In this document: positions 1 to 64,000 of the stretch, piece after piece | Layout of the letters: each line of letters opens with the position of its first letter | Position numbering within the stretch: the first letter of the stretch is position 1 | Assembly: GCA_002409965.1 (NCBI GenBank) | Contig: DHON01000105.1 | Location: forward strand, 5,461 to 69,460 | Direction of reading: 5' to 3' | Length of the DNA stretch: 64,000 bases | From: Firmicutes bacterium UBA5389 | Lineage (GTDB): Bacteria; Bacillota; DTU025 | The notes under the pieces: model-generated | What the model was told of the DNA's origin: nothing | The model's input: the letters and a program-made list of their open reading frames with translations, nothing else | Database searches by the model: none | Position numbers and translations under genes: made by a program

Positions 1-943
1 GGAGATCTGAGTCTCGAAGAACGATATCCGTATCAGCTAGCCTGTCCAGCAACCCTGACACATGACCCAGCTCGATCTCTCGAGCCACTAGGAGGCTCTC
101 AATCTCGCGGTCTACGCGTACCGTGGTCCGCAGAATGAGGTTGAGGTTCCCAATGAAGCTCATCGGCTCTTTCGATTCTCCTAGCGATTCTGCACACCTC
201 TCCGCGAACAGGTTGATGCGATCTAGCCAGTCGTGTCTCATGAGCGGAGGTTCACCAGACACCAGGCTAGGAAACCGACTCAGCTGGGGATACAGACTCC
301 TCGCATCAGTCGTCTGCCAAGCCAGATTCCACACCGATTCCAGCGTCTGTGCCTTGCTTGGACGCCGCTTTCTCGAGTCCGCAGTGCTGTGTTCAGCCCA
401 CTGATGCTGCATCTGCAATTCGGATATCCGTTTACGCACGGCCTTTCTGGTAGCATCGACCGTTTTCACAATTTCGCTGATGGAAACGGGAGTCTCAACG
501 AGAAAGTCCTTGAGCAGAACTTCGGCATCTTGCTCTTCGAACAGGTGATGCAAGACATCCTGAGAGAGAAACCCGGCTCTAACAGCGAGTTTCCTGTGAT
601 CTGCCGGCACATCTCTCCAACTGCCAGCGTCCCAGTCAACATGTTCATTGGGGCCGGATACGGTGGCTACGAGCTTGTCCTGCGTTCCATCTTCCATCAG
701 TGCCTCTATGGCAACCGTGGCACAGTCCGTCCGCCCCACCGAGATGACGGGCACACGTTCCTTGTAGTAGTGTCCAGTTAGCGCCAAGCATAGTGCGTCC
801 ACGAGACTAGTTTTTCCGAATCCATTAGGACCTGTCACTAGGACGATGTCTGCGTCTGTGTCCAAGGTCTTGGCCTTGACGAATCCGCGGAAACCCTCTG
901 CTGTGATCGTTCTGACTCTACATATTCTCTGTGGCATCCAAAT
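1..943 (-). CDS. SMC/RecF-like ABC ATPase, N-terminal part (LmuB-like); partial, continues beyond the window start
   Basis: The reverse-strand ORF starts at ATG 941-943, overlapping the stop of the upstream gene. My translation is MPQRICRVRTITAEGFRGF...IVLVTGPNGFGKTSLVDALCLALTG: a Walker A (GPNGFGKTS) plus the 'DAL.LAL.G' motif typical of SMC/RecF/AAA_23 heads. It reads open to position 1. It is absent from the supplied ORF track because no stop lies inside the window. Confidence 0.7.
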   Translation of the reverse strand, partial: MWMPQRICRVRTITAEGFRGFVKAKTLDTDADIVLVTGPNGFGKTSLVDALCLALTGHYYKERVPVISVGRTDCATVAIEALMEDGTQDKLVATVSGPNEHVDWDAGSWRDVPADHRKLAVRAGFLSQDVLHHLFEEQDAEVLLKDFLVETPVSISEIVKTVDATRKAVRKRISELQMQHQWAEHSTADSRKRRPSKAQTLESVWNLAWQTTDARSLYPQLSRFPSLVSGEPPLMRHDWLDRINLFAERCAESLGESKEPMSFIGNLNLILRTTVRVDREIESLLVAREIELGHVSGLLDRLADTDIVLRDSDL

Positions 944-1628
944 CAGCCTCTCTCATTCTCTCGCCAATGCAGTCCAGTCGCCCCTGGATCCAAGCGTCAA
1001 GCTCAGACCTAAGGTACTCGGTGTCACCGTCTCGATTGGTCTCAGCAGCATGGCGCAATATGGTGATGATCTGGGAGATCAAAGCACGGTGAAGCTCTGA
1101 CAGGCTCATCGAGTCCCCTTTGTCGTTGAGCCTGCGGATAAACGTTTCGGTGCTTATCGGCTTCAATGGAGCACTCATTTCGCTCGTCCCCGTGCCTAAC
1201 ACGGCCCTCGATACACACTCCGAGACCGCGGCGATGGAATCAACTGGAAGCATGGCGAAATCTCCACGGTGCCAGTCCTGGTTGCTCGAGGCAGACTGGA
1301 GTTCCTGCAATAGGTTCTGATCTTCCGCGAGAGCAATGCAGATACAAGGACCGAATAGCCCAAGCTGGATTGCGCACGCCGCCATGGTTCTCATCAGGCG
1401 TGCAATGTCGTTGGCACACCGTACCTGATGACCCTGTACGCCTTCCCGCTGAACCACGACTGCGCAAAGGGCAATGTCCGTCAAGTACACGCAGTCCAGC
1501 TCTACAGCACAGTCGGGCGGCAGCGCACATCGCTTGGTGTCATCATCCAGCCGTAGCTCGGCTCTCCGGAGTGGTCCAAATGGCGCAGTCCGCTGGCTGA
1601 GTTCCAGACCCGCTTCTGTGACACTCAT
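918..1628 (-). CDS. Hypothetical 236-aa protein, candidate small middle subunit (LmuC/DdmB-like position) between the SIR2 and SMC genes
   Basis: The ORF is overlap-coupled to both neighbours: its stop overlaps the ATPase start, and its start overlaps the SIR2 stop at 1625-1628. I see no recognisable motif. Confidence 0.5.
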   Translation of the reverse strand: MSVTEAGLELSQRTAPFGPLRRAELRLDDDTKRCALPPDCAVELDCVYLTDIALCAVVVQREGVQGHQVRCANDIARLMRTMAACAIQLGLFGPCICIALAEDQNLLQELQSASSNQDWHRGDFAMLPVDSIAAVSECVSRAVLGTGTSEMSAPLKPISTETFIRRLNDKGDSMSLSELHRALISQIITILRHAAETNRDGDTEYLRSELDAWIQGRLDCIGERMREADLDATENM

Positions 1629-3577
1629 ATGGCATGCACCTCCATTACCGGTCGCGCTACACGGCTTATGCGAGGCCGATCCTCATCGACAAGGAGATTA
1701 CAATGGGCAAGGTTGCGTGTAAACACATTCTGTATCGAATCAGCAGTCGATGAAACGCCTGCATTGGTTCGGAGCAGACTGCTAAGCGGTATTGAGTATA
1801 CGTGGATGAAACGCGTAGCTGTTGCTTCCTCATCTTTCTTGTCCATGGCCCTGATCCTCATAGACTTCGCCTTGACAGAGTGTCCGACCAGTATCTGCAC
1901 TATGGTACCCACGTTCCCGAGGCAAGACGAATAAGGCAGCGTCTCGGTCGAGCTGAATGCGCAGTCAGGGTGAGTCAGCGTGATCAGCATCTTCGGCCCA
2001 GCCTTTAGCTCGTCGTACCTGAAGTAGGTTCCAAGTATGTCAGTGCAATTGACTCTCTGCTTGATGTACTCACAGGAGGCCTGAGGCGACAGGACGGTAG
2101 TATGTCTCCCGTATAGCAAATAGAGCACCAGAAAGAACGCTGGCACAAGTACTGGCCTATCGGCCAGTGCACAGTACCAACTGCTGCTGTCTTTCCAGAC
2201 CTTTTGACGATACCTAACATGCCACATCCACCTTGACAGAAGCGTTGAATGGCCATCTAGATCGAGCATTGCCTGCAATCTCCCGAAAATATGCATGTTT
2301 GAGTCATCGCCAAGCGACGGCGTAGGGAGCAGCCAGTCTGTAAGCTCAGCCATCAGGGCATGTGAGCCATAGGATGCCTCATCAACCACGTGCCAGAAGG
2401 TCGTTCCGGGCCGAAGCTGTGCACAAAGCAGCTTCCAAAACACAGCCATGTACACGTACTTCCACAGCAGATCGGCAGCGAGCGCCCTACCCCCCGCAGT
2501 GCCCGGCCAGAACGAACCGTCCCGGCCGGTCAGGCAATTGCCGTAGACTGACAGGTTCTGTTCCGACAGGGTTACGCCGCATGAATGAAGGAACGAGAAG
2601 AGCATCTGTTTCTGATCGAAGGAAAGGCATTCTTCATACGCGTGCACAAACGGAGCATTGGGTTGTTGCCACGCGTCCGAGGACTCCCTAGGTGATTCAG
2701 GACCGCGATTGTCTAGTGTCGGAGCGCCATCTCTATTGCCCGAGCTGCCGAACTCCTCACAGATCTGAGTGAACGTGTGCTTGACCTGAGGCTCCGGACT
2801 GCCAAAGCCACTGAAGACAAGGCATCGAGTACGAAGTCGGTCCCTAAGCAATTCCCGGCTCCAGTGCCGATCACGCCAGTCCTGAAGTTGGGATCCTGTG
2901 AGCAGGATGGTCTTGGCGAGCGCTTCCCGATCGGACCACCGGTGGTGCGTTGAACTGCGCGCGAGACGCTCCGAGCATCCATTGATGTAGTATACCTTGA
3001 GCACCGGTCTACCATCCGCGCTTCGGAAGCCCGCGCCGTTCCTATACTCATGGAGATTTGCAATCTCCTTCAAATGCTTGTCGGAATGCAGGCATTGGTT
3101 CTCAAATGTGTCTACGAAGGCTCTAGAAATGCAAATGTCGAAATTGGTGGTGATTATCTCCTCGATGACGCCCTCTCGAGCCAGGAACGCCAGATATCGA
3201 TGAGCCGGTACGATACAGATAGTGGTGAAGTCCTGAATGCGCAGTGTTCTGTAAACGAGGGACTGATATGGGTATCGTGATCCTCTGCTGGTTGTCTCCC
3301 ACACAAACCTGTCACAGCAATACGCCAAGGAGCGGGGGCTGTTGCATTCTCCTCGAGACATCTGCGCTTGACAATCTCCGTAGCACTGCAGATTCCGGCA
3401 CACCCGATTAATCATGTACGATGTCTTTGCCACCGGCCTTCCCCTAGGGCAGGTCGACCCATATGATATTCCAGCGCCGATGAACGGGACTGCGCTCCTG
3501 TCCATGATCCGCTCTACAAGCCTGGCAAAACGCGCCTCCGTGGTTCCATTGCCCGAGGCTCTCGCTTCCTCAGCCAT
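1625..3577 (-). CDS. SIR2-family (SIR2_2-type) protein of 650 aa, a likely NAD+-depleting effector (LmuA-like position)
   Basis: It carries 'SAVPFIGAGISYG' (a GAGIS NAD-binding loop) and 'EEIITTNFDICISRAF' (the TTNYD-type SIR2_2 motif). It sits 5' of the small ORF and the SMC ATPase on the same strand. Confidence 0.7.
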   Translation of the reverse strand: MAEEARASGNGTTEARFARLVERIMDRSAVPFIGAGISYGSTCPRGRPVAKTSYMINRVCRNLQCYGDCQAQMSRGECNSPRSLAYCCDRFVWETTSRGSRYPYQSLVYRTLRIQDFTTICIVPAHRYLAFLAREGVIEEIITTNFDICISRAFVDTFENQCLHSDKHLKEIANLHEYRNGAGFRSADGRPVLKVYYINGCSERLARSSTHHRWSDREALAKTILLTGSQLQDWRDRHWSRELLRDRLRTRCLVFSGFGSPEPQVKHTFTQICEEFGSSGNRDGAPTLDNRGPESPRESSDAWQQPNAPFVHAYEECLSFDQKQMLFSFLHSCGVTLSEQNLSVYGNCLTGRDGSFWPGTAGGRALAADLLWKYVYMAVFWKLLCAQLRPGTTFWHVVDEASYGSHALMAELTDWLLPTPSLGDDSNMHIFGRLQAMLDLDGHSTLLSRWMWHVRYRQKVWKDSSSWYCALADRPVLVPAFFLVLYLLYGRHTTVLSPQASCEYIKQRVNCTDILGTYFRYDELKAGPKMLITLTHPDCAFSSTETLPYSSCLGNVGTIVQILVGHSVKAKSMRIRAMDKKDEEATATRFIHVYSIPLSSLLRTNAGVSSTADSIQNVFTRNLAHCNLLVDEDRPRISRVARPVMEVHAI

Positions 3578-3980
3578 CTCATCCTCCTACGCTCGTTTCC
3601 TGATACGCTGGCGAGACCAGTTCATCAGCCCTAGACGGCTGCATGTACCAACAAGCTGCGATTCCATGCGCTCTTTCAGCTCTGCCATACACGACGCGGC
3701 ATCCATGCGGCACCACCTGCAGCGACCAAGTGCCTTCGACGGCTGCACGATCCTGCGATGTCATATATTCTCGACAATTACTCCATATCCTTCATGAAAC
3801 CAGCATTGGCGACCACGCTGAAAGTCCGAGGTGCTCTGCCTCGTCTATCGCCGGTGCGTTTCTGCCTTCACAGCCTCTCGAGGATGATGCAGTTGTCGCT
3901 TGAAAACGCGGCACTCTACCGCAATCATCGCATGTCGAGCACCTGCAGGCCAAGTGTTGAACCCCACTAAGCCAGCTGCC

Positions 3981-6305
3981 CTAAGAAGACGGCGGACTCA
4001 GATCGATCCGAAAGTCCTTGAGTAACTGGGGAATCTCCCCATCGCCTATCTGAGCCTGTAGGTACTCAACCAGATCCTGTTGCCGTGGCTGGCCAAAGGC
4101 CATCCGATATAGAGCTAGACGCTGATGCAGCGTATTCACGGCCTGAATCTCCCAACTCATGGGTAGAGACGCGACATGCCGGCGAGTTCTGTAGCCCTGC
4201 GCAGGCTCGTACACCCAGAACGGTTCGAGATCGCTTCTGCCGGCCCCTCTAGCTCTTAATGCCCGTTGGAACATGAGCCCCCATGGATCAGCTAACCCCG
4301 GAGGTCGACTAATCCTGCGCCAGACGGCACTCATACCCAAATCGAGCGCAAGGTTTCGCCGTACGGTGTGGCATTTGTACCTGTGTACGCGACCATCACG
4401 CTGCTCAAGGTCCACCGGGTTGGTGGGCAGATTCCAGTGGTAGACCTCATGGCAGTATTGATGCAGATCCACTCCCTCCTGGCCTGTTGAGGTGGTAGCG
4501 AGGATGAAGGGACGAAACGGCGAGTTGAAAGCCGACATTACCTGTGCTGAACGCACTGCGCGGTCATTTGCATCGTCTGCGCTGTCTTTGCCGTCTCCTA
4601 GCCTGATGGCAAACTTACATCGAATTCGGTGGTTCTCCAGCAACAGCTGGTCTTCGCAGCCGTCATGAGCATTGTACGAAATCTCATCAAAATCCAGGGC
4701 GACTGTCCTTATCGTAAGGGCACTGCATACCTTGTCGCAAATGGCTCGCAGATTCGTTGCGAGGTCGGTGTCCGCAGTCCCAGTTGAGTCACTGAGGACA
4801 TGGAGGTACTCATCCATCACCGACTGCAAGTTTCCGCTGATGCAGTAGTCCAGCACGCTGACGCGGTAAGGATCTGAGGTCTTGGTCCGCTTCTTCTGAA
4901 CCAAGATAGACGACTCCGGCAAATTGAACATGTCCCTGAAAGCCAGAGCTACCTTCGCTGCACAGCTCATCAGAATCATTCCCTCCGTGTCGGCGGGAGG
5001 CCTGCTTCTGAGCAATCTGCACATGGCCCGAAGAGTCACAACCGCCGGCGATCCAATGGCCACCTTGGCCAGCGTCTCGGCCACCCCGTCCAGGACACGC
5101 TCTGGTATAGCTCGCCCACGCCGCCGCGCGCTGCGGGAGCGGTTATGTCCCTCTAGCTCATCGAATCCGCGCACAAACGCCTCTACGTGCTCTCGAAAGC
5201 CAGCCGAGTCCCCATCGTCGGACCTAGATCGCACCATTGCGCTCCATCTCTCGCCGGCACAGCAGTCCTCCGAATGCAGCCAATGCCCTGACAGCTCAGA
5301 ACTGTAGTGAGCATCCAGCGCCGCCATGGACATCCATGTCCAGTACTCGGTAGAACAGTATCGGGACCGCTTGTTCACAGCCGTGCCTCGACCCGTTATA
5401 CCACTGCCGCAAGTCTCAGTACCCGATCCCACTCGAACTCGTGACAGGAGGCTACGCACCTCTGCCGCCGCCCTTTTCAGCAATACTGACTCCTCCGGAA
5501 TCTCACCTGCACCATGGCCCACGCAGCTAGCCGCGATTTTCGCAGGGTCGATCATGGTAGCTAGTGTCCAACACGGGTAGGCTAGGGTCAGGTTAGCCAT
5601 ATTCTCGGGGAATCCGCCTGCGCCTCTGTCGAATCTCAGGATGCCAGTGCTGCGCTTATCGCTACTGTAACGGACTGAGCGTACGCCTGCCTCGACAGCT
5701 GCTCGTCTCTCCGCCTCGTAGCTGCACAGCATAGCAATGACCTTCGGGACAACCTGCCACGCTGAGAACACAAGCGACTTGGTGAACCCTTCTCGTGGGA
5801 CGGCTGAGTAAGGTTCTCGTGCCGGACGGCAATACGGCAGGGAAGGAGGAATCCATAGAAGCCGCCATAAGGCAGTGTCAATCGTATTCCGCATGAGGAC
5901 ACGCAGCCTTCCGTTAGCGGGATCTATCTTCCTGTAGTGGTTTACGTCATCCCACTTCAGCTGTGTCTTCAGTGCTGCGCGTATCGCTTCCTCAGCTGCC
6001 TCATGGTAATCGGTACCTGTGATGTAGTCCTCAAGCCGCCTCTTCAAGTCGTATGCGCTCTTGTCCATGCAGTTTAGGATGTACGGCGCGGACTTCCAGT
6101 ATTCCACTGCATCAGGAGCGCCCAGGCTGCGAGCCACGCGGTCTACCGCGCAGAACGATCTGAGATCCCGGGGCATAACAATGCACGAATCACGCACTTC
6201 CTCAACCATCCCGCCGCGGTCAGGCGTTGCAGCCAGGCGTTCGGTGCGCACCATTACTCTTCGCAGACACTTCTCCACTGCCTCTTTTGCCTCCGACCTA
6301 TGCAC
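3981..6305 (-). CDS. Helicase C-terminal-domain protein of 774 aa (SF2 motifs IV-VI only); no Walker A or DExH found
   Basis: 'KSLVFSAWQ' looks like motif IV. 'ILATTSTGQEGVDLH' looks like motif V, and 'NPVDLEQRDGRVHRYK' like motif VI (QRxGRxxR). About 400 aa lie between motifs IV and V. The apparent start is GTG at 6305. No GxGK[ST] or DExH appears anywhere in the ORF. Confidence 0.55.
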   Translation of the reverse strand: MHRSEAKEAVEKCLRRVMVRTERLAATPDRGGMVEEVRDSCIVMPRDLRSFCAVDRVARSLGAPDAVEYWKSAPYILNCMDKSAYDLKRRLEDYITGTDYHEAAEEAIRAALKTQLKWDDVNHYRKIDPANGRLRVLMRNTIDTALWRLLWIPPSLPYCRPAREPYSAVPREGFTKSLVFSAWQVVPKVIAMLCSYEAERRAAVEAGVRSVRYSSDKRSTGILRFDRGAGGFPENMANLTLAYPCWTLATMIDPAKIAASCVGHGAGEIPEESVLLKRAAAEVRSLLSRVRVGSGTETCGSGITGRGTAVNKRSRYCSTEYWTWMSMAALDAHYSSELSGHWLHSEDCCAGERWSAMVRSRSDDGDSAGFREHVEAFVRGFDELEGHNRSRSARRRGRAIPERVLDGVAETLAKVAIGSPAVVTLRAMCRLLRSRPPADTEGMILMSCAAKVALAFRDMFNLPESSILVQKKRTKTSDPYRVSVLDYCISGNLQSVMDEYLHVLSDSTGTADTDLATNLRAICDKVCSALTIRTVALDFDEISYNAHDGCEDQLLLENHRIRCKFAIRLGDGKDSADDANDRAVRSAQVMSAFNSPFRPFILATTSTGQEGVDLHQYCHEVYHWNLPTNPVDLEQRDGRVHRYKCHTVRRNLALDLGMSAVWRRISRPPGLADPWGLMFQRALRARGAGRSDLEPFWVYEPAQGYRTRRHVASLPMSWEIQAVNTLHQRLALYRMAFGQPRQQDLVEYLQAQIGDGEIPQLLKDFRIDLSPPSS

Positions 6306-6309
6306 TCTC

Positions 6310-6385
6310 TACTTGCCAAACAGACCCAGCGACTCGCAGGAGTCCTCCATGATGCAGTTGCTCGATGCGACAAGACTGAACGGTC
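6310..6385 (-). pseudogene. Remnant of a DegT/WbpE-type aminotransferase, a ~25-codon mosaic with an internal deletion
   Basis: The minus strand reads PFSLVASSNCIMEDSCESLGLFGK*. This joins two motifs of the 25.5-26.8 kb DegT gene (PFSFIASSNCI ... EDSCESLGS). Nucleotide identity by eye is ~30/33 and ~26/30 over those two blocks. It ends at a TAG immediately 5' of the GTG start of the helicase-C ORF and in the same frame. Confidence 0.5.
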
Positions 6386-6571
6386 GGCTGTGTGAACACC
6401 ACAAAAGGCGGCGCCCACGTGGAACTGCGGCGTTAACGTTCAGCAGTGTTGCCAATGTGGCGCAAATGTCGGAAGCGCTGGGATGAGTGAGGAGCCTATA
6501 GAGGGTTCAGGGGGGGCCTGGACCCTAGGGGAATCGCAGCGGCAGTTTACGCCACTTGACAAGACCTGACC

Positions 6572-7537
6572 TCAAGATCGGCGTACGTGCCTTCCAATCG
6601 CTTCAACCGCCAGGTCGGCGAGGAACTGGGATCCGGATCCGATCTCCATCAGCTCACGCATGGCGTCTACCTGGCTGGAGTCATCCAGGAACGATGCAAG
6701 GGCGCAGTGATTCCTAGTCCCCACTGAGACCACTACATAGAGATAGCTGACGTGGTCTCTGTCGCTCCGACCAACCTTGAACCTGACCACGTATGCATCA
6801 CCCTCCGGGCTCAGCACGAGCACGCTGCGGTATCCTCCATCCCACCAACAACCCCTGATGCGTCCCAGAGGTCTGGTACCTATGCCCATGTCCTCCATGA
6901 ACGTGTGTCCGCGCCATTCAAACGGCTCGGTGAACACTGCCGAATTCGAGCCAATGAGTTCATGCAAGCGCCCTGCAGGTTCCGTCGCGTCCGGATCGCT
7001 GAACGTGCCAGACGATAGCAAATGAGCGCTTTCGCCGCCACTACTATAGGGCTGGTCTGCCAATTGCCCTAAACCGCACTGACATTGCTCCATATTCAGC
7101 TGGCCAAAGTGTGGCAGTTCATCTACAGGTGTTTTGCTGTGACGATAGTGATCCATCATCCAGGCCTTTACTGCCCGCCCGTTGGTCAACGCCATATAGC
7201 GTGCTCCCGTAGCTGTGCAATAGCCGAAAGCTTGCTCTTCATGGGCGACAGTCAGCGAAACGCCCTGCTTCTTGCATTCCACAACCATCAACGCACACTG
7301 CGCCTTCGCCGGCTTCACGAGGATGTCCGCTCTCTGCCCGCTCCCGTCCTGCAGAGGAATCTCAGTATGAATCCATGAAGACGGATATCCATACTCCTGC
7401 ATGAGCGTCTCGACGGCATTGTGCCTGACCTTCTCCTCACCAGTTAGGCGCACGAGCCTCTGACGGCTGCGGTCAAGCCAGTATTTCCTCCTGCCGCAGC
7501 GATACGTGGAGCGCCCGTCCCAGTTCCCTATGATCAT
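6572..7537 (-). CDS. PD-(D/E)xK nuclease-like protein of 321 aa (HsdR-N / Mrr-like N-terminal domain)
   Basis: 'EIPLQDGSGQRADILV...CALMVVECKKQG' fits the D...E-x-K pattern of type I R-subunit N-terminal / restriction-endonuclease-like domains. It lies 8 nt downstream of the Dna2-like gene on the same strand. Confidence 0.5.
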   Translation of the reverse strand: MIIGNWDGRSTYRCGRRKYWLDRSRQRLVRLTGEEKVRHNAVETLMQEYGYPSSWIHTEIPLQDGSGQRADILVKPAKAQCALMVVECKKQGVSLTVAHEEQAFGYCTATGARYMALTNGRAVKAWMMDHYRHSKTPVDELPHFGQLNMEQCQCGLGQLADQPYSSGGESAHLLSSGTFSDPDATEPAGRLHELIGSNSAVFTEPFEWRGHTFMEDMGIGTRPLGRIRGCWWDGGYRSVLVLSPEGDAYVVRFKVGRSDRDHVSYLYVVVSVGTRNHCALASFLDDSSQVDAMRELMEIGSGSQFLADLAVEAIGRHVRRS

Positions 7538-7544
7538 ACGTCGG

Positions 7545-10500
7545 TCACCGCCTGTACACCGCCAGCCGCGTGCCTTCGGGATGCATGTCGCACTTGACTG
7601 TGAAGTCCAGGGCCTGGCCTGCGGCAGTGTGCATTCCGAGCCTGCGCATCATGCCGGCGCCCATTGCAGTCTCAGGGTTTTCCAGTACAGATAAACAAGG
7701 CTTGAGCAATGGACGTGGGACGAACACTATACATTTCGACTTGGCTCTTGTAACGGCAACGTTGAAGCGGTTAAGACTGTATATGAACTCGCCCTCGATC
7801 ATAGCGCATTCCGGGTCGGCCAGGCCGTAGCTGACGATGACGACTTCACACTCCTGCCCCTGCATCTTGTCGACGGTGTCGACGAAGTGCGGCGCGCGCA
7901 GGTTGCGTCTGTCCAGCTCCTGTTTGATGGCGGATATCTGCGCGTGATGGGGCGACACGATGAACAGGCCCCGCTGCCAGAACGCCGCATCCCCGGCCAT
8001 GGTGTCGGGGAATGGGCGATTCGTGCTCTCGTCCTTCAGGCGTCTGCGCAGTTCGCATGTGAGTTCCGCCACGAGCTCTGCCTCGGCCCAGTTTGCCGCG
8101 CCTGTCTGGACATCCTCCAGCACGCACATTGTCCATGAATAGGCGGGATCGATCACGGTTTCGACCCACTGGCGTTCAGTGCGCGAGCCAGCCGAACCAC
8201 GTCTTGCCGAGCCGCCGGCTGAGCGCGGCGCGGCAATGGGCATTCGCCTCTCCCCTACTCTTTCGTTGGCGCTACGGTATCCGGGTCCGTACAGACAATC
8301 TGCGCTGAAGCTGCACAACGACGTGTTCATGCGGAAGTTCTCCAGCAGCTGGCAGGTAATCGTGTTGGCCTCACGGTCGTGCTCGCGAACAGCCTCGAAC
8401 ACTGAGCGATGAAGCACCGGTTCGTCTGGGCCGACCTCAGGATACACGCCATTAATGATTGGCGAAAGCTGTTTGTCGTCTCCGGCGATGATTAGGCGGC
8501 CCGCCGGCGACAGCCGGGAGATGGCCAGCAGTGACTCGGCCGCTTTGACCTGGGAGCCTTCGTCGATCACCACTGCGTCGAACGGGCGCGGCCCGGGCTG
8601 TGACCTAAACGCCTTGAGCATGGAGTACACGGTGCCGCCCACAATGCACTGCTCATTCCGCCCGATGAACCCCATCGCCCCGTCACGATCGATACAGTCA
8701 ATGCCTTCGCAACCCTGGGTGTAGACAGGCCCGAGCTTTGCGAGCGGAGCATCATCCTGATCCATGCCGAGATCCTCCCGGAGCGAATCTATCTTTCGCA
8801 GACAGTTCTCAATGGCGGCATGGGTAAAGGCTGTGACCAATATGCGCATGGGTCTGCGCGCGCGGGTCGCCGCCTCCAGCAGTGTCAGGACTGCAAGGGC
8901 TAGGAAGTGTGTCTTCCCGGTACCCGGAGGACCCCATACAAGCGTCAGTTGGTTGTCGATGATGTGGCTGAGCGCGTCTAGCTGGCTGTCTGTGAAGCGA
9001 TCCCGCCGCTCTCTGCGCTTCAGGAGCCTCTCGATCTCTTTGCGGACAGGGCCCTTTAGAGCTGTCCTTGGCCCAAGAAGGGAGTGCGGCGACGTGAGCA
9101 CAGTGGTGGCCGGGGCGGCGCCGGACTGGTCGATCTCGCGCAGACGCCCGATCACTCTGTCGGTGTTGAAGTCCGTGAACGCTGGGTGCAGCAGATAACG
9201 CCTCCCCGGCACGATGTTGGGAGACTCGGGGCCAGGCTTGATTCTCAGGGTGAAACGGCGGCGGTCGCCCTCGACCTCGATCTCCCCGCAGATCTCGGCG
9301 AAGGCCAGCGCCGCGTTCTTCGGAACGAACCACTTGTTCCGCCACCTGTAGTCGGCGAAGCGCATCTGCGCCATCTCGCCGTCCTCGGAATCCTCGGTGA
9401 GCAGAAGACGCCACTGGCCGACCAGCTGTTCGATCTCTGGCGACGTTGTTACGAAGATACCCTCCCCGGCGGCGACTATGGGTATGGTAGTCCCCGCCCT
9501 TTCCCTTTCGAGACGGGTGAGCGTGCGCACATTGCGAATACTCAGATAATCCATGACGCTTTCATATCTGGTCATGAAAGCTAGCCGTGAAAGCACTGGG
9601 TCACTGAAGTCATCAGGCATGGGCATGCGGAATTTGGGCGGCCAAGCGAAGAGGTTGTCGGCGTGGTCACGGATTCGGTCCACCACATTTCGAGCTGCCC
9701 ATAATCGAATCCTCAAGCGGCGCCCTATCCGTTCCACATAGTCTGACTTACCACGATACCACACGTCGAATATGGCGTCGGACTTCAGCCTGTTGGAGAA
9801 GGCGAAGTCCCAGTAGGCGTCAACCTCATAGCTGAACGAATCGCTGCTATCCTCGTCGTTGAAAGCCGCGAGCACGTCACCCAGCTGGTAGGCCACAGCG
9901 ATGGGCATTTGGAAGAGTCGACGGATCACCGACGTGAGCGCCACAAGAGGGGAATCCGCAGTCTCATCCGGGCGCTCTTCGGTCGACATGAGATCCTCGC
10001 TCTGAAAATGAAACAGCAGAGCCAGAGCTTCCTCCGCCACATCTGGATCAGACAGCGCTTCCAGCAGGAGTTCCCTGAGCAGATCGGCTTCATACGAATC
10101 GAAGACATATGTCTGAAGCGACTTCTTGTCCTTCCACTCGCTGTGTGCGGCATTGTAGTCGTCAAGTTCCTGGAAGACCTCGTAGAGCGCCAGCACGAAG
10201 TCGCGCCTCACGTCCTCGCACTCATCGGGGCACGACGCTACGAACTGCCGGGCGTCGTAGCTGTCGGCAGAGAACACCTCATTGCTGCCGGTGCGGAGTA
10301 GACCTGCAGCGTATGTCAAACCCGATACAGGCTCGCGCTGCAGTGTCAACACCAGGCGAACGTTCTCGCCGCGGGGCATGGCAGGTGTGGCGCCGCCGGA
10401 CGCCACGACTTCGTCGGTGGTCAAGGCCTCGACTGCGTACTCCAGTTTCTCCTCTTGCCCGCCCAAAGTGGCCGAACCGTCGAGGATGCTGGGGGCATCC

Positions 10501-11369
10501 GCCCGCCTGAGGAATGCTGCCAAATCCGCAAGGGTATCAACGCCGTTATCTCTCAACAGACTGCGGCCCGCGGTAGTCAGATACGGAACCAGGGACACAC
10601 TCTGAGTTTCTTTGGCCTCTTCCCAGCAGTGTTCGAAATACTCACACCACTCGCACCTGTAGTTGAGGTGCCACGGCGCCTCAAGAGGATCGCACGACGT
10701 GATGCGGGGCAGCTCAACTCGGAGGAATTCCATCACGTAGAGCCTTATGGGTTCCTCGTCGAATACCTCGGGAGAGTCGGCTCCATATAGCCAGATGGCG
10801 GAGTCCTCGTATGACAGCTCTCCTGCGATACCCTGCGAATCCAGCACATGCTGCAGAATCAGCGCATACAGGCAGGTCTGCACCTTGTGCGACGTCTTCA
10901 GAGCGTCGGACGCCTTGACATCAATGACGCGGAAGGCGCGCTTGCGCCCCGGCAGGCGTTGTATGAGGTCAGGCCTGCATTGGCCGAACGACACCTCTTT
11001 CGGGTTCAGGTTGTAGTCCTCATAGAAGGACGGTGGGGCCTTCAGTGTGGCCTGGTAGAGGTATTCGCCGCTCTTCATCTGAGCCAGGCACCTGAGGCCG
11101 TCGCGCACCTCGAAGGTTCTCTCAGTAACGCGCTGATCGCCCGGGCCCGGCGCGATATGAACCTTGCCCGCGATCCTCTCCTCAATCACCTGCTGTTCCC
11201 ACTCGTACCCTCCCTGCAAGATAGCCCTGGTCACAGGGGAGTGATCGTACGGCGGGACGTAGATTCCGCGCCGGCGCTTCTCATCCTTGGCAATCGATCC
11301 AAACAGCAAGCATCGGTCACATTCGTGGTAGAAATGGCGAGCGATGCGAGACGGCGATAGTGAGTACAA
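7545..11369 (-). CDS. Dna2-like nuclease-helicase of 1274 aa: N-terminal Cas4/RecB-type PD-(D/E)xK nuclease with a Cys cluster, C-terminal SF1 Upf1/DNA2-family (AAA_11/AAA_12) helicase
   Basis: N-terminal region: 'FRVIDVKASD' and 'CLYALIL', plus 'YRCEWCEYFEHCW' (the C-x2-C-x5-C of Cas4/AddB-type Fe-S nucleases). Helicase motifs: 'LVWGPPGTGKTHFLA' (Walker A), 'AVVIDEGSQV' (motif II), 'DDKQLSPI', 'VDKMQGQECEVVIVS' and 'NVAVTRAKSKCIVF'. Confidence 0.8.
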   Translation of the reverse strand: MYSLSPSRIARHFYHECDRCLLFGSIAKDEKRRRGIYVPPYDHSPVTRAILQGGYEWEQQVIEERIAGKVHIAPGPGDQRVTERTFEVRDGLRCLAQMKSGEYLYQATLKAPPSFYEDYNLNPKEVSFGQCRPDLIQRLPGRKRAFRVIDVKASDALKTSHKVQTCLYALILQHVLDSQGIAGELSYEDSAIWLYGADSPEVFDEEPIRLYVMEFLRVELPRITSCDPLEAPWHLNYRCEWCEYFEHCWEEAKETQSVSLVPYLTTAGRSLLRDNGVDTLADLAAFLRRADAPSILDGSATLGGQEEKLEYAVEALTTDEVVASGGATPAMPRGENVRLVLTLQREPVSGLTYAAGLLRTGSNEVFSADSYDARQFVASCPDECEDVRRDFVLALYEVFQELDDYNAAHSEWKDKKSLQTYVFDSYEADLLRELLLEALSDPDVAEEALALLFHFQSEDLMSTEERPDETADSPLVALTSVIRRLFQMPIAVAYQLGDVLAAFNDEDSSDSFSYEVDAYWDFAFSNRLKSDAIFDVWYRGKSDYVERIGRRLRIRLWAARNVVDRIRDHADNLFAWPPKFRMPMPDDFSDPVLSRLAFMTRYESVMDYLSIRNVRTLTRLERERAGTTIPIVAAGEGIFVTTSPEIEQLVGQWRLLLTEDSEDGEMAQMRFADYRWRNKWFVPKNAALAFAEICGEIEVEGDRRRFTLRIKPGPESPNIVPGRRYLLHPAFTDFNTDRVIGRLREIDQSGAAPATTVLTSPHSLLGPRTALKGPVRKEIERLLKRRERRDRFTDSQLDALSHIIDNQLTLVWGPPGTGKTHFLALAVLTLLEAATRARRPMRILVTAFTHAAIENCLRKIDSLREDLGMDQDDAPLAKLGPVYTQGCEGIDCIDRDGAMGFIGRNEQCIVGGTVYSMLKAFRSQPGPRPFDAVVIDEGSQVKAAESLLAISRLSPAGRLIIAGDDKQLSPIINGVYPEVGPDEPVLHRSVFEAVREHDREANTITCQLLENFRMNTSLCSFSADCLYGPGYRSANERVGERRMPIAAPRSAGGSARRGSAGSRTERQWVETVIDPAYSWTMCVLEDVQTGAANWAEAELVAELTCELRRRLKDESTNRPFPDTMAGDAAFWQRGLFIVSPHHAQISAIKQELDRRNLRAPHFVDTVDKMQGQECEVVIVSYGLADPECAMIEGEFIYSLNRFNVAVTRAKSKCIVFVPRPLLKPCLSVLENPETAMGAGMMRRLGMHTAAGQALDFTVKCDMHPEGTRLAVYRR

Positions 11370-11460
11370 TACAGACTACCTCCCAAGCACTTCAGCGCGG
11401 ACACCGCGGGGCTCAACCCTCTACCGTCCGTTCCCTCCGCGGTAGATGTTGCCGCTGGGA

Positions 11461-11754
11461 TCATGCCGTTCCACGTGTTGCTTCTCGGTATCGCGCAAGT
11501 CGTCCTTTCTCGCAGACGGCTTGGCCTCGCCAAACTATCCACTGCTTCTTCGGATCGAGCCTTCCCGAGCGTACATGCTGCTGCTGCCTAACCCGAAGAT
11601 CCTCGGTCTGCCCGATGTACTTAATCTCGCCCGTCCTCTTGTCGATGTGCCTGTAGACACCCGGAGCATTCGGAATGGGACACTCCGAACCCTCGGTCTG
11701 GTCGGTCTTCTTCATGCGACCCGGTGGGATCGCTGACTTCTTGCCGCAAGACAT
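11461..11754 (-). CDS. Small GIY-YIG nuclease-domain protein (YhbQ/UPF0213-like)
   Basis: 'GVYRHIDKRTGEIKYIGQTEDLRVRQQQH' fits GIY-(x9-11)-YIG...R...H spacing. The true start may be an internal Met. Confidence 0.6.
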   Translation of the reverse strand: MSCGKKSAIPPGRMKKTDQTEGSECPIPNAPGVYRHIDKRTGEIKYIGQTEDLRVRQQQHVRSGRLDPKKQWIVWRGQAVCEKGRLARYREATRGTA

Positions 11755-11843
11755 ATCTCAGTCCTCCCGATTGGCGAATCTGCTATGGAGAGCAGAGTAA
11801 GCCGGATACTCTTGTGATTGCAGCGTCCATCTGCATACCTGCT

Positions 11844-12482
11844 CTAGTTGCCTAACAAGTCTTCGAGGATCAGCAACGCGGCAAGAGTCCTATTGAACAC
11901 CCTACGTGCCGTGCCCCACCCCGATGCTCTGAATTCCTCTTCATCTCTCTCGTACTTGTCTATTAGCGCGCTCATCTCTTGCTCACGTTGCTTCTCCGCA
12001 TCCAGCAGGGGCGTCTCCACCGGCTTCTCGATCCCAAACACCGCATTCAGTCGTGCTATCACCTGCCCAACCGGCTCATCGCCGTCTAGTTCATCCACTA
12101 TGTAGCTGCACCCATCCACAGTCTTGACATACGCGACCTCGTACTTTACCTCCCTATCAACAGGCCCGTTCTTGGCGATCGCCGGGTGATCTATCTGCTC
12201 GGTGAATGTCTGGTATGCGATGCCGTAGCTCCGGATCGTGGATGTTCTTATCACGTCCTTGCCCACCTGAACAAAGGCCGGGCATGCGTCCGCGATTATG
12301 TGCACCTTGATCGCTTTGGCTCCTTTGGGACTGCTCTCCGCCTCAAACTCGACTCTGGCACCTACTTCAGGCAGTTCTGGCGGCTGCACGTCGCTCACGT
12401 GGAAAAAGTACTTCTTGCCTTCGTAGTCATAGATGAACCCGAATCCGCGATCAGGAAAGTACTTTCTGATTATGCCACGCAT
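11844..12482 (-). CDS. Cold-shock-domain (CSD/OB) protein with a ~140-aa C-terminal extension of unknown function
   Basis: N-terminus 'RGIIRKYFPDRGFGFIYDYEGKKYFFHVSDV' matches the CspA-type RNP1/RNP2 pattern (GxVKWFNxxKGFGFI...DVFVHxS). Confidence 0.65.
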   Translation of the reverse strand: MRGIIRKYFPDRGFGFIYDYEGKKYFFHVSDVQPPELPEVGARVEFEAESSPKGAKAIKVHIIADACPAFVQVGKDVIRTSTIRSYGIAYQTFTEQIDHPAIAKNGPVDREVKYEVAYVKTVDGCSYIVDELDGDEPVGQVIARLNAVFGIEKPVETPLLDAEKQREQEMSALIDKYERDEEEFRASGWGTARRVFNRTLAALLILEDLLGN

Positions 12483-12683
12483 GGATCAACACTCCCCGCT
12501 TCATGTGTTCTCAGCAGTTCTTCAACACTGACTGCCCCGCCGTGCGTGATTGACTCTAGATACGCCACTCGCTCTTCCCGGTGCTCAAGCCTAGCCAAAG
12601 GCGTTCCGGCTACGATGGGACCGTCTGGTGCCAGAACCGGAACGCCCTACAGTAACATCATGGGTAACGAAATGCGCCAGGTT

Positions 12684-13211
12684 CTACTTGGGCATGAAAA
12701 AGAGAGATTGTATCTCAGATTTCCAGTCACGGTCTCCAACCAGTTGGTTGAAGTTCAGCGAGTAGCTGGCGGCTTCTACTAGGTCGCCTGATACACGCGT
12801 GGGGCGATGTGGCACGCCATTGTCATCAGTCCAAGCATCAAAGTCAAAACGACCGATCAAGGTGTGCTTATTGAGCGAGGTGATTCTGCGAACAAGTGGA
12901 ACGAAATCGCTGTCCCCTGTGATCAGCACAGCAACGTCATACCGATCCTCATGTGCGAAGTCAAGCACGTCAATTGCCAGCTCGACATCGACACCCTTCT
13001 GAGCTAGGCGATACTTTACATCGTCTTCGCCCGGGCACGGCTTCGGGATCTCGCGAACGGGTAGAAAATGCGGGGTGATACCAGCGACAATAAGCGCCAT
13101 CTCGAAGTCGCGTTCTTTCTGAAGCTGTCTTTCATCTGCCACATTCGTACTCGTGCGTCCGTCGTAGTAGTGGGCCGCAACTACTTTGGTAACGTCGACT
13201 GCTGCCTTCAC
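12684..13211 (-). CDS. NYN-domain (LabA-like, PIN-fold) putative ribonuclease
   Basis: 'KGVDVELAIDVLDFAHEDRYDVAVLITGDSDFVPLVRRI' is the characteristic NYN acidic-residue core. Confidence 0.75.
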   Translation of the reverse strand: MKAAVDVTKVVAAHYYDGRTSTNVADERQLQKERDFEMALIVAGITPHFLPVREIPKPCPGEDDVKYRLAQKGVDVELAIDVLDFAHEDRYDVAVLITGDSDFVPLVRRITSLNKHTLIGRFDFDAWTDDNGVPHRPTRVSGDLVEAASYSLNFNQLVGDRDWKSEIQSLFFMPK

Positions 13212-13546
13212 CTTGGCAGCGACATAGGTCTCCAGAAAGTGATGAAGGTTTGGAAGCGAAAACCATCCGCGTTGCGCAAATTACCGGAAATAGACCTGCC
13301 CCTGCCGAAAGTAGCTGCCATCGTAGAACACCATCACTCTGACAGCCTCCATGGTGCATACCTGCCTTTCACTGTTGTTTGGTAGCCCTGTCAGCTTTTC
13401 ATGTGCGCTATCCCGATAGACCGAGCCAGTGAACCACCTCCTTTGCGTCCAGCAAGCGACGGATCGTGAGAGGTTGGCAGTGCGCTTCCAGGTCGCTTAT
13501 GATGCGTATTCGCCCGCCGATGATGGGCGTGCAGAATGCTACCGCC

Positions 13547-14365
13547 TCACTCGATATCGTCCAGGATAACCTGCCCGCGGAGCACCGCAGTGGCAAACGC
13601 GTCCGTTACTCCGCTCTCATCAACCATTGGCGCACTGATGATGTCGGCGATGGCTTTGACCGCTCGCAACGCCTGAGCCATGCATCGCTCTATGGTCGCA
13701 GCGTCTGAACGTTCAGACGGCTGCATGAGGTTGAGGGTCAGCTCCGTAACGTAGCCAGCCAATGCGCTCAGAGCGTCCTTCCCCTGCGATACGCTGGATT
13801 CGATTCGCCACAGTCTCCGTTCGTCGCGCCTCAACATCTGTGTCCAGGCTTGCGTGTGTTCGAGGTACTCCTCAGCCTCCTTAAGGTAAGATTGGGCCCT
13901 CTGCAGGCGGTAACCGTCAAATGGGAGCTCATCAGGTGGAACTAGGGGCACCACCGGGGGCGTCGCCCAGCGCCTGGGATCAAGCACGTCTAGCAGGCCC
14001 AAAAAGCCGGACGGAGCCCTGGGTGATCTGCCTCTGACCGCATCTGCGTCGTCCGCGCATGACTGCGCAATAGCGCGCACCATCGCCACCTGGGCCTCTC
14101 GGTCGGCCTCGGAAAAACCGGCGCAAGATTGTAGTTCCGTCACTCTGCTTGACCACTGAGTGATAACGGTTTGGTTGATCGTCAGAGCACCGGCGGCAAA
14201 CTCATCAATAGCAATCTGAGCTGCGTCTGCAGCTGCCCTCAGCCATTCGCTGGACTCGTCGCATATCTCCTTGGCCGATTCAACTATGCGATTGGCTTTT
14301 TCGGTGAGCTTTCCGGCCTGAAGAACCTTCCAGCGCATCATGATCCCGAGCGGACCCATAGGCAT
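13547..14365 (-). CDS. Hypothetical protein of 272 aa
   Basis: Long minus-strand ORF, consistent with the strand organisation; no motif recognised. Confidence 0.4.
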   Translation of the reverse strand: MPMGPLGIMMRWKVLQAGKLTEKANRIVESAKEICDESSEWLRAAADAAQIAIDEFAAGALTINQTVITQWSSRVTELQSCAGFSEADREAQVAMVRAIAQSCADDADAVRGRSPRAPSGFLGLLDVLDPRRWATPPVVPLVPPDELPFDGYRLQRAQSYLKEAEEYLEHTQAWTQMLRRDERRLWRIESSVSQGKDALSALAGYVTELTLNLMQPSERSDAATIERCMAQALRAVKAIADIISAPMVDESGVTDAFATAVLRGQVILDDIE

Positions 14366-14805
14366 TTGATCACCTCCAATATGCTGGTCAAGCAGCGTGA
14401 AACTGGGGCGTGCGATTTCCCGGAGTAATGCCGAGGTGAGCCGAGATCCGTTCGCCGCTAGGCATCACCTTATCGAAGAGCATTGAGCATGACCAGGATT
14501 GACCATCGTCTTGTTCTTACCTTCTCAATTCCGGATGATGTGATTCCTCGTGAAAACTGGGCAGTCTCAGTCGCCTTGTTTCACTGAAGTCATGTGCTCA
14601 GGTCGCCACCTCGTAAGTTGCAGATCTGTTGACGTGGTTCGTGAATTGCAGTCCCTATTGATGAGTCGACAATTGCTCTATCCGAGCGATTCATTAGCCA
14701 ATTACGGTTGCTCAGTTAGGATCCGGTCTACACGGTGGAATGTCTTCAGTCCTTAGGCATCTTCCCGGAACGGCAGTCCATCGCTCAGCAAGCAGCAACT
14801 CCAGT

Positions 14806-16272
14806 TCACATGCGAAAGACAGTCTCGTCGGAGAGCATGAAGGCATCGAACTCATCCCGAGTCATGAGTCTGGCATCTACTCCCAGTATAGAAAGCAGAC
14901 CATGAAGTGCCGTACACCATGCATCGCAATCGTCTCTTGCTGATGCGGCATCCATCTGAAGCTCATAGGACTCGCACTGCCTATCCATAGCCTTAAGCGC
15001 AATAGCAAGCTCTCCCTCGAACATGGCTCTTTGAGCCCCAGATTCAGCGCAGATTACCTGCGACAGTTCCTGGAGTTGATCTGCTTCTGCTTTTGCCCGT
15101 TCAGCCTCGATCACTGCATCAGCAACAACCTTCTTGGCGACTGAGCAAACGACAAATCCAACAAAGGCAGCTGGGGCAGCAGGGCCAAGGCCTAATACCG
15201 GGAGACCGCGCTCTAGTAATGCACTTAGTCCATGGCGATAAGCCGTCCTGAAGGCGTCAGCTATGATCCGTTGTCCCGCCTCAGCCACCGTGAGCTCCCC
15301 TTTGCAGAGGCTATCCAAAGCATCGGTAGCGCAAATCGCCATATCTGCGACCGCCGATGAGAAGATACTCTGGTTCACGGGACCGTGGGATTTCTTCATG
15401 CATTCCCAAGCCCCTGCGAACTTGCCCTCACCCTTCTGCGCGACTGTTTCAGCAGCATTCCTAACAGTAACACTCGCAAGCGTGTGCGCCACCTGGGCCT
15501 TTACCGAATCTGCAGCCACAGTCCCGACTCTCTCAATGGCATCCCCCAAACTTGACTGACCTGACAGAACATCAGGAAGCGAGCCCACAGCCTCTATGCT
15601 TGCGCTGAATGCCGCTGCATCTCTAATCGCCGATGGGAGAGCGGTTCCTGTTTCCCTCACGGTCGCCTTCCCAACATTGTAGGTTGCATATGCAACCGGA
15701 AATCTAGTGGCAATCTCTACTTCCAGCGTAGAGACTCTGCTGGGCTTGACCTTACTCTCCACATCCTGGTAACGGCGTGCTTCGTCCTCTAACTGCGCCC
15801 TACTAGCCCTTTCCCTTAGCTTAGCCTTCACTTCATCAGCTATCGCCTTGGGGACCACGAATTCGTCGCTATCCTGATACTTTTCGAGCACTATCTGACG
15901 AACCGCCCGCTCTACTGCGGTTTCGCCAGTGTAGTGTTTCATCTGCACTCGCTTGACTACCTTGCCGTTCTTGAGAATCTCGATGTCAACACTATCCCGT
16001 GAACGACCATCGCTAGCTGTAGTGCGCGCGCCCTGTTGGAGACGCTTCTTGAAGGCCTCCTCATTGATTCTTTTGACTTCTAGTTCTTCAGCAACATAAC
16101 CGCGGCGCTTCTCTACAGAGATGCGCTTCTTCGCAATTGCAACATTCGTTGCTTGAGCGGTGCCCTTTATGATGGTTTCGCTAAGAAGGTGGACAGTATG
16201 TGCCGCATCAAGCCCCGTCAGCGTAGCCCGCACATGTGCGAGGGACTGCTCCTCCTCCCTCTTCTCTTCCAT
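14806..16272 (-). CDS. Hypothetical protein of 488 aa: charged and coiled-coil N-terminal half, C-terminal hydrophobic Gly/Ala-rich segment; possible paralog of the upstream 382-aa protein
   Basis: Hydrophobic stretch 'GLPVLGLGPAAPAAFVGFVVCSVAKKVV' is followed by a charged helix 'EAERAKAEADQLQ', with an AxxADS/H-containing region before it. The 382-aa neighbour shows the same arrangement. Its start overlaps the upstream stop (16272/16276). Confidence 0.5.
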   Translation of the reverse strand: MEEKREEEQSLAHVRATLTGLDAAHTVHLLSETIIKGTAQATNVAIAKKRISVEKRRGYVAEELEVKRINEEAFKKRLQQGARTTASDGRSRDSVDIEILKNGKVVKRVQMKHYTGETAVERAVRQIVLEKYQDSDEFVVPKAIADEVKAKLRERASRAQLEDEARRYQDVESKVKPSRVSTLEVEIATRFPVAYATYNVGKATVRETGTALPSAIRDAAAFSASIEAVGSLPDVLSGQSSLGDAIERVGTVAADSVKAQVAHTLASVTVRNAAETVAQKGEGKFAGAWECMKKSHGPVNQSIFSSAVADMAICATDALDSLCKGELTVAEAGQRIIADAFRTAYRHGLSALLERGLPVLGLGPAAPAAFVGFVVCSVAKKVVADAVIEAERAKAEADQLQELSQVICAESGAQRAMFEGELAIALKAMDRQCESYELQMDAASARDDCDAWCTALHGLLSILGVDARLMTRDEFDAFMLSDETVFRM

Positions 16273-16275
16273 TAT

Positions 16276-17424
16276 CTATGCCCCACCCTCAACAGCACTC
16301 AATTCTAGCGACTTTCGCGCAGTTTTGATGGCTGAACCAATCTCGGGCGTAAGAGCACCATTCTCGTCTAGCATAGGAACTGCAAACAAGGCGTTTATCG
16401 CCTTAGTCATCTGAGCCATTTCGTATATCGTCTGCTTGTCCTCATCTGCATAAGCATCGTATACCGCACCCTTTTCCTGGATTACGCAATCGGCCTCTGT
16501 GATGAGTTCCTTAAGCCTGTTTCCCATACTTCCTGCTACACGAGAATAACTGCCTGCAACGCTCCTAATGCCTCGAAGCGCCGTTTCAGCGTTGCGCATC
16601 TCCTCTGCTGCTATCTTTGCCCTATAATAGGCTGACCGAGCCCCGTCTTTATTAGCCTCAGCCTTGCTATACGCAACGATACTTCCAACCATCAGGGCTG
16701 GCCCTGCCGCCAATCCTCCAAGTATGGCAACTCCGCCTGCCATCCCCAACCCACCGGCTGCAAGCGAGCCGCCGCCGATATAGGCCAGCGTTGCGTTTTT
16801 AGCTGTAACGCCCACCAGACCAGCGATTTTCGTGCCAGTAGAAGCGGTGCCTATGAGAGCCGCAGTTCCATATGTAGCCATCCCCACGAAAACGCCACTC
16901 GTTCCTGTAGCTAGGGCTCCTGAAAGTGCCTGGGCACCCAAATTCGACGTGTGCGCAATACTAGTACGCTCTGAATCTGCAATAGTGTCAACTGCTGCCC
17001 GAATCTCAGCCGGGAGTTCTCCCCGCTCTACCGATTTCTCAAAGATCAACATGACCTCTGTAAATCGTTGGAACTGATCCTTGGCGATCCTTGCTTTCTT
17101 ACGCCCGAGCGATACTAGAGCCTTTTGCGTCCGTACTCGCTCATCTTCAAGAGCCCCCCTGGCGCTGTCGAAGACACGTTCGCCCTCGTCCGCAGCGTGA
17201 TGGCCTGCTCGATGAGACCGGCGTCGGTATTCCGATCCTGCCCATCGACGACCTGGCGTTTCGTGAACTCGTGCAGCCTGGCAGATGTTATGCGCAGGTC
17301 GGGGAGCGGCCTTCAGTCCTTCAGCCCCTGTCAGACAAGATGTTGCTGGTTGCGTCCTGGTGGGCGGAACCCTCCCACCACGCCGGAGCCCCGCTAACAA
17401 ACGCGCGACGGACGCGAGTCTCAA
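16276..17424 (-). CDS. Glycine-zipper membrane-associated protein (ORF of 382 aa; true start probably internal, e.g. GTG near 17.1-17.2 kb)
   Basis: It has 'GTSGVFVGMATYGTAALIGTASTGTKIAGLVGVTAKNATLAYIGGGSLAAGGLGMAGGVAILGGLAAGPALMVGSIVAY', which contains repeated GxxxG/A motifs. The 5' ~100 nt overlap the J-domain ORF end (17321). Confidence 0.5.
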   Translation of the reverse strand: MRLASVARLLAGLRRGGRVPPTRTQPATSCLTGAEGLKAAPRPAHNICQAARVHETPGRRWAGSEYRRRSHRAGHHAADEGERVFDSARGALEDERVRTQKALVSLGRKKARIAKDQFQRFTEVMLIFEKSVERGELPAEIRAAVDTIADSERTSIAHTSNLGAQALSGALATGTSGVFVGMATYGTAALIGTASTGTKIAGLVGVTAKNATLAYIGGGSLAAGGLGMAGGVAILGGLAAGPALMVGSIVAYSKAEANKDGARSAYYRAKIAAEEMRNAETALRGIRSVAGSYSRVAGSMGNRLKELITEADCVIQEKGAVYDAYADEDKQTIYEMAQMTKAINALFAVPMLDENGALTPEIGSAIKTARKSLELSAVEGGA

Positions 17425-19642
17425 TTGTTATTCCTCCCGGAGCAGCATAGACGCGCCGAATCGGATCCCGGGTAACTACACTACCAGAGTAGGTGCCGTC
17501 CTCGCAGAACCAGCGGAAGCGTCTATTCTCGAGTAGTCCAAAACCGGTCTGCGCCACAATCAAGTCGCCACCGTCAAATGTGTCGATGATCGCATGGAGC
17601 GTTTCGTCTTTCAGAACATAGAGACGAGTATCCGTTAGGATGTAGAGATAGTCGCCCGTATCGACGATGCGACGTGGAACAGATCCGATACCATAGGCTC
17701 GAACAGGTTCTCCGGACTCGGTCACCATGACGACTCGACCCGAGTAGCCTGCGAGGAATGTCGCATCCGACCAACCGGCGAAGCTCGCGGCGTAGATCCA
17801 ATCGGCAGCATGGATTTCGCTCACAACGAGAGAAGCCGTAAGTGTTAGCCTACGTCCGCCTGCTTCTGTCTCACTCCGGCTCATCTCCCGGGCGTAATAC
17901 GCGCCAGCGTACGCTGGCAAAGCGTTCTGATCAATGCCAGTGATCAACTCCACAGCCAAATTGAGTTCCTTCATCCGTTCCGTTGCCTTGGGGTCATGAG
18001 GATTGCGATCCGGATGCCATTCCTTGGCTAGTTGCCGATAGCGGTTCTTCACATCCTCTTGAGTGAAGGGACATGATAGCCCAATGAGCGATAATGCCTG
18101 TTGAACATCGCTACTCGTCCCGAACTTCTCGCTGCGTTCGGGAACCCGGGTCCACCCATCGGTGATCGGAAGTCTTGTACCCCAGCGAGCCCTCCCGTCT
18201 ACTCCCACGCACCACGCCTCATCGACGGCAGTGAAGAGATAGCGACTGCCGTCGCGGGACAGCGCAACGCACCGGATATGGTTTTTCAATTCATCATTGC
18301 GGATGTCGAAGCGCTTTCGGATCGCCCGAATCTCTGGAGCATCCCACAGAGCTGTCTCCAGGGTCAGCTCCAACATGTCATCATAAGCATGAACTACGCA
18401 GTCTCTAGACATAGCGATCAGTCCTCGGCCCATCGGGTTTACATTGATCCGATACACGTCGTGGAGTAGGGGCTTCTTGGCGATCAGCTCGCCCGCACGA
18501 TCATAGCGGATGACAGCTGCGGGAACCTGGCCCATGCCCCCTGCCTTTCCGAGATCGTCTACCATCAGCAAGCCCGAATCCAGAGGGTGAAGCCGCCTGA
18601 ACGCGGTGTCAGGCCTCTCCCCCGTCGGAATCTTGTCGATCGCCTCAATCCGCCATCCATCCGCACCGCGAACCTCGAAGTGGTCGTTAGCCGCAGGGAC
18701 AGCAGCCGCCGCGCCTCGCACCTGCGCCTCCTCCCACCGGAGAGGGGATCTTGGAAGCGGTACGTAAGGCATATCTGCCGCGCTAATCTCGTGAAGCTGT
18801 GGCCGGTTACGGTCGGTGCGATGGGAGCCCACAGTCCGCTTTCGCACAGGCGATGATGCCGGTGCCGCCTCAGCAGGCCAGATTACGTATGTGTTGCCGT
18901 GCTTGTCACGCGTAATCTTGCCTGCCTTCTCGAGCCAGGTGATTAAGTCGGATATGCGGCGCCCGTCTGTCATGCCAACGAACGCCTTCACGTCCGCTTG
19001 ATGGCAACCCGGGTTCTGTCGCACAGCCTCCAAGATGGCTGCGAAGAGCTTGCGGCTCTCCTCGTGAGCTTTGACCGTGTCCGTCCATGCCTCAAGCTCC
19101 CGATTCGACGCAACGATTCGCTGCATCTCAGTGAGACCCTCGTCATCCCCCATTAACGCGAGCATCGTGCCGCCAACCTCAAGCGCAGGGATCGAGGAGA
19201 CGGCAGACGAACCGAGCGATTGCTTCATGCAACGTACGAACCCCGGTACTTGAGGCAGGTTCTCACGTGCCAGCCTAGCGGCGCGTGCATAGTCCCGCCT
19301 TGAAATGGCCAGCTGCATGTCTCCCATGGTGTGGAAGTAAGCATCCGTTCCCCGCGCATCGCCCATGACGCTCAGGTGTGTACAATCGGTGGGCCTGGAG
19401 GCGGCACACGGGCTCAAGGTTGAAGGAGGGTCTGAATCGCGAACTCTATCTGCCAAGTGGGCCGCAGGTTGCCTGGGGGAGAGCCCTAACAGCCGTCCGA
19501 GAAACTTAAGCACGGTGACCACCTCAAATCGAGACTTCTCGAGACCAGGGAGCGCGTTGGTACTTGGCACCCACTCCCAAAGTGCCAGCGCGATGCTCAT
19601 GAGCGAGCCAGCCGAGGTTGCCGCTACGCAGCCCGAGAACAC
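17321..19642 (-). CDS. J-domain (DnaJ-like, HPD motif) protein with a winged-helix-like segment and beta-propeller-like (PQQ/WD-like) repeats; probable start at 19366 or 19327 rather than 19642
   Basis: J-domain: 'EDVKNRYRQLAKEWHPDRNPHDPKATERMKELNLAVELI'. wHTH-like segment: 'ADVKAFVGMTDGRRISDLITWLEKAGKITRDKHGNTYVIW'. C-terminal repeats such as 'GDYLYILTDTRLYVLKD'. In-frame ATGs give MGDARG (19366) and MGDMQLAIS (19327). Confidence 0.6.
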   Translation of the reverse strand: MFSGCVAATSAGSLMSIALALWEWVPSTNALPGLEKSRFEVVTVLKFLGRLLGLSPRQPAAHLADRVRDSDPPSTLSPCAASRPTDCTHLSVMGDARGTDAYFHTMGDMQLAISRRDYARAARLARENLPQVPGFVRCMKQSLGSSAVSSIPALEVGGTMLALMGDDEGLTEMQRIVASNRELEAWTDTVKAHEESRKLFAAILEAVRQNPGCHQADVKAFVGMTDGRRISDLITWLEKAGKITRDKHGNTYVIWPAEAAPASSPVRKRTVGSHRTDRNRPQLHEISAADMPYVPLPRSPLRWEEAQVRGAAAAVPAANDHFEVRGADGWRIEAIDKIPTGERPDTAFRRLHPLDSGLLMVDDLGKAGGMGQVPAAVIRYDRAGELIAKKPLLHDVYRINVNPMGRGLIAMSRDCVVHAYDDMLELTLETALWDAPEIRAIRKRFDIRNDELKNHIRCVALSRDGSRYLFTAVDEAWCVGVDGRARWGTRLPITDGWTRVPERSEKFGTSSDVQQALSLIGLSCPFTQEDVKNRYRQLAKEWHPDRNPHDPKATERMKELNLAVELITGIDQNALPAYAGAYYAREMSRSETEAGGRRLTLTASLVVSEIHAADWIYAASFAGWSDATFLAGYSGRVVMVTESGEPVRAYGIGSVPRRIVDTGDYLYILTDTRLYVLKDETLHAIIDTFDGGDLIVAQTGFGLLENRRFRWFCEDGTYSGSVVTRDPIRRVYAAPGGITIETRVRRAFVSGAPAWWEGSAHQDATSNILSDRG

Positions 19643-20053
19643 CGAGCCGAGCCTAGCGAGGTCTAGTAGGCCGGGCAGCCTCCTATCGCAGCCCTGCGCG
19701 CGTGCACCACGGATGCTGTATGCCTGATCGCCGCCTCAGTTACCCTGAGCCCGAACCCCCACGCTCCGGGGTTTCGAACTGGCATGAGCTCTCACTGGAG
19801 CCTAGCACCCGCACCTAAAGGTCGCCTACTGTACACCGCGAGAATCTGCAAGGATCCTGTAGCGCGATGGCTCGCTCTACAGACCGATGCCCACGTTCGC
19901 CGGGTCCAACTCACTGCCGGCAAGCGCCAGTGTCCGTATCTCACACCAGGCGCGAATCGAGCTTTCGCTGTCGCGGCTCGACCCGTATGGCGGCCAGAGA
20001 TCATGGACTGACGGCCATCGGAATCCTCCAGCGAAGCAAGAACGCTGACCACA

Positions 20054-22480
20054 CTAGCTTGCCGTCGCCGCTCCGAGGCAGGATGCTGCTAGCTTGGCCT
20101 GCGTACCGCTGGCGCTCGCACACCAAGCAGTCAGGTTCGGCTCAGCGTCTGGCAGATGGGACAGTACGTGTGCTTTATTGAGGCGATACATGAAGCACAA
20201 GATGTCCTTTGCTGTGCGTTTCTTCTCGTCCGATGACAAGTGGCCAAAGAAGCTCTTTTCGGGGGCTCCTTGGATACTCTCCATAAAGTGGCTCTCACCA
20301 TGGAGGACTAATCGATACATCAAGTTCCGGTAGTACATTCTTGACTCATCATCTGGTAGCAGAGCCAACACTCGCTCATCCAGGCTGACCTCTACAACCC
20401 CTTTCTTGAACGAAAAGGAGGCAAAAGCCTCTAGCACTCTTCTCATCATGTTTCCGATCACCAGGTCGGAGTCGAGATCAGCCGCAGTGCCCGCAGCATA
20501 CTCGTAAACCTTTTGAAGCAACCGGGTGTACTCGTTGTGTCTCTCATGCTGGAAACCGGACAACGACCTGCCATCAAGCTGAAACGGGCGATATTCCATG
20601 TTGACTGCTGTCTGCTTGCAGCGTTTCTTTACTTCGTCCAGCATCTTCTCCATATCGAACATCACGCTCAGGTCGTGAGTCATGACCAAGACCCTGCTAG
20701 TTGGGCAGCCAACGAGGACTTGTTCGAGTCTCCACCTCAAGAACGAGAGTATCCCGATTCTGTTCTCCAAATCGAAGCTCGAGATAGGATCGTCAATCAC
20801 CAATAACATCTCGTCGGAATATACCGCCTTGACGTCCATGTCCTTCGCTGCCTCTGCAAAGAAATAGCAGAGAGCAATTACGTTCCTTTCGCCGCAAGAC
20901 ACCTTGTTGGGACTGATGGGCTGCCCGTTTGCCCTTAGGTGATAGACTCCGTCAGATCCCAGTTCTAGCGAGAGCCGCCCCCGGCAGAAGAAGACGTAGT
21001 CCAGCGACCTGTTTATCTCCTCAGCAGCAATATGGAGGTTTCTTCGCTGCGAGTCCAGAAACGTCCTCTTGCGCTCCAGTTCCGCGAGGCTTGCTCTCAT
21101 TTGACGCAACTGGTCGTCTGCGATCCGCTTCGCCGTTCGTTGCTTTTGGAGCGAGGCGTACATACTCTCGATTGTCCAGTGGGCAATCTCGTCATTGAGA
21201 ACCAGAAGTTCGTTCTTCACAGCAGCCCTCTCACTGAGAGTGCGGTTGAAACTCACTCGATCGGCCTCCAACGAGGCTAGCGCCCGATTCAACGCATCGT
21301 GAGCCGCTGCCACACCGATAGAGTCGTCATACACCATCTTCCCGAAAGGACTATTGATCTTCGCTGTGACAGCATCGTTGTGAGCAGCGACCGCAGTGTT
21401 GTAGTCACTGAGCCGCTCCAGTACACAGCCACATGATTGTAGGTCACGGTAAACCTGATATGTACCGGTCACCGCTTCAGGAATCAGCAACCGCTCAAGC
21501 TCACCCGTGAACTCGTCAACATCACGGTTCAGAATACGCTCGATACGTCCGAGAGCTTCGACTCGGTACTCATCCCTTATCGGCTGAAGGCATTTATCGC
21601 AGACAGTATGCTTCGGATCAGAAAGAAGCGCTCTCGCGCTGGTTATGACCGTAACCCCAAATAGGTCCAGCAGACTCTGTTCTCTGTCCGTCAATTGCGG
21701 TCTCTCAACTACCTTATCAAGAAGCAGTCTTGCCCTCTCGATGACATCATTGACAGCAGGCACTAGTGCGACTCCTGTGGCAATCGGCGTTGATGCGGCA
21801 CTGACTGCGAGGTACTGCGGAAGCCGGCGACTCAACTCACCATGGAGATCTGCCGGAGACCCCGTCGAGGGCATCTTCCCAATTCTTCCGATCTCAGCAT
21901 CGGTAACCGAGAGATTCTGTCTCTGCCCCTTGATCCTTGAGCCAACGTCAGCCCATCCATTGGCTTCGCGAAGTCTGCTGTGAATCTGCGCGAGCCAGTA
22001 GTCTGGCGAGTTGACGTCACTCTTGTTCGTGAATCGCACGCATGCAGTCTCCTGATTGGACACCTCCGCTACCATGGCCTCGATGAGCTTCTCTGTCTCT
22101 GCGATTTGGTCCTCTATAGCTACCTGCTCGCCAAAGAGCACAATCGCGTCCAGTCCCGAGCCTTTGACCTTTACACGAGACGAGACGTATTCTTCATCGA
22201 ACACAAGGATCTTCTCGGGTTTCGCCGTAGAAGCGGCTCCGAGGCGAAGAGTGCCCATCATGGGCTCCAGTGTGACGGTTCGAGGATTGGCCGCATCCCT
22301 GTACTCGCGGAAACCCTGCGCAATCGTGCTTTTCCCGCTTCCGTTCTTCCCATACACAAGGGCTACACGTTTGCGCTTGTGTGACTTTGAATCCTCCGGA
22401 AACAGCTCTAGTGACGTAGTGCTAGAGAAATAGGCAGAGGATATGGTCACTCCTGTCATGCTCCCAATCGTGGTCACCAC
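20054..22480 (-). CDS. AAA_13 / RloC-PrrC-like ABC ATPase of 808 aa with a coiled-coil insertion carrying a CxxC (zinc-hook-like) motif and a C-terminal ~240-aa domain (candidate anticodon-nuclease-like)
   Basis: Walker A 'VYGKNGSGKSTIAQGF'; the coiled-coil middle carries 'CDKCLQPI'; Walker B 'MLLVIDDPISSFD'. Confidence 0.6.
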   Translation of the reverse strand: MVTTIGSMTGVTISSAYFSSTTSLELFPEDSKSHKRKRVALVYGKNGSGKSTIAQGFREYRDAANPRTVTLEPMMGTLRLGAASTAKPEKILVFDEEYVSSRVKVKGSGLDAIVLFGEQVAIEDQIAETEKLIEAMVAEVSNQETACVRFTNKSDVNSPDYWLAQIHSRLREANGWADVGSRIKGQRQNLSVTDAEIGRIGKMPSTGSPADLHGELSRRLPQYLAVSAASTPIATGVALVPAVNDVIERARLLLDKVVERPQLTDREQSLLDLFGVTVITSARALLSDPKHTVCDKCLQPIRDEYRVEALGRIERILNRDVDEFTGELERLLIPEAVTGTYQVYRDLQSCGCVLERLSDYNTAVAAHNDAVTAKINSPFGKMVYDDSIGVAAAHDALNRALASLEADRVSFNRTLSERAAVKNELLVLNDEIAHWTIESMYASLQKQRTAKRIADDQLRQMRASLAELERKRTFLDSQRRNLHIAAEEINRSLDYVFFCRGRLSLELGSDGVYHLRANGQPISPNKVSCGERNVIALCYFFAEAAKDMDVKAVYSDEMLLVIDDPISSFDLENRIGILSFLRWRLEQVLVGCPTSRVLVMTHDLSVMFDMEKMLDEVKKRCKQTAVNMEYRPFQLDGRSLSGFQHERHNEYTRLLQKVYEYAAGTAADLDSDLVIGNMMRRVLEAFASFSFKKGVVEVSLDERVLALLPDDESRMYYRNLMYRLVLHGESHFMESIQGAPEKSFFGHLSSDEKKRTAKDILCFMYRLNKAHVLSHLPDAEPNLTAWCASASGTQAKLAASCLGAATAS

Positions 22481-22653
22481 GATGACCCCCTACTACCCGC
22501 GTTTTCGACTGTCTATCCACACCTCACTAATGGTCCGTTAATGGTCTGTTCCATCTGCCTGCGATCCAGCCGCTGCACTGCCCTGGGATTGGGCCACGGG
22601 ACGCGCCTCTGGAATGCTCAGTACTCCCCAGTGGAGTGCTCTCGCCCGTAGAA

Positions 22654-22725
22654 TCACTCCCGCACTGCCTCCTCCAGCATCCCCGCGACATACTCCACCT
22701 CGTGCGCGGTGATCTTGTTGCGTTG
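22654..22725 (-). pseudogene. Short C-terminal remnant of a second DegT-type aminotransferase
   Basis: The minus strand reads '...KITAHEVEYVAGMLEEAVRE*'. The intact DegT-type ORF ends '...RITEEEVEYVAGVLEGALGERG'. The remnant is diverged from the 25.5 kb copy (roughly 70 % nt identity by eye). Confidence 0.35.
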
Positions 22726-22992
22726 CTCAGGACATGTGTCCACAGAACCCCGCGTTCCGGCTTCCCGTCGATCGAAAGCTTCCAGATCACGGTTTCTCAG
22801 TGCCCAGCCTAATCGCTCAAGGATGCGAACCGAGTCCCTTTCGCCCCCCAGACTGCGCGGAGGGGCCAAACACGTTGTGCGCGTTACCGGTATATCGGAT
22901 CGTGCATACCCCGGCAGACGCAACGATGCACCGAGTATGCACGGTTGCGGCGATCCGGCCTCTCCCCAGATTCGATGCCTGGTTCAACGTCA

Positions 22993-23418
22993 TTACTTTG
23001 CACCGCTGAGGCCGCGCATTTTGCTGATGGCAGCAGATGATCCTGCCAGGGAGAACTTGAAGTAGACCATCCCCTCACCGAACCAGTTCAACTCAAGCGG
23101 CATGGTGTCAGATCCGGCGATCCTCGAGATCGCTGACTTGCCGTCTGAAAAGTGGAGGAACTCAGAACCCCAGTCTTGACTCAGGGTAACGCTCTCCACC
23201 TTGTCATTCCACCTGATCCTGGTTTGGATGAGGTTGTACCCATTCTTGATCGTCGTGTTCACGATATTGGGTGCGTTGCTGAAAGCGATGTAAGCCCATT
23301 CGCTCTTGCCATCACAACCTACGTTCAGCATCGCCGTCGTATCATGGTACGGAAAACTCATCTTCTCAACCGAAGCGGTGGCAGGGGAATGAGCGTAGTA
23401 GCTCTTCGCACCGGTCAT
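22993..23418 (-). CDS. Hypothetical 141-aa protein; likely the mature domain of a secreted protein whose signal peptide (23447-23523) is separated from it by an in-frame TGA
   Basis: A strong SD (AGGAGGG) lies 5 nt before ATG 23523, giving MNMRRICTGVMIIVLMLTLGVSAAAQ-TGA(23444-23446). Eight in-frame codons then lead to the MTGAK start at 23418. Confidence 0.5.
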   Translation of the reverse strand: MTGAKSYYAHSPATASVEKMSFPYHDTTAMLNVGCDGKSEWAYIAFSNAPNIVNTTIKNGYNLIQTRIRWNDKVESVTLSQDWGSEFLHFSDGKSAISRIAGSDTMPLELNWFGEGMVYFKFSLAGSSAAISKMRGLSGAK

Positions 23419-23847
23419 CGGATCCTCCGAAACCGAGTTCGTTCATTGCGCCGCCGCAGACACACCGAGTGTCAGCATGAGAACGATGATCATCACGCCC
23501 GTGCAAATACGCCTCATATTCATGTGATTCCCTCCTATTTCGAATAGCCGAACGAACTCGGCGTCAAGCTTACCGAAAAGCTGCCCTGTCCGCTCTGTAT
23601 GCGTTTCCGCAAACTGAGAAGCCTCCAGTGCTGCCGAGTGAGCTGTACACAAAGCCTATAACAGGGCCCTATGGCGAAGACCTGCAGGCGTCGCACCAAG
23701 CGGCGCTCTTGGCGCGGTACGGTCACCGACTCGTTCGGGCGGTGACTCCGTGTCGCGGGCCAACAGTCACAGAGCAGTCGATCCTTGTACCAGCGGCGCC
23801 GTCCTCGGCTTGATAGGGCTTGGAGTCGGTCTGCCTGTTAGGCGTCT

Positions 23848-25053
23848 TCAGCGAGACTTGACCATCTTTATCCACTCGACCGATACCATTGGAATAGTCC
23901 GGGTAGCACCGAAGATCGTCGTGTATGAACACGGCTGCAGAATGGTTCCTGCGAAGTCGATGATGTCCTCCTCGACCAGACGAGTGCCTGCAGCTTCCCC
24001 ATCATCGTCGATTACGATGAACATGTCGTCCTCAGTGTACGATCCGAAGTAGCCCTTGCCCATCGCAACTCGGTAGGAGCCATCCCCGACGTCCTGAAGC
24101 ACCTCTCCCTGGCACCGAAGAGTCTTGCCTACGTAGTCCTCTGGTCTGCGAAGCAAGTCACCGTATGATTGCGATGACGAAGCCAGCAGCTTCTTGCGCC
24201 GTTCTGCGGCAAGCTCCTCCTTGTGCTTCGCGACCGCATCTAGTTTGGCAAGGGTTAGTCTCCTGATCTCAGCGTCTACCTCAAGTATGTTTCGTTCGAG
24301 CAGTAGCGCGTCCTTGGCTGAGCGGAGGTCGCGCTCCGGTTCAGACGTGTCTGTATTCCAGCTGGGCTTCATACCGAAGCGCCGCCTTGCGGCAGACACT
24401 ATCGGCTGATCATGGATATCCATCAGAGAGGCGGCTAGACTGTCGCATAGCTCCTTATCCGAGCTGTCGGCCAATGACTCGGAGATCTCTTGTATTCTCC
24501 TGATGCGAGCGAGAAGATCATCTGCAGATGTGTCGGTACCGACACAAGCCAGCTCTCTTGCTTCCTCGACCCGCAGTGAGGCCTGCTCTTTCTCTACGAG
24601 CGGCCCAAGCCTTTCGATCTCCGCCATTACGTCTGCCTTCAGCTGGCCTCCCAGCAGTACGGAGACCTCCTTGAGCTTAGCAGTATGAGCTGCATATCCC
24701 GAGCTAGGGCGACTGGCGAGGAGCCGTCTGGCCTCTGCCGCGGCCTCGCGGTTACCGGCGGTCAAGGCCAGCGCAACGAGGAGGAAGAGAAGCGACACCA
24801 ACAGCACGAGCCAGGCAAGCCAACGACGACGAATCCTGAGGGATGGAAGCACTCTACCTCGTATGTTGGCAATCGCCACATACAGACCCACTGCGCCCAG
24901 TAACCAGAAAGGTGCGCTCACCTGCGCATCACTCCTCATACGTACTCTGGTTGTCGTGTCTCCGACTACAACTCGGGCAGCCAACATAGTTCGTTTCTCT
25001 TTGGCCCTCGGCTTCAGTAGGGACACGCCGAAAACGCAGAGCCTTGACAACAA
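23848..25053 (-). CDS. Membrane-anchored coiled-coil protein of ~400 aa (start uncertain), function unknown
   Basis: N-terminal hydrophobic helices ('FWLLGAVGLYVAIANI', 'WLAWLVLLVSLLFLLVALALTA') are followed by a charged, helix-rich region and a C-terminal domain with no recognisable motif. Confidence 0.5.
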   Translation of the reverse strand: MLSRLCVFGVSLLKPRAKEKRTMLAARVVVGDTTTRVRMRSDAQVSAPFWLLGAVGLYVAIANIRGRVLPSLRIRRRWLAWLVLLVSLLFLLVALALTAGNREAAAEARRLLASRPSSGYAAHTAKLKEVSVLLGGQLKADVMAEIERLGPLVEKEQASLRVEEARELACVGTDTSADDLLARIRRIQEISESLADSSDKELCDSLAASLMDIHDQPIVSAARRRFGMKPSWNTDTSEPERDLRSAKDALLLERNILEVDAEIRRLTLAKLDAVAKHKEELAAERRKKLLASSSQSYGDLLRRPEDYVGKTLRCQGEVLQDVGDGSYRVAMGKGYFGSYTEDDMFIVIDDDGEAAGTRLVEEDIIDFAGTILQPCSYTTIFGATRTIPMVSVEWIKMVKSR

Positions 25054-25541
25054 GCTGGTGAATAGGGAAACAGCCCACTGTGCGGCAATTGAGTCGTAGG
25101 GGAGCAGTGGCAGTGATCACGTGCTTGAACAGTGCAGAGCTGTTATGAAGCAGCAGTTAATTGCATGAAGGGTGGGATGATGAGTTCGTTAACTGACTCG
25201 TTTACAGTATTCGCTAGTCGCTTCGCTTTTCCTCTGCAATCATCGGGGATGCATGAGGGAAGAGACCATTCTGTAGGGGCTGCACGACCGGGTGCGCGCC
25301 GCACATTCTCGATTGTCATTCACAGCCGACGCCGGCATCTTCGAACGTGATGCCGTCATCCATCTCCGCCTGACCGTTGAAGATGTCCGCGAGACCGCCG
25401 CCATGTCCGCGCCGAAGCATGCACTCCCGAGCCCTCAGCCCTTCAGCTGTGAAACGGTCGGCCTAGTACAGCCTACGGGCGGCGGACTCCCTGCCCGCCG
25501 CCCCGCCGCGAACCGCCTAGCGCAGTCTGATGCGTGGCCTC

Positions 25542-26782
25542 CTATCCCCGCTCCCCGAGCGCCCCCTCCAACACCCCCGCAACGTACTCGACCTCTTCCT
25601 CTGTAATCCTGTTATGGAACGGTATCGCCACACTCGTCCGCCCCACCGCCTCCATCACCGGGAAGTCGCCCTCCCTGTACCCGAACCGCTCGCGGTAGAA
25701 CGGCTGCAGATGAATGGGCGTGAAGTAAGGCCGGCACCCGATCCCCGCCTCCTGGAACCGCTGCATCACCCGGTCTCTCACCGCCTGCTGCGCCTCGGCC
25801 CCGGCCTCCTCGCACCCAACCCGGATCACATAGACGAACCAGCTCATGAAGTCTACCTCCGGCGCCACCCGCGGCACCCAGACCCCCTCTATCCTCAACA
25901 GCCGCTCGCGCCACATCTGGGCCACCCGCGCCCGCTTCTCGAGGATCTCCCCGATCCGCCCCATCTGCACCACGCCCAGCGCCGCCGACATCTCATCGAT
26001 CCGGTAGTTGTAGCCCAGCCTTTCATGCGCTAGCCACACCCCTGCCTCGCCCCTGCCCTGGTTCCGCATGCTGTTGCATAGCGCGGCGATGCGGTCGTCG
26101 TCGGTGACGATCATCCCGCCCTCGCCCGTGGTTATCTGCTTGTTGGGGTAGAACGCGAACACAGCGGCGTCCGCGAAGTCCGGTCCGCCGGCTTTCTTCC
26201 CATTGTAGACCGACCCCAGCGACTCGCACGAGTCCTCTATGAACACAAGACCATGCTTCCGCGCGATATCGCGTATCTCATCTAGACGTGCCGGCTGCCC
26301 GAACGCATCCACCGCCAGTACCGCCCTCGCCCTCGGCGTGATGGCCTGCTCAATGAGGTCGGCGTCCATGTTCGCCGTGTCGGGCTCGATGTCGACAAAC
26401 ACCGGCTTGGCTTTCTCATACAGGATGCAGTTGCTCGATGCGATGAAACTGAACGGCGTGGTGATTACCTCATCACCGTCAGAGATGCCGTACGCCCGGA
26501 TCAGCAGGTGAAGACCGCTAGTGCCGCTGTTCACCGCCATGCAAACATACATGAGTTGTCTTTCGACGAACGCTTCGGCATGCTGGTTGACCGGGAATGG
26601 GCTTGTCGGCAGGACAGGCGACTGACCCGCCTGCTCTCGGAACCACCGGATTCTTTGGCCCGGAACAGGCGGGCGATTTCATCGGAATACGCAGCCAACT
26701 CAAACGGGGCCGCGTTCAGTGAATTCTCCCACTGAGAATCCGGCACCAAGAACAGCAATGGGAAGTGGAGCGTACTAGCCAT
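25542..26782 (-). pseudogene. DegT/DnrJ/EryC1/StrS-family PLP-dependent sugar aminotransferase, disrupted by a 1-nt frameshift near 26650-26662
   Basis: The 83-aa ORF (26531-26782) gives the N-terminus ('...RLFRAKESGG'). The next frame continues '...WFREQAGQSPVLPTSPFPVNQHAEAFVERQLMYVCMAVNSGTSGLHL...' into the 336-aa ORF (25542-26552), which carries the DegT motifs EDSCESLGS, GEGGM and LHLQPFY. The frame switch is at 'tccggtggttcc'. Confidence 0.7.
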
Positions 26783-26793
26783 CGGAGCCCTCC

Positions 26794-27420
26794 CTAGTAC
26801 GGTGCACGACTCTCTATCTCGCGCGCGAGCTTTACAAGGTCATCCAAAATGGCCTCCAGACGTCCCTGTGTCTTGAGCCAGCTACCCGCACTGGCGATTC
26901 TCTGTCGTTCGGTGGCCTTGAGTGCCGCCTTCTTGGCGACACTGCTCTCGTGGGCTGAGAGATTGCGCAATGTGAATAGTAGCTCCAGGCTACGCTTATG
27001 CTCACGGCTTTTGCAGGCTCGCACTAGGTAATGATCCTCAGGCAGGTACTCCCTGAGTCTGCTGATAAGCCCATCGCGGCCCCTAAAGTCGAAATACCGA
27101 TTCCCCACAATGAGGTACCTACACACCTCGTCTGTGAGGTGTCTAGGCAATTCGATGCCCAGAACCGATCCCAGTACTGACGTATCGTTGTTGATGGCTC
27201 CTACCAATGCGCTGAGAATGAGGCGCTCAAATGACACATTGGCCTTGATCACGGCGCACTCATATATCCATGATGTAAACTCATCCGCAGAGGTAGAGAA
27301 TGATGCGCTATCCACGAACTTACCAATCCGCTCCATCTCCGCGATGAACAACGACGCAGCTAGCCTAACGCTTTTCTTTCTGGCCATACGATCAACCACC
27401 CCACGCAGCCTGCGAGTCAT
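26794..27420 (-). CDS. Hypothetical 208-aa protein with an Rx4H motif (candidate HEPN / Abi_2-like RNase)
   Basis: 'LFTLRNLSAHES' gives R-x4-H in a predicted helix; otherwise no match. Weak. Confidence 0.4.
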   Translation of the reverse strand: MTRRLRGVVDRMARKKSVRLAASLFIAEMERIGKFVDSASFSTSADEFTSWIYECAVIKANVSFERLILSALVGAINNDTSVLGSVLGIELPRHLTDEVCRYLIVGNRYFDFRGRDGLISRLREYLPEDHYLVRACKSREHKRSLELLFTLRNLSAHESSVAKKAALKATERQRIASAGSWLKTQGRLEAILDDLVKLAREIESRAPY

Positions 27421-27837
27421 GGGTCAATCTACGCTAGTTCATCTATTACATATGGAAACGAAGCTTGTCCCATCTACAGGCTGGAGCATTCTGCGTCTGA
27501 GCCTGGCAGCCATAGTACTCGCGTCCAGCTACCAGACTCCCTGTCGGTCTCTGGCGTAGGCGCTACTGCCGTTGCAGTAGTCTCGCATATCACGTCATAG
27601 CGGCTCACGCCGCTGTAGAGCTGGCTAGGGCGAAATGGCCCGGAGATGCGCCAACCGCCGATCACATTATTCCCTCTGTCTTTGCTCGTTCTTCTCGTGG
27701 CTGGGCACGCGTTCCGCTGGCCCCTTCGTGTCATGCGCTAGAGACCATGCAAGACGCAGATAGCTAGCATGGTCACGCTCACCTCCGTTGTTAGCCACCT
27801 GCGCTTCGCGACCCGCCCTGGCCTAGCACGCTGCGCA

Positions 27838-28197
27838 CTAATTCCGCCTTCTGGCGTCGCAAGCTGATGCTTCTGCACTATCGGCACCAGGCTTCGGCCC
27901 ATGCGCCTCTTCGACAACCTTCTCTGCGTCCTCGCGGCTGATGAAGCCGCCAGCGGCTATGTGATCCATCTCCAATTCGCGGACCTTGCGCTCCCACTCC
28001 TGAAGTGTCATCTTCCTCACCTCTGCACTGGGTTCCACATCACCTTCGGGTTTCAAGCGTGAATCGTGTACTGCAACTAGTATTCGACGATCTCTCAGTC
28101 TTCCCCTTGTGTTTGCGCGCAACGATAGTGTCTCATTATCCTGTGCGTCACGAATCATGGCAAATGGACAGGGACCCTCCTTTGGCATCCTTCGCAT
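27838..28197 (-). CDS. Small hypothetical protein (119 aa)
   Basis: ORF on the consistent strand only; the charged C-terminal helix 'MTLQEWERKVRELEMDHIAAGGFISREDAEKVVEEA' looks antitoxin-like, but that is speculative. Confidence 0.3.
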   Translation of the reverse strand: MRRMPKEGPCPFAMIRDAQDNETLSLRANTRGRLRDRRILVAVHDSRLKPEGDVEPSAEVRKMTLQEWERKVRELEMDHIAAGGFISREDAEKVVEEAHGPKPGADSAEASACDARRRN

Positions 28198-28344
28198 TCA
28201 GCCGCAGGCCGATTTCCCCGATGAACTCGGACGGGGCCCTGGTGGCCATCAGCATCCACGTTGCGTTGCCGAGCCAAGCGACCCGAGTCAACTTCCAGGA
28301 TGCCTCTGATCTTGCTGGTCGTCCGGCACTCAACTGCTAACCCG

Positions 28345-28833
28345 CTACTGGCTCAGCGGCCCGATCCTGCTGGCGTCGATCGGCAGGGATGTCAGGTACA
28401 TGATCGGGACGTGCGTGTTTGTCACTAGTCTATGACCGATGTCGGCAGGATCTGGCGCGAATCCGGCAATGCGTCCAAGGCCCCTGGGATCGGCCTTTAT
28501 CCATTCGACTCGCCGGATGTGTCTGTCGAGCTCGTCTTTGGCTTCGCCTTGGAAGCGGCGGCAGATCTCGGCCACCTCGGCTGCGGTCCGCGCGAGCTGC
28601 AGACGCTTGCATTCGGTGAGCCGGATCTCTGCGGTTGGCCGCCATGCCAGGACATCGACATCGCCGAGTTCTGACGGGCCGCACAGTTCGGTCATCTGTA
28701 CTCCGGTGCGCGTATGCCATCCGTCTTTCTCTAGTTGCTCAGCAGCTGATTGGGCAAACGCATGGCCTCGCTCGCTGTTGACTGCCCCGATATACTTTGC
28801 CATCTCCTTGGACACGAAGAACTCCTGCGGCAA
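28345..28833 (-). CDS. PD-(D/E)xK nuclease-like protein (162 aa); possibly the 3' part of a frameshifted gene that includes 28739-29113
   Basis: 'GDVDVLAWRPTAEIRLTECKRLQ' fits D-x-D...E-x-K. The upstream 124-aa ORF (28739-29113) overlaps by ~95 nt in the +1 frame. Confidence 0.4.
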   Translation of the reverse strand: MPQEFFVSKEMAKYIGAVNSERGHAFAQSAAEQLEKDGWHTRTGVQMTELCGPSELGDVDVLAWRPTAEIRLTECKRLQLARTAAEVAEICRRFQGEAKDELDRHIRRVEWIKADPRGLGRIAGFAPDPADIGHRLVTNTHVPIMYLTSLPIDASRIGPLSQ

Positions 28834-29113
28834 CAGATCTGCCTATCAGGTAAGCCACCCTAGCTCTCACCATGCCAGCTCCGAAGAACACTTTGTCGCC
28901 ATCGCGCTCTCCGAAAACTAGAGTGGTGTACTCGCCATTGGTACGCAAGTAGATCCTGGGCTCGATCAAGCCGCCGTTGATTGCATCAGAATCCATCGCA
29001 GCCTCGATGAGTAGCGCCGCGTTGGCCAGTAGTTCATCCAAGTCCCACCGTGAGAGCTGGCGACCACCCACCACTTCTGGTTCGCTTGCCACTAACGACA
29101 TGGGCCATTCCAT
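28739..29113 (-). CDS. Hypothetical 124-aa ORF; possible 5' part of a frameshifted nuclease gene with 28345-28833
   Basis: ORF geometry only. Confidence 0.3.
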   Translation of the reverse strand: MEWPMSLVASEPEVVGGRQLSRWDLDELLANAALLIEAAMDSDAINGGLIEPRIYLRTNGEYTTLVFGERDGDKVFFGAGMVRARVAYLIGRSVAAGVLRVQGDGKVYRGSQQRARPCVCPISC

Positions 29114-29143
29114 CTCCTAACTCAGAGAGCGACCACATGCCGT

Positions 29144-31114
29144 CTACTTTGAAACCGCGTCGATCCACGCCTGAGGAATGAGCGCGTTTCCGTGACGCCA
29201 GCGTTCGACGACAGCCTCTTGGTACCACTTCTCATCCGGATCAGCGTGCTCGGTAATAATCACCTGGAAGCGGCCATCTAGTGATGCAACGGTATCGCGG
29301 ACCAGCTCAAACGTGCGAAGTACGGCCGCGCGGTCTTCATCAACGTCCGCCCCATCACGCCCAACCTCTAGACGGCCTTCGCGATCCCGGTCTGCCGGGA
29401 AGTACACCTGCGAAGGTTGATCGACAAAAAGAAACCGGGGAACCGGTCGGGCCCCCGCTACAAACGTTTGGTGAAGCGCCAGATGCACAGCAATATGGTA
29501 CCCCACCCAGTTCGCACCGCTGCCCATCTTGTCCATGGCCACAGGGCCATCCGGAGTATCGGCAACAACGGTCAGCCTTCTGATATCGAATCGCAGGGGG
29601 TTGCTCGAGTGCTCGAGCTCAAGCCTTGTGCCAATGGCTGTGATCTTGTGCGAGATTACTGAAAGAATCGACTCCACACGCTCCCGCATCATATCATCGC
29701 TTAGCTCCGCCTCAAGCTCAGTGATTTCGTCTCTGAGCCTTTGGCCCCTGTCACTCAGTCTGTCAACTCCAGTAGCCGTCTCGGGGACAGTCTCCAGATA
29801 GAGACTGATTCGTCCCTTGACGTGCCCCACCCTTGCGACTAAGTCACGGTAGTTGGCGACCACCTGCTCGGAACGTTGTAAAGCCTCCATGGACACTCGG
29901 TTCTGCGCGAGTTGCTCTCGCAAGCTCGCAGCTTCGCCCTCAAGTTGTGCAGTAAGTCCCTCTAGGTGTGGGTTATCCTGGGCAAGATGCTTCAGTCGCA
30001 TGTCAAGCGTACGCAATGCCTGACGGAGGGAGTTGTCATCCGGAAGACTCGGTACTTTGGCCAGGCACAGTGGACAAACACAGTCGACTTCTCCAGTATC
30101 GGTAAGCAAGTCTATACTCCGAAGTCGCCCGGCCTGAACAGCACTCTCATCTGCATACCCGCGCCGTTCATCGGCAAGAGAACGTGTAGTTCTTAGGTCC
30201 GCCTCCACCCGGCGTAGGCGGCGGATCAGCTCCTCTCTCTCCTCCAAGACCAGCTCGTAGGCACCTGCAATCTCCTCTAAATCAGGATCAGGGACCGATG
30301 GCATTGGCTTCTCCAGCAACTCCTGGAGCAGGGCAATAGAGTCCCCAAAGGACCTCTCCTCGTTCAACAGGTGCAACATCCCAATGGCACTGGCTTCATG
30401 CAGCAGAGCAGTGGCTCGGCCTGAGCCATCGCCACGCAGGGCCTCGGTTTCTGCGAGGTCTCTCTGCACCCGTTTCAGCTCTTGACGTAACGAGCGAAGA
30501 TGGCCAGCCTTTATCAGGTGATCGCTGTCGACGGCGCCCAGGAAGTAGGGAAGCGCGTCCTTAATCGCTTGCGGGATGAAAGGCTCGCTCTGCTGGAAAA
30601 AGAGAGTCTTCCTACTGATAATCTCGTCCTGCGGCTGAAAGCAGAAGTACAAAGCGTGCTTGATAGTTGCAGCCAGAGGGCTTCGCGTCTGGCCGGGTGG
30701 CACCTCGTGCAGATTGTCTCCGATGCCACACTCACGGGAAAGAAGCTGAATCGCGGCATCGATGTTGGTCGTCGGCTGGAGTACTGCCTTCGGAGGTATA
30801 TCTACCTCGCTGCCGACCTCATAGTACACTGCGCCGCTACTTTGCTTGCCCCTATCCGGGGCTCTTCTCGCAACCAAGATCTGCTTCGCGCTCGACACTA
30901 GCCTCAGCGCGTACCACTCAACGGTTGACCGGATGGCACCATAGGCTACCCCACACTCGCTTGCCCCAAGACAGTAATCAACGATAGATATCAGGGACGA
31001 CTTTCCCGTCTTGGACGAGCCTGTTATGATATTGACTTGACCTTGCCGTAGTGACAGAACTCGAGGTTCATCTGAAGGGCCGTAGAGGATGATGTCGGCA
31101 ATCTGGATACTCAT
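29144..31114 (-). CDS. ABC-3C system ABC ATPase (DUF3732-like) with a coiled-coil arm carrying a CxxC motif
   Basis: N-terminus 'ILYGPSDEPRVLSLRQGQVNIITGSSKTGKSSLISIVDYCLGASE' (Walker A). The coiled-coil carries 'CVCPLCL'. The C-terminus has 'RFLFVDQPSQVYFP' (Walker B-like) and 'QVIITEHAD'. Confidence 0.7.
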   Translation of the reverse strand: MSIQIADIILYGPSDEPRVLSLRQGQVNIITGSSKTGKSSLISIVDYCLGASECGVAYGAIRSTVEWYALRLVSSAKQILVARRAPDRGKQSSGAVYYEVGSEVDIPPKAVLQPTTNIDAAIQLLSRECGIGDNLHEVPPGQTRSPLAATIKHALYFCFQPQDEIISRKTLFFQQSEPFIPQAIKDALPYFLGAVDSDHLIKAGHLRSLRQELKRVQRDLAETEALRGDGSGRATALLHEASAIGMLHLLNEERSFGDSIALLQELLEKPMPSVPDPDLEEIAGAYELVLEEREELIRRLRRVEADLRTTRSLADERRGYADESAVQAGRLRSIDLLTDTGEVDCVCPLCLAKVPSLPDDNSLRQALRTLDMRLKHLAQDNPHLEGLTAQLEGEAASLREQLAQNRVSMEALQRSEQVVANYRDLVARVGHVKGRISLYLETVPETATGVDRLSDRGQRLRDEITELEAELSDDMMRERVESILSVISHKITAIGTRLELEHSSNPLRFDIRRLTVVADTPDGPVAMDKMGSGANWVGYHIAVHLALHQTFVAGARPVPRFLFVDQPSQVYFPADRDREGRLEVGRDGADVDEDRAAVLRTFELVRDTVASLDGRFQVIITEHADPDEKWYQEAVVERWRHGNALIPQAWIDAVSK

Positions 31115-31668
31115 GGCCTTACCCCCCAGAGAGCCATGATCGTCTCAGTGCTGCCTGAAACCGCGTACCATCTCCCTACGAAAAATGACTTCTCAGTGAT
31201 CTCCTGGAACTCGTCGGTATTGGCCTGTATGCTGGCAAGGGCTCCCCTACGCAGATTACCCGCATGCACGTGATCGCCCACAAGCATCAACGCACGCTTC
31301 GATGCAGCAAGTATTAAGCCCTCGCGGACTAGTGGTACGAATGACACTGAAGCATCAGCGAACCTGAGTCTGACACGAGGGTTGTCTTGAAGCCACCCGG
31401 CGAGAGAGGAGTTCTTCTGGCGCGGCAGAAGGCTCCTTGTGTTCCGCATAAGCACGACTGCCGGCACCAAGAACACAAGCGGATAAGGCATCCCCGATTG
31501 GGATTCCTGCTCGTATCCTCGAACAGCGTGATACAGCACCACCCCCATGAATGCTGGGTTGAGGAGCGCTATCTCCTCAGGGCTCCGATCAGTCAAGCGG
31601 ATCGGGTCAGTCACAGTGTACCCTCCTCTATCAGGCACTCTAGCCTTTGCTGGAATTCGGGGTGCCAT
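31111..31668 (-). CDS. ABC-3C middle-component-like protein (185 aa)
   Basis: Its position between the nuclease and the ATPase, with start/stop overlaps on both sides, and its size fit 'ABC-three-component system middle component' proteins. No motif confirmed. Confidence 0.5.
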   Translation of the reverse strand: MAPRIPAKARVPDRGGYTVTDPIRLTDRSPEEIALLNPAFMGVVLYHAVRGYEQESQSGMPYPLVFLVPAVVLMRNTRSLLPRQKNSSLAGWLQDNPRVRLRFADASVSFVPLVREGLILAASKRALMLVGDHVHAGNLRRGALASIQANTDEFQEITEKSFFVGRWYAVSGSTETIMALWGVRP

Positions 31669-32771
31669 CCTATGAGAAGCCTATCAGAGAGTATCTGTAG
31701 GGAGCCGCGTGAGACGAAAGGTTCGCGGCATTCTGGACGGATGAACAAGGAATCCTCCTGTTCTGCCCACTTATACAGGTCTCGAGCAGCCATCCGCATT
31801 TCGAGCTCTGCAGTTCCAGTGCCTACCCTCTGCATCATCTCGTCAAATCGAATCTCCCACTCCTCACGGAGATGCTTGTCAAATACTGCTAGATCTCCAA
31901 CGAGTATAAGTCCTTCTCGCAGCCATCTAGAGCGCTGACTTGAAGCCCCGTAGTACTGCCTCATTGCTGTGATGATCCTCTTGTTGATAAGGTCAATGAG
32001 TCTGAGTTGTTCGACAAAGGGATGAAAGTTGAAGGCGGCCTCATCGATCTCAAGATCCCGAAGATCCTGGTCAATCGGAAGGTTATCCTCCCTAAGTTGC
32101 CTCCGCAGACGCTCAAGCTGAGCGTCAATCTCCTCGCTCTGGATTGGCTCACCTTTCGTTCCTTGCAGGTATACTATGATACGCCCAAACCACCAGCCCT
32201 CGAGTCGTGTGATCAGCGATTCGATTAACTCCCGCTTCACCACGAGCGCGAGTTCCCTGCGCAAATCCCTGTCAACACTCACGATGTCGGAAAAACCGTC
32301 TAGGACCGTAATCTGTTCAACCAGCAACCGGCGGTCTGCCTGCGAAAGAGAACGGTAGGCTGTGTAGGCTGACTCGTTATCTCTGTTACTCGAAGTCCGG
32401 GCCACCTCGTCAAGCCCACGGCGGGCCTGTTCTACATCACGCTGCAAATCCGCACGCAAGCACGATGCAATGGAACCTCTCTCCGCACGCGCAGTCGTGA
32501 TCAAGTAGTATGCCGTGTCGCGCGACCATTTACACGTTGTGAATCCATCCACCCATACCCTTATTGACTTCCACAGGTCAGCACTGGCGTTGCTTAGTCT
32601 ACCCTCACGCCTGATCTTGTGCTTCACCTGTAGCAATTCGGTTGGACTTCCGTCTGTCTCAAAAGCCACATCATCCAGGGTCTCGATAGTTACGCGAAAA
32701 CTCTCCTGTTCTTTGATACGACGGATCGCATCGAGAAGCGCAACACGGCACTGAAACAGGTAGCCAAGCAT
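31611..32771 (-). CDS. ABC-3C effector: DUF4297 (Cap4/LmuA-N-like) PD-(D/E)xK nuclease-domain protein
   Basis: N-terminus 'MLGYLFQCRVALLDAIRR...VTIETLDDVAFETDG...ELLQVKH' matches the GYxYQ...E-x-DD...Q-x-K pattern of DUF4297 nucleases. Confidence 0.6.
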   Translation of the reverse strand: MLGYLFQCRVALLDAIRRIKEQESFRVTIETLDDVAFETDGSPTELLQVKHKIRREGRLSNASADLWKSIRVWVDGFTTCKWSRDTAYYLITTARAERGSIASCLRADLQRDVEQARRGLDEVARTSSNRDNESAYTAYRSLSQADRRLLVEQITVLDGFSDIVSVDRDLRRELALVVKRELIESLITRLEGWWFGRIIVYLQGTKGEPIQSEEIDAQLERLRRQLREDNLPIDQDLRDLEIDEAAFNFHPFVEQLRLIDLINKRIITAMRQYYGASSQRSRWLREGLILVGDLAVFDKHLREEWEIRFDEMMQRVGTGTAELEMRMAARDLYKWAEQEDSLFIRPECREPFVSRGSLQILSDRLLIGWHPEFQQRLECLIEEGTL

Positions 32772-33049
32772 AGAAGCACTAGCATCAAACGGACTAGTGA
32801 TAGCCCATTCCTCCTCCCGAGGAGACAGCAGGTCCGGTACCCATTACCTGCCTACTGTCGCCAGTACTGCGTACCTCCCCGCGCCAACGACGGATTCAGG
32901 TCTTCACCGGACTTTAGCAGCGTCCTGACCGATCAACTGCAAGGAAAGGGCTGGCGGCAGGACTTGACCACTCACTATCACATATCGGCAACTCTCTACA
33001 CACCCTGAGTGTGCCAGCGCTGACGTCAGCTTGCGGTAATAGACAGCGG

Positions 33050-33862
33050 TCACTGATCCTCGCCGAGCATAAGGCCAGCATAGTCACGCAACAGCCCGAA
33101 TGCCGATACGATAAGCACTCCCAGCGCATCGTCCATTTCGCGCTCACAGATATCCAATGTGACACGGAGATCGACTCGAAGGTCTGTAGGCCACGCGGCA
33201 CCGACGCGATGGCAGGACTGATCAACTTTGTTATCCTCGGTCCTGCGTTCTATCTCCCTCCAGCCATCTAGGGATACTCTGAACCCCGATGCTGGTGAGT
33301 TGCTCTCAAAGAATCCGTGACTATGACTTTGAGCTCCTTCATGGACGAAATGATTCCGAATGGCATACGAGAGCCCGATCGGCCATCCGAACGTCTGCCG
33401 GATAGATTCACAATGTGTCGTTGCGGTTGTTTTCTTCGTCTTGTCTCGATTCACGAAATGCGAAAGCAGTTGCACGCGAGCCATTGGGTTAAGCGCCGTT
33501 TCCGGCGTGCACAGTACGTGACCGACCATATGCGTGATCTTGTCGGCCAGTGCCCAGGTAATCGCCATGTACGCCTGAAGTCCAATCAGCCGCGCGTGAT
33601 GATACTTCACTGGTGTAGAACCGAGTGGAACACAGTCATCAGGATCAACCGCGCTTTCGAGGCCACTGAGAAACTGGCGAGCCGCCTTGCGTGTCTCGAG
33701 CATGTCGATGCAATCATCGATGTCCTTACTGTAGGATGCCATGGTTCGAAGGGAGTCTTCGACATCAGAAGGGAGAGTTCCGGGGTGCCGCCCAAGGGCT
33801 CTATTCACTTCGTCGAGTGCGCACTTCGCTCGCTCCAGCCTTTTCCTAAGCATGTCGCTCAC
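33050..33862 (-). CDS. Hypothetical 270-aa protein with an Rx4H motif (candidate HEPN-like), translationally coupled to the STAND gene
   Basis: 'YAIRNHFVHEG' (R-x4-H). Its ATG overlaps the STAND stop (33859-33862). Confidence 0.4.
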   Translation of the reverse strand: MSDMLRKRLERAKCALDEVNRALGRHPGTLPSDVEDSLRTMASYSKDIDDCIDMLETRKAARQFLSGLESAVDPDDCVPLGSTPVKYHHARLIGLQAYMAITWALADKITHMVGHVLCTPETALNPMARVQLLSHFVNRDKTKKTTATTHCESIRQTFGWPIGLSYAIRNHFVHEGAQSHSHGFFESNSPASGFRVSLDGWREIERRTEDNKVDQSCHRVGAAWPTDLRVDLRVTLDICEREMDDALGVLIVSAFGLLRDYAGLMLGEDQ

Positions 33863-36800
33863 TCACCCCGCTCCTCTTTGGCCTCTTCCTCTTCTCGCCG
33901 GAGTTCCGCCTTGGCCACCTCCATGTGCCATTCCCAGAAGGCGCGAAACGCAGTGTCAGTCTCCGCGTCCAAGAGTTCCTGTGCACGCTGAACGCCGTCG
34001 ACGAACTCCTGCGGAACGCCGCCTGGTGCCGTCCACCACACTCTTACCCCTTTGGGCATTAGTGCACTGAAGAGTCGGCGCCTCTCCGGCAGGCGTGGCT
34101 CTCTGCCGGCACGTTCGACAAGAGGTTGGGCAATTGTGCGCCAGGGCGGGCTCGCGATGGCGTACCCGCCCGCTATTCGTGCCAGCCGACGCAGGTCATT
34201 TAAGCTTGAGGTTGCTCTCAGGCGATTGGCTACTTCTTGGGGGACCACCAACCCCTCTGAATCAACGCCCAGGAGCAATCGCGGCAGGTAGTAACCGATC
34301 GTACCGGTGTTGGACGCTAGGTCTATGAGGGCAGCTATTGCCTTGGAGATCTCGCGGTTGCCAACGTGAGCCGTGGTAATCGGGGCGACACACCGACTGA
34401 GTAGCACGCCATGGTCGGTCGCGATTGCTCTGCCGCCCTCATCCTGCGCCTCCATGTCCACACGTCTCTGGAGAGCTCCGGGAAGCCACGTAACCGGAAG
34501 ACGGCCAACACGCTTCAGTATCTCGGCGAGCTCCCATTCGGCGGTATTACTGAGGACGCTCAGATCCGGCAGCAAGAGTACTTGGTCGAGTAGCCAGATT
34601 CCGAAGTCCGGAGGAGCTTCCTGCGCCTTGTCTTCATCAAGAGCCCAGTAGGCCGAGCGTACAAGAGAGACAACTGCATCGCCGAGTTGCTCTCTGGGGA
34701 TCTCATTCAGTGTTCGCTCCACAAGGCCCTTAAGCTCAGGCCAATCACGGCTGAGTCCCAAGACAGCGATCTTGATGAAGTCGGGCCCCTGCCCATTGTC
34801 GAGAAACAGCTTTGCCTTGGACCGGAGGTAGCTATGCTGCGCCGGACACAGTCTGCCGTCCTCCCGCGAGACTGGCCTATCGTAGACCTGCTTTATGAGA
34901 CGGATTCGGCGTTCGTCGTCGCTGCACGTATTCACGAGCTTGTCGACTAGTCTGTGCGCGGCCTCGGCTCCCGCAGTTCTGCGCAGCTTCATGATCCAAC
35001 TACATGCGGCTGTGATTGAGAAGTCCGTGTACCTCGATGTCTCTGGCTCTGCTAGCGATTCGGCTATGAAGGATCCGATCGAGTCGCTAGTGTCTGCGTG
35101 TGCGCCTAGATTCCAAGCGAATCTCTGCAGCTGGTCAGGTCTGCGCTCGCCGGCAAAGCGAAAGGCCCGGTCGACAAATGACTTGATGTCCCGGCAAGAG
35201 GGATTGGCCGCGAGTTGAGCCGCTTTCTCATCCCATCGCTCATAACACCGCTGCGGATCGTCAGAGCGGAACAATGGTTCGAACTCTCCGGCCAGATCGT
35301 TCATCTCGTACAGATTCTCCAGTTCTCTGGACACACGTTTGAACTCAGGGTCGTCATCGAAGCGATCGTGCCAGCGCCATAGTTCGCGGGCCGCCTTGAG
35401 CTCCTCAAACTCGCGTGCATTCTGTGAGAGCAGTGAGCGTGCCCAAACAAGGTCGTCTAGCAGTACATCGCGCAGCTCGCTATGCAGACTCTCCCCGTCC
35501 CTCTTGCGGCACTGGTTTGCGTTTCTGTGTGCATTGACAAGAGCAGCCCAGAAAACGAGTCGTACCTCGGACGTCACACGTTGGTCTGCAAGATAGCCCC
35601 TGACCTGATTGAGAATGTCTTGCCGGGCCTTCCATGCCGGACTGCCGGGCAGCATGACGACGCTACCGATGTTGAGCTTATCACCCTCGCTCCACACCTG
35701 TTCCCGCCCAAGTTCCAAGTAGGGCTCCATGAGAGACTTGAGTGCTGCCAACTTCGCCGTGTACGTTGGCTGGCCAACTGCCTCGGCAAGCAGGCGACTA
35801 ACAACGGTGCATAGCTCGGCTTGGAAATCAGACCAGAACTGAGGTCCGCCCCCAATCACTCGCTTCACGAGCTGAGCAGCTCGCTTCCCATCATTCGGCA
35901 ATCCGCCGGCACGTCGGGCGGCGATGTCGGCCTCGGCCTCCACCAGTGCACAAAGCTCCCCAATCACCTGCTCGCGCTCGTCCTTCGTCTGTGCTCCCAT
36001 TGCGGCGTGAAACACGGGCCACGCCAGCGCGAGAACTACATCATCCTGCCCCACCTGATAGCTGCCGAAAACGCCCTGGACTTCATCCGTGCCTGCATCA
36101 ACGCTGCGAAAAGCGCGGCTGAGTTCGACCGTTTCGATTGGGTAGAACTGAGCTACGTCCGGCAGGAGTTCGGCGATGACCAGGCGCACACTTGCGCTAG
36201 TCGTCTCAACGTGGTCCCGGAAGTGATCGAAGAAGGGCTTCAGAAGAGGCACGGGGGTCCTTGACAGCTTTAGTAGAGACTCTGTCCGGGCCATAGACAC
36301 GAAAACCGCTTGTCCAAGCTGACTTATGTTTCCCTGAAGAACGGTGCGCAGAATATCGTCCACAATGGTTCTCGCTGCGTCTGACGGCTGCATCGGCATC
36401 TCTCCGTAACCGACGTCTACCGAGAGCCAATGAATAAGCACGTGATCGCGCAGGACGTCCGGCTTGAGTTCGACGAGTCGATTTCTTGCCCCTCGCTGTG
36501 CTAGGCCTCCTCGCGCGACTAGTCTAGCCAGCATTTCCCTCACCGACGTGTCCGACGCGACACCACTGCCTTCACGAAGTAGCCCGATCGCCGCATCGCT
36601 TTCTCGGTTCACGGCGCCAACAAGAGCGACCCACCGAAGCAACGAGCGCACCTGCTCAGGTTGGAACTCCTTTTGACACTGGATGATCTCCTCCAGGTAG
36701 GACTCTGCAAGGCTGTCGGCAGTTTGCGGAACCCCGGCAAGGTCGCCTGAGGTCTCAAGGACGTGAACGGCGATAGTCAGCCACATTGGATGATATGAGA

Positions 36801-37863
36801 AACGACCGGCAAGTTCGTGGGCAACTTCCTTGCGCCATGTATCTCTCTTAGTGCCCAGCGGGCCTGAGCTCAGCAGGCCCATGCACATTTGCTCCGCTTC
36901 GTCTGGGCGAAGCACATCAAGGTTGATCGTATCAACGTACTTCCTTGTCCTGGCGCTGCCAAACCATCGCATCACAGGATCCTTCGGGGAACGGACAGAA
37001 ATGGCTACCTTCCAATTGGCGGTCCTGCTACTCCGTTGTTCGTCAAGTATCGTCATGAGTTGCTCATCTTTTGGCTCATCAATTAGCAACAGAGTGGGGC
37101 GCTCGGGCACGATTCCGTCAAACCAGGTTCCCGACGACAGCATGGTCTCGACATTGGCCCAGAGGACCTGCCACCTACCCATGCTCGCGATTTCTTCTCC
37201 CGCCTCGATGAGGAGGCGCGTCTTCCCGATGCCCCCGGAGCCGTGGATAACCAAGAACCTCGAGTCGGACGACATGAACCGGGCGACTTGATCTAGCTCT
37301 TCACCTCTGCCAACAAACGGCGTGGGCGTACCGCGCTTCAGCACCGTCTCTTGGGAAGCAATTCGTTCTCTTGCCTCCGGCAGCGTCAGGAAAGCCCTTG
37401 TCTGATTCCCGAAGAAAAACCTATCGACTTCAGGATGCTTGTCCAGAAGAGCGTCTAGCTGGCTTCGCCCCCAGTACTCAGCAATGAGGCCCTGGCTGCG
37501 GAACACGGGTACCACCTCGTCATCCCATCTCTCTTGATCAGTAGGGTTGAACAAGGCGTTTGTGACTAGGCGCCAATGTGTCACGCCCTGCCACTGCGCG
37601 TACCGCTCGTGTCCTGGCTCACGATAGCTGGCGATCTTGGAAGCCTCCCGCTTCGCGTCCGCTATCGCTTTCGCGGCCGAGGGACTCTGATGGTGCTTTG
37701 CCTGGAACACGCAGGTGCCGTCGCTAGAGCGCATGTCTTGGCCGCCATCCCTACCGAGGCGTTCGAACAGCATTGCCTTCGGATCCTCGAAGAAGACAAT
37801 CCTCGCAACCAACGCTTCAAAGGTGGCACCATTGGTTATGGCTCCCCAGTTCCGATCTCTCAT
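33859..37863 (-). CDS. Avs-like antiviral STAND NTPase of 1334 aa: N-terminal Mrr-like restriction-endonuclease domain, NB-ARC/NACHT-like P-loop NTPase, C-terminal helical-repeat sensor region
   Basis: Mrr-like nuclease: 'GRDGGQDMRSSDGTCVFQAKH'. P-loop: 'FLVIHGSGGIGKTRLLIEAG' (Walker A), 'PTLLLIDEPKD' (Walker B). About 900 aa of alpha-helix-rich sequence follow. Confidence 0.7.
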   Translation of the reverse strand: MRDRNWGAITNGATFEALVARIVFFEDPKAMLFERLGRDGGQDMRSSDGTCVFQAKHHQSPSAAKAIADAKREASKIASYREPGHERYAQWQGVTHWRLVTNALFNPTDQERWDDEVVPVFRSQGLIAEYWGRSQLDALLDKHPEVDRFFFGNQTRAFLTLPEARERIASQETVLKRGTPTPFVGRGEELDQVARFMSSDSRFLVIHGSGGIGKTRLLIEAGEEIASMGRWQVLWANVETMLSSGTWFDGIVPERPTLLLIDEPKDEQLMTILDEQRSSRTANWKVAISVRSPKDPVMRWFGSARTRKYVDTINLDVLRPDEAEQMCMGLLSSGPLGTKRDTWRKEVAHELAGRFSYHPMWLTIAVHVLETSGDLAGVPQTADSLAESYLEEIIQCQKEFQPEQVRSLLRWVALVGAVNRESDAAIGLLREGSGVASDTSVREMLARLVARGGLAQRGARNRLVELKPDVLRDHVLIHWLSVDVGYGEMPMQPSDAARTIVDDILRTVLQGNISQLGQAVFVSMARTESLLKLSRTPVPLLKPFFDHFRDHVETTSASVRLVIAELLPDVAQFYPIETVELSRAFRSVDAGTDEVQGVFGSYQVGQDDVVLALAWPVFHAAMGAQTKDEREQVIGELCALVEAEADIAARRAGGLPNDGKRAAQLVKRVIGGGPQFWSDFQAELCTVVSRLLAEAVGQPTYTAKLAALKSLMEPYLELGREQVWSEGDKLNIGSVVMLPGSPAWKARQDILNQVRGYLADQRVTSEVRLVFWAALVNAHRNANQCRKRDGESLHSELRDVLLDDLVWARSLLSQNAREFEELKAARELWRWHDRFDDDPEFKRVSRELENLYEMNDLAGEFEPLFRSDDPQRCYERWDEKAAQLAANPSCRDIKSFVDRAFRFAGERRPDQLQRFAWNLGAHADTSDSIGSFIAESLAEPETSRYTDFSITAACSWIMKLRRTAGAEAAHRLVDKLVNTCSDDERRIRLIKQVYDRPVSREDGRLCPAQHSYLRSKAKLFLDNGQGPDFIKIAVLGLSRDWPELKGLVERTLNEIPREQLGDAVVSLVRSAYWALDEDKAQEAPPDFGIWLLDQVLLLPDLSVLSNTAEWELAEILKRVGRLPVTWLPGALQRRVDMEAQDEGGRAIATDHGVLLSRCVAPITTAHVGNREISKAIAALIDLASNTGTIGYYLPRLLLGVDSEGLVVPQEVANRLRATSSLNDLRRLARIAGGYAIASPPWRTIAQPLVERAGREPRLPERRRLFSALMPKGVRVWWTAPGGVPQEFVDGVQRAQELLDAETDTAFRAFWEWHMEVAKAELRREEEEAKEERGE

Positions 37864-38054
37864 CGCGCTCCCCTCCTTACGAGAGTGGCCAGACCTTTGC
37901 GAGATTGAAGAAGCGAAGTCTCCGGGGCATACTCAGTAGCCAAGGCAGACTCGGAGTAGGATGCGGCTAGTTTGGACACAGACTGGCATAGGGCAGCCGC
38001 ACAATCAGGTCAGTACCGCTGTGGTAGCAGCAAAGAACACGGCGATCATTATCG

Positions 38055-38708
38055 CTACTCGGCCATGACTTCTAGGGATTTCGCAGATAGGTGACCGACA
38101 GTTTGGATGGTATGTGGTTTCTTCGCCTGATCACAGCTGATCCGGATCAACTCCCGAATCTGATCTGCCCAATCCTGCAATCCCGTCCCCACTGCAACAA
38201 TGAACTCGATAGACGCCTCACACGAACACGCGGCAATCGCCGCGATCTCTGCCTCAAGATGCATGATGCAGCGCGGAGCCGCAGCCTTCACGCGCTGCTG
38301 CTTTTCACGATCAACCCTCTTCTGGAGACCCGCATCTGCCTGACATCGCACCAGATTCGTCCTGTAGACGTCGTTGTCGAGTTGATCCAGCCATCCCTCA
38401 ACCAGCAGGCTCTTGCTCCATGTCTTGAAGATCTGTTGGCCGGTTCTGCCAACGGTGGGAAAACCATGACTGAATTCTCGGTTGGACGGCGACTCACAGA
38501 TGAAGACGCTACTTATGTGAACACTCCCGTCAAATGGCCAATTTGTGTGAACAGGGACGCCTCGCACGCGTGACAGGACCGCATTCCACGCGCCCTCACC
38601 AGTTTTCGCCGGACACGCGCAACAGATCCTCGACTCATGCGAGCTGAACTCATAGAACCTCTTGTAGTTGGGATTCCTGACTGATTTCCGCTCTCGTATT
38701 GTCACCAC
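38055..38708 (-). CDS. Uracil-DNA-glycosylase-superfamily protein (family-4-like motif pattern)
   Basis: 'FICESPSNREFSHGFPTVGRTGQQIF' resembles UDG family 4 motif A (GEAPG..ED..G.PFVG.AGQLL). 'NLVRCQ' follows it. Confidence 0.45.
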   Translation of the reverse strand: MVTIRERKSVRNPNYKRFYEFSSHESRICCACPAKTGEGAWNAVLSRVRGVPVHTNWPFDGSVHISSVFICESPSNREFSHGFPTVGRTGQQIFKTWSKSLLVEGWLDQLDNDVYRTNLVRCQADAGLQKRVDREKQQRVKAAAPRCIMHLEAEIAAIAACSCEASIEFIVAVGTGLQDWADQIRELIRISCDQAKKPHTIQTVGHLSAKSLEVMAE

Positions 38709-38859
38709 TCATTCTCCCCTGTCTGCAGTACGTGTGGTACGCTTGAGTATATACTGTGTTCGGCGCCATCTGGATACTCTGCTGCTATGCTCGGCACTAA
38801 GGGTCGCACTGTGCACTGTGTCAGTCTGCTGCAGCAGCTGAGCCACGAAGATATCAGTA

Positions 38860-39726
38860 CTACGAAGCTGGAGCGCCTGGGGCGAGTGGTTCTGCGTCAT
38901 ACTCAACTGCCCAATACACGCCATCGCTGACGCTGATCGCATACACATCAGGATTCACGCGTCCAGCGGTTCCGCCTGCCTGTCCGGACCAGACTCGGAT
39001 TCCGTGCCCTCTGAGCCTGTCGTCGTAGAAGGCCCCAGGGTAAGGACGCGTGGTTGCTCTCACCAGACGGTCGACTTGAGCCACGGACATTGTGTCCCGG
39101 ATCTCGCCATCACTCGGCGTTCGCTTGGGCCACACCGAAGCCTTCGTGGAGTCCTGGGGCGTCAGAGTGACGGTTCCATTCTGGAATGAGGGCCATGCCT
39201 TGCCAATCAAGATCCTGTGTGCATCCATCACTCGGTCGTACAGAGTTGTGGCCGTCTCGTCTGGTGACATGGGCACTACTATCTGGGCCACGATCGGCCC
39301 AGTATCTACTCCCGCGTCCAGCTTAAACAGCGTCACGCCCGTTTCAGTAAGCCCGTTGAGAATCGCCCAGGGGATGGGTGCCCGCCCGCGCCCCTGGGGG
39401 AGGAGGGTAGGGTGGATCCCGATGCAGCCCAATCTCGGTGCGCTGAGAAGAGCAGGCTTAGCGATTTGTGACCAACCTATGATGAAAAGCCAGTCAATCT
39501 CCTGATTCCGGACTAGCTGTATCACTTCATCGTCGTTGACGGACCGAATCTTCAGTAGTGGGATGCCATTCGACTGGCAGAAATCGTCGACGTAGACCCT
39601 ACCTGACTTACCGCTGCCGATATCGTCCCGAAGGGTTACTACTAAATCAAGAGTTCCGCCAACCCGGTAGATCTCTTCCATGCACGCAAGACCGAGTTTC
39701 ACGCACGTAACAAATGCACTCTTCAA
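38860..39726 (-). CDS. Sugar N-formyltransferase (Fmt/ArnA-N-like formyl_trans_N)
   Basis: 'IGIHPTLLPQGRGRAPIPWAILNG' matches the HPSLLP..RG.API motif. Confidence 0.75.
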   Translation of the reverse strand: MKSAFVTCVKLGLACMEEIYRVGGTLDLVVTLRDDIGSGKSGRVYVDDFCQSNGIPLLKIRSVNDDEVIQLVRNQEIDWLFIIGWSQIAKPALLSAPRLGCIGIHPTLLPQGRGRAPIPWAILNGLTETGVTLFKLDAGVDTGPIVAQIVVPMSPDETATTLYDRVMDAHRILIGKAWPSFQNGTVTLTPQDSTKASVWPKRTPSDGEIRDTMSVAQVDRLVRATTRPYPGAFYDDRLRGHGIRVWSGQAGGTAGRVNPDVYAISVSDGVYWAVEYDAEPLAPGAPAS

Positions 39727-39751
39727 CGTATGACCTCCTCGGACAATGCAC

Positions 39752-40327
39752 CTAGTAGGTCGGGGGTGGTTTCATGACATAGCTAAAGGTTCTGAGGATG
39801 ATCGACAGATCCGTGAACAGCGAAATGCTCTCAGCATACGCTTTGTCCCAGTTGGCTTTTTCAGTGTTAGGCATTCCGTCATACGAGTTCACCTGAGCCA
39901 AACCTGTAAGGCCTGGCCTACAAGCCATCGCCCCATTCTCAGTACGAAGGCGAAGTAGCTCTACCTGTGATGGCAGTGCAGGCCTAGGCCCCACTATGCT
40001 CATATCACCCCTGAGTACGCAGAACAGCTGCGGTAGTTCATCAAGGCTCAACCTCCTGATCACGCGTCCTACGCGGGTGATCCTCACGGTCGTGCCTACA
40101 CTTGCACTCGGAATGTCGCCGGTGCCAACAGCCATACTTCGAAACTTGAGTATCGTGATTGGTTGTCCGTTCCTACCTACCCGGCGCTGCCTGAACAGTA
40201 TGGGAATTCCGTCGTCCAGAACCACGGCTAGTGCAATGACGGACATGAGAGGTGCGAGAGCCACGAGAGCACAGGCTGATAATACGATATCAAGAGTGCG
40301 TTTCCCGGCTGATTCATAGACGTTCAC
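39752..40327 (-). CDS. Undecaprenyl-phosphate sugar phosphotransferase (PglC/WbaP-C-type small 'bacterial sugar transferase')
   Basis: 'KRTLDIVLSACALVALAPLM...GIPILFRQRRVGRNGQPITILKFRSM...DELPQL' is the classic Bac_transf pattern. Confidence 0.85.
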   Translation of the reverse strand: MNVYESAGKRTLDIVLSACALVALAPLMSVIALAVVLDDGIPILFRQRRVGRNGQPITILKFRSMAVGTGDIPSASVGTTVRITRVGRVIRRLSLDELPQLFCVLRGDMSIVGPRPALPSQVELLRLRTENGAMACRPGLTGLAQVNSYDGMPNTEKANWDKAYAESISLFTDLSIILRTFSYVMKPPPTY

Positions 40328-41082
40328 AGTAGCGTATCCCCCACTATGGCTGTGCTGAATGCTGTCTGGAAAGCCTCCGCATACTTGAAACCTGATTGTC
40401 CTCCGCGATACGCCGCCAGACCAGTGAGTACCTCCTCGCTTCGAGGGTGTGGAAAGTCCCTCATGACCCGGCGATATGCTCGTAACGCTTCGATCTTGAC
40501 ATGGAGGAACGCCTGGCCAACCTCTACGAAGCTAGTTGGGGCGAATGGCGAACCTGCGCCCGCAAAAGCCCAGTCAGTTGAGGACAGGATCTCCATGAAA
40601 TGGAGGCCTCGCAACCTCGCGACATCTGGCCTACGCTGAAATAGCCTACAGGCTGCTTGGCATGCACACGAAGCATGTCTATGATCGGTGTTCAAATCAC
40701 CAGGATGATGGGTGAACACCACGTCAGCTCTAGTAAGAATAATCGCCTCTTCGATGAAGCGAACCATCTCTATGTGAGGTACGATGTTGAACTCGATGTT
40801 CGGGAAATCCCCCACAACAGGTTTGCCCAGCCCCATTATCTCTTGTGCAGCGTAAATGTCGTGATCAAGCTCCTGATCGGTAGGGCGCTGCTGCCGAGCG
40901 TTCACACCTCCCGAGAGAATACAGCTATGTACGCTCACCCCCCTGGATGCGAGCAGTGAAGCAGTGGCTCCACAGCCGAGAACCTCGTCGTCTGGATGAG
41001 CAACGACAATGAGCACGGACAAACCCTTCGCTCCCCTCACACAGTAGTTCAGTTTGATGAATGTGGAACAGCAACTGTTCAC
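40324..41082 (-). CDS. PIG-L/LmbE-family N-acetylglucosaminyl deacetylase
   Basis: 'LIVVAHPDDEVLGCGAT' and 'HHPGDLNTDH'. Confidence 0.8.
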   Translation of the reverse strand: MNSCCSTFIKLNYCVRGAKGLSVLIVVAHPDDEVLGCGATASLLASRGVSVHSCILSGGVNARQQRPTDQELDHDIYAAQEIMGLGKPVVGDFPNIEFNIVPHIEMVRFIEEAIILTRADVVFTHHPGDLNTDHRHASCACQAACRLFQRRPDVARLRGLHFMEILSSTDWAFAGAGSPFAPTSFVEVGQAFLHVKIEALRAYRRVMRDFPHPRSEEVLTGLAAYRGGQSGFKYAEAFQTAFSTAIVGDTLL

Positions 41083-41654
41083 ACAGTTCCAAGTGTACGC
41101 CGTATCCCATCGCGCAGCGGTATTGGTGATGAAAACCCATATACATCCCGCAACCGACTCACGTCAAGTGCCACGGTCTCAGTGAGTTTCCTCACCTGGT
41201 CTCTTGATATCGGTGGTGTTCGGCCAACGGTACTGTGGGCCAGCTCCATGAAACCGGCGCTTGCCATAGCGAAGCCAAGCGGCACCTTCACAGGAGGGCG
41301 CCTATCGCCTGTAGCATCAGCAATGGCTTTACCTATCTCCGATAAGCCGTTGGACGCTAGATCACTGACACTAGTCAGGTCAAGCCTGGGCAGTTTCCTT
41401 GCAACAGGCACATTCATCAGTTCACCCGTGCTGTCAGTGCGAATGAACCACGGCAATCCTCCCAGTGAGAGGAAAGGCCCAGCCTCTACCGGACGGCAAC
41501 GCTTCCCTATCAGCAGCAATACCGGAATTAGGGATGCCATCTCGCCGCCCCGAAGCGAAAGGCTCTGCGAGGACTCCCGTGATTGCGTATGTCCAACACA
41601 AGGCTGGCCATCGCACGTTTCCGCATGATTGCTGCAATCACACAGGACAGACAC
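41079..41654 (-). pseudogene. Truncated paralog of an NAD-dependent epimerase/dehydratase (C-terminal ~110 aa only; no Rossmann GxxGxxG)
   Basis: The C-terminal half 'PVKVPLGFAMASAGFMELAHS...ISRDQVRKLTETVALDVSRLRDVYGFSSPIPLRDGIRRTL' aligns by eye with the C-terminus of the 42934-43866 epimerase ('VIVKIPLRASVVAARVYNALDRN..ISVEQVLRMQEDKAFDYADAARDFGYSPVPFEAGILDEV'). The N-terminal half has no SDR motifs. Confidence 0.45.
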
Positions 41655-41737
41655 ATAAGCGCAACGCAGACCAATGCTGTCTTGACAGCCAACTATAACT
41701 ACTCCCTTCGCACTTCAGATCTGCGCAGTGTGCCGAC

Positions 41738-42952
41738 TCAGCGGACTCCTTCTTGACTCTCCGATAATAGCCTGACTAGTCGTTCCATGAAATCCGTCTT
41801 GCGGAAGTGTACATTGTAGTAGGCCCTTGCATTGGCACCACAGTCTAGATACCTGCCTCTGTTGTCGGCGAACTCCTTTACGATGGCAGCCAAACCCGCA
41901 TGATCCTCCGCATCGCAACATAGTCCGCATTGCGCTTCCTCAATAACCATCCGTGTCTCTCCATTTATGGCGCCGATGATAGGTTTACCGGTGGCCATGT
42001 ATGACTGCACTTTGAAGGGAAGCGTGTATGACAGCACTTCGTCCGCCTTGAGCGTAACAAGAAGGGCATCAGCCATTGAGTAGAATGCGGGCATGTCGGA
42101 AGCATGATGATGGCCATGGAAGATCACGGTATCTAGTCCCATTCCTCTTGCGGTTGACTCACATCTCTGGCGGGCTGACCCATCACCCACAATGTGCCAT
42201 CTGATATCGTTCCTCTCCTTCAGCTCACGAGCTGCCATAACGATAGTCTCCACGCTCTGCAATTCACCAATGTTGCCAGCGAACAGCACGTCAGTTGTGC
42301 CGCTGTCGTCTGCCTTGGCTTGAACGTCCCCAAGGACATCATCAGCATATACTGGGAGGTACGTGATGTCCCCTTCGTACCCGATGATGCCACGGAAGTA
42401 CTCATCGAACATGCGTGAACTGATCGCGATTCTATCTACTCGGCTATAGATCCATCTACTCATGCCCAGCACCAGCTTATAGGCTATCGATTGGCGAGCT
42501 ATGCCGCCCGCCACGATGCTCTCAGGCCACAAGTCTTGGCAATAGAGCAGCACGGGCTTCGCCGCCAGCCTTCTTAGGAACAGAGCGGGAAATGCCATCG
42601 TAATGGGCGACAGTTGGTAAACAAAGATCACGTCAAAGTCTCGTTCAAGGAATGCTGCCCTGATCGTGGAGCTCAGAGCAAAAGTCACGTAGTTGATGGC
42701 CAGCCGGAAAGCGCCTTGTCCGCGCCCAATCAGGGGGGCTCTCACAATCCTTACTCCGTTAACCGTTTCGCAGCGTCTGCGCCCCCACCTGTACTCTCTA
42801 CTAACCACGCCGGAAGGGTAGTTCGGAAGTCCGGCTAGTACGGTAACCTCATGTCCCATAGTCGCTAGCTCAAAGCAAACATCATTGACCCTGAACTGCT
42901 CCGGGTAGAAGTACTGACATACTACAAGTATTTTCATCTGCGCGTGCCGCAC
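41738..42952 (-). CDS. Glycosyltransferase family 4 (WcaI-like)
   Basis: 'MKILVVCQYFYPEQFRVNDVCFELATMGHEVTVLAGLPNYP' (GT4 N-terminus) and a C-terminal E-x7-E region. Confidence 0.8.
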   Translation of the reverse strand: MRHAQMKILVVCQYFYPEQFRVNDVCFELATMGHEVTVLAGLPNYPSGVVSREYRWGRRRCETVNGVRIVRAPLIGRGQGAFRLAINYVTFALSSTIRAAFLERDFDVIFVYQLSPITMAFPALFLRRLAAKPVLLYCQDLWPESIVAGGIARQSIAYKLVLGMSRWIYSRVDRIAISSRMFDEYFRGIIGYEGDITYLPVYADDVLGDVQAKADDSGTTDVLFAGNIGELQSVETIVMAARELKERNDIRWHIVGDGSARQRCESTARGMGLDTVIFHGHHHASDMPAFYSMADALLVTLKADEVLSYTLPFKVQSYMATGKPIIGAINGETRMVIEEAQCGLCCDAEDHAGLAAIVKEFADNRGRYLDCGANARAYYNVHFRKTDFMERLVRLLSESQEGVR

Positions 42953-43866
42953 CTTCCGGCGGAAGCCAAATACTCGCTAACCTCATCCAGAATACCTGCC
43001 TCAAAAGGCACCGGAGAGTAGCCGAAATCGCGAGCAGCATCAGCATAGTCGAATGCCTTGTCTTCCTGCATTCTCAGCACCTGCTCAACTGAGATCATGG
43101 CGTTTCTGTCCAGGGCATTGTACACTCTGGCTGCCACCACAGAAGCCCGCAAAGGGATCTTCACAATCACGGTATTGCGTCCGAGCGCCTGCGACACGGT
43201 ACGAACAATATCGATGTATGGCAGTGCGTGTTCACCCGGTAGGTTGTACCCCTTGTTCAGTGTCGAACTCCTATTGCAGATCGTATCATAGTAGGCGTTT
43301 CCCAGGTCGCGAGCGTGTACAGGCTGCATGAGGTTCTCTCCTGATCCAAACATGGGGAAGAACTTGTGACGATAGAGGTAATCCACAAGCCTGTACATGT
43401 TGCGATCTCTTGACGAACCGTATATCATGGTGGGCCGAAGGACGGTGATGCCAATTCGGTCTCGCATCCGAAGAATGTCGTCTTCGATCTGGATGTACTC
43501 AGCCGATGCACTCTTGTACTTCGAGTATCGCCCGGTTGTATGAACGAGAATTACCCACTCAGCGCCGTTGCGCATTGCGGCATCCACAACGGTGGTCGAG
43601 TGCTTTATTGACGCTATGTGTAGGACAACTCTAGCGCCTTCCATTGATTTCGTCACTAGGTCTCGATCGCTGAGGTCTCCCGCCACTTTCTCGATTGCCA
43701 GGTTGCTGCTGTCAAGGTGCGATGTATCGCTATGCGGACGGACCAGACACCTAATCCTACCTGCACATTGTTCTCGTTTGAGCCTTTCCAACAGCCAGTA
43801 GCCTGAGTGGCCAGTTGCTCCTGTGAGATAAAGCACTGTGCGTCCTCCTAATCGGGATTGTGCCAT
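42934..43866 (-). CDS. NAD-dependent epimerase/dehydratase (SDR family)
   Basis: 'VLYLTGATGHSGYWLLERL' (GxxGxxG) and a later YxxxK region. Confidence 0.8.
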   Translation of the reverse strand: MAQSRLGGRTVLYLTGATGHSGYWLLERLKREQCAGRIRCLVRPHSDTSHLDSSNLAIEKVAGDLSDRDLVTKSMEGARVVLHIASIKHSTTVVDAAMRNGAEWVILVHTTGRYSKYKSASAEYIQIEDDILRMRDRIGITVLRPTMIYGSSRDRNMYRLVDYLYRHKFFPMFGSGENLMQPVHARDLGNAYYDTICNRSSTLNKGYNLPGEHALPYIDIVRTVSQALGRNTVIVKIPLRASVVAARVYNALDRNAMISVEQVLRMQEDKAFDYADAARDFGYSPVPFEAGILDEVSEYLASAGRCGTRR

Positions 43867-44981
43867 ACATATCGTCTGACATACCTAGTATAGCTAGCGA
43901 TTATCCTGGCGACCTTCTCAGATACATCGGGAACCGCGTAATCCTCAACCACTCGGTGGAAGCGGTGTTCTCTGCTGCGCTGGTCTGTCACCAACTTAAG
44001 CCCCCTTAACACGTCTTCAAGGTTCAGACCTGTCAGTATCACCGCCGCTTCTTCCATGCCCTCTGGACGCTCATGTGCATTACGCATGTTCAGCGCGGGG
44101 AAATCCAGTATTGATGACTCCTCAGCGATCGTACCGCTATCGGAAAGCACTGCCCGAGACGAAATCTGCAGCTTCACATAATCGCTGAAGCCCAGGGGGC
44201 GAACGAGCTCAACCAGGGGATTCAGCTGGATACCCTCCGCATCCATTCGTTTCTTGGTGCGGGGGTGAGTTGACACAATCAGACGCTTGCCGTATTCGGT
44301 TGCTAAGCCATTGAGCAAATCAACCAACTTCCGAAACTGCCGACTGTCGTCGATGTTCTCCTCACGATGTGCACTGACGACGAAATAACCATATTGACTG
44401 AGGGCAAGCCTGTCCAATACGTCCGAAGCGTCAATCTTGGGTTTGTAGTATGACAGCACCTCATACATAGGGCTGCCTGTCTTGATGACCCTATCGGGCG
44501 ACAGCCCTTCACGCAGCAAGTACTCACGAGAGATAGTGCTATAAGGCATATTGATGTCACTGATGTGGTCCACTATCCGCCGGTTGATCTCCTCCGGCAC
44601 CCTTTCGTCGAAGCAACGGTTTCCGGCTTCCATATGAAACACCGGGATCTTCCTTCGCTTGGCTGCAATAGCTGCTAGGCAGCTATTTGTGTCTCCCAAT
44701 ATCAGAATAGCGTCTGGTTTGACTTCCGCCATTACCGAGTCAGATCGGGCAATAACCAAACCAATGGTCTCTGCCGGCGTGCTGCCTGCTGCGTCTAGAT
44801 AGTAGTCAGGCTGCCTGATCTCGAGGTTCTCGAAGAATATCTGGTTCAGCTCATAGTCATAGTTCTGTCCAGTGTGGACTATGGTATGGTCCATATACCT
44901 GTCCAGCGCAGCCATTACCCTGGAAAGACGTATTATCTCCGGACGGGTTCCAACTATTGTCATGACTTTCAGCCTGCTCAT
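43848..44981 (-). CDS. UDP-N-acetylglucosamine 2-epimerase (non-hydrolysing; WecB/FnlC-like)
   Basis: 'KVMTIVGTRPEIIRLSRVMAAL', 'HTGQNYDYELNQIFFENL', 'ILILGDTNSCLAAIAAKRRKIPVFHMEAGNR'. Confidence 0.85.
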   Translation of the reverse strand: MSRLKVMTIVGTRPEIIRLSRVMAALDRYMDHTIVHTGQNYDYELNQIFFENLEIRQPDYYLDAAGSTPAETIGLVIARSDSVMAEVKPDAILILGDTNSCLAAIAAKRRKIPVFHMEAGNRCFDERVPEEINRRIVDHISDINMPYSTISREYLLREGLSPDRVIKTGSPMYEVLSYYKPKIDASDVLDRLALSQYGYFVVSAHREENIDDSRQFRKLVDLLNGLATEYGKRLIVSTHPRTKKRMDAEGIQLNPLVELVRPLGFSDYVKLQISSRAVLSDSGTIAEESSILDFPALNMRNAHERPEGMEEAAVILTGLNLEDVLRGLKLVTDQRSREHRFHRVVEDYAVPDVSEKVARIIASYTRYVRRYVWHNPD

Positions 44982-46108
44982 TGCTTCACCTCGCGGTAGT
45001 AGGTGTCGGGCCGGTTCGGGTCGAAAACCTCACTCGCCCAGAAGATTACCACCATGTCAGTGGACCCTACATTCTCGATTGAATGAGAGTAGCCGGGCGG
45101 GATGTCTACAACCCTGAAGTCTTCACCTGACTCCTTCATCTCTACCATGTCTCCGGTTCTCAGATGCCTCAGCCGAATAATGCCCGTGCCCTCAACTACG
45201 AAGAACTTCTCAACCTTGGTATGGTGGTAGTGGTTGCCCCGGGTTATCCCAGGTTTGGTTCTAGAGACAAAGACCTGACCTACATGCGGTGACTTGATGA
45301 ATTCAGCAAGAGCACCCCTGGCATCAGTCTTCTGCTCAAGATCATATGCTAGATCACTACCATCCAAGTATGAGAGGTATGTAGCATACAGGCAGGCAGT
45401 GAATCGGTCTGAGAGCTCAGGAAGCATACACGTCCTACGACTATCCCGGAAAGACTGGATAGTCTCTGCCAAGTCACCAAGCCTGACGGCAAACCCTTTG
45501 ATTTCATCGGCAAAGCGGAAACCTGGAGTTGTCGACTTGCTATCGATCTCATCTAGGAGCGCTGCAACAACATCGTCTACATAAGCAAGTTCCAGTTCTC
45601 TGTCAGGATCCGTTATCGTGATGGGCAAGTCCCGTGCAATGTTGTGACAAAATGTTGCTACAACTGAGTTGTAGTTGGGACGCGACCACTTGCCAAAGAT
45701 GTTCTTGAAGCGGAACACAACTGTCTCTGCGCCGGACTCGTCGGCAAACTTCTTCAGTTCTTCCTCGGCCCGTCGCTTGCTGATGCCGTAAGGATTATCT
45801 AGTTCTGCTTGGATTGATGAAGACATGATGACCTTAGGAGTCTTGTTGGCAGCACGAAGTGTATCACATATTGATCTTGTGAAGTCGGCGTTACCAACCA
45901 TGTATTCATCGGCAGTTTGGGGTCGGTTTACACCCGCAAGATGCACAATGACATCGGCCATGTACAGTGCCTTGTCGAGCTCGTCTCTCAGATCGTCCAC
46001 TTCATATTCCAGAACACGCATGTCATCGCGCCCGAGAAGAATCTGGATCAGATTTCTGCCTAAGAAACCCCCGGAACCAGTCACGAGAATCGTCTTCAAT
46101 GTTGCCAC
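44978..46108 (-). CDS. CapF/FnlB-like bifunctional reductase/epimerase (N-terminal SDR + C-terminal cupin), UDP-L-FucNAc-type pathway
   Basis: 'ILVTGSGGFLGRNL' Rossmann. The C-terminal region 'HYHHTKVEKFFVVEGTGIIRLRH' is a cupin-like His cluster. Confidence 0.7.
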   Translation of the reverse strand: MATLKTILVTGSGGFLGRNLIQILLGRDDMRVLEYEVDDLRDELDKALYMADVIVHLAGVNRPQTADEYMVGNADFTRSICDTLRAANKTPKVIMSSSIQAELDNPYGISKRRAEEELKKFADESGAETVVFRFKNIFGKWSRPNYNSVVATFCHNIARDLPITITDPDRELELAYVDDVVAALLDEIDSKSTTPGFRFADEIKGFAVRLGDLAETIQSFRDSRRTCMLPELSDRFTACLYATYLSYLDGSDLAYDLEQKTDARGALAEFIKSPHVGQVFVSRTKPGITRGNHYHHTKVEKFFVVEGTGIIRLRHLRTGDMVEMKESGEDFRVVDIPPGYSHSIENVGSTDMVVIFWASEVFDPNRPDTYYREVKQ

Positions 46109-47151
46109 TCCTCAAGCTCCTTCTGGACATATGCCAGTTTAAGCAGCATCTCAGCAAGTTCGTCCACTGACAACCGGCGGGTGTTATGCGAGTTGTAGTC
46201 AGACGCCACGGTGATCCTCTCATGCCCCGCTACGAAGTACTTATCATAGTTCAGGTCCCTGTTATCGGCCGGAATACGGAAATAGCCTCCGAGGTCCTCC
46301 GCTCTCGCCATCTCTTCACGGTTCACCAGGGTCTCATAGACCTTCTCGCCGTGCCGTGTGCCTATGATCTCAATTGTATTACGAGCATCGAATACCTTCT
46401 TAAGGGCCAATGCAAGCGCGTCTATTGTTGCGGCTGGTGCTTTCTGAACAAAGATATCTCCTGGCTCTCCATGCTGAAATGCATACACCACCAAATCTAC
46501 GGCATCATCTATCGACATCATGAATCGAGTCATTTCCGGATCGGTAACGGTGATTGGGGCACCCGCCTTAATCTGTGATATGAAAAGAGGTATCACGGAT
46601 CCACGCGATGCCATCACATTGCCGTAGCGAGTACCACAGAGTGCAGTTCCTCTGTGCACAACTGTTCTCGACTTCGCTACCATGAGTTTCTCCATCATGG
46701 CCTTGGAGATACCCATGGCGTTCACTGGATAGACAGCTTTGTCTGTGCTAAGGACTACTACTCGACTCACACCGGTTTCTACAGCAGCATTCATCACATT
46801 CTCGGCCCCGACCGCATTCGTCAGCAAAGCTTGCATTGGGTAGAACTCGCACGAAGGCACCTGCTTCAAAGCAGCAGCATGGAATACATAGTCAACCCCA
46901 GTCATCGCATCACGCAGACTCCCATAGTCCCGGACATCGCCAATATAAAAATCCAGCTTGGGGTTGGAGTATTCAAGGCGCATGTCGTGCTGCTTCTTCT
47001 CATCCCTGCTGAAAACCCGTATTTCCGCAATGCTGGTATCTAGGAATCTGCGTAGAACTGCATTCCCAAAGGTCCCGGTACCGCCGGTAATCAATAAAGT
47101 CTTTCCTGCGAACTTGTCGTTCAGCCCTCGTTCCACTCCCATACTCACCAT
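46096..47151 (-). CDS. UDP-GlcNAc 4,6-dehydratase/5-epimerase (FnlA/CapE/WbjB-type, Polysacc_synt_2)
   Basis: 'KTLLITGGTGTFGNAVLRRFL', 'IRVFSRDEKKQ', 'FYIGDVRDY', 'VFHAAALKQVPSCE'. Confidence 0.8.
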   Translation of the reverse strand: MVSMGVERGLNDKFAGKTLLITGGTGTFGNAVLRRFLDTSIAEIRVFSRDEKKQHDMRLEYSNPKLDFYIGDVRDYGSLRDAMTGVDYVFHAAALKQVPSCEFYPMQALLTNAVGAENVMNAAVETGVSRVVVLSTDKAVYPVNAMGISKAMMEKLMVAKSRTVVHRGTALCGTRYGNVMASRGSVIPLFISQIKAGAPITVTDPEMTRFMMSIDDAVDLVVYAFQHGEPGDIFVQKAPAATIDALALALKKVFDARNTIEIIGTRHGEKVYETLVNREEMARAEDLGGYFRIPADNRDLNYDKYFVAGHERITVASDYNSHNTRRLSVDELAEMLLKLAYVQKELEEWQH

Positions 47152-47771
47152 CCCCAGATAGGTATCACTCGAGATCCCATCAACACGAACATGGGTTGCT
47201 AACCAAGGCAGTCCTCAGATAGATCCCTGCCAACACCACCGCCAAAGCGCCTCGCCGACCAACTGAGCGCAGGCCCGTGTGAACCATCAGTTGCACACTT
47301 GGTCCAGTTCATCGGAGGATCTCACGTAGACCTCGGTCGACATTCCGGGCCACATTAGGCACTACATTGACCTATCTAATGCTCTGCTGAGTGCAGCTTT
47401 GAGCCCATATGTCATTGTGCTTAAGATAATAGTGCGGCTCACATCAAGCTTCACGCATGAAGAACATCCACTCTGTACCTCAAGACACTCTTGCTTAACA
47501 TGTGAACCAGAAACCCAAAGGACTGCCTCATATCCAGCCTCGCCCCAACACGCTTCGCTGACCACTGCCCTAATCAGCCGACTTCGATTAGCTGCGTCTG
47601 CGGAGACAACAGTGCCGTATTCTAGCATCCACTTCTGTTTGCGTTCAGTCCACCGATCGCTGCTTACTCGAATCAGTCGGGAGTACTCACGGATGTGAGT
47701 GCGGTAGCGTCCTGCACAATCCGTGCACAACCATACCAATAGTCATTGCGTACGGGCGATAAACGCAGCCC

Positions 47772-48971
47772 TTATCGATATAGCCTGGCTGCCAGTACTC
47801 TATAGTCCAGTACATCCGAAGCTATTCTGTAGAGCTCTCTGCGCTTATTCTCCAATGCATCAGCATCCCGCACTACATCCCTTAACAGCCTCTCTATGTC
47901 CTGCCTAGACTCAACATAGAACGCTTTATCCTCGAGTAGTGCCTTGTGACTCGGATATGGACATACTGCCACGGCGTTCCTGCAGCAAACCGCATTCTGC
48001 ATCGTAGCCGACTGTGTACCAGGCTGCAGGTACAAATCAGACGCGCACAAATGATCGAGAAGCTCGTCACCGCTCTTCCAGCCTAGGAATCTTATTCTAT
48101 CATCCGACGCCACCAGTCTCTCTGCCTTTGTGCGTATGTCTTCACTCAAGGAACCTATGAGAATAAGGCGGAGTCTATCGCTCGGGACTTTCGTGAATGC
48201 CTCCAGCACATCTTCTGTCCGCTTCTTTCTGTTCATCTTGCCGGTATGAGCGATTAGTATCTCTTCTTCCTTTAGGCCCAACTCCTGACGAATCTTGTTT
48301 CGCTTCGAGTTTCTACTCCTCTCTTCAAAGATAACGCCGCCTAGCGGAAAAAACTCCATCATGTGATTTGGGATGTTGTACATCATCTTTAGAAACTCAG
48401 CTGTTTCGTATGTTATGTAAAACACCTTATCAATGTGGGGTAATGCCCTTTGCACAAGGCTCCTGTAGAACATCTTGTGCAATACTTCCCTAGACAGTAC
48501 ATTCGTACCGGAGTTATGCCGATCTTCATGGCTCCTAACATAGAACCTAACTGCCGGGTTGTTTTGCTTATACCTACTCACTGTTAGGATCTCATAAGAA
48601 CACGGACTGTGCTGAAACACAATGTCAGGTCTTTGACTCTCGATAATCTCATACAAACCATCGACCGCTCTTATCTTTCCGGACACAAATTCACCCATGA
48701 TGTTTCTGTAGTTCTTCCTTATCAATCGAACACCATTGTCCAGCAACCGATTCTCTTCATTCGTCCTGGTAAGGACTCCGTTTGCGAACCTATGGCAATC
48801 TGCAACGATGGTCACTTCATTCCCATCGGCCCTTACCTGTTCGGCTAGCAGATTTTCCTGATAGGTCATGCCCTCCGTGAAGTTGGACGCCAACCCAATG
48901 AAAAGTACTCGCACGAACTCCCTCCTCACATAGTTGACATGAACGTGGCTGCCCCCATCCGTCCTGCACAC
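47772..48971 (-). CDS. Glycosyltransferase (GT4-like); start probably near 'VRVLFIGL'
   Basis: N-terminal 'RVLFIGLASNF'. The C-terminal region 'RFLGWKSGDELLDHLCASDLYLQPGTQ...' resembles the GT4 C-terminal domain. Confidence 0.6.
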   Translation of the reverse strand: MCRTDGGSHVHVNYVRREFVRVLFIGLASNFTEGMTYQENLLAEQVRADGNEVTIVADCHRFANGVLTRTNEENRLLDNGVRLIRKNYRNIMGEFVSGKIRAVDGLYEIIESQRPDIVFQHSPCSYEILTVSRYKQNNPAVRFYVRSHEDRHNSGTNVLSREVLHKMFYRSLVQRALPHIDKVFYITYETAEFLKMMYNIPNHMMEFFPLGGVIFEERSRNSKRNKIRQELGLKEEEILIAHTGKMNRKKRTEDVLEAFTKVPSDRLRLILIGSLSEDIRTKAERLVASDDRIRFLGWKSGDELLDHLCASDLYLQPGTQSATMQNAVCCRNAVAVCPYPSHKALLEDKAFYVESRQDIERLLRDVVRDADALENKRRELYRIASDVLDYRVLAARLYR

Positions 48972-49536
48972 TTGCGGATGCTGTCCGATACTGCGGTACT
49001 TGCGCTGCTAGTGATCCTAACATCCATATTGGGCACATAACTCGTATCCATCAGGCATCATCGCCTCTGTGTCACCTGCACTGAGCCGAGTCACCCGACA
49101 TGGCGACTTAGCATAGGCAGTAGGGAAGCCTCCCTACTGCCGCGAATAGCAAATGGGGTGGAGCCCACGCCAACTAGAATCTTCTCATCTGTGGTACGAT
49201 GACTCTGCCCAAAAGCGAGTTTTTCTTCAGGTAGAAAGCGCTTTCAGTGTCAATGCCATCTGGAGTGCGTGTGCTTGTCTTTCGATCAGAAACGATGCCC
49301 TGATACTGTGACACCGCCACTTCAGTGAACTAACAATCGTGACATAACGAAGACCATAGATGGGCAACGCATCCTCTGCGTCAACCATACTCCAGACACG
49401 ATTGGGAAGACTCCAGACCGCAGCCATGTCGTGAGTATCGTTCATCTCTGTATGCGGGTCAGAAACGCGCTTCACTGCACTGCCGCATTAGGAATCCACG
49501 TCAATCGTAGTAACTCCAAGAAGCGCCTGCCGCCAG

Positions 49537-50688
49537 TCATCTGAAATTCCGTTTCTCAGCACCCAAAAGCATCGCCAACTCTATGGCTTTCTTAATCATC
49601 CACGCACTGTTCCGGTAATCGCGATATGTCCTGTTTTCGTCCTTCATTAGGCCAATGAGCTCGCCGCTTGATATGCCAAGCTTGTTGGCGATATGCTCCA
49701 TGTCAGACAACGCTTCTTCTTTGTCATAGGGATCCCGCTTCAGAATACCCAGCGCCTCTTCTCTTGTCATCTGGCCTGTCAGTATCAGACTTGAAAAGTG
49801 TGGTCTTCTCTTGTCATATCCGAATTTCCTGATCAGCCAATAGCCCTCGTAAAACCTAGTGAAAATGTTCTCATAGTGTTTGTGGCCGTACGGAGTCCAT
49901 CCGAACTTGTCCTGTAGGGTAGAGATAGCAGCTTCTCTCGTGTATGGCACTAGGTCTAGCGGCTTGATCACCTTCATTCCCCTGAGGTAACGATAGTACA
50001 ATTGGTACTTGAACATGCTACAAACCGGCAAGGTCTTTAGGGGAATAGACCCGAATCTTCTATGAATGTCTCTGATCTGCACTAAGTCATTGATATAAGC
50101 CCACTCAATTGGTTCGCGCACACACTCGGTTGAGTAATTCGCCCCGGTCAATACGTACTTGATTCCGTGTTTCACCGAGTAGTTGTACAGAGCTGCGAAT
50201 ATCATATGATCTTGTACGTCTTGGTGGGGGACCTGGGATCTGAGATGTGCCAGTTGTAGATCCTTCATCTCGTCCCAATTGACAGTCTCAACATGCAAGT
50301 CCAGTTTGAGACTTCGTATCAGACCCTCCACATTCTCCCTGGCTATGCTTGTAGTCCATCCAGTGTCGACGAAGAAAGCTAACGGTCTTAACCTTAGTCT
50401 CTCCGTTGCATAGTAGAGGAGATATGAGCTATCCAGGCCACCACTCACTCCAATTATGCAATCGTGACTCTTGTATTCTCCATGCTGCTTTATTTTCTCC
50501 ACAATAGCGGCAAGCTCACGAGCACCTTGCTCATCAGGATACCAGCTGGGGAGTATGTTGTTGTAGTAGTTGATGCAATGATCGCAGAACCCTCTTTCAT
50601 CAAACTGAATCAGAGAGTCACTGGTATCCATTACGCAGTTCGCACAAACCCAATACTCTCTATCCTTCGAAATCGTCACATCTTCCAC
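49537..50688 (-). CDS. N-acetyl sugar amidotransferase (PP-loop ATP pyrophosphatase; WbpG/PseA-like)
   Basis: N-terminal Cys cluster 'CANCVMDTSD...FCDHC'; PP-loop 'CIIGVSGGLDSSYLLYY'. Confidence 0.8.
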   Translation of the reverse strand: MEDVTISKDREYWVCANCVMDTSDSLIQFDERGFCDHCINYYNNILPSWYPDEQGARELAAIVEKIKQHGEYKSHDCIIGVSGGLDSSYLLYYATERLRLRPLAFFVDTGWTTSIARENVEGLIRSLKLDLHVETVNWDEMKDLQLAHLRSQVPHQDVQDHMIFAALYNYSVKHGIKYVLTGANYSTECVREPIEWAYINDLVQIRDIHRRFGSIPLKTLPVCSMFKYQLYYRYLRGMKVIKPLDLVPYTREAAISTLQDKFGWTPYGHKHYENIFTRFYEGYWLIRKFGYDKRRPHFSSLILTGQMTREEALGILKRDPYDKEEALSDMEHIANKLGISSGELIGLMKDENRTYRDYRNSAWMIKKAIELAMLLGAEKRNFR

Positions 50689-51522
50689 CTCGTTCTGGAC
50701 AAGATCAAGCTACCCTTCGGCCCGCTAACCTGCAATAGGCCTTGGAGCCAAGCGTGGTTGACCTAGGTCTGTTTTCTCAGGTCGTGGGTTTTGATGTCAG
50801 TACCGTCCCTGATTGTGGTCGCATTTGCTCGTTGCAAAATGAACCGGTCGGCATTCGGCGTCTTGCTGCTGGTCTGGCAGACGCGCTGTGCGTCTGTTTC
50901 TATGCACTGATTTCTCGCTTATCAAGAAAGGTCACCTTCTTCTCACTGAAGTGACCGGCATCGGCTGAAGGCTCTCGGGGTTCATGGCTCAGGCTGAGTC
51001 CATTCTGCTTGACCGTGTCTGGCAGATGGGTTACATCCGCAGTCTTCTCGCTAGATCCGCTCATATCATGATCTGTGACTTGCTAACCACAATGGCCTAG
51101 ACGTTGTATGCCTGGATGAACGCCCTATCGGAGTTCGTGACTATGCGTGAACCGGAGCCGGTAAAGCTACGCAAGTCGTTGTCTTTCGATGTTCGGGTTT
51201 GCGGCCACGTGTCTTCCGCGGTGGGGTGAACGCCGTCTCCGAAAGCTGCCCAGCGTCAGCGGGCCGCACTGCTGCTTCATCAGTGCCCGCTTCTTCCAGC
51301 GCCATCATTGTTTCTTTGAGCCCGGCCAGTCGCTTATCGCGGACGAGAAGACCCTCGGGAAGCTCACACCCTCGACTATTGGACCCGAACTTGCGGCCTT
51401 CTGCCTGGTCAAGGCGCTCGTTGCTTCCAAAACGCTCTCGTATCTCTTTCTCGAGCCTGGCTCCAGGGCGACTCTCCTTTATCAGCTCATGGCCTTGTGC
51501 TTTGAGGCACTCTCATTGGTTT

Positions 51523-51822
51523 TCATGTCATCAAGCGCGACGTGCTTAAGAGATAGAAGTCCCGATTTCCAGTAGGCCGCCAGAACCAGCGCGAAAGCAG
51601 GCCTGCAACCTCATTCAGATGCCGGTTGCGAAACGCGGCTACGGTTCTGATCAATGGCGTGTTGCCCGCCCCGGGAACTCGAAACGCGACATCCTCCTCA
51701 AGGTGCTCTTCGATCTTCCTGGAGGAACGAACCTCAACGCATCCGACCGACAGCCAGTCCTCGAGGGATGCTGGCAAGAGGTGCATCTGATCTGGATTGT
51801 AAGCCCTGTATATCCTGCTCAT
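51523..51822 (-). mobile_element. Remnant of an IS1182/IS5-superfamily (DUF772-type) transposase N-terminus
   Basis: 'MSRIYRAYNPDQMHLLPASLEDWL' matches the YNPDQ..LLP.SL.DWLPE..H N-terminal motif of DUF772 transposases. The rest degenerates. It sits in a 1.2-kb ORF-poor gap. Confidence 0.4.
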
Positions 51823-51884
51823 GCGGACTCGCCATGTAGTCGCGCTCTTCTGTACCCCATTTCAAATATCGCTTACACCAGCTC

Positions 51885-52889
51885 CTAGCGCCCATCCTTA
51901 TCTGCAACCAAGCGCGCTATTGCCCGGTTGATCTTAGTTATCTCTGCAGTCGGCTTTGCAGGGTTTCCCGCCACAACAGCTCCTGGTTCTACGTCCTTGA
52001 TCACCACGGCACCAATGCCGACTATTGCCCCCTCGCCGATCTGCCTGCCTTCTGCGACTGATACATTGGGAGCAATCCAGACCCTCTTCCCCACCGTGAC
52101 TGATCCACTCAACTCAGCGCACGCTGTAATGATCGCTCCTTCGCCGATAGCACAATTGTGAGCGATATGAATCAGGAAGCCAGTCTTCACATTGTCCTCC
52201 AGTATGGTCGGATCAATGGTGCCAGCGCACACCGAATTGAGTGCCCCAATCTCGACGTTCCGTCCGATCCGCACCCCGCCCAGATGTGGTAGCCTTATTG
52301 GAGTCCCGTCTGCGTCGCGCTCAAACCCAAAGCCTTCTGATCCAATGACAGCATTCTCCCTGATGATCGTGTTGTCTCCCATCTCGCTGAAAGCCCGGAT
52401 GACTGCTCCCGCATGTACTCGAACATTCGAACCGATAACAACCGAATGATCGACGAAAGCACCGGGCTCTATGACGGTATCTTCTCCGATCACTGCATCG
52501 TCTGCAACAACGGCACCGTTTCTGTTAGTGTACTGGCACCGAACCAAAACGCTCTTCAGCGCGACAGTCATTACTTTGGCATATGAAAGCCTTGGGTTCG
52601 GAACCTGGGCGATTACGTTATGAACTCTTATTGCGTCGACCAAGTCGGTTGGAGTATCATCTGGAATCAGTATCAAACAATCGCTGGCCGATTTTACAGA
52701 CTCCATATTGTCTTCTGTTAGCTTCTTTACGAACAGAATAGAGTTCTTGTCAATGCTATTAAGGGATGAAGCCCTTGTAACCACCAGATCAGAGTCAGGG
52801 ATAGGTTCACCGCTAGCCTTGGCAATATCGCTGACTCGTAGTCGGAAGAGCTCTTTCATGTGTGCCATCCCCCCATCTGTGCTACACAT
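51885..52889 (-). CDS. Left-handed beta-helix (hexapeptide) acyltransferase, LpxD-like sugar N-acyltransferase
   Basis: Repeated [LIV]-G-x4 hexapeptides with the 'IGSEGFGFERD' and 'IAHNCAIG' motifs of LpxD-type enzymes. Confidence 0.7.
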   Translation of the reverse strand: MCSTDGGMAHMKELFRLRVSDIAKASGEPIPDSDLVVTRASSLNSIDKNSILFVKKLTEDNMESVKSASDCLILIPDDTPTDLVDAIRVHNVIAQVPNPRLSYAKVMTVALKSVLVRCQYTNRNGAVVADDAVIGEDTVIEPGAFVDHSVVIGSNVRVHAGAVIRAFSEMGDNTIIRENAVIGSEGFGFERDADGTPIRLPHLGGVRIGRNVEIGALNSVCAGTIDPTILEDNVKTGFLIHIAHNCAIGEGAIITACAELSGSVTVGKRVWIAPNVSVAEGRQIGEGAIVGIGAVVIKDVEPGAVVAGNPAKPTAEITKINRAIARLVADKDGR

Positions 52890-52920
52890 GACTTCTGTGC
52901 CATAGCGCGTGATGCTGGTT

Positions 52921-53616
52921 CTAGATGTTCAGTCTGATAGCCTGGAATCCCTCACCAAACTCCTTGTTGGCCTGCGCGCCCCTTACCCGCGCAAGACCGT
53001 ACATCAGTTCTCTGGAGAAGTACCGTCGGCCAAGAACCGTCTGGGAGTCATAGGCCTGTAGCATATTCCACTTGCATTCCATATGCCTCTCTTCAAGGCC
53101 CACAATAAGCTGCGGCCCAAAATCGAAGGTATTCCAGGGCAACTCATATCCAAGCAGGGATCTGTTCTTGAAAGCCCGCACTCCCTCCGCGTGGATAACC
53201 TGATGATCTTGGTGAATATCCTGGTTGCACGGCAAGAAGACGACATCAGGAGCAATGTCCTTTCGGAGAGCCACTAGTTCTTCCAGGATGCTTTGGCGGT
53301 GTTCGGCCAGCCGCCTTACAGGGTACTCCCTGACTAGTGCATTCTCGCTAGGAATGCCAAGCACTCGCATCGAATCGAGAAACTCATGCTTCAGCGTGTC
53401 TTTTGGAAGATCAGCAGGAAGCGAGTCTGACGCAATTGAGAAAACTGCGACAAACGCATCGTGTTTGCGCTCGACAAGCCGGGCAAGGGTTCCGCCACAG
53501 CCCAGCTCGGCATCATCCGTATGTGGCGCAAGAACTAACACTCTTGTCAAATCCGTCAATACCCTGACCTCTTTCTCATCTGGTACTCGCATCTGCGCCT
53601 CACAACCAGTTGTCAA
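52921..53616 (-). CDS. PIG-L/LmbE-family deacetylase (second copy)
   Basis: 'VLVLAPHTDDAELGCGGT'; 'NQDIHQDHQ'. Confidence 0.8.
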   Translation of the reverse strand: MTTGCEAQMRVPDEKEVRVLTDLTRVLVLAPHTDDAELGCGGTLARLVERKHDAFVAVFSIASDSLPADLPKDTLKHEFLDSMRVLGIPSENALVREYPVRRLAEHRQSILEELVALRKDIAPDVVFLPCNQDIHQDHQVIHAEGVRAFKNRSLLGYELPWNTFDFGPQLIVGLEERHMECKWNMLQAYDSQTVLGRRYFSRELMYGLARVRGAQANKEFGEGFQAIRLNI

Positions 53617-54859
53617 TAACCAAAACCCTCATCTGTGGAAGTTGGCCTTGCCGATGTCAACCTTGGCTTCACCAGGTATGTTATGCATCTGCATGCAGAG
53701 CTCATTTGCTTCGCCAGACAGCCCCCGAGACTCGCCCGCCACCTGGATCATCCCTCTTGGTATGGCCCCGCGGCATTCGTATCCTAGCCAAAGCAACCAC
53801 CTGCATACCTGCCGCTCCTGCTTAGCCAGAACCTGCTATATGTAAGCGACCGATAGTACAGATTTCCCGCACCGGGCTTGCCAAGATCTCCCGCAGCTAG
53901 CCAGACTCTCGGCCCTTGCGTTCTGCGCGATTCTGCTCAGTTCCGTTGACATCCTATCCCTGCCTCTGAGTTCAGAGGATGTTCCCCTGCGCAAACTGAT
54001 CTTGCCTCGCCGCTTCCCCATGCGGCCGGCTTTCCCGACCTCCGAGTACTATCAGCGAGTCCGACTCCCGCCGCGGCGTCCGCCTTCCTGTGGTTCCTCC
54101 CTTTCAGTCGGCGTACTCTGCTCCCGCAAAGACCGTGGCGGGCCTCCCAGGTTCCTCGACGCTTCCGTTTCCGACCATGCCGTGCTCTCCGACCCCGCCG
54201 GGGTCTCCGACAACCTTGCCATATCGGTTGCCTACTGTAGCCTTCCAGGCTTATGACCCTGTCGGCCCCCGGTTTAGGAGCTCACGAGGCTCAATCGCTT
54301 CACTTACGTTACAGCCTGGTCGTCGCTCTGCCTACGCTTAACCCGCACCGTTACCGCTGCAAGTCCAAGGCTCGATCTCCGGTGGATGGCTAGTCCTTGC
54401 CGGAGCGGGAATCTCACCCGCTGGAAACATCAGGCCTATCCTGGCGCACCATAATCGGGTGTATGGGTGTACAGGACGCGTGGGGGTAAAGTCAACTCAA
54501 CATATATGCCCATTTCGGCTGACTAGAGGCGGCACAGCCTAGCATGATATCCCAGGTGCCAATCATGAATCCCCATCATCAACCGCCGCAGCCATCGGAC
54601 CCTTCTGCCTTTCGCTTCCATCCAGCTATACGTCGTGTTATGCATTAACCAATGTCCAGATTCTCGACATGTCGGGGGAAATTCGTCGATTATATCGGCA
54701 CATCCCAACAAAAGACCAGGCAAGATCGACTACCAGCAAGGGGAATCTACCACGCGAGGTGTTCACTGCCAGGCTGCTTGCCCATAGATCTCAAAAGTCC
54801 ATCTGTTCTTTGATGTCTTGATGGAAGTTCTCGCTTAGTCGCAGAATCCTCGTAGCCTC

Positions 54860-56023
54860 TCATCCGATTTGCAGATTCTCCTGCAAGGCGCTCAGCGTCG
54901 CATTCTGATACCTGATCAGCGTCTCCGTTGAGCAGCTATAAGGAACTCGCGAATTCGATAACAGTTGGGCCTCTACTGCTTGCCTGCTATTCGTGTCGCA
55001 GACCGCGCCCCCCCCGAACTCCTCAAGCCATGAACGAGTGCCAGGAAGATCCGTACCTAGCCACGGAGTCCTCGCAATCATCGAATCCACAAGCTTTGTA
55101 GGAGCGCACAATCTCTGATTTACCCCTGAACCCCCATACAAGACTAAACTGCGACCATATTGGCGTAGTTCCCTAATCAGTTTCACCCTACCCGTCACAT
55201 ACTCCTTAGTGGATACACAGCAAGCCAAATCAAGAGCCTCAACGAGCGAACATAGTACTGAATCAAAATGAGCACGGCTATTGGTGTATATGGACAACGA
55301 TACATCGGTTCCAGCATCGCGCATACCCTTCATTGCATATAGGAACGGCCTGAGATCTTGACTAACACCAAGTGCGCCAGTGTACACGTAGTCATTAGGG
55401 CTACGCCACTGTCTGTCATACTCATTAGTGTCGATTAGCATGTTGAGCTCCGAGATTGACGGTGCATTTAGCCAAACTATCGGCCTAATAAAGGGATAGA
55501 GTCGGACATAGTATTGCGCACGAAGTCTAGATGGCACCACCCATATGTCCACATAACTAGCAAGTCTGCGTTCCACGCCACGCATGTAACCGCCTAGTAA
55601 AGCTCCTTGACCACTCCCGTAATATATCTCCAGCGCATGATAGACTACGGGTACTCTCCCGAGCCATCTACGACCGATGGCGGCCAGTCCATCAAGGTTG
55701 ATTGCATAGATGCATTCAGGCCCTAACTTATCCAACACGAATGGAAGTTTGGTTGCCGCACTGGCAAACCTTATCGTATGGGCAGGCAGCCAGTGCATTT
55801 GTGGGGCACCGATAGGAATCAGCGTCACATCGGCTCCACATGCGCGGCAGCCGCGGCACGCGCCCTCATGACCAGGCCGCGTTCTGCCCACTAGATGCAC
55901 ATCATACATGGATGACAAGTCCAGCAGAATTGACCTTAGCTGCGGATTGCACCTATTCGGGGCAGTTATTGCCGACGAAAGATAGACAACAGCACATGAT
56001 TCCTTCACTAAGCTCAACTCCAA
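54860..56023 (-). CDS. Putative glycosyltransferase (GT1/GT4-like C-terminal region)
   Basis: 'LVLYGGSGVNQRLCAPTKLVDSMIARTPWLGTDLPGTRSWLEEFGGG' resembles the GT-B C-terminal nucleotide-sugar-binding region. Weak. Confidence 0.4.
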   Translation of the reverse strand: MELSLVKESCAVVYLSSAITAPNRCNPQLRSILLDLSSMYDVHLVGRTRPGHEGACRGCRACGADVTLIPIGAPQMHWLPAHTIRFASAATKLPFVLDKLGPECIYAINLDGLAAIGRRWLGRVPVVYHALEIYYGSGQGALLGGYMRGVERRLASYVDIWVVPSRLRAQYYVRLYPFIRPIVWLNAPSISELNMLIDTNEYDRQWRSPNDYVYTGALGVSQDLRPFLYAMKGMRDAGTDVSLSIYTNSRAHFDSVLCSLVEALDLACCVSTKEYVTGRVKLIRELRQYGRSLVLYGGSGVNQRLCAPTKLVDSMIARTPWLGTDLPGTRSWLEEFGGGAVCDTNSRQAVEAQLLSNSRVPYSCSTETLIRYQNATLSALQENLQIG

Positions 56024-56108
56024 TGCTCCTATCCGGGCGCATAGTCACTGATCAGACAAGAATTCTCAGGTTCCAGATCGAACCAAACAGCGCCATGCCA
56101 TTCCAGTG

Positions 56109-57587
56109 TCAATCTTTCTCAATCGCCGCAACGCATGTGGCCACTGCTAGCCCCAGTAGAGCGAAGAAGCAAGTAGCCACCTTAATCGAAACAAATATAT
56201 CGGATGACACCAAGCAGAAAACTAAAGCAGACAAAGCTACTGCCCTATATCCGAAAAGGCGCTTTGGGATGGACGCGGCAATGCACAAACCACCACACAG
56301 GAAACCAACCATTCCCGCAAGACCGGCCTCACTTCCTATTAGTGCAAATGCGTTATGGGGCTCGCGTGCAACAGCACAACCCCCAACGACTCGAATCTCT
56401 GTCAGCCAATCTCTCGGCCACAGTTTCGCCATGCCCGACCCAGTTAACGGATATTCTGTCACTGCCTTCAGCGCAACTCTGGCAGAATTGAGCCGAATAG
56501 TGTCACTAGAGCTGAGCATTCCACTGCTCGCATGCCGTGGGATGAATCTCGCCAGAGGCGCCAGTGTCCTAACCGAATACCAGGCAAAAGCCACCGTTAA
56601 TAGCGCTATTCCCACGATTGCCCAGAACACAGTCCTGACTTTTCGTTCAGTGCTCATGGGTGACCAGGCAATTGTCAGCACTAATCCTGCCAGCAAAGCT
56701 AGTGCATTGCCTCTCGATAGTCCGAGAATGGTCATTACCGAAAACCCCGCCGCGAGTGCCATGTTTGTTCGATAACCCCGGTTTCTATACGCTCCGTATC
56801 GGTCATCAATCGCTCTGTACAGACAGACTATCGCTGCATTCTGGAACACGAATCCGGTCGTGATGGCACCTCCCATGGGGCTAATGTACCTCCAAAAGTC
56901 GGCCCGATATCCGTATATGCTTGACAGGCTTATCCCGATGAAACCGATATCCAGCCTGTCGAAAATGCTCAAAGCAGCGGTCACTGCGATAGCGAGAATG
57001 GTCATCAACAACCGACGCTCCAGCCTCCTAATGTCAAACGTCGTTGGGCACACAACGATAACCAGACTCATTAGCAATGGGGGCAGCATGTAGCATACCA
57101 AGGCATACGCCGTTCCTTCCTTGTTTGCGCCCCATGCATCATTGTTGAACAACACACTTACAAGCAGAGGAAGAATCCATAGTAGCGGAGCAAGCGCTGC
57201 ACGCGTGCGGCGCTTAGTAATCACACCTTGCAGGGCACATTTACGTATTGATCCGTACACAAGCAACATCGCGAATACCATCGGTATTGCATAACGTAAA
57301 GTCAATGCTATTCCGAATATGTCAAGTGCCATCGCCGAATCCACACGACTAGGTAGGAGCATCTCTACTGTCATGAATATGTATGTTGCCCATGATATGG
57401 CACGAGTATAGCCATTTGTGGCCCGTGTCCACATGCTCTCCCGAACGACAAGCTGAGACGCATTGTAGCGGTATGCAAACGAACTACTGCTCTGGAACGC
57501 CTCGGCATTGGCTTCCGATGAACACTGCACTGCATATCTAGTGCACAAATACAGCACCTGCCCTAAGTCGATTCCTGTCATCGGCAC
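56109..57587 (-). CDS. O-antigen ligase/polymerase-family (Wzy_C) integral membrane protein
   Basis: About ten hydrophobic segments. 'HNAFALIGSEAGLAGMVGFL' resembles the Wzy_C periplasmic-loop motif (H..L..E.G..G). Confidence 0.65.
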   Translation of the reverse strand: MPMTGIDLGQVLYLCTRYAVQCSSEANAEAFQSSSSFAYRYNASQLVVRESMWTRATNGYTRAISWATYIFMTVEMLLPSRVDSAMALDIFGIALTLRYAIPMVFAMLLVYGSIRKCALQGVITKRRTRAALAPLLWILPLLVSVLFNNDAWGANKEGTAYALVCYMLPPLLMSLVIVVCPTTFDIRRLERRLLMTILAIAVTAALSIFDRLDIGFIGISLSSIYGYRADFWRYISPMGGAITTGFVFQNAAIVCLYRAIDDRYGAYRNRGYRTNMALAAGFSVMTILGLSRGNALALLAGLVLTIAWSPMSTERKVRTVFWAIVGIALLTVAFAWYSVRTLAPLARFIPRHASSGMLSSSDTIRLNSARVALKAVTEYPLTGSGMAKLWPRDWLTEIRVVGGCAVAREPHNAFALIGSEAGLAGMVGFLCGGLCIAASIPKRLFGYRAVALSALVFCLVSSDIFVSIKVATCFFALLGLAVATCVAAIEKD

Positions 57588-57883
57588 TTGATTTCAGCAA
57601 GTCATGATGCTTCTGCCTTTGATGCCAAGGCATTTGGCAGCACTCGGCCATGATCATCAATGTGCGCATTGCTTTGGTGAGCACAGCAACCATCATGTAG
57701 TCATACATGCCTTGGCCAATGAAGTAGCCGTGCCCAAGCCTGCACTACCTCAGAGGATGTTCTCTGACTTCGTCATGAAGAGTGAGATAATGGCAAGGCC
57801 GTATCAATCCTTCTCACCCAATGACCAACTCTGTGTGCTCAGTGTGTTTCTCCTTAGTTGTACTGGACTACTGTGGACCATCA

Positions 57884-59263
57884 TCACATCATCCATACAT
57901 TGCCTATAGTATCGTCGGCTTCCGTGGTCACATTCCTCGTATCCAACACTGCGCTCGCAGACTGAACTACTGACCCATAATCCACACTTGAGTGCCCAGT
58001 CAGAACCACCACTAAGTCTGCACCACCAACCTTCTCCGCACTAAGGTTGTATACGGAATCCAACCTGGCAGACTGCCTTCCCTCGTACGTGCCTTGACTC
58101 TGCAGCTGCACCTCCATACTTGGCACATACGGGTCATAGTACTCTACCTCGCAGCCTTCCTTCATCAACAGCTGGATCACCTTGAGTGCAGGCGACTCCC
58201 TCATATCAGGCAGATCTTCCTTGTACGTGACCCCGAGCACTAGCACCTTGGATCCCCGTAGTGACTTGCCCTGCAGTCCGAGTATCCGTTCTGCCTTCTG
58301 GACCACGAAGTAAGGCATCGATAGGTTTATCTCCCCCGCAAGCTCAATGAAGCGGGTTGAAAAGTCATATTCCCGCGCCTTCCACGCAAGGTAGAACGGA
58401 TCCACAGGGATGCAATGACCGCCCACGCCCGGGCCAGGATAGAATGGCTGAATGCCGAAAGGCTTAGTGAACGCCGCATCAAGCATCTCCCATACACTGA
58501 TTCCCATTCGATCGCATAGAAGCGCCATCTCGTTGACAAGCGCTATGTTGACCGCACGATACGTATTCTCAAAAACCTTCGCCATCTCTGCCACGGCAGG
58601 CGAAGAGCACTCTATGACCTTCATGATGGTCTCCCCGTAGAACGCCGCGGCTACGTCAGTACAGGCCTGGGTAACCCCGCCTACCAACTTGTTGGTGTTC
58701 TGCGTGGTGTATCGCTTGTTCCCCGGATCCACTCTTTCAGGCGAATGCACTAGGAAGAAGTCCTTCCCTACCTCAAGCCCTGTAGCGGCAAGCTTGGGGA
58801 GTATTACCTCCTCAGTAGTGCCAGGGTACGTAGTGCTTTCGAGGGATATTAGCTGGCCTGGGTGCAGATGCTTCGCGATTTCCCCGGTCACATTCTCTAT
58901 GTACTGAAGGTCAGGCTCTCTATGCACGGTAAGCGGCGTTGGAACACATATGATGACTACATCTGCGTTGCCTAGCTCAGAAAAGTCGGTGGACGTGCGC
59001 AGCTTCCCATCCAGGACAACCTTCCTGAGCTCCTCATCCTTCACATCACGGATGTAGTTTTCGCCCCGGTTCACCATTGCAACGCGCTCTTCATTGCGGT
59101 CGAACCCTATGACGGGAAAGCCCACCTTGGCCTTCTCCACCGCCAACGGAAGCCCCACATACCCAATCCCGACGACCGCCACTACAGCAGCGTGGGCCTT
59201 GACCTTCGCCTTGAGTTCCTGTGCATAGTCTTGTTTGACCTTGGTCTCAACCTCAAGCGCCAT
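57884..59263 (-). CDS. Nucleotide-sugar (UDP-GlcNAc/ManNAc) 6-dehydrogenase, UDP-glucose/GDP-mannose dehydrogenase family (WbpA/WecC-like)
   Basis: 'VVAVVGIGYVGLPLAV' (Rossmann), 'GGHCIPVDPFYL' (catalytic Cys), C-terminal UDPG_MGDP_dh_C region. Confidence 0.85.
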   Translation of the reverse strand: MALEVETKVKQDYAQELKAKVKAHAAVVAVVGIGYVGLPLAVEKAKVGFPVIGFDRNEERVAMVNRGENYIRDVKDEELRKVVLDGKLRTSTDFSELGNADVVIICVPTPLTVHREPDLQYIENVTGEIAKHLHPGQLISLESTTYPGTTEEVILPKLAATGLEVGKDFFLVHSPERVDPGNKRYTTQNTNKLVGGVTQACTDVAAAFYGETIMKVIECSSPAVAEMAKVFENTYRAVNIALVNEMALLCDRMGISVWEMLDAAFTKPFGIQPFYPGPGVGGHCIPVDPFYLAWKAREYDFSTRFIELAGEINLSMPYFVVQKAERILGLQGKSLRGSKVLVLGVTYKEDLPDMRESPALKVIQLLMKEGCEVEYYDPYVPSMEVQLQSQGTYEGRQSARLDSVYNLSAEKVGGADLVVVLTGHSSVDYGSVVQSASAVLDTRNVTTEADDTIGNVWMM

Positions 59264-59284
59264 GACCTTTTCCTCCAGCCTGCC

Positions 59285-61258
59285 TTACCGGCCCGCATGA
59301 CTCCGCAGTATGCCGCAAAGCTGCTCCACTACATATTCCTGCTCCGAGCTATTGAGCTGAGGAAACATCGGAAGCGACAGCGCTTCCTCTGCAGCCTTTT
59401 CACTCTCTGGGAAATCCCCAAGCTTGTAACCGAGGTTTTCGAAAACCGGCTGCAAATGCAAGGGCAGCGGATAGTACACCGTGGAGCCTATGCCCCTCGA
59501 CTTCAGTTCTTCCTGAACAGCATCGCGATGGGAGACCCTGATCGTGTACTGGTGGTACACGTGGTATGCGCCTTCGCACGCCACCGGGCATCGTGCAGCT
59601 TTTGCTGCAGCTAGGCCCCTGTTATAGCCTTCGGCCAGCGATCTCCTGGCATCAATCCAACCTCTGAGATACTTGACCTTCACACTGAGGATAGCAGCCT
59701 GTAATGTGTCGAGCCGGCTGTTTATGCCCAGTAGTTCATGGTAGTACTTCTTCCGCGCTCCGTGCGCCCTGAGCATCGTCAGCCTCTCGGCAAGCGAGTC
59801 ATCGTCCGTAACCACCATGCCCGCATCCCCAAAAGCGCCAAGGTTCTTGGTGGGAAAGAAGCTTATGCACGCCATATGCCCCAGCGACCCTACCGGCCTA
59901 TCATGGTACCGGGCGCCTATGGCCTGCGCAGCATCCTCTATCACAGTAAGCCCATGTTTGGCCGCAATCGCGCTTATCTGATCCATCTCTGCCGACTGGC
60001 CATATAAGTGCACAGGAAGTATCGCCCTCGTGCGGGCGGTCATTCTCCCCTTGATCTGCATCGGATCTATGTTGAAGGTCTCAGCATCAATGTCGCAGAA
60101 AACCGGCTTCGCCCCCGCCCTCACAATCGACCCCGCAGTCGCGAAGAACGTAAACGGCGTAGTGATGACCTCATCCCCGGGGCCCACATCTGCGGCCATT
60201 AGGGCAAGGTAAAGCGCATCGCTGCCATTGGCAACGGCAATTCCGTGCTTCACCCCGCAAATCTCGGCTATAGACTCCTCGAGCCTTTCGACATGGTCGC
60301 CCAGTATGAACCGGCCGGAGTCCACTACCTCGCCGATGGCTGCCATCAGCTCATCTCGCAGCTTGCTGTTCTGCCTCGTGAGATCGAACGATGGAACCTG
60401 CATCGCCGAAGACGCCTCCCCTCGCGGGCATGCGCTCATATCAGAGTAGATCAGCTGCTCCGGCGGGACATCCTTCGCAACCCTGGCTGGAGTACCCAGT
60501 ACAATCTTGCATGGGGCCACGTCACGCGTCACAACGCTTCCCGCGCCCACAACTGCCTCTTTTCCTACGGTCACGCCAGGAAGTATCACAGCGCCTCCGC
60601 CGACTCGCCCGCCGTCTTCAAGAGTGACGCCTTTGCGATGCTTGAACCGTTCTTCAGTGCGCCCCATGTAGTTGTCATTCGTAGTGCACACCATGGGCGC
60701 AATGAACACGTTCTTCCCGAGTTTGGACAGAGCCGTAATGTAGGCAGAGGTCTGTATCCTGGCGCCGTCGCCTATCTCACAATCATTCTCAACAGTCGCG
60801 GCATGTCCTACAATTACATTCTCGCCTATCAGGCAGCCCTCTCGAACCTGAGCCCCATCTGCCACAAACGAGCGAGAACCTATCTCGCTTCCAGCATATA
60901 TCACAGCTCCGACGCCTATCTGACACCCTTCCCCTACCCTGAGCGAAGGAAGGACACCCGACGACGCCAGAGTACTAGATTTCGCCTTTGTCGGCCGCTG
61001 GCCAAGTACTGAGTTGGCGCCAATAGCAGCATGATCTGAGATCAGAGTGCCCTCACGCACTATCACGTTGCTGTCTATCCGTACGCTTCTGCCTACGCGG
61101 GCCCCGGCCTCAATCACCACATTGCAGCCGATAGAGGCTTCATCTTCTACGTGAACCCCTTCGCCGATAACAGCATGGGCGCCTATGGTCACCCCTGCAC
61201 CCAAAGCCGCGGAAGGCGCTACGATTGCTGTATCGTGAACTCGGTCTCTACTACCCAT
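59285..61258 (-). CDS. Fused hexapeptide N-acetyltransferase (WbpD-like, N-terminal) and DegT-type aminotransferase (WbpE-like, C-terminal)
   Basis: The N-terminal ~260 aa are hexapeptide repeats (VTIGAHAVIGEGVHVEDEASIG...). The C-terminus reads 'VPSFDLTRQ...AVANGSDALYLAL...ITTPFTFFAT...GEGG...LPLHLQP'. Confidence 0.8.
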   Translation of the reverse strand: MGSRDRVHDTAIVAPSAALGAGVTIGAHAVIGEGVHVEDEASIGCNVVIEAGARVGRSVRIDSNVIVREGTLISDHAAIGANSVLGQRPTKAKSSTLASSGVLPSLRVGEGCQIGVGAVIYAGSEIGSRSFVADGAQVREGCLIGENVIVGHAATVENDCEIGDGARIQTSAYITALSKLGKNVFIAPMVCTTNDNYMGRTEERFKHRKGVTLEDGGRVGGGAVILPGVTVGKEAVVGAGSVVTRDVAPCKIVLGTPARVAKDVPPEQLIYSDMSACPRGEASSAMQVPSFDLTRQNSKLRDELMAAIGEVVDSGRFILGDHVERLEESIAEICGVKHGIAVANGSDALYLALMAADVGPGDEVITTPFTFFATAGSIVRAGAKPVFCDIDAETFNIDPMQIKGRMTARTRAILPVHLYGQSAEMDQISAIAAKHGLTVIEDAAQAIGARYHDRPVGSLGHMACISFFPTKNLGAFGDAGMVVTDDDSLAERLTMLRAHGARKKYYHELLGINSRLDTLQAAILSVKVKYLRGWIDARRSLAEGYNRGLAAAKAARCPVACEGAYHVYHQYTIRVSHRDAVQEELKSRGIGSTVYYPLPLHLQPVFENLGYKLGDFPESEKAAEEALSLPMFPQLNSSEQEYVVEQLCGILRSHAGR

Positions 61259-62346
61259 TAGCGCCTGCCTCCCGAAGAGCCTAGGCCGCGAGCCTGGGCA
61301 ATCCTTTCGGATTCCTCAGCAAGCGGAAACGTCACAATACTCCCTGTCTCCTGCGACCTGTACACAGCCAGGACCATCTCGACCGCAGCCCGACCGTCTT
61401 CCCCAGTCACAGGAGGTTCTCCGTCATTCCTCACAGCCTCCGCCATGCGGGCAAGAAGAGACGCATGCCCACTGCCGTAAACGCTGTCCGGATCGGGCAT
61501 ATCCCCCAAAGAGTGATAATAGTCTGGATCCCCAAACTCCCACCGCTCAATGCGGTTGACAGCCACCCCTCCCACCGAAGCCGATCCCCGTTCTCCGAAG
61601 ATCGTCAACGTCTCTTCCCAGTTGGACGGGTAGACATTGCTCGTGCCTTCGATCGTGCCCAAAGCGCCTGATCCAAACCTGATAGCCGCTACGCCCACAT
61701 CCTCAGCCTCAATATCGTGGAACTGGTTCGCAGTGAAGGCGGCCAGGCTCTGCGGCTTTCCCATCATCCATCTCAGAAGATCGATGCCGTGAATACACTG
61801 GTTCATCAGAACCCCGCCATCCTGTTTCCACGTGCCCCGCCACTTGGCCTGGTCGTAATAGTGTTGGCCCCTGTTCCACCTCACCGCAACAGAACCATGC
61901 GAGAGCCTTCCGAACTTGCCTTGCTCCAACGCTTCTCTCAGCTTTACGATAGCCGGGTTGAACCTGTTCTGGTGCACAGTACAAAGCTTCACATTCTGCG
62001 ATCTGCAGGCAGAAATGAGCCCATCTATCTCTTTCAGAGTCAAGCCGATGGGCTTTTCCACAACAACATGCTTGCCCGCTCTCGCTGCATCAATGCCGAT
62101 CGCCGGATGATCCCCGCTCGGAGTCGCGATGCAGACAACATCCACATCCTTGCGTTCCAGCAGCTCTCGATAGTCGTAGTAGGCATCCCCGCCATATCTC
62201 CGGGAGAAATCATCCGCCCGCTCAGGCAGGATGTCACAGACTGCGACAAGTTCCGAGCCCTCTATCTCCGTCAGCGCCTGCGCATGATACCGCGCGACCC
62301 GTCCGCATCCTATCAACCCAAATCTCGTTGCATTACATCTAGCCAT
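61258..62346 (-). CDS. Gfo/Idh/MocA-family NAD-dependent oxidoreductase (WbpB-like)
   Basis: 'TRFGLIGCGRVARYHAQAL', 'EKPIGLTLKE'. Confidence 0.8.
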   Translation of the reverse strand: MARCNATRFGLIGCGRVARYHAQALTEIEGSELVAVCDILPERADDFSRRYGGDAYYDYRELLERKDVDVVCIATPSGDHPAIGIDAARAGKHVVVEKPIGLTLKEIDGLISACRSQNVKLCTVHQNRFNPAIVKLREALEQGKFGRLSHGSVAVRWNRGQHYYDQAKWRGTWKQDGGVLMNQCIHGIDLLRWMMGKPQSLAAFTANQFHDIEAEDVGVAAIRFGSGALGTIEGTSNVYPSNWEETLTIFGERGSASVGGVAVNRIERWEFGDPDYYHSLGDMPDPDSVYGSGHASLLARMAEAVRNDGEPPVTGEDGRAAVEMVLAVYRSQETGSIVTFPLAEESERIAQARGLGSSGGRR

Positions 62347-62510
62347 GCAGCAACATCCTCCGCCTGTCGATCCGCTAACAAACCGCCCAAGTGCCGATAT
62401 CTGTTCATGCTCTAATGTGCGAAAAATGCTCCCGTTGCCTTGGACAAGTATAACGTTGGAGTTGCCAAGATGGCAATCTCACATGTCCGCCAAAACCACT
62501 GCATCGCAGC

Positions 62511-64000
62511 TCAACTTCCACTATCCATCAGGTCAATGGCGCCTAAGATGTCCATTGCTAGGAAGCTGTTTATAGATTCGTATCTGTCTACATGGTACCT
62601 ACGAAATACTTCCCTTGACATGATCCCGTACCAGGCCCTTGGATGGTTCTCATACTCATAGTTGCTCGTCTTGAGCTTGCGATAGACCCATTTCGCGAAG
62701 CCCCTAAGTGGTGTCATCCTGATGAACTCCTTGAGACGGCTGGTGCTCAACTCCCTATCCGTTACTAAGGCCGACACACTCTTGTCGCCCAGAGTCTCCG
62801 CAGTTAGCTTCTTGACGTAAGCAATGTACAGCCTCTGCCCAATTCTGTGTTCCAACGGAACACGCGCCCAAAAATCGAACATCTCTTGATCCCAGAATGG
62901 AAGCCACCAATCATAGCCCCAAAACTCGTATACGCGCACTGAGTTCGCAATGAACTTCGCCTGTCGCTCTTGCCAGTTCCAATTCTCGCTGAGCCGCACA
63001 GCGACATCTGGGACGAGGCAATCGGGCGCACAGAGGGCAGAAGTAATCCGGCCTTTCATCTCGTCTAGGAAGATGAGATCCTTGCCTCTCGGGACACGGA
63101 CGAGCGAATAGTGCTTCTTGAAGATCTGTTCGACCAGCTGTTCATGAGAGACTTGTCTGGCCTTCACAAACGCCTCGGGAATGTGCGAACCGGATATCAT
63201 ATCTGCAGCATGGCCAGGAACGAAGACAGAATCCTCAGCAACAAGCCCTCGCCGTTTGAGTTCCCAGACTGCTGGCCAGTCCTGCAAGTGTGGCACGGAT
63301 ACAGCGTGATGCGCCATTGCGTAATAAGCCTCACGCTCCTCAGTCCTAAACCACTGCCACCACAATTCGTTGCTGTAGGGGACAAATTGCCACGGAATGT
63401 CAAGACGCTTGGCTACCTGCTTGCTGATTTCGGACTCCGTGTTGCCAGGTCGTCCATACGTGAAAGCCACTACGTTCTCGTATCCCAATCGCTTTAGCAT
63501 TAGCACTATTAGCCGTGAATCATATCCACCACTCAGCGGCACAACTAGTGTTCGACCATCAGCTAGTCTCAATAGCCGTTCAAAACACCGTATCAAGAGA
63601 GCATCCAGTTCATGAGAGAGTGTTTCGGCGTCTGAGCTCGTTTCGGGTCTCCCAACAAAATCGAAATAACGCTCTGTGCTGAACTGCACCAAGCCGTCTG
63701 CAGTTTTCGCTACTAGTAATTCGCCTGCACGCAGTTGCTTTACACCCGGGTACAGTGTTTCGCTACCTGTAACATATCCCGTCATGCAGAACTCGCGTTC
63801 CGATAGCTCACTGCGTTGGAAGCTGCCTACCTTTGTCTGGACCCAACTAGCATCATCGCTTATGTAGAACTCATCACCGGTAGCACCATAAAATAGCGGG
63901 ATACTCCTAATCCTATCTACTCCTGCAAGGAGCACCGACCCCTTATTGCATACGACGGCGAAGAAGCCATTGAGCAGTATCATCGACGACCTGAACTCAT
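62511..64000 (-). CDS. Asparagine-synthase (glutamine-hydrolysing)-like amidotransferase (WbpS-like); partial, with the N-terminal glutaminase domain beyond the window end
   Basis: 'NGFFAVVCNKGSVLLAGVDRIRSIPLFYGATGDEFYISDD' is the AsnB N-terminal domain core, and 'LVVPLSGGYDSRLIV' is the PP-loop. The reading frame stays open upstream of the first Met to position 64000. Confidence 0.7.
   Translation of the reverse strand, partial: EFRSSMILLNGFFAVVCNKGSVLLAGVDRIRSIPLFYGATGDEFYISDDASWVQTKVGSFQRSELSEREFCMTGYVTGSETLYPGVKQLRAGELLVAKTADGLVQFSTERYFDFVGRPETSSDAETLSHELDALLIRCFERLLRLADGRTLVVPLSGGYDSRLIVLMLKRLGYENVVAFTYGRPGNTESEISKQVAKRLDIPWQFVPYSNELWWQWFRTEEREAYYAMAHHAVSVPHLQDWPAVWELKRRGLVAEDSVFVPGHAADMISGSHIPEAFVKARQVSHEQLVEQIFKKHYSLVRVPRGKDLIFLDEMKGRITSALCAPDCLVPDVAVRLSENWNWQERQAKFIANSVRVYEFWGYDWWLPFWDQEMFDFWARVPLEHRIGQRLYIAYVKKLTAETLGDKSVSALVTDRELSTSRLKEFIRMTPLRGFAKWVYRKLKTSNYEYENHPRAWYGIMSREVFRRYHVDRYESINSFLAMDILGAIDLMDSGS

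What the first reader, a model, noticed from the sequence alone, without database searches (positions are those of the whole stretch)
3981..7537. Helicase reduced to its C-terminal half beside an HsdR-N-like nuclease: degenerate restriction-type motor or split partner of the Dna2-like protein
The 774-aa ORF has clear SF2 motifs IV, V and VI but no Walker A or DExH anywhere. About 400 aa separate motifs IV and V. The ORF begins at a GTG immediately after an in-frame DegT pseudogene scrap. The adjacent 321-aa ORF has an HsdR-N/Mrr-type PD-(D/E)xK signature. Either a type I/III-like R subunit lost its ATPase core through rearrangement (the DegT scar supports this), or these are accessory subunits acting with the complete SF1 helicase 8 nt upstream.
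Basis: partly seen in the sequence, partly recalled or inferred. Interest (0 to 1): 0.55.

Follow-up and report, generated by a model that had tools for sequence, protein, structure and literature searches.

The report
Truncated Azaca helicase gene remnant
The "half helicase" is the leftover 3' two-thirds of zacC, the helicase gene of the known Azaca anti-phage system. A recent rearrangement in a bacterial defence island cut it off; a sister strain still carries the whole system, so this is an ordinary gene remnant and not a new kind of motor.

Summary
A 774-codon ORF (3981-6305, minus strand) has SF2 motifs IV-VI but no Walker A or DExx motif. A DegT scrap lies in frame just upstream, and an intact HSDR_N_2 (PD-(D/E)xK) gene of 321 codons lies beside it.

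The ORF matches the ZacC (Azaca) profile only over positions 347-1016 of 1019 (E 5e-192). Full-length relatives are 1070-1146 aa. No N-terminal remnant, zacA or zacB exists in any frame of the 64-kb window.

A sister-strain contig (L101) settles it. It is 99.3% identical to window 6295-1847 and carries zacA-zacB-zacC (1146 aa) followed by the same 61-codon ORF and SIR2 gene. Homology stops abruptly at window 6295, inside zacC codon 376.

Left of the breakpoint lie 29 bp of an IS21-family end. These bases supply both the TAG stop and the GTG "start". Beyond them is a DegT remnant that another strain also carries behind its HSDR_N_2 gene.

Published work shows Azaca needs ZacA, ZacB and the ZacC Walker A motif, so the fragment is almost certainly dead. 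The 321-aa gene belongs to a separate module with the upstream Cas4-like/SF1 helicase gene. The SIR2 gene belongs to a Lamassu-like system.

Verdict: an ordinary pseudogene, of low interest.

The parts
3981..6295 (-). 3' remnant of zacC (Azaca SF2 helicase). It holds the last two bases of codon 376 through the stop codon of the intact 1146-codon gene. Motifs IV-VI and the family-specific inserts are kept; Walker A, motif II and motif III are gone.
   Evidence: PADLOC ZacC E 5e-192, profile positions 347-1016 of 1019. Alignment A1. 99.3% nt identity to L101 8872-13321, where the gene is intact.
6296..6324 (-). Terminal scrap, about 27-29 bp, of an IS21-family element (TGTTTGGCAAGTAGAGAGTGCATAGGT). 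It supplies the in-frame TAG (6311-6309), the GTG 'start' (6305-6303) and the first 3 1/3 codons of the 774-codon ORF.
   Evidence: The same 22-mer (at most 4 mismatches) followed by conserved sequence occurs in L013-L016 beside IstB_IS21 genes, with four different left flanks. It occurs once in the window, with 0 expected by chance.
6325..6571 (-). Resident spacer behind the HSDR_N_2 gene. It contains an internally deleted DegT aminotransferase pseudogene scrap at about 6383-6325.
   Evidence: 6383-6351 and 6352-6325 match the window's DegT gene at 26456-26424 and 26242-26215. Peptide-level match. The whole stretch down to 6325 is shared at 95% with strain L102, which has no zacC.
6572..7537 (-). 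Intact 321-aa HSDR_N_2 protein: an N-terminal PD-(D/E)xK nuclease-like domain plus a conserved C-terminal domain (LGRIRGCWW motif). It is not part of Azaca.
   Evidence: PF13588 E 6.6e-19. Family alignment A2 with D71, E87 and K90 invariant and K89 nearly invariant. Homology with related species ends exactly at its stop codon, 6572.
7545..11369 (-). Intact 1274-aa Cas4/RecB-like nuclease plus SF1 (AAA_11/AAA_12, Dna2/Upf1-like) helicase. It lies upstream of the HSDR_N_2 gene with a 7-nt gap.
   Evidence: Pfam, PADLOC and NCBIfam hits. The pairing is conserved in L102-L109, often in decayed form.
1..3764 (-). Neighbouring, separate Lamassu-like system: 61-codon ORF (3579-3764), SIR2_2 protein (1625-3577), 236-aa protein (918-1628) and the start of a 752-aa LmuB-like SMC ATPase (from 937, running off the window).
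   Evidence: SIR2_2 E 2.5e-10. LmuB E 1.5e-17 for the 752-aa protein read from L001. The 61-codon ORF and the SIR2 gene follow intact zacC in L101, whose contig ends inside the SIR2 gene.

Best explanation
The 774-codon ORF is a pseudogene: the 3' two-thirds of zacC, the SF2 helicase/NTPase gene of the Azaca (zacABC) anti-phage system.

In this strain a recent rearrangement removed zacA, zacB and the first 375 codons of zacC. Those codons encode the whole RecA1 lobe with Walker A, motif II and motif III. The remaining zacC sequence was joined, 29 bp inside the end of an IS21-family element, to a DegT-remnant spacer behind an unrelated HSDR_N_2 gene.

The apparent GTG start and the stop codon two codons before it both come from the IS scrap, so the long ORF is an accident of the junction. 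The ORF is still open because the event is very recent, at the level of within-species polymorphism.

Without an ATPase core, ZacA or the ZacB nuclease, the fragment cannot perform Azaca defence.

Shown: the truncation, the exact breakpoint, the intact sister allele, and the origins of the junction sequences. Inferred: the direction of the event (deletion or replacement in this strain), the role of the IS element, and the loss of function.
For: Family and extent:
- The ZacC profile matches only over positions 347-1016 of 1019.
- There are 1826 homologs. The listed ones are typically 1070-1146 aa and carry an N-terminal DEAD domain.
- tblastn with 10 full-length homologs, and with ZacA, ZacB and the ZacC N-terminal part, finds nothing else in the 64-kb window.
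- In 79 of 80 genome loci the C-terminal part directly follows the N-terminal part. The one exception is cut by a contig end. ZacB and ZacA are present wherever the contig reaches far enough, with a single exception (L054).

Sister allele:
- P0135 (1146 aa) differs from the ORF at 10 of 770 residues.
- Its contig L101 carries ZacA (E 7e-115), ZacB (E 1e-164), ZacC, the 61-codon ORF and SIR2.
- L101 8872-13321 equals window 6295-1847 at 99.3% identity. Nothing of L101 1-8871 is in the window.

Junction anatomy.

Constraint:
- Window-specific replacements fall at sites conserved in all 25 relatives: Y159C (Y in 25/25) and I707T (I or V in 25/25). V409A replaces a mostly V/I/L residue.
- Differences between the window and L101 in the zacC remnant are 10 non-synonymous to 4 synonymous. 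In the neighbouring SIR2 gene they are 6 to 5.

Function: BmAzaca needs ZacA, ZacB and ZacC for T4 DNA cleavage, and a ZacC Walker A mutant is inactive (bioRxiv 10.1101/2025.07.10.664194, read).
Against: - The ORF is uninterrupted for 774 codons and keeps nearly all family-invariant residues.
- A GGAGG lies 11 nt upstream of an in-frame GTG at codon 10, and one gene caller used that start (P0136, 765 aa).
- No terminator-like site separates the ORF from the HSDR_N_2 gene, so a truncated protein could be made by read-through.
- The substitution counts are too small to prove relaxed selection.
- The left flank of the intact allele is unknown beyond 8.9 kb, so simple deletion cannot be told from replacement by recombination.
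Confidence: 0.93

Rival explanations
1. The 774-aa protein is a functional ATPase-less subunit (RecA2 lobe plus inserts). It has been co-opted to work with the neighbouring HSDR_N_2 nuclease and the Cas4-SF1 helicase, or with the Lamassu-like system downstream.
For: The ORF is open. A possible internal SD and GTG start exists at codon 10. No terminator-like site lies between it and HSDR_N_2. All genes are on the same strand.
Against: - This form is found in only one near-clonal population.
- The sister strain has the intact gene in the same position next to the same 61-codon ORF and SIR2 gene, so that adjacency predates the truncation.
- The SF1-HSDR_N_2 pair occurs without any zacC in L102-L109.
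- The start codon comes from an IS scrap.
- Window-specific changes hit invariant sites.
Confidence: 0.04
2. It is a simple frameshifted or split gene, with the Walker A/DExH half surviving nearby in another frame or as a neighbouring ORF.
For: Another decayed zacC, in L017, is split into 133-aa and 704-aa ORFs behind zacA and zacB. Such cases therefore exist.
Against: tblastn with 10 full-length homologs at E up to 10 finds no N-terminal match anywhere in the 64 kb, in any frame. Homology to the intact allele stops abruptly at 6295.
Confidence: 0.01
3. It is a degenerate type I/III restriction R subunit whose nuclease domain is now the separate 321-aa HSDR_N_2 gene.
For: HSDR_N_2 domains occur at the N-terminus of HsdR proteins. 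In L007 a 55%-identical HSDR_N_2 gene precedes a ResIII helicase gene.
Against: - The 774-aa ORF matches ZacC (639 bits) and no restriction-enzyme model.
- The intact allele has its own N-terminus and different upstream neighbours.
- The HSDR_N_2 gene and its downstream spacer exist in strain L102 without zacC.
Confidence: 0.01
4. It is an assembly chimera that joins two unrelated regions.
For: The breakpoint lies at repeat-like IS sequence, where assemblers can mis-join.
Against: An identical junction is present in contigs from six different samples and assemblers: ENA, NCBI GCA_002408765.1 and Logan.
Confidence: 0.01

Closest known systems
ZacC of the Azaca (ZacABC) anti-phage system (Millman et al. 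2022, cited from my own knowledge; biochemistry in bioRxiv 10.1101/2025.07.10.664194)
   Same: The region from the post-motif-III segment to the C-terminus is colinear with ZacC (PADLOC E 5e-192). It keeps motifs IV-VI, the roughly 400-aa insert and the conserved C-terminal tail. It is 98.7% identical to an intact ZacC in a sister strain.
   Different: It lacks the first 375 codons (Walker A, motif II, motif III). The window has no zacA or zacB. The start codon is borrowed from an IS scrap.
DISARM DrmD, Dpd DpdE and BREX BrxHI/BrxHII SNF2-like defence helicases
   Same: They are weakly similar around motifs V/VI, aa 588-645.
   Different: Similarity is confined to about 60 residues and scores lie far below the family cut-offs (45 bits against 610).
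Type I restriction HsdR N-terminal nuclease domain (Pfam HSDR_N_2, PF13588)
   Same: The 321-aa neighbour carries this domain with a D...ExK core.
   Different: It is a stand-alone 321-aa protein with an unrelated conserved C-terminal domain. It is not fused to a motor. It is coupled in this lineage to a Cas4-SF1 helicase gene and has nothing to do with zacC.
Other decayed Azaca loci, e.g. L017
   Same: In L017 zacC is split into 133-aa and 704-aa ORFs, so this gene decays independently elsewhere.
   Different: L017 retains zacA, zacB and the 5' end of zacC. The window retains only the 3' part.

Membership tests
Azaca ZacC | Full-length match to the ZacC profile (about 1020 positions) | tested here: not met
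   The match covers only profile positions 347-1016. The intact relatives P0002 and P0135 match positions 5-1016.
Azaca ZacC | SF2 RecA1 lobe with Walker A (GxGKT), motif II (DEFx) and motif III (SAT) | tested here: not met
   In alignment A1 the ORF begins after motif III. No remnant is present in any frame.
Azaca ZacC | RecA2 lobe (motifs IV-VI) with the family-specific inserts and C-terminal tail | tested here: met
   E 5e-192; 40-50% identity to 25 relatives over 99% of the ORF.
Azaca system (zacABC operon) | zacA (DUF6361) and zacB (PLD-like nuclease) immediately upstream of zacC | tested here: not met
   tblastn with ZacA and ZacB finds no hit in the window at E up to 1. They are present in sister strain L101 and in 63 and 70 of 80 other loci.
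Azaca system (zacABC operon) | ATP-dependent, three-protein-dependent cleavage of phage DNA | not testable with these tools
   Literature only: all three proteins and the ZacC Walker A motif are required.
Type I/III restriction R subunit (HsdR/Res) | Best profile match to HsdR/Res, with a DEAD/ResIII ATPase core | tested here: not met
   The 774-aa ORF hits no REase_I or REase_III model and no ResIII or DEAD domain.
HSDR_N_2 (PF13588), 321-aa ORF | Domain match above the gathering score, with the PD-(D/E)xK catalytic residues | tested here: met
   68.5 bits against a cut-off of 25. D71, E87 and K90 are invariant and K89 is nearly invariant in A2.
IS21-family element (junction scrap 6296-6324) | Terminal sequence found at element ends next to istB, with flanks that vary between insertions | tested here: met
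   Four loci (L013-L016) have different left flanks and conserved inner sequence next to IstB_IS21 genes.
IS21-family element (junction scrap 6296-6324) | istA/istB genes and a second inverted end at this site | tested here: not met
   Only 29 bp remain before zacC sequence starts. IstB fragments lie beyond the window start.

The most novel reading that the evidence does not exclude
The RecA1-less ZacC fragment is transcribed by read-through from the SF1-HSDR_N_2 operon and translated from the internal GGAGG/GTG at codon 10. It is then kept as a nucleic-acid-binding or decoy subunit that modulates the neighbouring Lamassu-like or SF1/HSDR_N_2 defence module. This would be an example of a defence-gene fragment being exapted directly after an IS-associated truncation.
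Probability: 0.04. Interest if true: 0.5.

Novelty: already known. Interest (0 to 1): 0.12.

Why it matters
The main value is for annotation. The ORF should be labelled as a zacC pseudogene, and this strain should not be counted as carrying Azaca. It should not be called a new helicase-C family or a degenerate restriction motor.

The locus is also a clean, base-resolved example of how defence islands turn over within a species. One strain has intact zacABC. Its sister, 99.3% identical across the shared region, has lost it at a junction made of an IS21 end and an older DegT scar. The adjacent SF1-HSDR_N_2 module is seen at several stages of decay in related strains.

Tried and rejected
1. Frame-shifted DExH or Walker A remnants. 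tblastn with 10 full-length ZacC homologs against all six frames of the window at E up to 10 gave only noise.

2. A single internal deletion of a five-gene cassette (HSDR_N_2, ResIII helicase, ZacA, ZacB, ZacC). This was suggested by L007, where 55%- and 49%-identical homologs of both flanking genes occur together. I rejected it as the specific history for four reasons:
- The near-identical intact allele L101 has TIR and SLATT genes upstream, not HSDR_N_2.
- Strain L102 shares the spacer behind HSDR_N_2 without any zacC.
- None of 80 Azaca loci has an HSDR_N_2 homolog, and one has a weak match to the ResIII helicase.
- The next-closest ZacC loci, L098 and L099, lack HSDR_N_2 too.

3. A dN/dS test for relaxed selection. 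Only 14 differences exist (10 non-synonymous, 4 synonymous) against 11 in SIR2 (6 and 5). The result is suggestive but not significant.

4. Wider context for the 321-aa family. The metagenome scan returned only the same lineage. The plasmid tblastn gave weak or unannotated hits. P0130 (43% identity) sits next to ScoMcrA_N, Tag glycosylase, ankyrin and EVE genes and no helicase. A general helicase partnership is therefore not established.

5. The promoter and terminator scan of 3500-7700 found nothing above the shuffle expectation.

Structure prediction was not run. The sequence evidence was already decisive.
Full report
**Observation**

All relevant genes lie on the minus strand. In order they are:
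- a 1274-aa ORF (7545..11369);
- a 321-aa ORF (6572..7537);
- a 267-bp spacer;
- the 774-aa ORF (3981..6305, GTG start);
- a 61-codon ORF;
- a 650-aa SIR2_2 protein (1625..3577);
- a 236-aa ORF (918..1628).

Pfam gives only Helicase_C (aa 588-643) for the 774-aa ORF. It gives HSDR_N_2 (E 6.6e-19) for the 321-aa ORF, and Cas_Cas4 plus AAA_11/AAA_12 for the 1274-aa ORF.

**What the 774-aa ORF is**

PADLOC matches it to ZacC of the Azaca system at E 5e-192, but only over profile positions 347-1016 of 1019. The big protein database holds 1826 homologs. The listed ones are typically 1070-1146 aa with an N-terminal DEAD domain, and the best relative outside its own 90%-identity cluster is 49% identical.

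In a 26-sequence alignment (A1) the ORF starts right after motif III. The entire RecA1 lobe is missing: ADEvGLGKT, DEFQ/HRF and SATPYKM. The long insert between motifs IV and V is present in every relative.

tblastn with ten full-length homologs, and with ZacA, ZacB and the ZacC N-terminal part from the closest locus, finds nothing else anywhere in the 64 kb in any frame. This excludes a frameshift or a split gene.

In 80 Azaca loci from other genomes, the C-terminal part directly follows the N-terminal part in 79. The one exception is cut by a contig end. ZacB and ZacA precede them wherever the contig reaches far enough, except in one locus, L054. A stand-alone helicase-C form is therefore not a family.

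**The intact allele**

The ORF's 90%-identity cluster contains a 1146-aa member, P0135. It differs from the ORF at 10 of 770 residues.

Its contig L101 reads: TIR, SLATT, ThsB-TIR, a 470-aa gene, ZacA (E 7e-115), ZacB (E 1e-164), ZacC, the same 61-codon ORF, and SIR2.

L101 8872-13321 aligns to window 6295-1847 at 99.3% identity, with 30 mismatches and one gap. Nothing of L101 1-8871 is in the window.

The breakpoint is between window 6296 and 6295, inside zacC codon 376. Two closely related strains therefore differ by the presence or absence of zacA, zacB and the first 375 codons of zacC.

**The junction**

- Window 6571-6325 is shared at 95% with another strain, L102, which has the SF1-HSDR_N_2 pair but no zacC.
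- This stretch holds an internally deleted DegT remnant. PFSLVASSNCI and EDSCESLG correspond to aa 33-43 and 105-113 of the window's own DegT gene at 25542..26552.
- Other strains keep different DegT crumbs, e.g. L103.
- Window 6324-6296 (TGTTTGGCAAGTAGAGAGTGCATAGGT) is the end of an IS21-family element. The same sequence, followed by conserved inner sequence, lies next to IstB genes in L013-L016 with four different outer flanks.
- The TAG at 6311-6309 and the GTG at 6305-6303 are both inside this scrap.

The 774-codon ORF is thus a chimera of 3 1/3 IS-derived codons and 770 2/3 zacC codons. Its "start" is accidental. Because only 29 bp of the IS remain and the joint with zacC is IS-internal, the last event was an illegitimate deletion or recombination. 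It was not a clean transposition.

**Is the fragment alive?**

It is probably not. Published biochemistry shows that Bacillus Azaca needs ZacA, ZacB (a PLD-like nuclease) and ZacC together to cut T4 DNA, and that a ZacC Walker A mutant is dead (bioRxiv 10.1101/2025.07.10.664194). Here all of those are absent.

Against L101, the fragment shows 10 non-synonymous and 4 synonymous differences. The adjacent SIR2 gene shows 6 and 5, after excluding a contig-end artefact.

Polarised with 25 outgroups, the window carries Y159C (Y in 25/25), I707T (I or V in 25/25) and V409A. L101 carries one change at a conserved site, A529V. This points to relaxed constraint, but the numbers are too small for a test.

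Expression cannot be excluded. No terminator-like site separates the fragment from HSDR_N_2, and a GGAGG lies 11 nt before an in-frame GTG at codon 10.

**The 321-aa gene**

It is an intact member of a small, well-conserved family. D71, E87 and K90 are invariant, K89 is nearly invariant, and the C-terminal domain carries an LGRIRGCWW motif.

In this lineage it always follows the Cas4-SF1 gene with a 7-nt gap (L102-L109). Both genes are often decayed:
- the SF1 gene is reduced to a 73-aa ORF in L011;
- it carries an internal deletion in L108 and L109;
- HSDR_N_2 is frameshifted in L013-L016 and L111-L114.

Homology between species stops exactly at its stop codon, 6572. The DNA behind it is therefore a variable slot holding different cargo:
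- a beta-lactamase gene (L011);
- HEPN/MNT genes (L013-L016);
- an SLFN_AlbA_2 gene (L102);
- M78/PemK genes (L103);
- in the window, the zacC stump plus the Lamassu-like system.

More distant homologs sit beside a ResIII helicase plus ZacABC (L007, 55% identity), or beside ScoMcrA_N, Tag glycosylase, ankyrin and EVE genes (L125, 43% identity). A functional link to the SF1 helicase is plausible in this lineage but not established in general.

**The SIR2 gene**

It belongs with the 236-aa ORF and a 752-aa LmuB-like SMC ATPase (E 1.5e-17). Together they form a Lamassu-like system that continues past the window start. The 61-codon ORF and the SIR2 gene follow intact zacC in L101 as well (its contig ends inside the SIR2 gene), so that adjacency is older than the truncation.

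**Verdict**

This is a real feature, correctly observed, with an ordinary explanation. It is a very recent 5'-truncated zacC pseudogene in a fast-turning defence island. It is not a new motor architecture.

Noticed in passing
window 6572-11369 (-); also L102-L109: The Cas4/RecB-like nuclease plus SF1 helicase (1274 aa) and the HSDR_N_2 protein (321 aa) form a two-gene module with a conserved 7-nt gap. PADLOC does not assign either protein to a defined system; the best hits are only partial matches to the helicase cores of DpdJ and MkoA. It may be an unclassified nuclease-helicase defence pair. It is found intact or at various stages of decay in related strains.
   Followed up: partly
window 1-3764 (-), continuing in L001 12542-17627: A Lamassu-like system with a SIR2_2 effector: 61-codon ORF, SIR2 (650 aa), 236-aa ORF and an LmuB-like SMC ATPase (752 aa, cut by the window start). 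IstB_IS21 fragments follow it.
   Followed up: partly
window 11390-13543 (-): The NYN-domain (175 aa), cold-shock-domain (212 aa) and 97-aa ORFs between the 272-aa ORF and the SF1 gene are absent from the related L011 and L102 loci. There the 272-aa ORF homolog lies directly upstream, within about 60 bp or less. This looks like another insertion or deletion polymorphism in the island.
   Followed up: no
window 25542-26552 (-): The DegT/DnrJ/EryC1 aminotransferase ORF (336 aa) matches the Pfam profile only from position 42, so it may itself be 5'-shortened. It is the paralog that identifies the DegT scrap at 6325-6383.
   Followed up: partly
window 14806-22480 (-): A run of large ORFs: 808 aa with AAA_13 (E 7.5e-44), 773 aa with a DnaJ domain, and 382-aa and 488-aa ORFs without Pfam hits. 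They may be further defence-island cargo.
   Followed up: no
L017 8120-10584: An independent decayed Azaca locus in another metagenome. Behind intact zacA and zacB, zacC is broken into 133-aa and 704-aa ORFs. The 704-aa part begins within about 20 residues of the window's truncation point.
   Followed up: partly
L007 240-4266: In the genome holding the closest ZacC homolog outside the ORF's own 90%-identity cluster, a 331-aa HSDR_N_2 gene (55% identical to the window's) and an 878-aa ResIII/SNF2 helicase (PADLOC mREase_IV-like, E 3e-25) sit directly upstream of zacABC. Both the window and L007 thus have HSDR_N_2 near zacC, yet 80 other Azaca loci do not. This is unexplained and may be coincidence within defence islands.
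   Followed up: partly

Follow-up and report, generated by a model that had tools for sequence, protein, structure and literature searches.

Integrative elements leave displaced fragments of their target genes behind, as at icd with e14 and phage 21 and in tRNA-gene islands. Other closely related settings are hotspots (PMC5635113), including the defence-system hotspots of P. aeruginosa and E. coli (PMC10250203, PMC10121019), and the deletional decay of bacterial pseudogenes together with the erosion of defence and toxin–antitoxin loci, as treated in PMC13617665. Here we analyse a 64,000-nt stretch of a contig from Firmicutes bacterium UBA5389 (the window), in which a defence island adjoins a polysaccharide locus and pieces of a DegT-type gene are scattered. 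The comparison sequences are metagenome contigs throughout and carry L numbers.

The locus resembles such hotspots in several respects. The defence cargo is variable and the conserved flank fixed, gene content varies between near-identical strains, and recombination is raised in the flanking gene, where dS is roughly tenfold higher in DegT' than in the adjacent cargo; the region examined contains no integrase. Unlike the hotspots, the flank is a glycan-biosynthesis gene that was itself destroyed rather than a conserved core gene that stays intact, the island contains several fossil copies of it, a flank is identified on one side only, and the host is an uncultured Bacillota-like lineage known from metagenome contigs alone. 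With deletional decay the locus shares remnants in the form of colinear mosaics with internal deletions, cut neighbouring genes (ZacC', M09A' and an Upx fragment) and independent deletions in related lineages. It differs in that what decays here is a set of surplus copies of one gene, and in that the scrap positions permit an outside-in ordering of acquisitions.

The side of the island facing the polysaccharide locus contains the following features:
38860–41082, minus strand: proximal flank with PIG-L deacetylase, Bac_transf initiating transferase and formyltransferase genes (Pfam)
26545–38708, minus strand: island A, a defence block between the formyltransferase and DegT' (Pfam and PADLOC)
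26543–26545, no strand: junction at which the distal end of island A meets DegT codon ~50 (L084, L082, L089)
25542–26544, minus strand: DegT' main copy, a perosamine-synthetase-like sugar aminotransferase gene (Pfam PF01041, homologs, PDB chains)

With the proximal flank the intact part of the polysaccharide locus comes to an end. The three flank genes are syntenic in about 20 metagenome contigs (51–70% identity). In more distant loci with the triad the formyltransferase is not followed by DegT, so the ancestral adjacency of the two genes is only assumed. Island A encodes a UDG-like protein, a 1334-aa STAND NTPase, Lamassu-like LmuA/MC3/LmuB, a C-terminal fragment of Upx and small ORFs; L082 and L001 are near-identical, independent contigs for it. 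Two further landmarks had been cited as signs of shuffling. The "truncated epimerase" at 41.1–41.7 kb has no Pfam or PDB match, and the IS remnant near 51.5 kb yields only a weak DUF772 match (E 0.032). Defence genes and IS remnants still continue 6 kb past the window, which places the distal flank of the island beyond that point.

The main DegT copy retains its stop codon (25542–25544) and lacks its first ~49 codons. Its PF01041 match (E 2.4e-102) covers profile positions 42–359 only, the alignment of intact homologs (380–383 aa) begins only at residue 50, which corresponds to window position 26540, and alignments with solved perosamine synthetases start at residue ~57 of the latter. A profile of the first 52 residues of the family finds nothing near 26.6 kb (E 6.6), but detects the in-window DegT paralog at 59–61 kb (E 2.7e-7). 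The earlier note had read this copy as full-length with a 1-nt frameshift near 26655; homologs, N-terminal profile and PDB alignments agree on a 5' truncation instead. The 83-aa ORF at 26531–26782 gives no DegT or Pfam signal and was rejected as the DegT N-terminus; it belongs to the small ORFs of island A. DegT' is thus a pseudogene or truncated gene. We found no intact DegT of the lineage among the sequences compared, the nearest intact homologs being at most 82% identical and located in other contexts. At the junction, L084 follows the window at 100% identity from 27500 to 26544, where it passes into a truncated IstB (IS21) gene; the sequence of L082 stops at 26546, and homology to the intact DegT of L089 begins at about 26540.

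In addition to the truncated gene, the window contains three short pieces left over from DegT, each oriented like the gene:
22657–22785, minus strand: DegT 3'-end remnant from a second, more diverged copy (tblastn and nucleotide alignment)
17181–17232, minus strand: mid-gene DegT remnant (blastn and repeat search)
6325–6383, minus strand: two-block colinear DegT mosaic remnant (nucleotide matches to the main copy)

The strongest of the three, at 17.2 kb, was absent from the earlier note and emerged from a self-search of the window. Positions 17181–17225 match DegT 26322–26366 at 39/45 (blastn, E 2e-9), corresponding to residues ~108–122 of an intact homolog, and the repeat search extends the match to 52 nt at 83% (family D1, main copy 26322–26373). 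The L088 allele matches at 40/45, while the best of 80 other loci reaches 73%. The 6.3-kb mosaic consists of block 6348–6383, equivalent to DegT 26421–26456 (32/36 identical), and block 6325–6352, equivalent to 26215–26242 (26/28). The blocks are colinear on the strand of the main copy, meet at 2–5 nt of common bases and translate as PFSLVASSNCIMEDSCESLG. The two-block scrap of the earlier note is confirmed, with a gap of 183 nt (61 codons, in frame) and not ~210 nt; the scrap does share the frame of the helicase GTG (6305), although the two are separated by a TAG located two codons upstream. The diverged C-terminal scrap reported at 22.6 kb is also real. Its core (22657–22719) ends in its own stop (22654–22656) at the position homologous to the DegT stop, and NKITAHEVEYVAGMLEEAVRE matches DegT NRITEEEVEYVAGVLEGALGE at 14 of 21 residues (tblastn, E 0.004). 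At the nucleotide level 22667–22719 is identical at 40 of 53 positions (local score 46 against 23.3 ± 2.6 for shuffles), and a weaker DegT-like extension reaches 22785. An AAA_13 (PDC-S06) gene that looks intact follows 174 nt downstream of the remnant, which is also carried by the sister loci L085, L086 and L088.

The scraps are 87–93% identical to alleles of the resident lineage, compared to 56–61% for the in-window paralog and a maximum of 73–86% among the 80 other DegT loci; local-alignment scores of 52 and 60 contrast with ~20 ± 2.5 for shuffles. Chance or generic PLP-motif likeness is thereby ruled out, supporting their identity as true DegT remnants. The scraps nevertheless differ by 7–13% from every sampled DegT allele, so their source copies are unsampled.

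Two of the remnants adjoin truncated defence genes:
17178–17180, no strand: illegitimate junction joining internal DegT sequence to codon 42 of the PDC-M09A-like gene (three-way alignment)
16276–17178, minus strand: PDC-M09A-like defence gene (PADLOC PDC-M09A, E 1e-19)
6572–7537, minus strand: HSDR_N_2 protein gene (Pfam, E 6.6e-19)
6306–6571, no strand: 266-nt gap replacing ~7 kb of an Azaca-type operon (comparison with L096)
3981–6305, minus strand: ZacC' helicase remnant, 774 aa (PADLOC ZacC, E 5e-192)

The PDC-M09A-like gene lacks its first 41 codons, and a start-codon survey places its first usable ATG at 17052. An intact form (P0241, 341 aa, in a family of about 335 aa) with the family-typical N-terminus (MP...) is present in the co-occurring variant L101/L102. 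Over 17178→6276 these contigs match the window at 99.98% identity; farther upstream they bear no relation to it. The three-way alignment traces DegT homology as far as 17181 and L101/L102 homology from 17178 onwards, leaving 2 nucleotides unassigned; the window's own join is matched by L103.

The 6.3-kb mosaic had been seen as abutting a helicase-C ORF. This ORF is the 3' two-thirds of ZacC: it covers profile positions 347–1016 of 1019, and the N-terminal third with the DEAD/ATP-binding part is missing. Of the 119 non-identical homologs listed, nearly all are ~1020–1150 aa long and most carry both PF00270 (DEAD) and PF00271 (Helicase_C). L096 contains a five-gene block in the order HSDR_N_2, 878-aa helicase, ZacA, ZacB and ZacC. 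The only parts of it matched in the window are the first gene, whose counterpart is the HSDR_N_2 protein (56% identity over 315 aa), and ZacC residues 368–1119 (49%). The REase-like helicase, ZacA, ZacB and the first ~367 codons of ZacC have been lost. The 6.3-kb junction is therefore the scar of a deletion within an Azaca-type operon rather than the edge of a cassette.

Each junction is reproduced at 100% identity in independent contigs (L083 at 26544, L103 over 25642–14307, L090–L095 and L101/L102 at 6.3 kb), and sequencing or assembly errors were rejected. Co-occurring strains differ at no fewer than two of the breakpoints (26544 and 17178). Each DegT remnant sits at a structural breakpoint. 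The view that the pieces mark recombination or deletion junctions holds; co-occurring variants and sister lineages differ exactly there.

It is conceivable, though unlikely, that the 28–52-nt tracts were copied into the deletion junctions by serial template switching (MMBIR/FoSTeS). A single replicative or break-repair event would have used a nearby DegT template, and the tracts would not be the remains of complete extra copies. They are very short and lie exactly at large-deletion junctions (the ~7-kb HSDR_N_2...ZacC loss and M09A codon 42). The 2 unassigned nucleotides at the M09A join and the small overlap between the 6.3-kb blocks fit such a process, as does the derivation of the 17.2-kb tract from the interval skipped by the 6.3-kb mosaic; a scrap origin inside one operon is awkward for accretion. 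However, a fresh copy would begin identical to its template, in contrast to the 7–13% divergence. The blocks are always colinear and gene-oriented in both mosaics, including an independent three-block one in L087, as progressive deletion predicts. The 22.6-kb remnant retains a native stop and spacing before its neighbour, like an original gene end, and the remainder of the 266-nt gap matches nothing elsewhere in the window or in any fetched locus.

Sister lineages show further rearrangements at DegT'. L085, L086 and L088 share the segment from DegT' to DnaJ at 96–98% identity with the window, but their DegT' is cut at about 26480–26497 and joined to two unrelated upstream sequences; L085 and L086 carry a further 186-nt deletion at 25552–25737. 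In L087 DegT' is cut at 26299 and followed by AbiEi/AbiEii and then the three-block mosaic. Within DegT' dS is 0.19–0.28, against 0.017–0.023 in the adjacent 401-aa gene, with a dN/dS of 0.16–0.23. A recombination breakpoint was detected at 26301–26313 (max-chi-square 28.6, reached by 0/2000 permutations), in agreement with the divergence profile. The 5' half of DegT' is a mosaic of alleles whose divergence took place under purifying selection, whereas the downstream cargo is near-identical between lineages.

An alternative, which we regard as improbable, is that the DegT pieces were never resident and that each block arrived with a bit of its donor's DegT at its upstream end. Donor blocks would have lain just downstream of DegT, making the scraps cassette ends rather than products of erosion in situ. 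All scraps lie at the 5' side of a block, and the 22.6-kb remnant resembles a native DegT 3' end followed by an intergenic region and AAA_13. The L087 DegT' lies directly before AbiEi/AbiEii, and the unit of DegT', the 401- and 141-aa genes, AAA_13 and DnaJ is common to lineages with different upstream contexts. Against this, both the 17.2-kb and the 6.3-kb scrap adjoin a gene that the join has truncated. The intact M09A in L101/L102 is preceded by a UvrD-DEDDh helicase and three small genes, with no DegT; the 17.2-kb scrap therefore did not travel with the M09A block. As to the 22.6-kb remnant, this alternative overlaps with the explanation that we prefer.

Site-specific integration into DegT is largely excluded and has very little probability. 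An element carrying a replacement gene end would leave displaced fragments in tandem, and the window does contain several fragments of one gene in the same orientation. As with the icd and tRNA-gene elements, a duplicated target 3' end (the 22.6-kb remnant) lies downstream of inserted DNA and of a copy with its own 3' end. Unlike those elements, the fragments derive from different parts of the gene and not from one attachment site, and the junctions vary by lineage (26544, about 26480–26497, 26299). Pfam and PADLOC searches of the large ORFs in the island gave no integrase or recombinase domain, and the window repeat search found no att-like exact direct repeats.

The observations of the earlier note are partly confirmed and its interpretation is partly supported. 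It had proposed that the ~19 kb separating the 6.3-kb scrap from the 25.5-kb gene may be a single insertion. This is refuted: the 22.6- and 17.2-kb scraps subdivide this span, the L101/L102 variant has only 17178→6276 in common with the window, and one sister lineage shares only about 25.5→18 kb. Recombination between paralogous sugar genes of the window is not borne out either: the paralog is 35% identical to DegT' in protein and not involved. The exchanges are between alleles of the same DegT gene, accompanied by illegitimate joins. An empty site lacking the island was not found among the compared sequences.

We consider it fairly probable that a defence hotspot with DegT at its border underwent turnover through homologous and illegitimate recombination and was then eroded by deletion. 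DegT would be the resident gene flanking the hotspot, and DNA from related strains would have entered by homologous recombination in or upstream of it. On its other side the incoming DNA may have recombined homologously, resulting in replacement, or illegitimately, adding a block, with part of an older DegT copy left farther outward. The redundant copies would then have been trimmed to colinear mosaics by later deletions that show little or no homology at their junctions and extended into neighbouring defence genes, producing ZacC' and M09A' and removing ZacA and ZacB. The implied order runs outside in. The 6.3-kb scar would be the oldest, because it is common to both strain variants, followed by the 17.2-kb join, the 22.6-kb remnant held in common with the sister lineage, and the main DegT copy, which would have arrived with the 401-aa and 141-aa cargo. 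Island A would be the latest, because its junction differs in every sampled lineage. The genes on either side of the 6.3-kb scrap correspond to the first and the last of a block that is undivided in L096. Simple stepwise accretion would not lead to this position, and a further insertion or a complex event must be invoked there.

The best explanation is that the DegT pieces are functionless fossils of repeated turnover at a defence hotspot bordering the distal end of the polysaccharide locus. The process is ordinary and already known, and the window is a new example of it. The scraps would record how the defence island was assembled, from blocks joined and trimmed at DegT leftovers.

All substantial genes of the window lie on the minus strand. 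A polysaccharide locus occupies one side, and from 38.7 kb to the window start only defence-type genes and unknowns are found:

38.8-64 kb, minus strand: polysaccharide locus with Asn-synthase-like protein, WbpB-like oxidoreductase, hexapeptide-acetyltransferase/DegT fusion, UDP-sugar dehydrogenase, Wzy, glycosyltransferases, FnlA/B/C-like proteins, PIG-L deacetylase, Bac_transf initiating transferase and formyltransferase
38860-41082, minus strand: PIG-L/Bac_transf/formyltransferase triad, present in the window and in contigs L104-L124
38.7 kb downward, minus strand: UDG-like protein, 1334-aa STAND NTPase, Lamassu-like LmuA/MC3/LmuB, Upx C-terminal fragment, DegT
after DegT, minus strand: unknowns of 401 aa and 141 aa, AAA_13 (PDC-S06) ATPase, 773-aa J-domain protein, PDC-M09A-like protein
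after PDC-M09A-like, minus strand: NYN and cold-shock-domain proteins, Cas4-SF1 helicase, HSDR_N_2, ZacC-like helicase, SIR2

Contigs extending past the left end of the window add another SMC-like ATPase, remnants of IS21 and a transposase. The triad is a syntenic module, kept at 51-70% identity in ~20 unrelated metagenome contigs; the longer of these have FnlB/FnlC-like genes before it and, in some cases, a CapD/WbpM-like dehydratase after it. The fusion (59285-61258, 657 aa) joins a hexapeptide acetyltransferase to a second DegT-family aminotransferase and is WbpD/WbpE-like by domain content. It shares only 35% identity with the DegT under study and plays no part in the scars described below. 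A 97-aa ORF (11461-11754), flanked by the genes for the Cas4-SF1 helicase and the cold-shock-domain protein, has a borderline GIY-YIG nuclease match (E 1e-4), and its counterparts are consistently called by gene callers in other contigs. The 191-aa ORF at 41079-41654, previously described as a truncated epimerase, could not be confirmed as such, with no Pfam or PDB sequence match. At the supposed IS1182 remnant (51523-51822) only a weak DUF772 transposase match (E 0.032) is present.

The main DegT copy (25542-26544, minus strand) lacks its N-terminus. It matches PF01041 (DegT/DnrJ/EryC1/StrS aminotransferase) with E 2.4e-102, but the match begins at profile position 42 of 360 and the N-terminal ~49 residues are missing. 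Intact homologs of 380-383 aa align from their residue 50, which corresponds to 26540, and the closest solved structures, perosamine synthetases, align from about residue 57. A 52-position N-terminal profile, searched in six frames across the whole window, found no N-terminus near the main copy (E 6.6 in the DegT frame). Its one find was the paralog at 59-61 kb (E 2.7e-7), and the frame of the 83-aa ORF was not among the top matches listed. The earlier note had seen here a full-length gene with a frameshift near 26655; the gene is instead truncated, not FRAMESHIFTED, as homologs, N-terminal profile, structures and the sequence switch in contig L084 all indicate. The copy retains FAFYPNKQITTGEGG, conserved in homologs, the putative PLP-binding motif with the catalytic lysine of the family. 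Between alleles of this gene dN/dS is 0.16-0.23, and their divergence is probably older than the independent truncations. Contigs L085/L086 and L087 carry further deletions, which speaks for a gene in decay.

The comparators are metagenome contigs throughout. L084 is 100% identical to the window from 27500 to 26544 and then runs into a truncated IS21 istB, and L082 ends at 26546. Together with the start of the homolog alignments, this marks 26544 as a structural junction, where the defence block upstream (island A, 26545-38708) meets DegT codon ~50 with its distal end, and has another partner in another strain. The join is not an error, because L083 reproduces it exactly. That partner in L084 (958-1080, sample ERZ724026) consists of the first ~30 codons of istB, which lie on the opposite strand and adjoin the distal end of island A. 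This remnant does not match the IS21 remnants at the left end (L090 18204-21631), and a common copy was rejected. Within island A, a 162-aa ORF (28345-28833, possibly also 28739-29113) matches the PADLOC Upx model only at positions 1101-1252 of 1271 (E 4.5e-22) and is probably another truncated defence-gene remnant.

The sister lineage (L085/L086/L088) shares the order main DegT copy, 401-aa gene, 141-aa gene, DegT scrap, AAA_13 and DnaJ with the window at 96-98% identity. Here DegT is cut at ~26480-26497 and joined to two unrelated upstream sequences, and L085 and L086 additionally lack 25552-25737. In L087, DegT is cut at 26299 and adjoins a truncated CpsB gene, followed by AbiEi/AbiEii and a three-block colinear DegT mosaic. 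These differing cuts and partners show that DegT has been broken repeatedly and independently in the clade, with defence cargo adjoining the breaks. The cuts in L085 (~1700-1725) and L088 (~100-125) fall within ~15 nt of each other, with wholly unrelated upstream partners; the same spot may have broken more than once, or DNA may have been replaced as far as an old junction. The CpsB/CapC phosphatase of L087 (82-657) covers only profile positions 78-233 of 234 and is apparently also cut at the DegT junction. The AAA_13 ATPase (808 aa, PADLOC candidate PDC-S06) and the 773-aa protein, whose sole recognisable domain is a J-domain (DnaJ, E 2e-11), occupy 17321-22480 in the window; the pair is kept in the sister lineage, where the gene caller splits the J-domain ORF of L085 into 473 aa and a further ORF.

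When the window is compared with the sister loci, the main DegT copy has a dS of 0.19-0.28 and the adjacent 401-aa gene one of 0.017-0.023. The DegT divergence lies mostly in the 5' half, at 9-19% per 150 nt versus ~1% downstream, and the odd-one-out lineage shifts along the gene: L088 is the outlier at 24 sites in 26480-26266 and the window at 28 sites in 26265-25966. A max-chi-square breakpoint falls at 26301-26313, with a statistic of 28.6 that was reached in 0 of 2000 permutations. The dS contrast, the shifting outlier and the breakpoint together show that diverged functional alleles were spliced onto nearly identical cargo.

Older traces of DegT are found further into the island. The self-comparison proposed in the earlier note recovers the two-block mosaic and the C-terminal scrap that it had described, as well as a third scrap at 17.2 kb, the strongest of all, that it had overlooked.

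DegT scraps and their matches in the main copy (sensitive self-comparison for the 6.3-kb blocks and the 17.2-kb scrap).
6348-6383: 6.3-kb mosaic, block 1; matches 26421-26456, 32/36
6325-6352: 6.3-kb mosaic, block 2; matches 26215-26242, 26/28
17181-17225: 17.2-kb scrap; matches 26322-26366, 39/45, extending to 52 nt at 83%
22657-22719 (core; a weaker extension reaches 22785): 22.6-kb scrap; 14/21 at protein level, 40/53 at nucleotide level, own stop codon at the homologous place

The three scraps are the highest-ranked direct repeats of the entire island. They were assigned to alleles by nucleotide comparison, the protein level being too short to point to a particular allele. Identity to the main copy and the L085/L086/L087/L088 alleles is 87-93%, above that to the in-window paralog (56-61%) and to 80 other DegT loci (maximum 73-86%), and we therefore rejected the reading as generic PLP-enzyme motifs. 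Local-alignment scores of 52, 60 and 46 compare with shuffled means of 20-23 (sd 2.5); chance or an assembly chimera was rejected on these controls and on independent contigs. A scan of the three scrap regions found no promoter-like or terminator-like sites.

At 22.6 kb, a more diverged DegT has left its native 3' end, stop included, 174 nt before the apparently complete AAA_13 gene. At 17.2 kb, the PDC-M09A-like gene of the window lacks its first 41 codons. Two independent contigs of a co-occurring variant, L101 (ENA) and L102 (JGI), are 99.98% identical to the window from 17178 to 6276 and unrelated upstream. In both, this gene is intact at 341 aa, and its N-terminus aligns with a family of ~335-aa proteins. 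In a three-way alignment, DegT homology stops at 17181 and L101 homology begins at 17178, with two unassigned bases between. The window join is real, since a third assembly reproduces it: its contig L103 matches 25642-14307 of the window at 100% identity. Upstream of the intact gene (L101 3-4360, L102 3-3367), these contigs encode a UvrD helicase with an embedded DEDDh exonuclease (RTasHel/GajB-like, E 3e-167) and three small proteins: one of 150 aa with a weak prokaryotic-RING match, one of 81 aa, and a TerB-like one of 142 aa. All four genes are missing from the window.

At 6.3 kb, the helicase-C ORF covers no more than positions 347-1016 of the 1019 in the PADLOC ZacC model. Of the 119 non-identical homologs listed, nearly all are ~1020-1150 aa long, and most have a DEAD domain. 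The relative L096 has five consecutive genes, for HSDR_N_2, an 878-aa REase-like helicase, ZacA, ZacB and ZacC. The window retains the first gene of this block (56% identity) and ZacC residues 368-1119 (49% identity) with nothing between; ~7 kb is replaced by 266 nt containing the DegT mosaic. What is left of the Azaca-type system (window 3981-7537; L096 240-10773) is a shell of HSDR_N_2 and the C-terminal two-thirds of ZacC, without ZacA, ZacB or the REase-like helicase, and a defence-system count based on ZacC matches would mislead here.

The 6.3-kb scrap is the weakest point of the interpretation given below, since its surroundings appear to form one block in L096. For its origin, templated repair in one step has to be taken seriously as a rival. 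Between its two blocks exactly 183 nt (61 codons) of the main copy are missing, and the blocks overlap by 2-5 shared bases. Template switching would give tracts that were identical to a nearby template at the time of the event, with microhomology at each switch; the present-day tracts are 87-93% identical to known alleles, one switch point has 2-5 shared nt and the 17178 join has none. All mosaics are colinear, and they diverge by 7-13% from every known allele, both of which favour erosion. No further templated pieces were found in the rest of the 266-nt gap or the flanks of the other scraps when compared with the window and all fetched loci.

The locus is best read in terms of the known hotspot model, where recombination at a conserved gene on the flank exchanges the cargo and no mobile-element machinery is needed (Oliveira et al. 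2017, PMC5635113), with two additions. Older, incomplete copies of the flank gene would be left further out by illegitimate joins, and deletions would later trim these copies along with their neighbours. The scars would then be nested, starting with the 6.3-kb scrap (common to the window and L101/L102), followed by the 17.2-kb scrap, the 22.6-kb scrap (common to the sister lineage), the main copy and finally island A, whose junction is different in every lineage. This order is consistent with which variants share which scar. DegT was presumably the next gene after the formyltransferase at first; in distant loci with the triad it does not occupy this place.

Like the published hotspots, the locus varies in gene content at one position: 26544 differs in L084, the sequence upstream of 17178 differs in L101/L102, and DegT has an upstream partner of its own in each of L085, L088 and L087. 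The flanking gene likewise displays excess homologous recombination, here as a mosaic DegT. Mobile-element machinery is also absent, with only IS remnants, outside the scraps; no recombinase or integrase domains were found in ORFs of at least 110 aa across 1-39 kb. Site-specific integration into DegT is unlikely, as an integrase, a common site and a shared junction position are all absent. An integrative element that displaces a piece of its target gene would have a common attachment repeat at both ends; here the repeats come from different parts of DegT.

In contrast to the published hotspots, two conserved flanks and an empty site are not seen, the distal flank lying beyond the sequence covered. 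The search for an empty site, also proposed earlier, found none in a genome scan, a metagenome scan and protein searches, nor did these return an intact DegT of the window's lineage. The nearest loci in the genome scan with DegT are MAGs at 70-76% identity, too low for strain-level inference, where DegT ends or stands apart from a glycan cluster. The best metagenome matches to the formyltransferase reach only 52-70% identity, and DegT is missing downstream of them. P0002, an intact 82% homolog, was rejected as a candidate for its unrelated context of DsbD/FtrD/ROK genes.

The phenomenon is thus a clear example of a known process and reveals no new mechanism. The general interpretation in the earlier note, of a defence island assembled by recombination at a polysaccharide locus, holds; its idea of a single ~19-kb insertion is refuted. 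For annotation, the ZacC-like helicase, the PDC-M09A-like gene, "DegT" and probably the Upx fragment are truncated remnants, and a simple defence-system count therefore overstates the functional content.

It is conceivable, though we consider it improbable, that DegT and later its remnants served as a portable homology handle, and that a hit in the glycan gene was itself favoured, changing the phage receptor and bringing new defence at once. If so, defence blocks would move between strains of the lineage without mobile-element machinery, each with part of a widespread glycan gene in it or beside it to direct homologous recombination, and loss of the 4-amino-sugar modification would alter the phage receptor as new defence genes arrive. 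The locus is an unusually legible record of the assembly and decay of a defence island without mobile-element genes: its junctions can be placed to the nucleotide, co-occurring variants keep the before and after states, and the sequence of events can be read from the fossil copies of the flank gene.

Follow-up and report, generated by a model that had tools for sequence, protein, structure and literature searches.

A Bad-family (bacterial DNA2-like) nuclease-helicase encoded in a multi-system defence island

The 64-kb stretch of DNA analysed here (the window) contains, on its minus strand, an uninterrupted open reading frame of 1274 aa at positions 7545..11369, which had earlier been located without reference to strand. 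The ORF begins with a TTG codon, and a GGGAGG ribosome-binding site can be read in the sequence 9 nt 5' of it (11379..11384, minus strand). The TTG start is supported because the first 25 residues, Cys17 included, are kept among homologues. About 110 full-length homologues are found at E = 0, and the frame is therefore no chance ORF. ORF analysis, Pfam and BLASTP identify the product as a Bad-family (bacterial DNA2-like) nuclease-helicase: in a full-length BLASTP comparison it is 38% identical end to end to Geobacillus thermoleovorans Bad (E = 0), and the alignment is unbroken through the central domain (residues 260–790). Full-length homologues occur in Methanoculleus, Methanohalobium and Competibacter, genera that also appear in the published family alignment. 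The protein is, with near certainty, a member of the Bad family with intact catalytic motifs. Its architecture is already known, the family having been published and biochemically characterised (PMC7430649), and the protein type is not new; an earlier suggestion that it represents a distinct variant is thereby set aside.

Bad is composed of three parts, all encoded on the minus strand: an iron-staple RecB/Cas4-type nuclease domain (residues 1–260; 10590..11369), a Bad-specific central region (residues 261–789; 9003..10589) and an SF1B Upf1/DNA2-type helicase core (residues 790–1225; 7695..9002). The nuclease domain is defined by motifs, conservation and Foldseek comparison. Pfam places Cas_Cas4 at residues 117–249 (E 5e-6), and the C-x2-C-x5-C motif is CEWCEYFEHC (residues 239–248; C239, C242 and C248). 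Cys17 is the likely fourth cysteine ligand of the predicted iron staple, and the four-cysteine pattern varies little or not at all across 88 homologues. The RecB-family nuclease motifs 1–3 comprise E58, D134 (CRPDL) and D150-x-K152 (VIDVKAS), followed by the RecB-specific QxxxY motif, here Q164-x3-Y168. The best Foldseek matches to the modelled domain are Cas4 (7mi5/7mi4) and AdnAB (7sjr).

The helicase core, assigned from Pfam and a PDB relative, is covered by AAA_11 from residue 792 and AAA_12 at residues 987–1216. It contains a Walker A motif, GPPGTGKT, with the catalytic-motif lysine K819 (nt 8910–8933), and a Walker B motif, DEGSQ (nt 8550–8570). All nuclease and helicase motifs are invariant or nearly invariant among the 88 homologues. 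The top solved-structure relative of the helicase is mouse DNA2 (5EAN, E 3e-40). These matches fit the SF1B helicase, with motifs 1–6, that characterises the C-terminus of Bad proteins. The preliminary description had proposed an N-terminal PD-(D/E)xK-like core with a cysteine cluster, a complete C-terminal SF1 AAA_11/AAA_12 helicase and a Dna2-like identity; the Pfam matches bear out the first two, and the mouse DNA2 match agrees with the third.

No Pfam family matches the central region (residues 260–790). The AF2 model of the N-terminal 790 aa (pLDDT 92.7, pTM 0.90) suggests that this region consists, in order, of a helical linker, an RNase H-like subdomain, a long helical segment and a beta-barrel. 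The putative RNase H-like subdomain spans about residues 335–485 with the order beta-beta-beta-alpha-beta-alpha-beta-alpha, and the modelled beta-barrel about residues 629–730. With Foldseek, the central region resembles PIWI, RNase H, EndoV and Upf1 weakly (E > 0.01 in every case), and we infer its fold, including the RNase H-like part, from the model.

Bad from Geobacillus stearothermophilus was characterised in vitro in 2020 by Wilkinson et al. in NAR (PMC7430649). The enzyme is an ssDNA-dependent ATPase, a 5'-3' translocase/helicase and an ssDNA endonuclease that contains an Fe-S cluster, and it works alone as a monomer. Its biochemistry mirrors that of eukaryotic DNA2 in its preference for a 5'-flap and in the masking of the helicase by the nuclease. 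Two residues were mutated in that study: D150, whose loss kills the nuclease, and the Walker A lysine K815; in the BLASTP alignment these correspond to D150 and K819 of the present protein. The authors described the conserved central domain between nuclease and helicase as unique to Bad proteins, reported that the physiological role is not known and pointed out that AddAB/RecBCD and RNase H/Pol I already cover such jobs in bacteria (PMC7430649). A literature search returned no later study following up this work and no experiment tying Bad to phage or plasmid restriction.

The present protein shares the three-part architecture of Geobacillus Bad (iron-staple RecB nuclease, central domain, SF1B helicase) and is of similar length (1274 versus 1245 aa). 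Homology makes it very likely that the biochemical activities of the Geobacillus enzyme hold here as well. By analogy, Bad would load onto a free 5' single-stranded tail or flap and move 5'->3', powered by ATP hydrolysis at the Walker A site (K819). As it unwinds the duplex it would loop out ssDNA, which it would cut endonucleolytically in front of the motor (D134/D150/K152). A likely target would be foreign DNA with exposed 5' ssDNA ends or flaps, for instance intermediates of phage or plasmid replication and entry. The present gene differs from its Geobacillus counterpart in coming from a Bacillota-like anaerobic-digester lineage, in lacking an adjoining Mod-like methyltransferase and in lying next to an HSDR_N_2 gene in a multi-system defence island.

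The HSDR_N_2 gene (6572..7537, minus strand; PF13588, E 7e-19) lies downstream of Bad on the same strand and encodes a 321-aa PD-(D/E)xK protein with a beta-rich C-terminal domain. The second nuclease-domain gene expected at this place is thus confirmed, with a gap of 7 nt and not 8. Its nuclease residues, D71 and E87-x-K, are intact and conserved, and the AF2 model (pLDDT 79) matches restriction-endonuclease-like structures (3ijm, 9y1l; probability 0.94–0.97). These features could indicate a two-gene defence system in which the HSDR_N_2 protein serves as effector or sensor: the short same-strand gap suggests co-transcription, the arrangement is retained in the closest relatives, and nuclease-NTPase pairs are common among defence designs. 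The third part of such a system might be a GIY-YIG gene about 90 nt upstream of Bad, a 97-aa ORF (11461..11754, minus strand) that holds the N-terminal half of the domain (PF01541, E 1e-4; score 22.8 bits, cut-off 22.6 bits; positions 3–41 of the 78-position model). This ORF, possibly a gene fragment, is collinear with Bad in three related loci (L055, L050, L056).

Comparison with other loci argues against such a pair. By tblastn and neighbour clustering, HSDR_N_2 adjoins Bad in one lineage only, that of the closest relatives, and is missing at about 85–90 other Bad loci; the helicase-nuclease pair that had been put forward as a recurring system is accordingly not a recurrent arrangement. The HSDR_N_2 protein has homologues in just 13 clusters, and family members found without Bad adjoin ScoMcrA_N/Tag, HEPN-MNT or transposase genes. 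Each gene also persists alone. In L135, a near-identical contig, a clean deletion of Bad has left a 73-aa scar beside an intact partner, and in L050 Bad is intact while the partner has decayed to remnants. L056 keeps both genes with Bad internally deleted, and in three further near-identical contigs (L136–138) Bad is removed entirely. Among 95 immediate neighbours of 58 non-redundant loci there is no recurrent or dominant Bad partner, and the Geobacillus enzyme needs none in vitro (PMC7430649). We therefore consider a two-gene system improbable: HSDR_N_2 is not a conserved partner, so the locus is no new system of this kind, and designs of the Hachiman, Gabija, Mokosh I or AbpAB type were rejected for want of conserved co-occurrence. 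From these gene histories, Bad is likely to be independent of its HSDR_N_2 neighbour.

Downstream of the HSDR_N_2 gene lies a 5'-truncated remnant of zacC, the Azaca helicase gene (3981..6305, minus strand; PADLOC ZacC, E 5e-192), which spans only positions 347–1016 of the 1019-position model. Azaca activity requires all of ZacA, ZacB and ZacC. Upstream of the remnant zacA and zacB are absent, and Bad and HSDR_N_2 sit in their place. A functional Azaca system (ZacA DUF6361, ZacB PLD nuclease and full-length ZacC) was rejected, the window holding only partial ZacC. Over 40 nt, positions 6285–6324 match sequence that lies next to an IS21 IstB gene. The remnant is outside the Bad module and marks its downstream boundary.

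In the hypothesis of Wilkinson et al., Bad would be the motor-nuclease subunit in a new type of R-M enzyme that a Type III Mod-like methyltransferase controls. The gene after bad in Geobacillus encodes an N6_N4 methyltransferase, and the same pair occurs at seven metagenomic loci; the split forms of Bad linked to Dpd, described below, are likewise part of a modification-dependent restriction system. However, all seven loci with this pair fall within the Geobacillus clade (78–90% identical to Geobacillus Bad), and outside it a single lineage has a methyltransferase, a distant one some kb away. A methyltransferase gene is absent from the other non-redundant groups, and none was found among the annotated and scanned ORFs of the 64-kb window, so that none adjoins Bad. 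The Bad-methyltransferase arrangement was rejected for this locus, and for the family we regard the hypothesis as very unlikely. No mechanism for self/non-self discrimination is evident within the window.

The Bad family is rare, with 166 cluster representatives at E<=1e-30 among 1.84 billion, and its neighbourhoods are unrelated from locus to locus. The preliminary description had set a defence role against a conserved chromosomal repair homologue at a syntenic position; the rarity of Bad, its non-syntenic placement and its deletion in near-identical relatives show that it is no such gene. A broader repair explanation would make Bad an accessory enzyme for repair or replication intermediates (5' flaps, break resection, stalled forks) with no immune role, its island placement being incidental to the collecting of horizontally acquired genes. 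The DNA2-like biochemistry (5'-flap preference, masking of the helicase by the nuclease) and a helicase nearest to that of DNA2 are in its favour. Repair-type genes also recur near Bad, namely HhH-GPD glycosylase (9 loci), UvrD-PDDEXK (AddA-like; 5) and NucS_C (2), and at many loci the surroundings are housekeeping: many homologues lie amid metabolic genes (his operon, Na/Pi transporter, citrate lyase) with no defence neighbour. Nevertheless, the HhH-GPD association is largely due to a single methanogen clade, whose members cluster at 90% nucleotide identity. The sporadic occurrence of Bad, its loss by simple deletion in close relatives, the presence in bacteria of AddAB/RecBCD and RNase H/Pol I (PMC7430649), and split or fused forms inside bona fide defence loci (Dpd; type I R-M with GmrSD) also weigh against a repair enzyme, which we judge unlikely.

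Eukaryotic DNA2 (mouse; PDB 5EAN/5EAX) also has an N-terminal Fe-S RecB-type nuclease before an SF1B helicase. It lacks the ~500-aa central region, its nuclease does not match that of Bad by sequence profile, and it is ubiquitous and essential, whereas Bad is rare and deleted in close relatives. A eukaryotic or archaeal DNA2 orthologue, vertically inherited and with nuclease and helicase joined directly via a beta-barrel/stalk, was rejected on account of the ~500-aa insertion and the rare, non-syntenic and deleted state of the gene.

The surroundings of the present gene are those of a defence island, as had been proposed. The first 38 kb of the window carry SIR2_2, the ZacC remnant, CSD/NYN, AAA_13, a complete ABC-3C trio and a STAND NTPase. 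At least 11 of the 95 Bad neighbours match PADLOC models at E<=1e-10 (Tiamat TmtA 5, NERD-UvrD 4, Hhe 2), a raw count with no matched background control. Type I R-M and GmrSD genes adjoin a UvrD-Bad fusion of 2006 aa. The island setting adds evidence for the Bad family acting in defence.

Dpd clusters hold a split form of Bad in four of the four cases found. In those of Alphaproteobacteria, a ~770-aa protein is homologous to the nuclease and central module of Bad (hhalign alignment of 711 columns, probability 99.8, E 1e-28), and the gene after it encodes an SF1-YprA DpdJ (PDLC02895). This DpdJ is the best PADLOC match of the Bad helicase, to which its N-terminal SF1 domain is 32% identical. 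In Dpd the module is divided between two genes, the helicase being fused to a YprA-type SF2 helicase, and the pair is always accompanied by dpdA/dpdB/queCDE, genes that the window lacks. By tblastn, only the Bad regions of the window match Dpd-linked proteins, and DpdB finds no match; a Dpd system, which needs the DpdA transglycosylase, DpdB and preQ0 synthesis genes, was rejected here.

On balance, we favour reading the gene as an intact, stand-alone and dispensable accessory Bad, probably directed against invading DNA, that forms one more module of the island. Genomic context gives a defence role about an even chance; the metabolic settings of many homologues, the recurrent repair-type neighbours, the want of any full-length defence-model match and the absence of an adjacent methyltransferase or other visible means of self/non-self discrimination count against it. 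The more specific proposal is somewhat more tentative: Bad may be a stand-alone immune nuclease-helicase that threads onto the 5' ssDNA ends of foreign DNA, whether invading or replicating, and shreds them, and also the fused counterpart of a hitherto unlabelled two-gene restriction module found in some Dpd systems (770-aa protein and SF1-YprA DpdJ). By itself the 1274-aa gene adds a further member to a family whose description and in vitro characterisation date from 2020. Together with its relatives, the locus offers testable pointers: the island copy, presence/absence variants with deletion scars, the Dpd split form and the restriction-side fusions. If Bad does act in defence, prokaryotic DNA2-like enzymes would join RecBCD/AddAB-type end-degraders as innate immune effectors, and a name and a mechanism would become available for one component of the restriction module in some Dpd systems. 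DNA2-type machinery would be tied to antiviral defence, and a prokaryotic DNA2-like enzyme would have a physiological role.

Hhe, Mokosh (MkoA/MkoC) and Nhi resemble Bad as large single polypeptides that combine a nuclease with an AAA_11/AAA_12 helicase and often stand alone in islands. They differ in their nucleases (PLD, Vsr/MTES_1575, DUF4011) and domain orders, and their anti-phage activity, unlike that of Bad, has been demonstrated. PADLOC and NCBIfam models for MkoA, MkoC and Hhe match segments of the Bad helicase core, and Nhi is not among the matches down to E 0.006. No PADLOC or NCBIfam defence model covers Bad in full, all matches spanning only the helicase core or the Cas4 domain; a single-protein Nhi, Hhe or Mokosh system, whose profile would match at full length with its own nuclease domain, was rejected.

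AddB, Cas4 and the TM0106 family (TIGR03491) share the cysteine pattern and RecB motifs of Bad. They lack a fused SF1B helicase, except in rare RNase_H_2-helicase proteins such as P0119, whose profile similarity to Bad is not significant. TIGR03491 matches Bad partially, and in TM0106 proteins the nuclease is followed by an RNase H-like domain, an arrangement also predicted for Bad.

Bad, the bacterial DNA2-like nuclease-helicase of the window, is encoded by an uninterrupted ORF of 1274 residues at 7545..11369, an assignment that we confirm with the strand corrected to minus. The ORF begins with TTG, and GGGAGG lies 9 nt upstream. Relatives keep the first 25 residues at the protein level, including Cys17, the first Fe-S ligand, and the long reading of the ORF is therefore right. 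A promoter and terminator scan of window positions 6000-12000 returned sites no more numerous than in shuffled sequences. Pfam places Cas_Cas4 at residues 117-249 and AAA_11 and AAA_12 at residues 792-1216, and NCBIfam gives a partial match to the TM0106 RecB-like nuclease. The C-x2-C-x5-C motif (CEWCEYFEHC, residues 239-248), together with C17, E58, D134, D150-x-K152 and Q164-x3-Y168, makes up the full signature of an iron-staple RecB nuclease, and the helicase Walker A (K819) and Walker B (DEGSQ) motifs are both intact. These nuclease, cysteine and Walker residues are invariant or nearly so among 88 full-length homologues. The nuclease-helicase reading made in the preliminary description is thus upheld.

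A search of 5.8 billion proteins identified ~110 full-length relatives of 1200-1320 residues and 35-53% identity, scattered among Bacillota, Planctomycetota, Myxococcota, SAR324, Spirochaetes and methanogenic archaea. They are labeled ‘bifunctional RecB family nuclease/DEAD/DEAH box helicase’ by NCBI and ‘Dna2’ by JGI. The family was characterized from Geobacillus stearothermophilus, whose Bad protein is a 1245-residue monomer with an Fe-S cluster that acts as an ssDNA-dependent ATPase, 5'-3' translocase and helicase, and ssDNA endonuclease, looping ssDNA while unwinding; a conserved central domain and a sporadic distribution were also described (Wilkinson et al. 2020; PMC7430649). Direct comparison with Bad of Geobacillus thermoleovorans, a species in the published family alignment (PMC7430649), gives a whole-length match with 38% identity (E = 0). 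D150 aligns with Geobacillus D150, and K819 with Geobacillus K815, the residues changed in the published nuclease-dead and ATPase-dead mutants, respectively (PMC7430649). Membership therefore rests on a test rather than on resemblance, and establishes the window protein as a new member of a known, characterized family instead of the distinct variant once suggested. Among solved structures, the best relative of the helicase is mouse DNA2 (E 3e-40); a PDB sequence search with the N-terminal 780 residues gave no match.

An AlphaFold2 model of the N-terminal 790 residues, built from an 88-sequence alignment, has a pLDDT of 92.7 and a pTM of 0.90. When compared with the PDB using Foldseek, its nuclease domain matches Cas4 (7mi5, 7mi4) and AdnAB. 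The central region contains a β-β-β-α-β-α-β-α unit (~335-485), for which the model suggests an RNase H-like topology, followed by a long helical segment and a β-barrel (~629-730). In seven diverse relatives, Pfam assigned no family to this region. The rare comparison protein P0119 has RNase_H_2 at the equivalent position, ahead of an SF1 helicase, and kinship with such proteins was rejected because the profile comparison with Bad is not significant (probability 0.3%).

On the best-supported account, the window gene encodes an intact Bad enzyme that stands alone. By homology to the Geobacillus protein, for which loading, translocation, unwinding and cutting have been shown, it is expected to load onto free 5' ssDNA tails or flaps, move 5'-3' using ATP, unwind the duplex and cleave ssDNA ahead of itself. 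In cells, its most likely target is foreign DNA exposing free 5' ends or flaps, a role suggested by genomic context that we give about an even chance of being correct. A literature search found no experiment tying any Bad protein to defence.

A 321-residue protein with an HSDR_N_2 PD-(D/E)xK domain is encoded immediately downstream (6572..7537, minus strand). The preliminary description had placed this second nuclease gene at a distance of 8 nt; it starts 7 nt past the Bad stop codon. Its C-terminal domain has no significant match among solved structures, and WGR and START-like matches were discarded (probability ~0.1). That the two form a genuine two-gene system we consider improbable; the most telling evidence on the pairing is given by same-locus variants in related genomes. 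In L135, at the same chromosomal locus, the upstream 272-residue gene is kept, the HSDR_N_2 gene is intact and Bad is reduced to a scar (L135:3724-4013), a 73-residue remnant ORF in which window position ~11165 is joined to ~7659 and the first ~68 codons are fused to the last ~38. In L136-138, Bad is wholly gone (L136:7536-7760) and the HSDR_N_2 gene is frameshifted; in L056, Bad carries an internal deletion of 750 bp (L056:2907-2912); and in L050, Bad is intact and the partner has decayed. Each gene thus persists where the other is lost, and turnover at the locus is rapid.

By tblastn (134 loci, ~90 with a Bad homologue), the 321-residue protein is confined to the closest relatives, complete in L056 (81% amino acid identity) and as remnants in L050. 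Its family is very small, comprising 13 clusters, all from Bacillota/Clostridiales MAGs, and where Bad is missing its members adjoin ScoMcrA_N and a Tag glycosylase, HEPN-MNT, or a transposase. No dominant partner emerged from de novo clustering of neighbours, or when the 95 immediate Bad neighbours in 58 non-redundant loci were scanned with Pfam and PADLOC. The downstream nuclease is probably not an obligate partner, and the helicase-nuclease pair proposed earlier is not conserved.

The majority of Bad loci look ordinary, with neighbours such as the his operon or transporters, as might be expected of an accessory repair enzyme; a sizeable minority are defence-like, and we regard a repair function as somewhat unlikely. 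At least 11 of the 95 immediate neighbours, a raw count without matched background, match the PADLOC models Tiamat TmtA (5), NERD-UvrD (4) or Hhe (2) at E<=1e-10. Tiamat-type TmtA proteins (sacsin-like ATPase and NOV_C) directly adjoin Bad in 5 of the 58 non-redundant loci, in varying position and orientation (e.g. L054:11803-15594, L069:9183-13670, L059:3-842). Several UvrD-Bad fusions of ~1700-2050 residues exist; one, a 2006-residue protein in which a UvrD-type helicase is joined to a full Bad (L145:955-16021), directly follows type I R-M genes (HsdM, HsdS, HsdR) and a GmrSD type IV enzyme. The metagenome scan used an N-terminal alignment and yielded 80 good loci; the full-length alignment drew generic SF1 helicase peptides in the contig scan, with at least three true orthologues. 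A scan of viral contigs found no Bad relatives, and the sole ‘phage’ match in INPHARED is an unverified contig with a Dpd cluster.

A methyltransferase neighbour of Geobacillus Bad was noted by Wilkinson et al. (PMC7430649) and is confirmed here in G. thermoleovorans, which would fit a methylation-controlled restriction enzyme. All methyltransferase-linked loci in the set examined belong to the Geobacillus clade, so the linkage provides no family-wide rule; a family-wide partnership was rejected as clade-specific, and we hold this type of enzyme to be very unlikely.

No other finding points as strongly to a use of Bad-type machinery in immunity as its split form in Dpd clusters. A tblastn search of plasmids and phages with the N-terminal module returned four records: L144:5328-14170 (Methylobacterium sp. 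XJLW plasmid NZ_CP017427.1), L147:17722-26375 (Skermanella rosea pSR-1), L148:17989-26671 (Azospirillum brasilense) and L143:3989-9699 (MT835580.1, an unverified ‘Bacteriophage sp.’ contig). All four encode a ~770-residue hypothetical protein, lacking a PADLOC model, that is homologous to the entire nuclease and central module (hhalign probability 99.8, E 1e-28, 711 columns). It is followed immediately, again in all four, by a ~2100-2170-residue SF1-YprA DpdJ that matches PADLOC PDLC02895 end to end, the same model that is the best PADLOC match of the window protein; the N-terminal SF1 domain of this DpdJ shares 32% identity with the Bad helicase. dpdB lies near the split Bad in every locus, as do dpdA and queCDE where annotation exists. 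DpdD-K form the restriction half of the Dpd (7-deazaguanine) system. The modules thus occupy two genes in Dpd, whereas the window protein carries both in one chain. Together with the island context and the natural deletions, this split form supplies testable leads to the physiological role of Bad.

The defence context described previously is borne out: up to ~38 kb, the window is a defence island beside a surface-polysaccharide cluster (38-64 kb). On the minus strand are a 650-residue SIR2_2 protein (1625-3577), which overlaps at its stop codon with the start of a 236-residue unannotated ORF (918-1628), and a 5'-truncated Azaca zacC (3981-6305; PADLOC model positions 347-1016 of 1019). No zacA or zacB accompanies zacC, and Azaca membership of this neighbouring helicase fragment was rejected, the fragment being a zacC remnant. 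At the truncation point, 40 nt (6285-6324) match the flank of an IS21 IstB gene of contig L136; this match suggests that an IS element mediated the deletion. Next to Bad, a cassette (11754-13545) contains a cold-shock-domain (CSD) gene (11844-12482) resembling the retron Se72 effector and PADLOC CSD_V, and a NYN nuclease gene (12684-13211; PADLOC HEC-09). The 99%-identical contig L058 has this cassette and the 96%-identical L055 does not, indicating recent insertion or deletion. The minus strand further encodes an 808-residue AAA_13 ATPase (20054-22480), a complete ABC-3C (ABC-three-component) system (29144-32771) composed of a DUF3732 ATPase (29144-31114), the MC3 middle component (31111-31668) and a Cap4-like nuclease effector with CTD7 (31611-32771), and a 1334-residue STAND NTPase (33859-37863; AAA_16/nSTAND5). 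A UDG-superfamily protein (38055-38708, minus strand) lies at the border with the polysaccharide cluster.

Two further ORFs, both on the minus strand, were also observed. A 97-residue GIY-YIG-like ORF (11461-11754) sits just upstream of Bad, and close relatives keep both collinear; it matches only the first half of the GIY-YIG catalytic domain, barely over the Pfam cut-off, and may derive, by truncation, from a homing-type or defence nuclease. A DegT-type aminotransferase ORF (25542-26552) without the first ~40 model positions stands isolated within the island, and could have been displaced from the polysaccharide cluster.

Follow-up and report, generated by a model that had tools for sequence, protein, structure and literature searches.

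Evidence for an intact Cap4-type short Lamassu (ABC-3C) operon beside a decayed Upx remnant in an uncultured Bacillota genome

The window, that is, the whole stretch of 64,000 nucleotides that was analysed, very likely contains an intact short Lamassu operon of type II (ABC-3C) with a Cap4-type nuclease at positions 29144-32771, in the gene order lmuA-lmuC-lmuB, and next to it, at 28345-29113, the dead remnant of a separate defence gene, Upx. The operon shows the features by which short type II Lamassu is recognized: LmuB is an ATPase of the ~600-aa class with Walker A, Walker B and zinc-hook motifs, lmuC lies between lmuA and lmuB, and LmuA carries both the C-terminal domain and the Cap4-type catalytic lysine. 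Every catalytic or nucleotide-binding motif tested in LmuA and LmuB is intact, and dN/dS values of 0.21-0.25 for lmuA, lmuC and lmuB indicate purifying selection on all three genes. Furthermore, CTD7, MC3 and LmuB_C proteins are encoded as a triplet with this gene order in Methanosarcina mazei and on one unrelated contig from a metagenome. Most of what the first-pass annotation had read from the operon was confirmed. All five open reading frames that it listed in the region are present on the minus strand, and the assignment of the three larger genes to ABC-3C is backed by Pfam and PADLOC matches to the LmuA, MC3 and DUF3732 families. The overlapping junctions that it described measure 4 nt each, namely GTGA between lmuA and lmuC (if lmuC starts at GTG 31614) and ATGA between lmuC and lmuB. 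Its Walker A, hook and FLFVDQ Walker B motifs are likewise present and align with those of Salmonella enterica LmuB. The features of the operon are as follows.

31611-32771, minus strand: lmuA, Lamassu effector of 386 aa with an N-terminal Cap4-type PD-(D/E)xK nuclease and a C-terminal CTD7 (oligomerisation/sequestration)
32292-32771, minus strand: LmuA nuclease domain, ~residues 1-160; boundary approximate, taken from the secondary structure of the model
31644-32018, minus strand: LmuA CTD7, residues 252-376 (Pfam PF20283, 4.9e-40, profile positions 1-125 of 126)
31111-31614, minus strand: lmuC, middle component MC3, 167 aa from GTG 31614 as the probable start (Pfam MC3 9.2e-32, PADLOC LmuC 1.4e-10)
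29144-31114, minus strand: lmuB, short SMC/Rad50-like ABC ATPase of 656 aa with a DUF3732/LmuB_C head
30998-31021, minus strand: LmuB Walker A GSSKTGKS, residues 32-39, with K38; aligned with GASRTGKS (K40) of S. enterica LmuB
30065-30076, minus strand: LmuB zinc-hook CxxC (CPLC), residues 347-350, at the coiled-coil apex; aligned with CPMC of S. enterica LmuB
29510-29524, minus strand: LmuB signature (head-engagement) motif GSGAN, residues 531-535; aligned with GSGSN of S. enterica LmuB
29417-29434, minus strand: LmuB Walker B FLFVDQ, residues 561-566; aligned with FLILDQ of S. enterica LmuB

LmuA is matched over its full length by the PADLOC LmuA profile (2.2e-57), and Vibrio cholerae LmuA (PDB 9nxx) matches its residues 19-377 (2.7e-15), with an identity of ~17-21% to the solved LmuA proteins. 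When the AF2 model of the protein (pLDDT 88.5) was used in a Foldseek search, the top 16 matches were all LmuA chains, those of V. cholerae and S. enterica being the best (9nxx and 9hr5), followed by HamA and Cap4. The TM-scores of these matches are ~0.5 with a large rmsd, which is probably due to a different relative orientation of the two LmuA domains. The nuclease fold also matches that of Cap4, HamA, the Avs3 nuclease and DUF4297-HerA. The nuclease motifs comprise G3-Y4-x2-Q7 (GYLFQ), E30, D33-D34 and Q48-V49-K50, the QVK being encoded at 32622-32630; G3, Y4, Q7, E30, D34, Q48 and K50 are invariant in an alignment of 32 homologues, and the PD-(D/E)xK residues E30, D34, Q48 and K50 are all kept. 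In the alignment with V. cholerae LmuA, K50 falls on the catalytic K57, and the K57A substitution there abolishes defence (PMC12663957; 10.1101/2025.06.23.660979). The earlier description of a DUF4297-like nuclease stands insofar as GYLFQ, DD and QVK align to functional residues, but the match to Pfam Cap4_nuclease (DUF4297) itself remains below threshold (22.2 bits vs a cutoff of 26.2). The protein is assigned as a nuclease on the strength of the PDB sequence match, the conservation across homologues and the fold search, and not of Pfam Cap4_nuclease. In both V. cholerae and S. enterica LmuA, it is the C-terminal domain that aligns with the CTD7.

For the middle component, the longest open reading frame begins at ATG 31668 and would give a protein of 185 aa, the size proposed in the first-pass annotation. 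A GAGGAGG ribosome-binding site lies 7 nt upstream of GTG 31614, and an independent gene call also returned 167 aa. The middle-component gene is present as proposed, but its product is probably 167 aa, translated from GTG 31614, and not 185 aa.

LmuB is matched by PADLOC LmuB (7e-129) and Pfam DUF3732 (3.2e-54), and over its full length by the structures of S. enterica LmuB (PDB 9hqu, 5.8e-61) and V. cholerae LmuB (PDB 9ny5, 9.2e-61). Its Walker A fits the pattern Gx4GK[ST], and its Walker B is of the D-Q variant typical of short Lamassu, in which this motif has the form hhhhD[Q/S/T/E] (PMC12663957, 10.1101/2025.03.14.643221, 10.1101/2025.06.23.660979). The CxxC zinc hook varies in short LmuB from zero to two copies, with one CPLC found here; in S. 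enterica LmuB the hook is needed for defence, and the head-engagement mutant S536R loses activity (10.1101/2025.03.14.643221). A scan of a genome collection with LmuB returned only one match, on a 57%-identical proteobacterial MAG contig, and no near-identical DNA was found in the plasmids searched. Scanning for promoters and terminators gave no enrichment over shuffled sequence.

The sequence evidence identifies the segment downstream of lmuB as a decayed remnant of the unrelated, single-protein defence gene Upx, which is not part of the Lamassu. Upx is a dual-nuclease, terminase-sensing defence protein that consists of an N-terminal sensor/nuclease, a middle and a C-terminal domain (PMC13099982; PMC13601566). 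The following features were located in the remnant.

28345-29113, minus strand: Upx pseudogene remnant, made up of the open reading frames 28739-29113 and 28345-28833; ~residues 860-917 and 1076-1261 of S. enterica Upx
29114-29143, minus strand: junction between lmuB (stop codon) and the Upx remnant, which is truncated at its 5' end (blastn and sequence comparison downstream of lmuB)
28921-28925, minus strand: junction of an internal in-frame deletion of ~450 bp (150 codons) (tblastn and blastn)
28834-28835, minus strand: 11-bp deletion that causes the frameshift; GAAGACGGACA is present in contig L008 (pairwise alignment, 99% identical on both sides)
28606-28665, minus strand: retained Upx catalytic motif GDVDVLAW ... 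TECK, aligned with D1161, E1176 and K1178 of S. enterica Upx

The segment is matched by NCBIfam Upx_antiphage (1.4e-24), PADLOC Upx (4.5e-22) and S. enterica Upx (PDB 9wuf, 2e-16), although the NCBIfam score of 85-94 bits compares with an equivalog cutoff of 1900 and only model positions ~834-890 and 1048-1223 are represented. It is homologous to the C-terminal domain of S. enterica Upx (PDB 9wuf; PMC13099982; PMC13601566), in which D1161, E1176 and K1178 are the catalytic residues (PMC13099982) and E1176A abolishes defence (PMC13099982; PMC13601566). The catalytic core is thus recognizable, while the full architecture of ~1,230-1,270 aa and an uninterrupted frame are both lacking. About 256 of the ~1,230-1,270 residues remain, ~830 N-terminal and ~150 internal codons having been lost; the N-terminal sensor and the middle domain are missing, and the C-terminal domain is incomplete. 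For the internal deletion, residues 58-208 of the Upx-like protein P0001 are without a counterpart in the window (tblastn), and positions 11259-11709 of the close relative L004 are absent from it (blastn). On the side of lmuB, homology between the window and the SIR2/Upx-bearing relatives (L004-L007) ends at 29129 (blastn). A tblastx search with a complete Upx-like locus detected no Upx sequence in the window beyond 28351-29101, which rules out that the missing 5' part lies elsewhere in the window, for example through insertion of Lamassu into Upx.

The proposal of the first-pass annotation that the two overlapping open reading frames are one frameshifted PD-(D/E)xK gene was borne out. With Upx-like proteins as queries, tblastn homology runs from frame -1 (29101-28835) into frame -2 (28833-28351), and in L008, a near-identical metagenome contig, the 11 extra bases GAAGACGGACA unite both into one open reading frame of 259 aa. 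As to whether such a gene was an extra effector or a decayed one, the evidence points to decay, given the lost N-terminal and internal codons, and the extra effector was not upheld. The dN/dS of the remnant against intact Upx is 0.24-0.32, only ~2 times the control value of 0.14, and therefore drift alone does not prove a long-standing inactivity.

The surroundings of the remnant vary among related strains. In L004, lmuACB is followed by a SIR2 gene and then by a full-length Upx, which is also found in L010. Within the strain complex, the same island slot is occupied by a STAND gene, a 430-aa gene, SIR2 and Upx; by a STAND gene, a 270-aa gene, Lamassu, SIR2 and Upx; by Lamassu with a truncated Upx; or by Lamassu with a Upx that is frameshifted as well as truncated. 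Across these variants, sequence identity is mosaic, which points to recent recombination. SIR2 and Upx do not form a conserved two-gene system, as SIR2 homologues with 66%, 35% and 33% identity are without a Upx neighbour, and the pairing is therefore lineage specific. The 270-aa gene was considered as a truncated form of the 430-aa gene of L010, which was ruled out since the two have no similarity. For the 1,334-aa STAND protein, identity with the split-TPR Avs1 that has been described as Upx associated (PMC13601566) was considered, but there is no Avs match in PADLOC, Pfam or PDB. No HMM supports the HEPN-like Rx4-5H motifs of the 208-aa, 270-aa and 430-aa proteins.

An artefact of assembly or sequencing, with an intact 259-aa open reading frame in the actual genome, is an improbable source of the frameshift. 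The window does stem from a metagenome-assembled contig, and L008 has the 11 bases. However, a loss of 11 bp in non-repetitive sequence is atypical of short-read error, and the Logan assembly of SRR1562007, which may share the same reads, shows 100% identity with the window along 14.6 kb in which the deletion site lies. Artefact or not, the Upx gene stays a truncated remnant.

There is very little probability that the remnant functions within Lamassu as a fourth component or an additional effector, acting as a stand-alone mini-nuclease or restored by programmed frameshifting. In favour of such a role are its position 30 nt downstream of lmuB and on the strand of that gene, its retained D...ExK triad, an only moderately raised dN/dS and the single open frame that it forms in L008; moreover, the C-terminal domain of S. 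enterica Upx, when isolated as residues 715-1272, has partial ssDNA nuclease activity (PMC13099982). Against this, the sensor domain needed for terminase recognition (PMC13099982; PMC13601566) and nearly invariant family motifs of Upx, such as PWR..RR.S, are missing. The frameshift results from the 11-bp deletion and is without a slippery site, and the second open reading frame has TTG as its only start. A close relative has SIR2 and a full-length Upx of 1,228 aa at the position of the remnant, and the short form is therefore a deletion product. As Lamassu effectors, the downstream frames were rejected on the ground that they derive from Upx and have no counterpart beside the Lamassu triplets of the unrelated metagenome contig and M. 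mazei.

A further and highly unlikely idea is that the nuclease-only Upx stump, which is an open 259-aa frame in L008, has been domesticated as a stand-alone nuclease co-expressed with Lamassu, and, separately, that a 24-bp repeat, which is derived from Upx and flanks SIR2 and the 5' segment of Upx in L004, serves as an island-switching recombination site. If so, the repeat would switch the island between a state with Lamassu, SIR2 and Upx and a Lamassu-only state, and the genome of the window would simply have lost the Upx stump through the 11-bp deletion. Finally, a housekeeping repair ATPase of the SbcC/RecN/SMC type, which would leave the three genes without a role as a defence system, can hardly be maintained: SbcCD is a proposed ancestor of Lamassu (PMC12663957; 10.1101/2025.06.23.660979) and LmuB weakly matches the NCBIfam archaeal SMC-related protein (1.7e-8) and SMC (0.0026), but these matches are confined to the coiled coil (residues 275-492) and stay below cutoff (33.5 and 15.5 bits vs 300 and 729), whereas the head is DUF3732/LmuB_C, the protein as a whole is LmuB with the length and D-Q Walker B of short Lamassu, and the gene is translationally coupled to the MC3 and CTD7 nuclease genes within a defence island.

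For the intact Lamassu operon, the stoichiometry of the complex, its trigger and the defence phenotype at this locus would follow by analogy from the solved V. cholerae and S. enterica systems (PMC12663957, 10.1101/2025.03.14.643221, 10.1101/2025.06.23.660979). In this likely mechanism, one LmuA monomer would be kept inactive, its C-terminal domain sequestered by two LmuB protomers and one LmuC, and the LmuB heads would serve as sensors of phage replication intermediates or free dsDNA ends. The released LmuA would then assemble into a tetramer through its C-terminal domain. Two Cap4-type nuclease domains would thereby be paired to form an active site for indiscriminate DNA cleavage, with abortion of the infection as the predicted outcome. 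LmuC has no detectable sequence match to the solved chains, and the 1:2:1 sequestration architecture is therefore an extrapolation for this system.

The locus adds a divergent, zinc-hook-bearing Lamassu of the Cap4 type from a Bacillota MAG to a mechanistically understood family that occurs in ~15% of prokaryotic genomes. The finding is real but ordinary, and this Lamassu makes no open question testable. The locus is also a clean natural example of defence-island turnover that may help in studying the gain and loss of defence cassettes, and it cautions that nuclease open reading frames adjoining a defence system need not belong to that system.

ABC-3C is reportedly the class defined through comparative genomics by Krishnan et al. 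in 2020. Its predicted architecture, consisting of a CTD7-tailed effector, MC3 and a DUF3732 ABC ATPase, is exactly matched here, with no architectural difference. ABC-3C corresponds to type II Lamassu (10.1101/2025.06.23.660979), and the view in the first-pass annotation that little experimental work exists on such systems is outdated, as three studies from 2025 report cryo-EM structures and the activation mechanism of homologous Lamassu (PMC12663957, 10.1101/2025.03.14.643221, 10.1101/2025.06.23.660979). V. cholerae DdmABC, or Lamassu Vc-Cap4 (PDB 9nxx, 9ny1, 9ny5, 9nyg, 9uxh-l; PMC12663957; 10.1101/2025.06.23.660979), is likewise a short Lamassu with a Cap4 effector. Its sequences are highly divergent from those described here, and its LmuB is without a zinc hook (PMC12663957; 10.1101/2025.06.23.660979), whereas the present LmuB has a single CPLC. 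The type II Lamassu LmuACB of S. enterica (PDB 9hqu, 9hqx, 9hr5; 10.1101/2025.03.14.643221) differs in its enterobacterial host, compared to the uncultured Bacillota MAG here, in an LmuC without detectable sequence likeness and in an LmuA of only ~17-19% identity. Nevertheless, the two systems share the gene order A-C-B, an LmuB that is alike over its full length, including Walker A, zinc hook, signature and D-Q Walker B, and an LmuA with the same combination of a PD-(D/E)xK nuclease and a CTD7-type C-terminal domain, which is a top structural match to the protein encoded here.

The five open reading frames (ORFs) that the first-pass annotation, made from the sequence alone, had placed within 28345-32771 are all present on the minus strand, and both features recognized there, a three-gene system and a frameshifted neighbour, were correctly identified:

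31611-32771, minus strand, lmuA, 386-aa product (Pfam CTD7, 4.9e-40; PADLOC LmuA, 2.2e-57, full length)
31111-31614, minus strand, lmuC, starting at GTG 31614 (Pfam MC3, 9.2e-32; PADLOC LmuC, 1.4e-10)
29144-31114, minus strand, lmuB, 656-aa product (DUF3732, LmuB_C under present Pfam naming, 3.2e-54; PADLOC LmuB, 7e-129)
28739-29113, minus strand, 124-aa ORF downstream of lmuB
28345-28833, minus strand, 162-aa ORF overlapping the former

These profile matches uphold the proposed ABC-3C identity of the three lmu genes, ABC-3C being the comparative-genomics name for what is currently called type II Lamassu (10.1101/2025.06.23.660979). Methanosarcina mazei and an unrelated metagenome contig also carry the CTD7-MC3-LmuB_C triplet, with identical order and overlapping genes. 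The initial remark that little experimental work exists does not hold, as there are three independent structural and mechanistic studies of the Lamassu family, which is present in ~15% of prokaryotic genomes. Purifying selection acts on all three genes, with dN/dS values of 0.21-0.25 relative to the related metagenome contig L008.

The overlapping junctions noticed at the outset are borne out: lmuC and lmuB overlap in ATGA, and the TGA of lmuA overlaps the GTG at 31614, 7 nt upstream of which lies the Shine-Dalgarno sequence GAGGAGG. The longest lmuC ORF spans 185 aa, the length first given for the middle component, and an independent gene call yields 167 aa. Because of this GTG and its Shine-Dalgarno sequence, LmuC is most likely 167 aa long, which is consistent with the MC3 match starting at residue 27 when the 185-aa version is used; the identity of the middle component thus stands, and its length most likely does not.

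LmuA matches Vibrio cholerae LmuA (9nxx) at 2.7e-15 over residues 19-377, with K50 aligned to K57, and the K57A substitution in the V. cholerae protein abolishes defence. G3, Y4, Q7, E30, D34, Q48 and K50 are invariant in 32 homologues (41-88% identity), so the effector does carry its catalytic residues (E30, D34, Q48 and K50). For an AlphaFold2 model on the 32-homologue alignment (pLDDT 88.5, pTM 0.80), the 16 highest-ranking PDB matches are V. cholerae and Salmonella enterica LmuA chains, followed by HamA, Cap4, the Avs3 nuclease and DUF4297-HerA. Since the Pfam Cap4_nuclease match is below threshold (22.2 versus 26.2 bits), the nuclease assignment rests on the 9nxx match, the invariant residues and the fold search.

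The 162-aa ORF corresponds to the far C-terminal end of Upx (NCBIfam positions 1074-1223 of 1240, 1.4e-24; PADLOC Upx, 4.5e-22). Upx is a single protein of ~143 kDa. Residues 1-515 make up its N-terminal sensor/nuclease domain and residues 516-714 its middle domain, and the C-terminal domain (715-1272) contains the PD-(D/E)xK core D1161, E1176 and K1178 (PMC13099982). The protein senses the phage terminase, and its E1176A mutant is dead (PMC13601566). The GDVDVLAW...TECK sequence in the window aligns exactly with these core residues in the S. enterica protein (9wuf). The remnant resolves into three blocks, as tblastn and alignment to longer Upx-like fragments show, numbered here on protein P0001:

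29068-28925, minus strand, frame -1, P0001 residues 10-57
28921-28835, minus strand, frame -1, P0001 residues 209-237
28833-28354, minus strand, frame -2, P0001 residues 242-401

These blocks point to three lesions: all sequence upstream of ~Upx position 834 is missing, ~150 codons are lost in frame at ~28922-28924, and a small deletion at 28834/28835 shifts the reading frame. When a complete Upx-like locus was compared with the 64-kb window by tblastx, no further Upx sequence appeared. The neighbour of lmuB had been considered either an extra effector or a decayed one; judged from these alignments, it is a decayed Upx and not a new effector.

The suspicion that both ORFs are one frameshifted nuclease-domain gene is confirmed by the frame -1 blocks continuing in frame -2 and by L008, where 11 additional bases (GAAGACGGACA), placed precisely at 28834/28835, yield one 259-aa ORF. 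As these bases occur in a remnant otherwise 99% identical, the frameshift appears real and recent. An assembly or sequencing artefact is quite unlikely, since loss of 11 bp in non-repetitive sequence is atypical for short-read error; the Logan assembly of run SRR1562007 also agrees with the window at 100% identity across 14.6 kb including this site, although it may share reads with the window's assembly. The dN/dS of the remnant versus intact Upx is 0.24-0.32; two intact Upx genes compared over this region give 0.14. Selection is mildly relaxed, as would fit a third Upx allele truncated fairly recently. Elsewhere, in the unrelated low-coverage long-read contig L002 (3934-7609), the hsdS and hsdR genes of a type I restriction-modification operon flank a Upx-like gene, which is called as four fragments, probably due to assembly frameshifts, and in contig L003 a 279-aa Upx-like fragment adjoins IS transposases. 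Artefacts or remnants of this kind may account for many short 'Upx-like' database proteins.

The window comes from an uncultured Bacillota (Firmicutes) MAG lineage of fermentation-type metagenomes. Window positions 1-38 kb form a dense defence island bordered by polysaccharide-biosynthesis genes, which also includes:

3981-6305, minus strand, ZacC-like helicase, Zorya type II component (PADLOC 5e-192, model positions 347-1016 of 1019 only)
7545-11369, minus strand, Cas4-like nuclease and SF1 helicase, DpdJ/MkoA-like, 1,274 aa
11844-12482, minus strand, cold-shock-domain protein (PADLOC CSD_V)
16276-17424, minus strand, PDC-M09A homologue
17321-19642, minus strand, DnaJ-domain protein, 773 aa
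20054-22480, minus strand, AAA_13/PDC-S06 (PrrC-like) ATPase, 808 aa
33050-33862, minus strand, 270-aa protein, no family match, 4-nt overlap after the STAND NTPase gene
33859-37863, minus strand, STAND-type NTPase, 1,334 aa (AAA_16 3.2e-7 and nSTAND5 2.8e-5, both sub-threshold)

Because of its partial model coverage, the ZacC-like protein may be N-terminally truncated or split; a 321-aa ORF upstream (6572-7537) weakly matches a type I methyltransferase N-terminus (7e-11). The Lamassu/STAND/Upx-remnant block is bracketed by minus-strand sugar-modification genes (25542-26552 and from ~38055 onward), so the defence cassette appears to sit within a polysaccharide-biosynthesis cluster. Formyltransferase, Bac_transf and PIG-L genes follow past 38 kb, and a DegT/DnrJ/EryC1 aminotransferase ORF, starting at profile position 42 of 360, could be a truncated gene or have a mis-set start. 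The STAND NTPase bears a D...QAK motif in its N-terminal part, and its resemblance to Mrr_cat is weak and not significant (E=0.11); it matched nothing in the PDB or among Avs HMMs, and with the 270-aa protein it may constitute an uncharacterised Avs-like system. HEPN RNase-like Rx4-5H motifs occur in a 208-aa protein (RNLSAH; 26794-27420, minus strand), the 270-aa protein (RNHFVH) and a 430-aa protein of contig L010 (RNGWLAH; 5666-6958). None of the three has HEPN HMM support or any family match, and the likeness is a motif-level hint.

Comparison with related contigs places these genes in a changing island. L008 runs collinear with window 35427-26654 (95.9% identity); between the two, lmuC and lmuB agree at ~98% and lmuA at ~90% in DNA and 88% in protein, and a 31-bp indel lies at 27626-27656. 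The STAND gene, the 270-aa gene and lmuACB travel together in L004-L008; L004-L007 have them in common with the window at 97.7% overall and ~100% across lmuACB, and carry a SIR2 gene directly after lmuB. In L004 this SIR2 gene is followed by a complete Upx of 1,228 aa (PADLOC 2e-171). Missing from the window but present in L004 are 3,845 bp (SIR2 and the 5' part of Upx) and another 451 bp. However, the identity of the remnant to L004 Upx reaches only 80-88%, and across the right flank (29100-26700) the window matches L008 at 99-100% identity and is unlike L004. These contrasting identities indicate a recombinant mosaic and recent recombination between strains inside the island. In L010 and L011, STAND, SIR2 and Upx genes are present without Lamassu, and an unrelated 430-aa gene replaces the 270-aa gene and lmuACB, which therefore occupy a swappable slot.

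SIR2 (PADLOC SIR2/Aga_SIR2, ~1e-22) overlaps the 1,228-aa Upx in the relatives (L004 7251-12298; L010 7001-11883). A conserved two-gene system was rejected, as Upx is absent beside more distantly related SIR2 homologues (66%, 35% and 33% identity), and the pairing looks lineage-specific. In L004 the 3.85-kb SIR2 and Upx-5' segment lies between the two copies of a perfect 24-bp direct repeat (7258-7281 and 11115-11138; TGTGGTCGCCAACTCTCTCGGTGG), which codes for GRQLSRW in Upx, and the window has a degenerate pair ~60 nt apart (~29116-29135 and 29048-29072). This suggests that the full and truncated Upx states are related by recombination near the repeat. That the remnant is a nuclease-only Upx stump that has been domesticated, or that the repeat mediates switching of the island from one state to another, is highly improbable; the worth of the locus lies only in island micro-evolution, which is well documented.

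According to the 2025 structural papers, an LmuA1:LmuB2:LmuC1 complex holds LmuA monomeric with its C-terminal domain buried, LmuB uses its heads to bind dsDNA ends or phage replication origins, and released LmuA tetramerizes via this domain, two Cap4 domains forming one active site whose DNA cleavage aborts infection. By homology, the window system would form the same complex, keeping LmuA monomeric through its buried C-terminal domain; engagement of dsDNA ends or phage replication origins by the LmuB heads would set LmuA free to tetramerize via that domain, and its paired Cap4 domains would build one active site, cut DNA and abort infection. All residue classes essential in those studies are present: LmuA has its catalytic lysine, and LmuB has its Walker A lysine, head-engagement motif and zinc hook. 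Because LmuC has no sequence similarity to any solved chain, which fits its reported variability, the complex architecture is an extrapolation.

A housekeeping SbcC/RecN identity for the ATPase fails, because SMC-type matches are all below cutoff and limited to the coiled coil, and DUF3732 is clearly present. LmuB matches S. enterica LmuB (9hqu, 5.8e-61) and V. cholerae LmuB (9ny5, 9.2e-61) end to end. Aligned to the S. enterica protein, it has GSSKTGKS (K38) instead of GASRTGKS (K40) in Walker A, CPLC instead of CPMC in the zinc hook, GSGAN instead of GSGSN, and FLFVDQ instead of FLILDQ in Walker B. With 656 aa and FLFVDQ, it has both hallmarks of 'short' Lamassu, an LmuB of ~650 aa and a D-Q Walker B (PMC12663957). 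The locus strongly matches dedicated Lamassu HMMs, and lmuACB is a new, divergent Lamassu system within a family that is itself already known.
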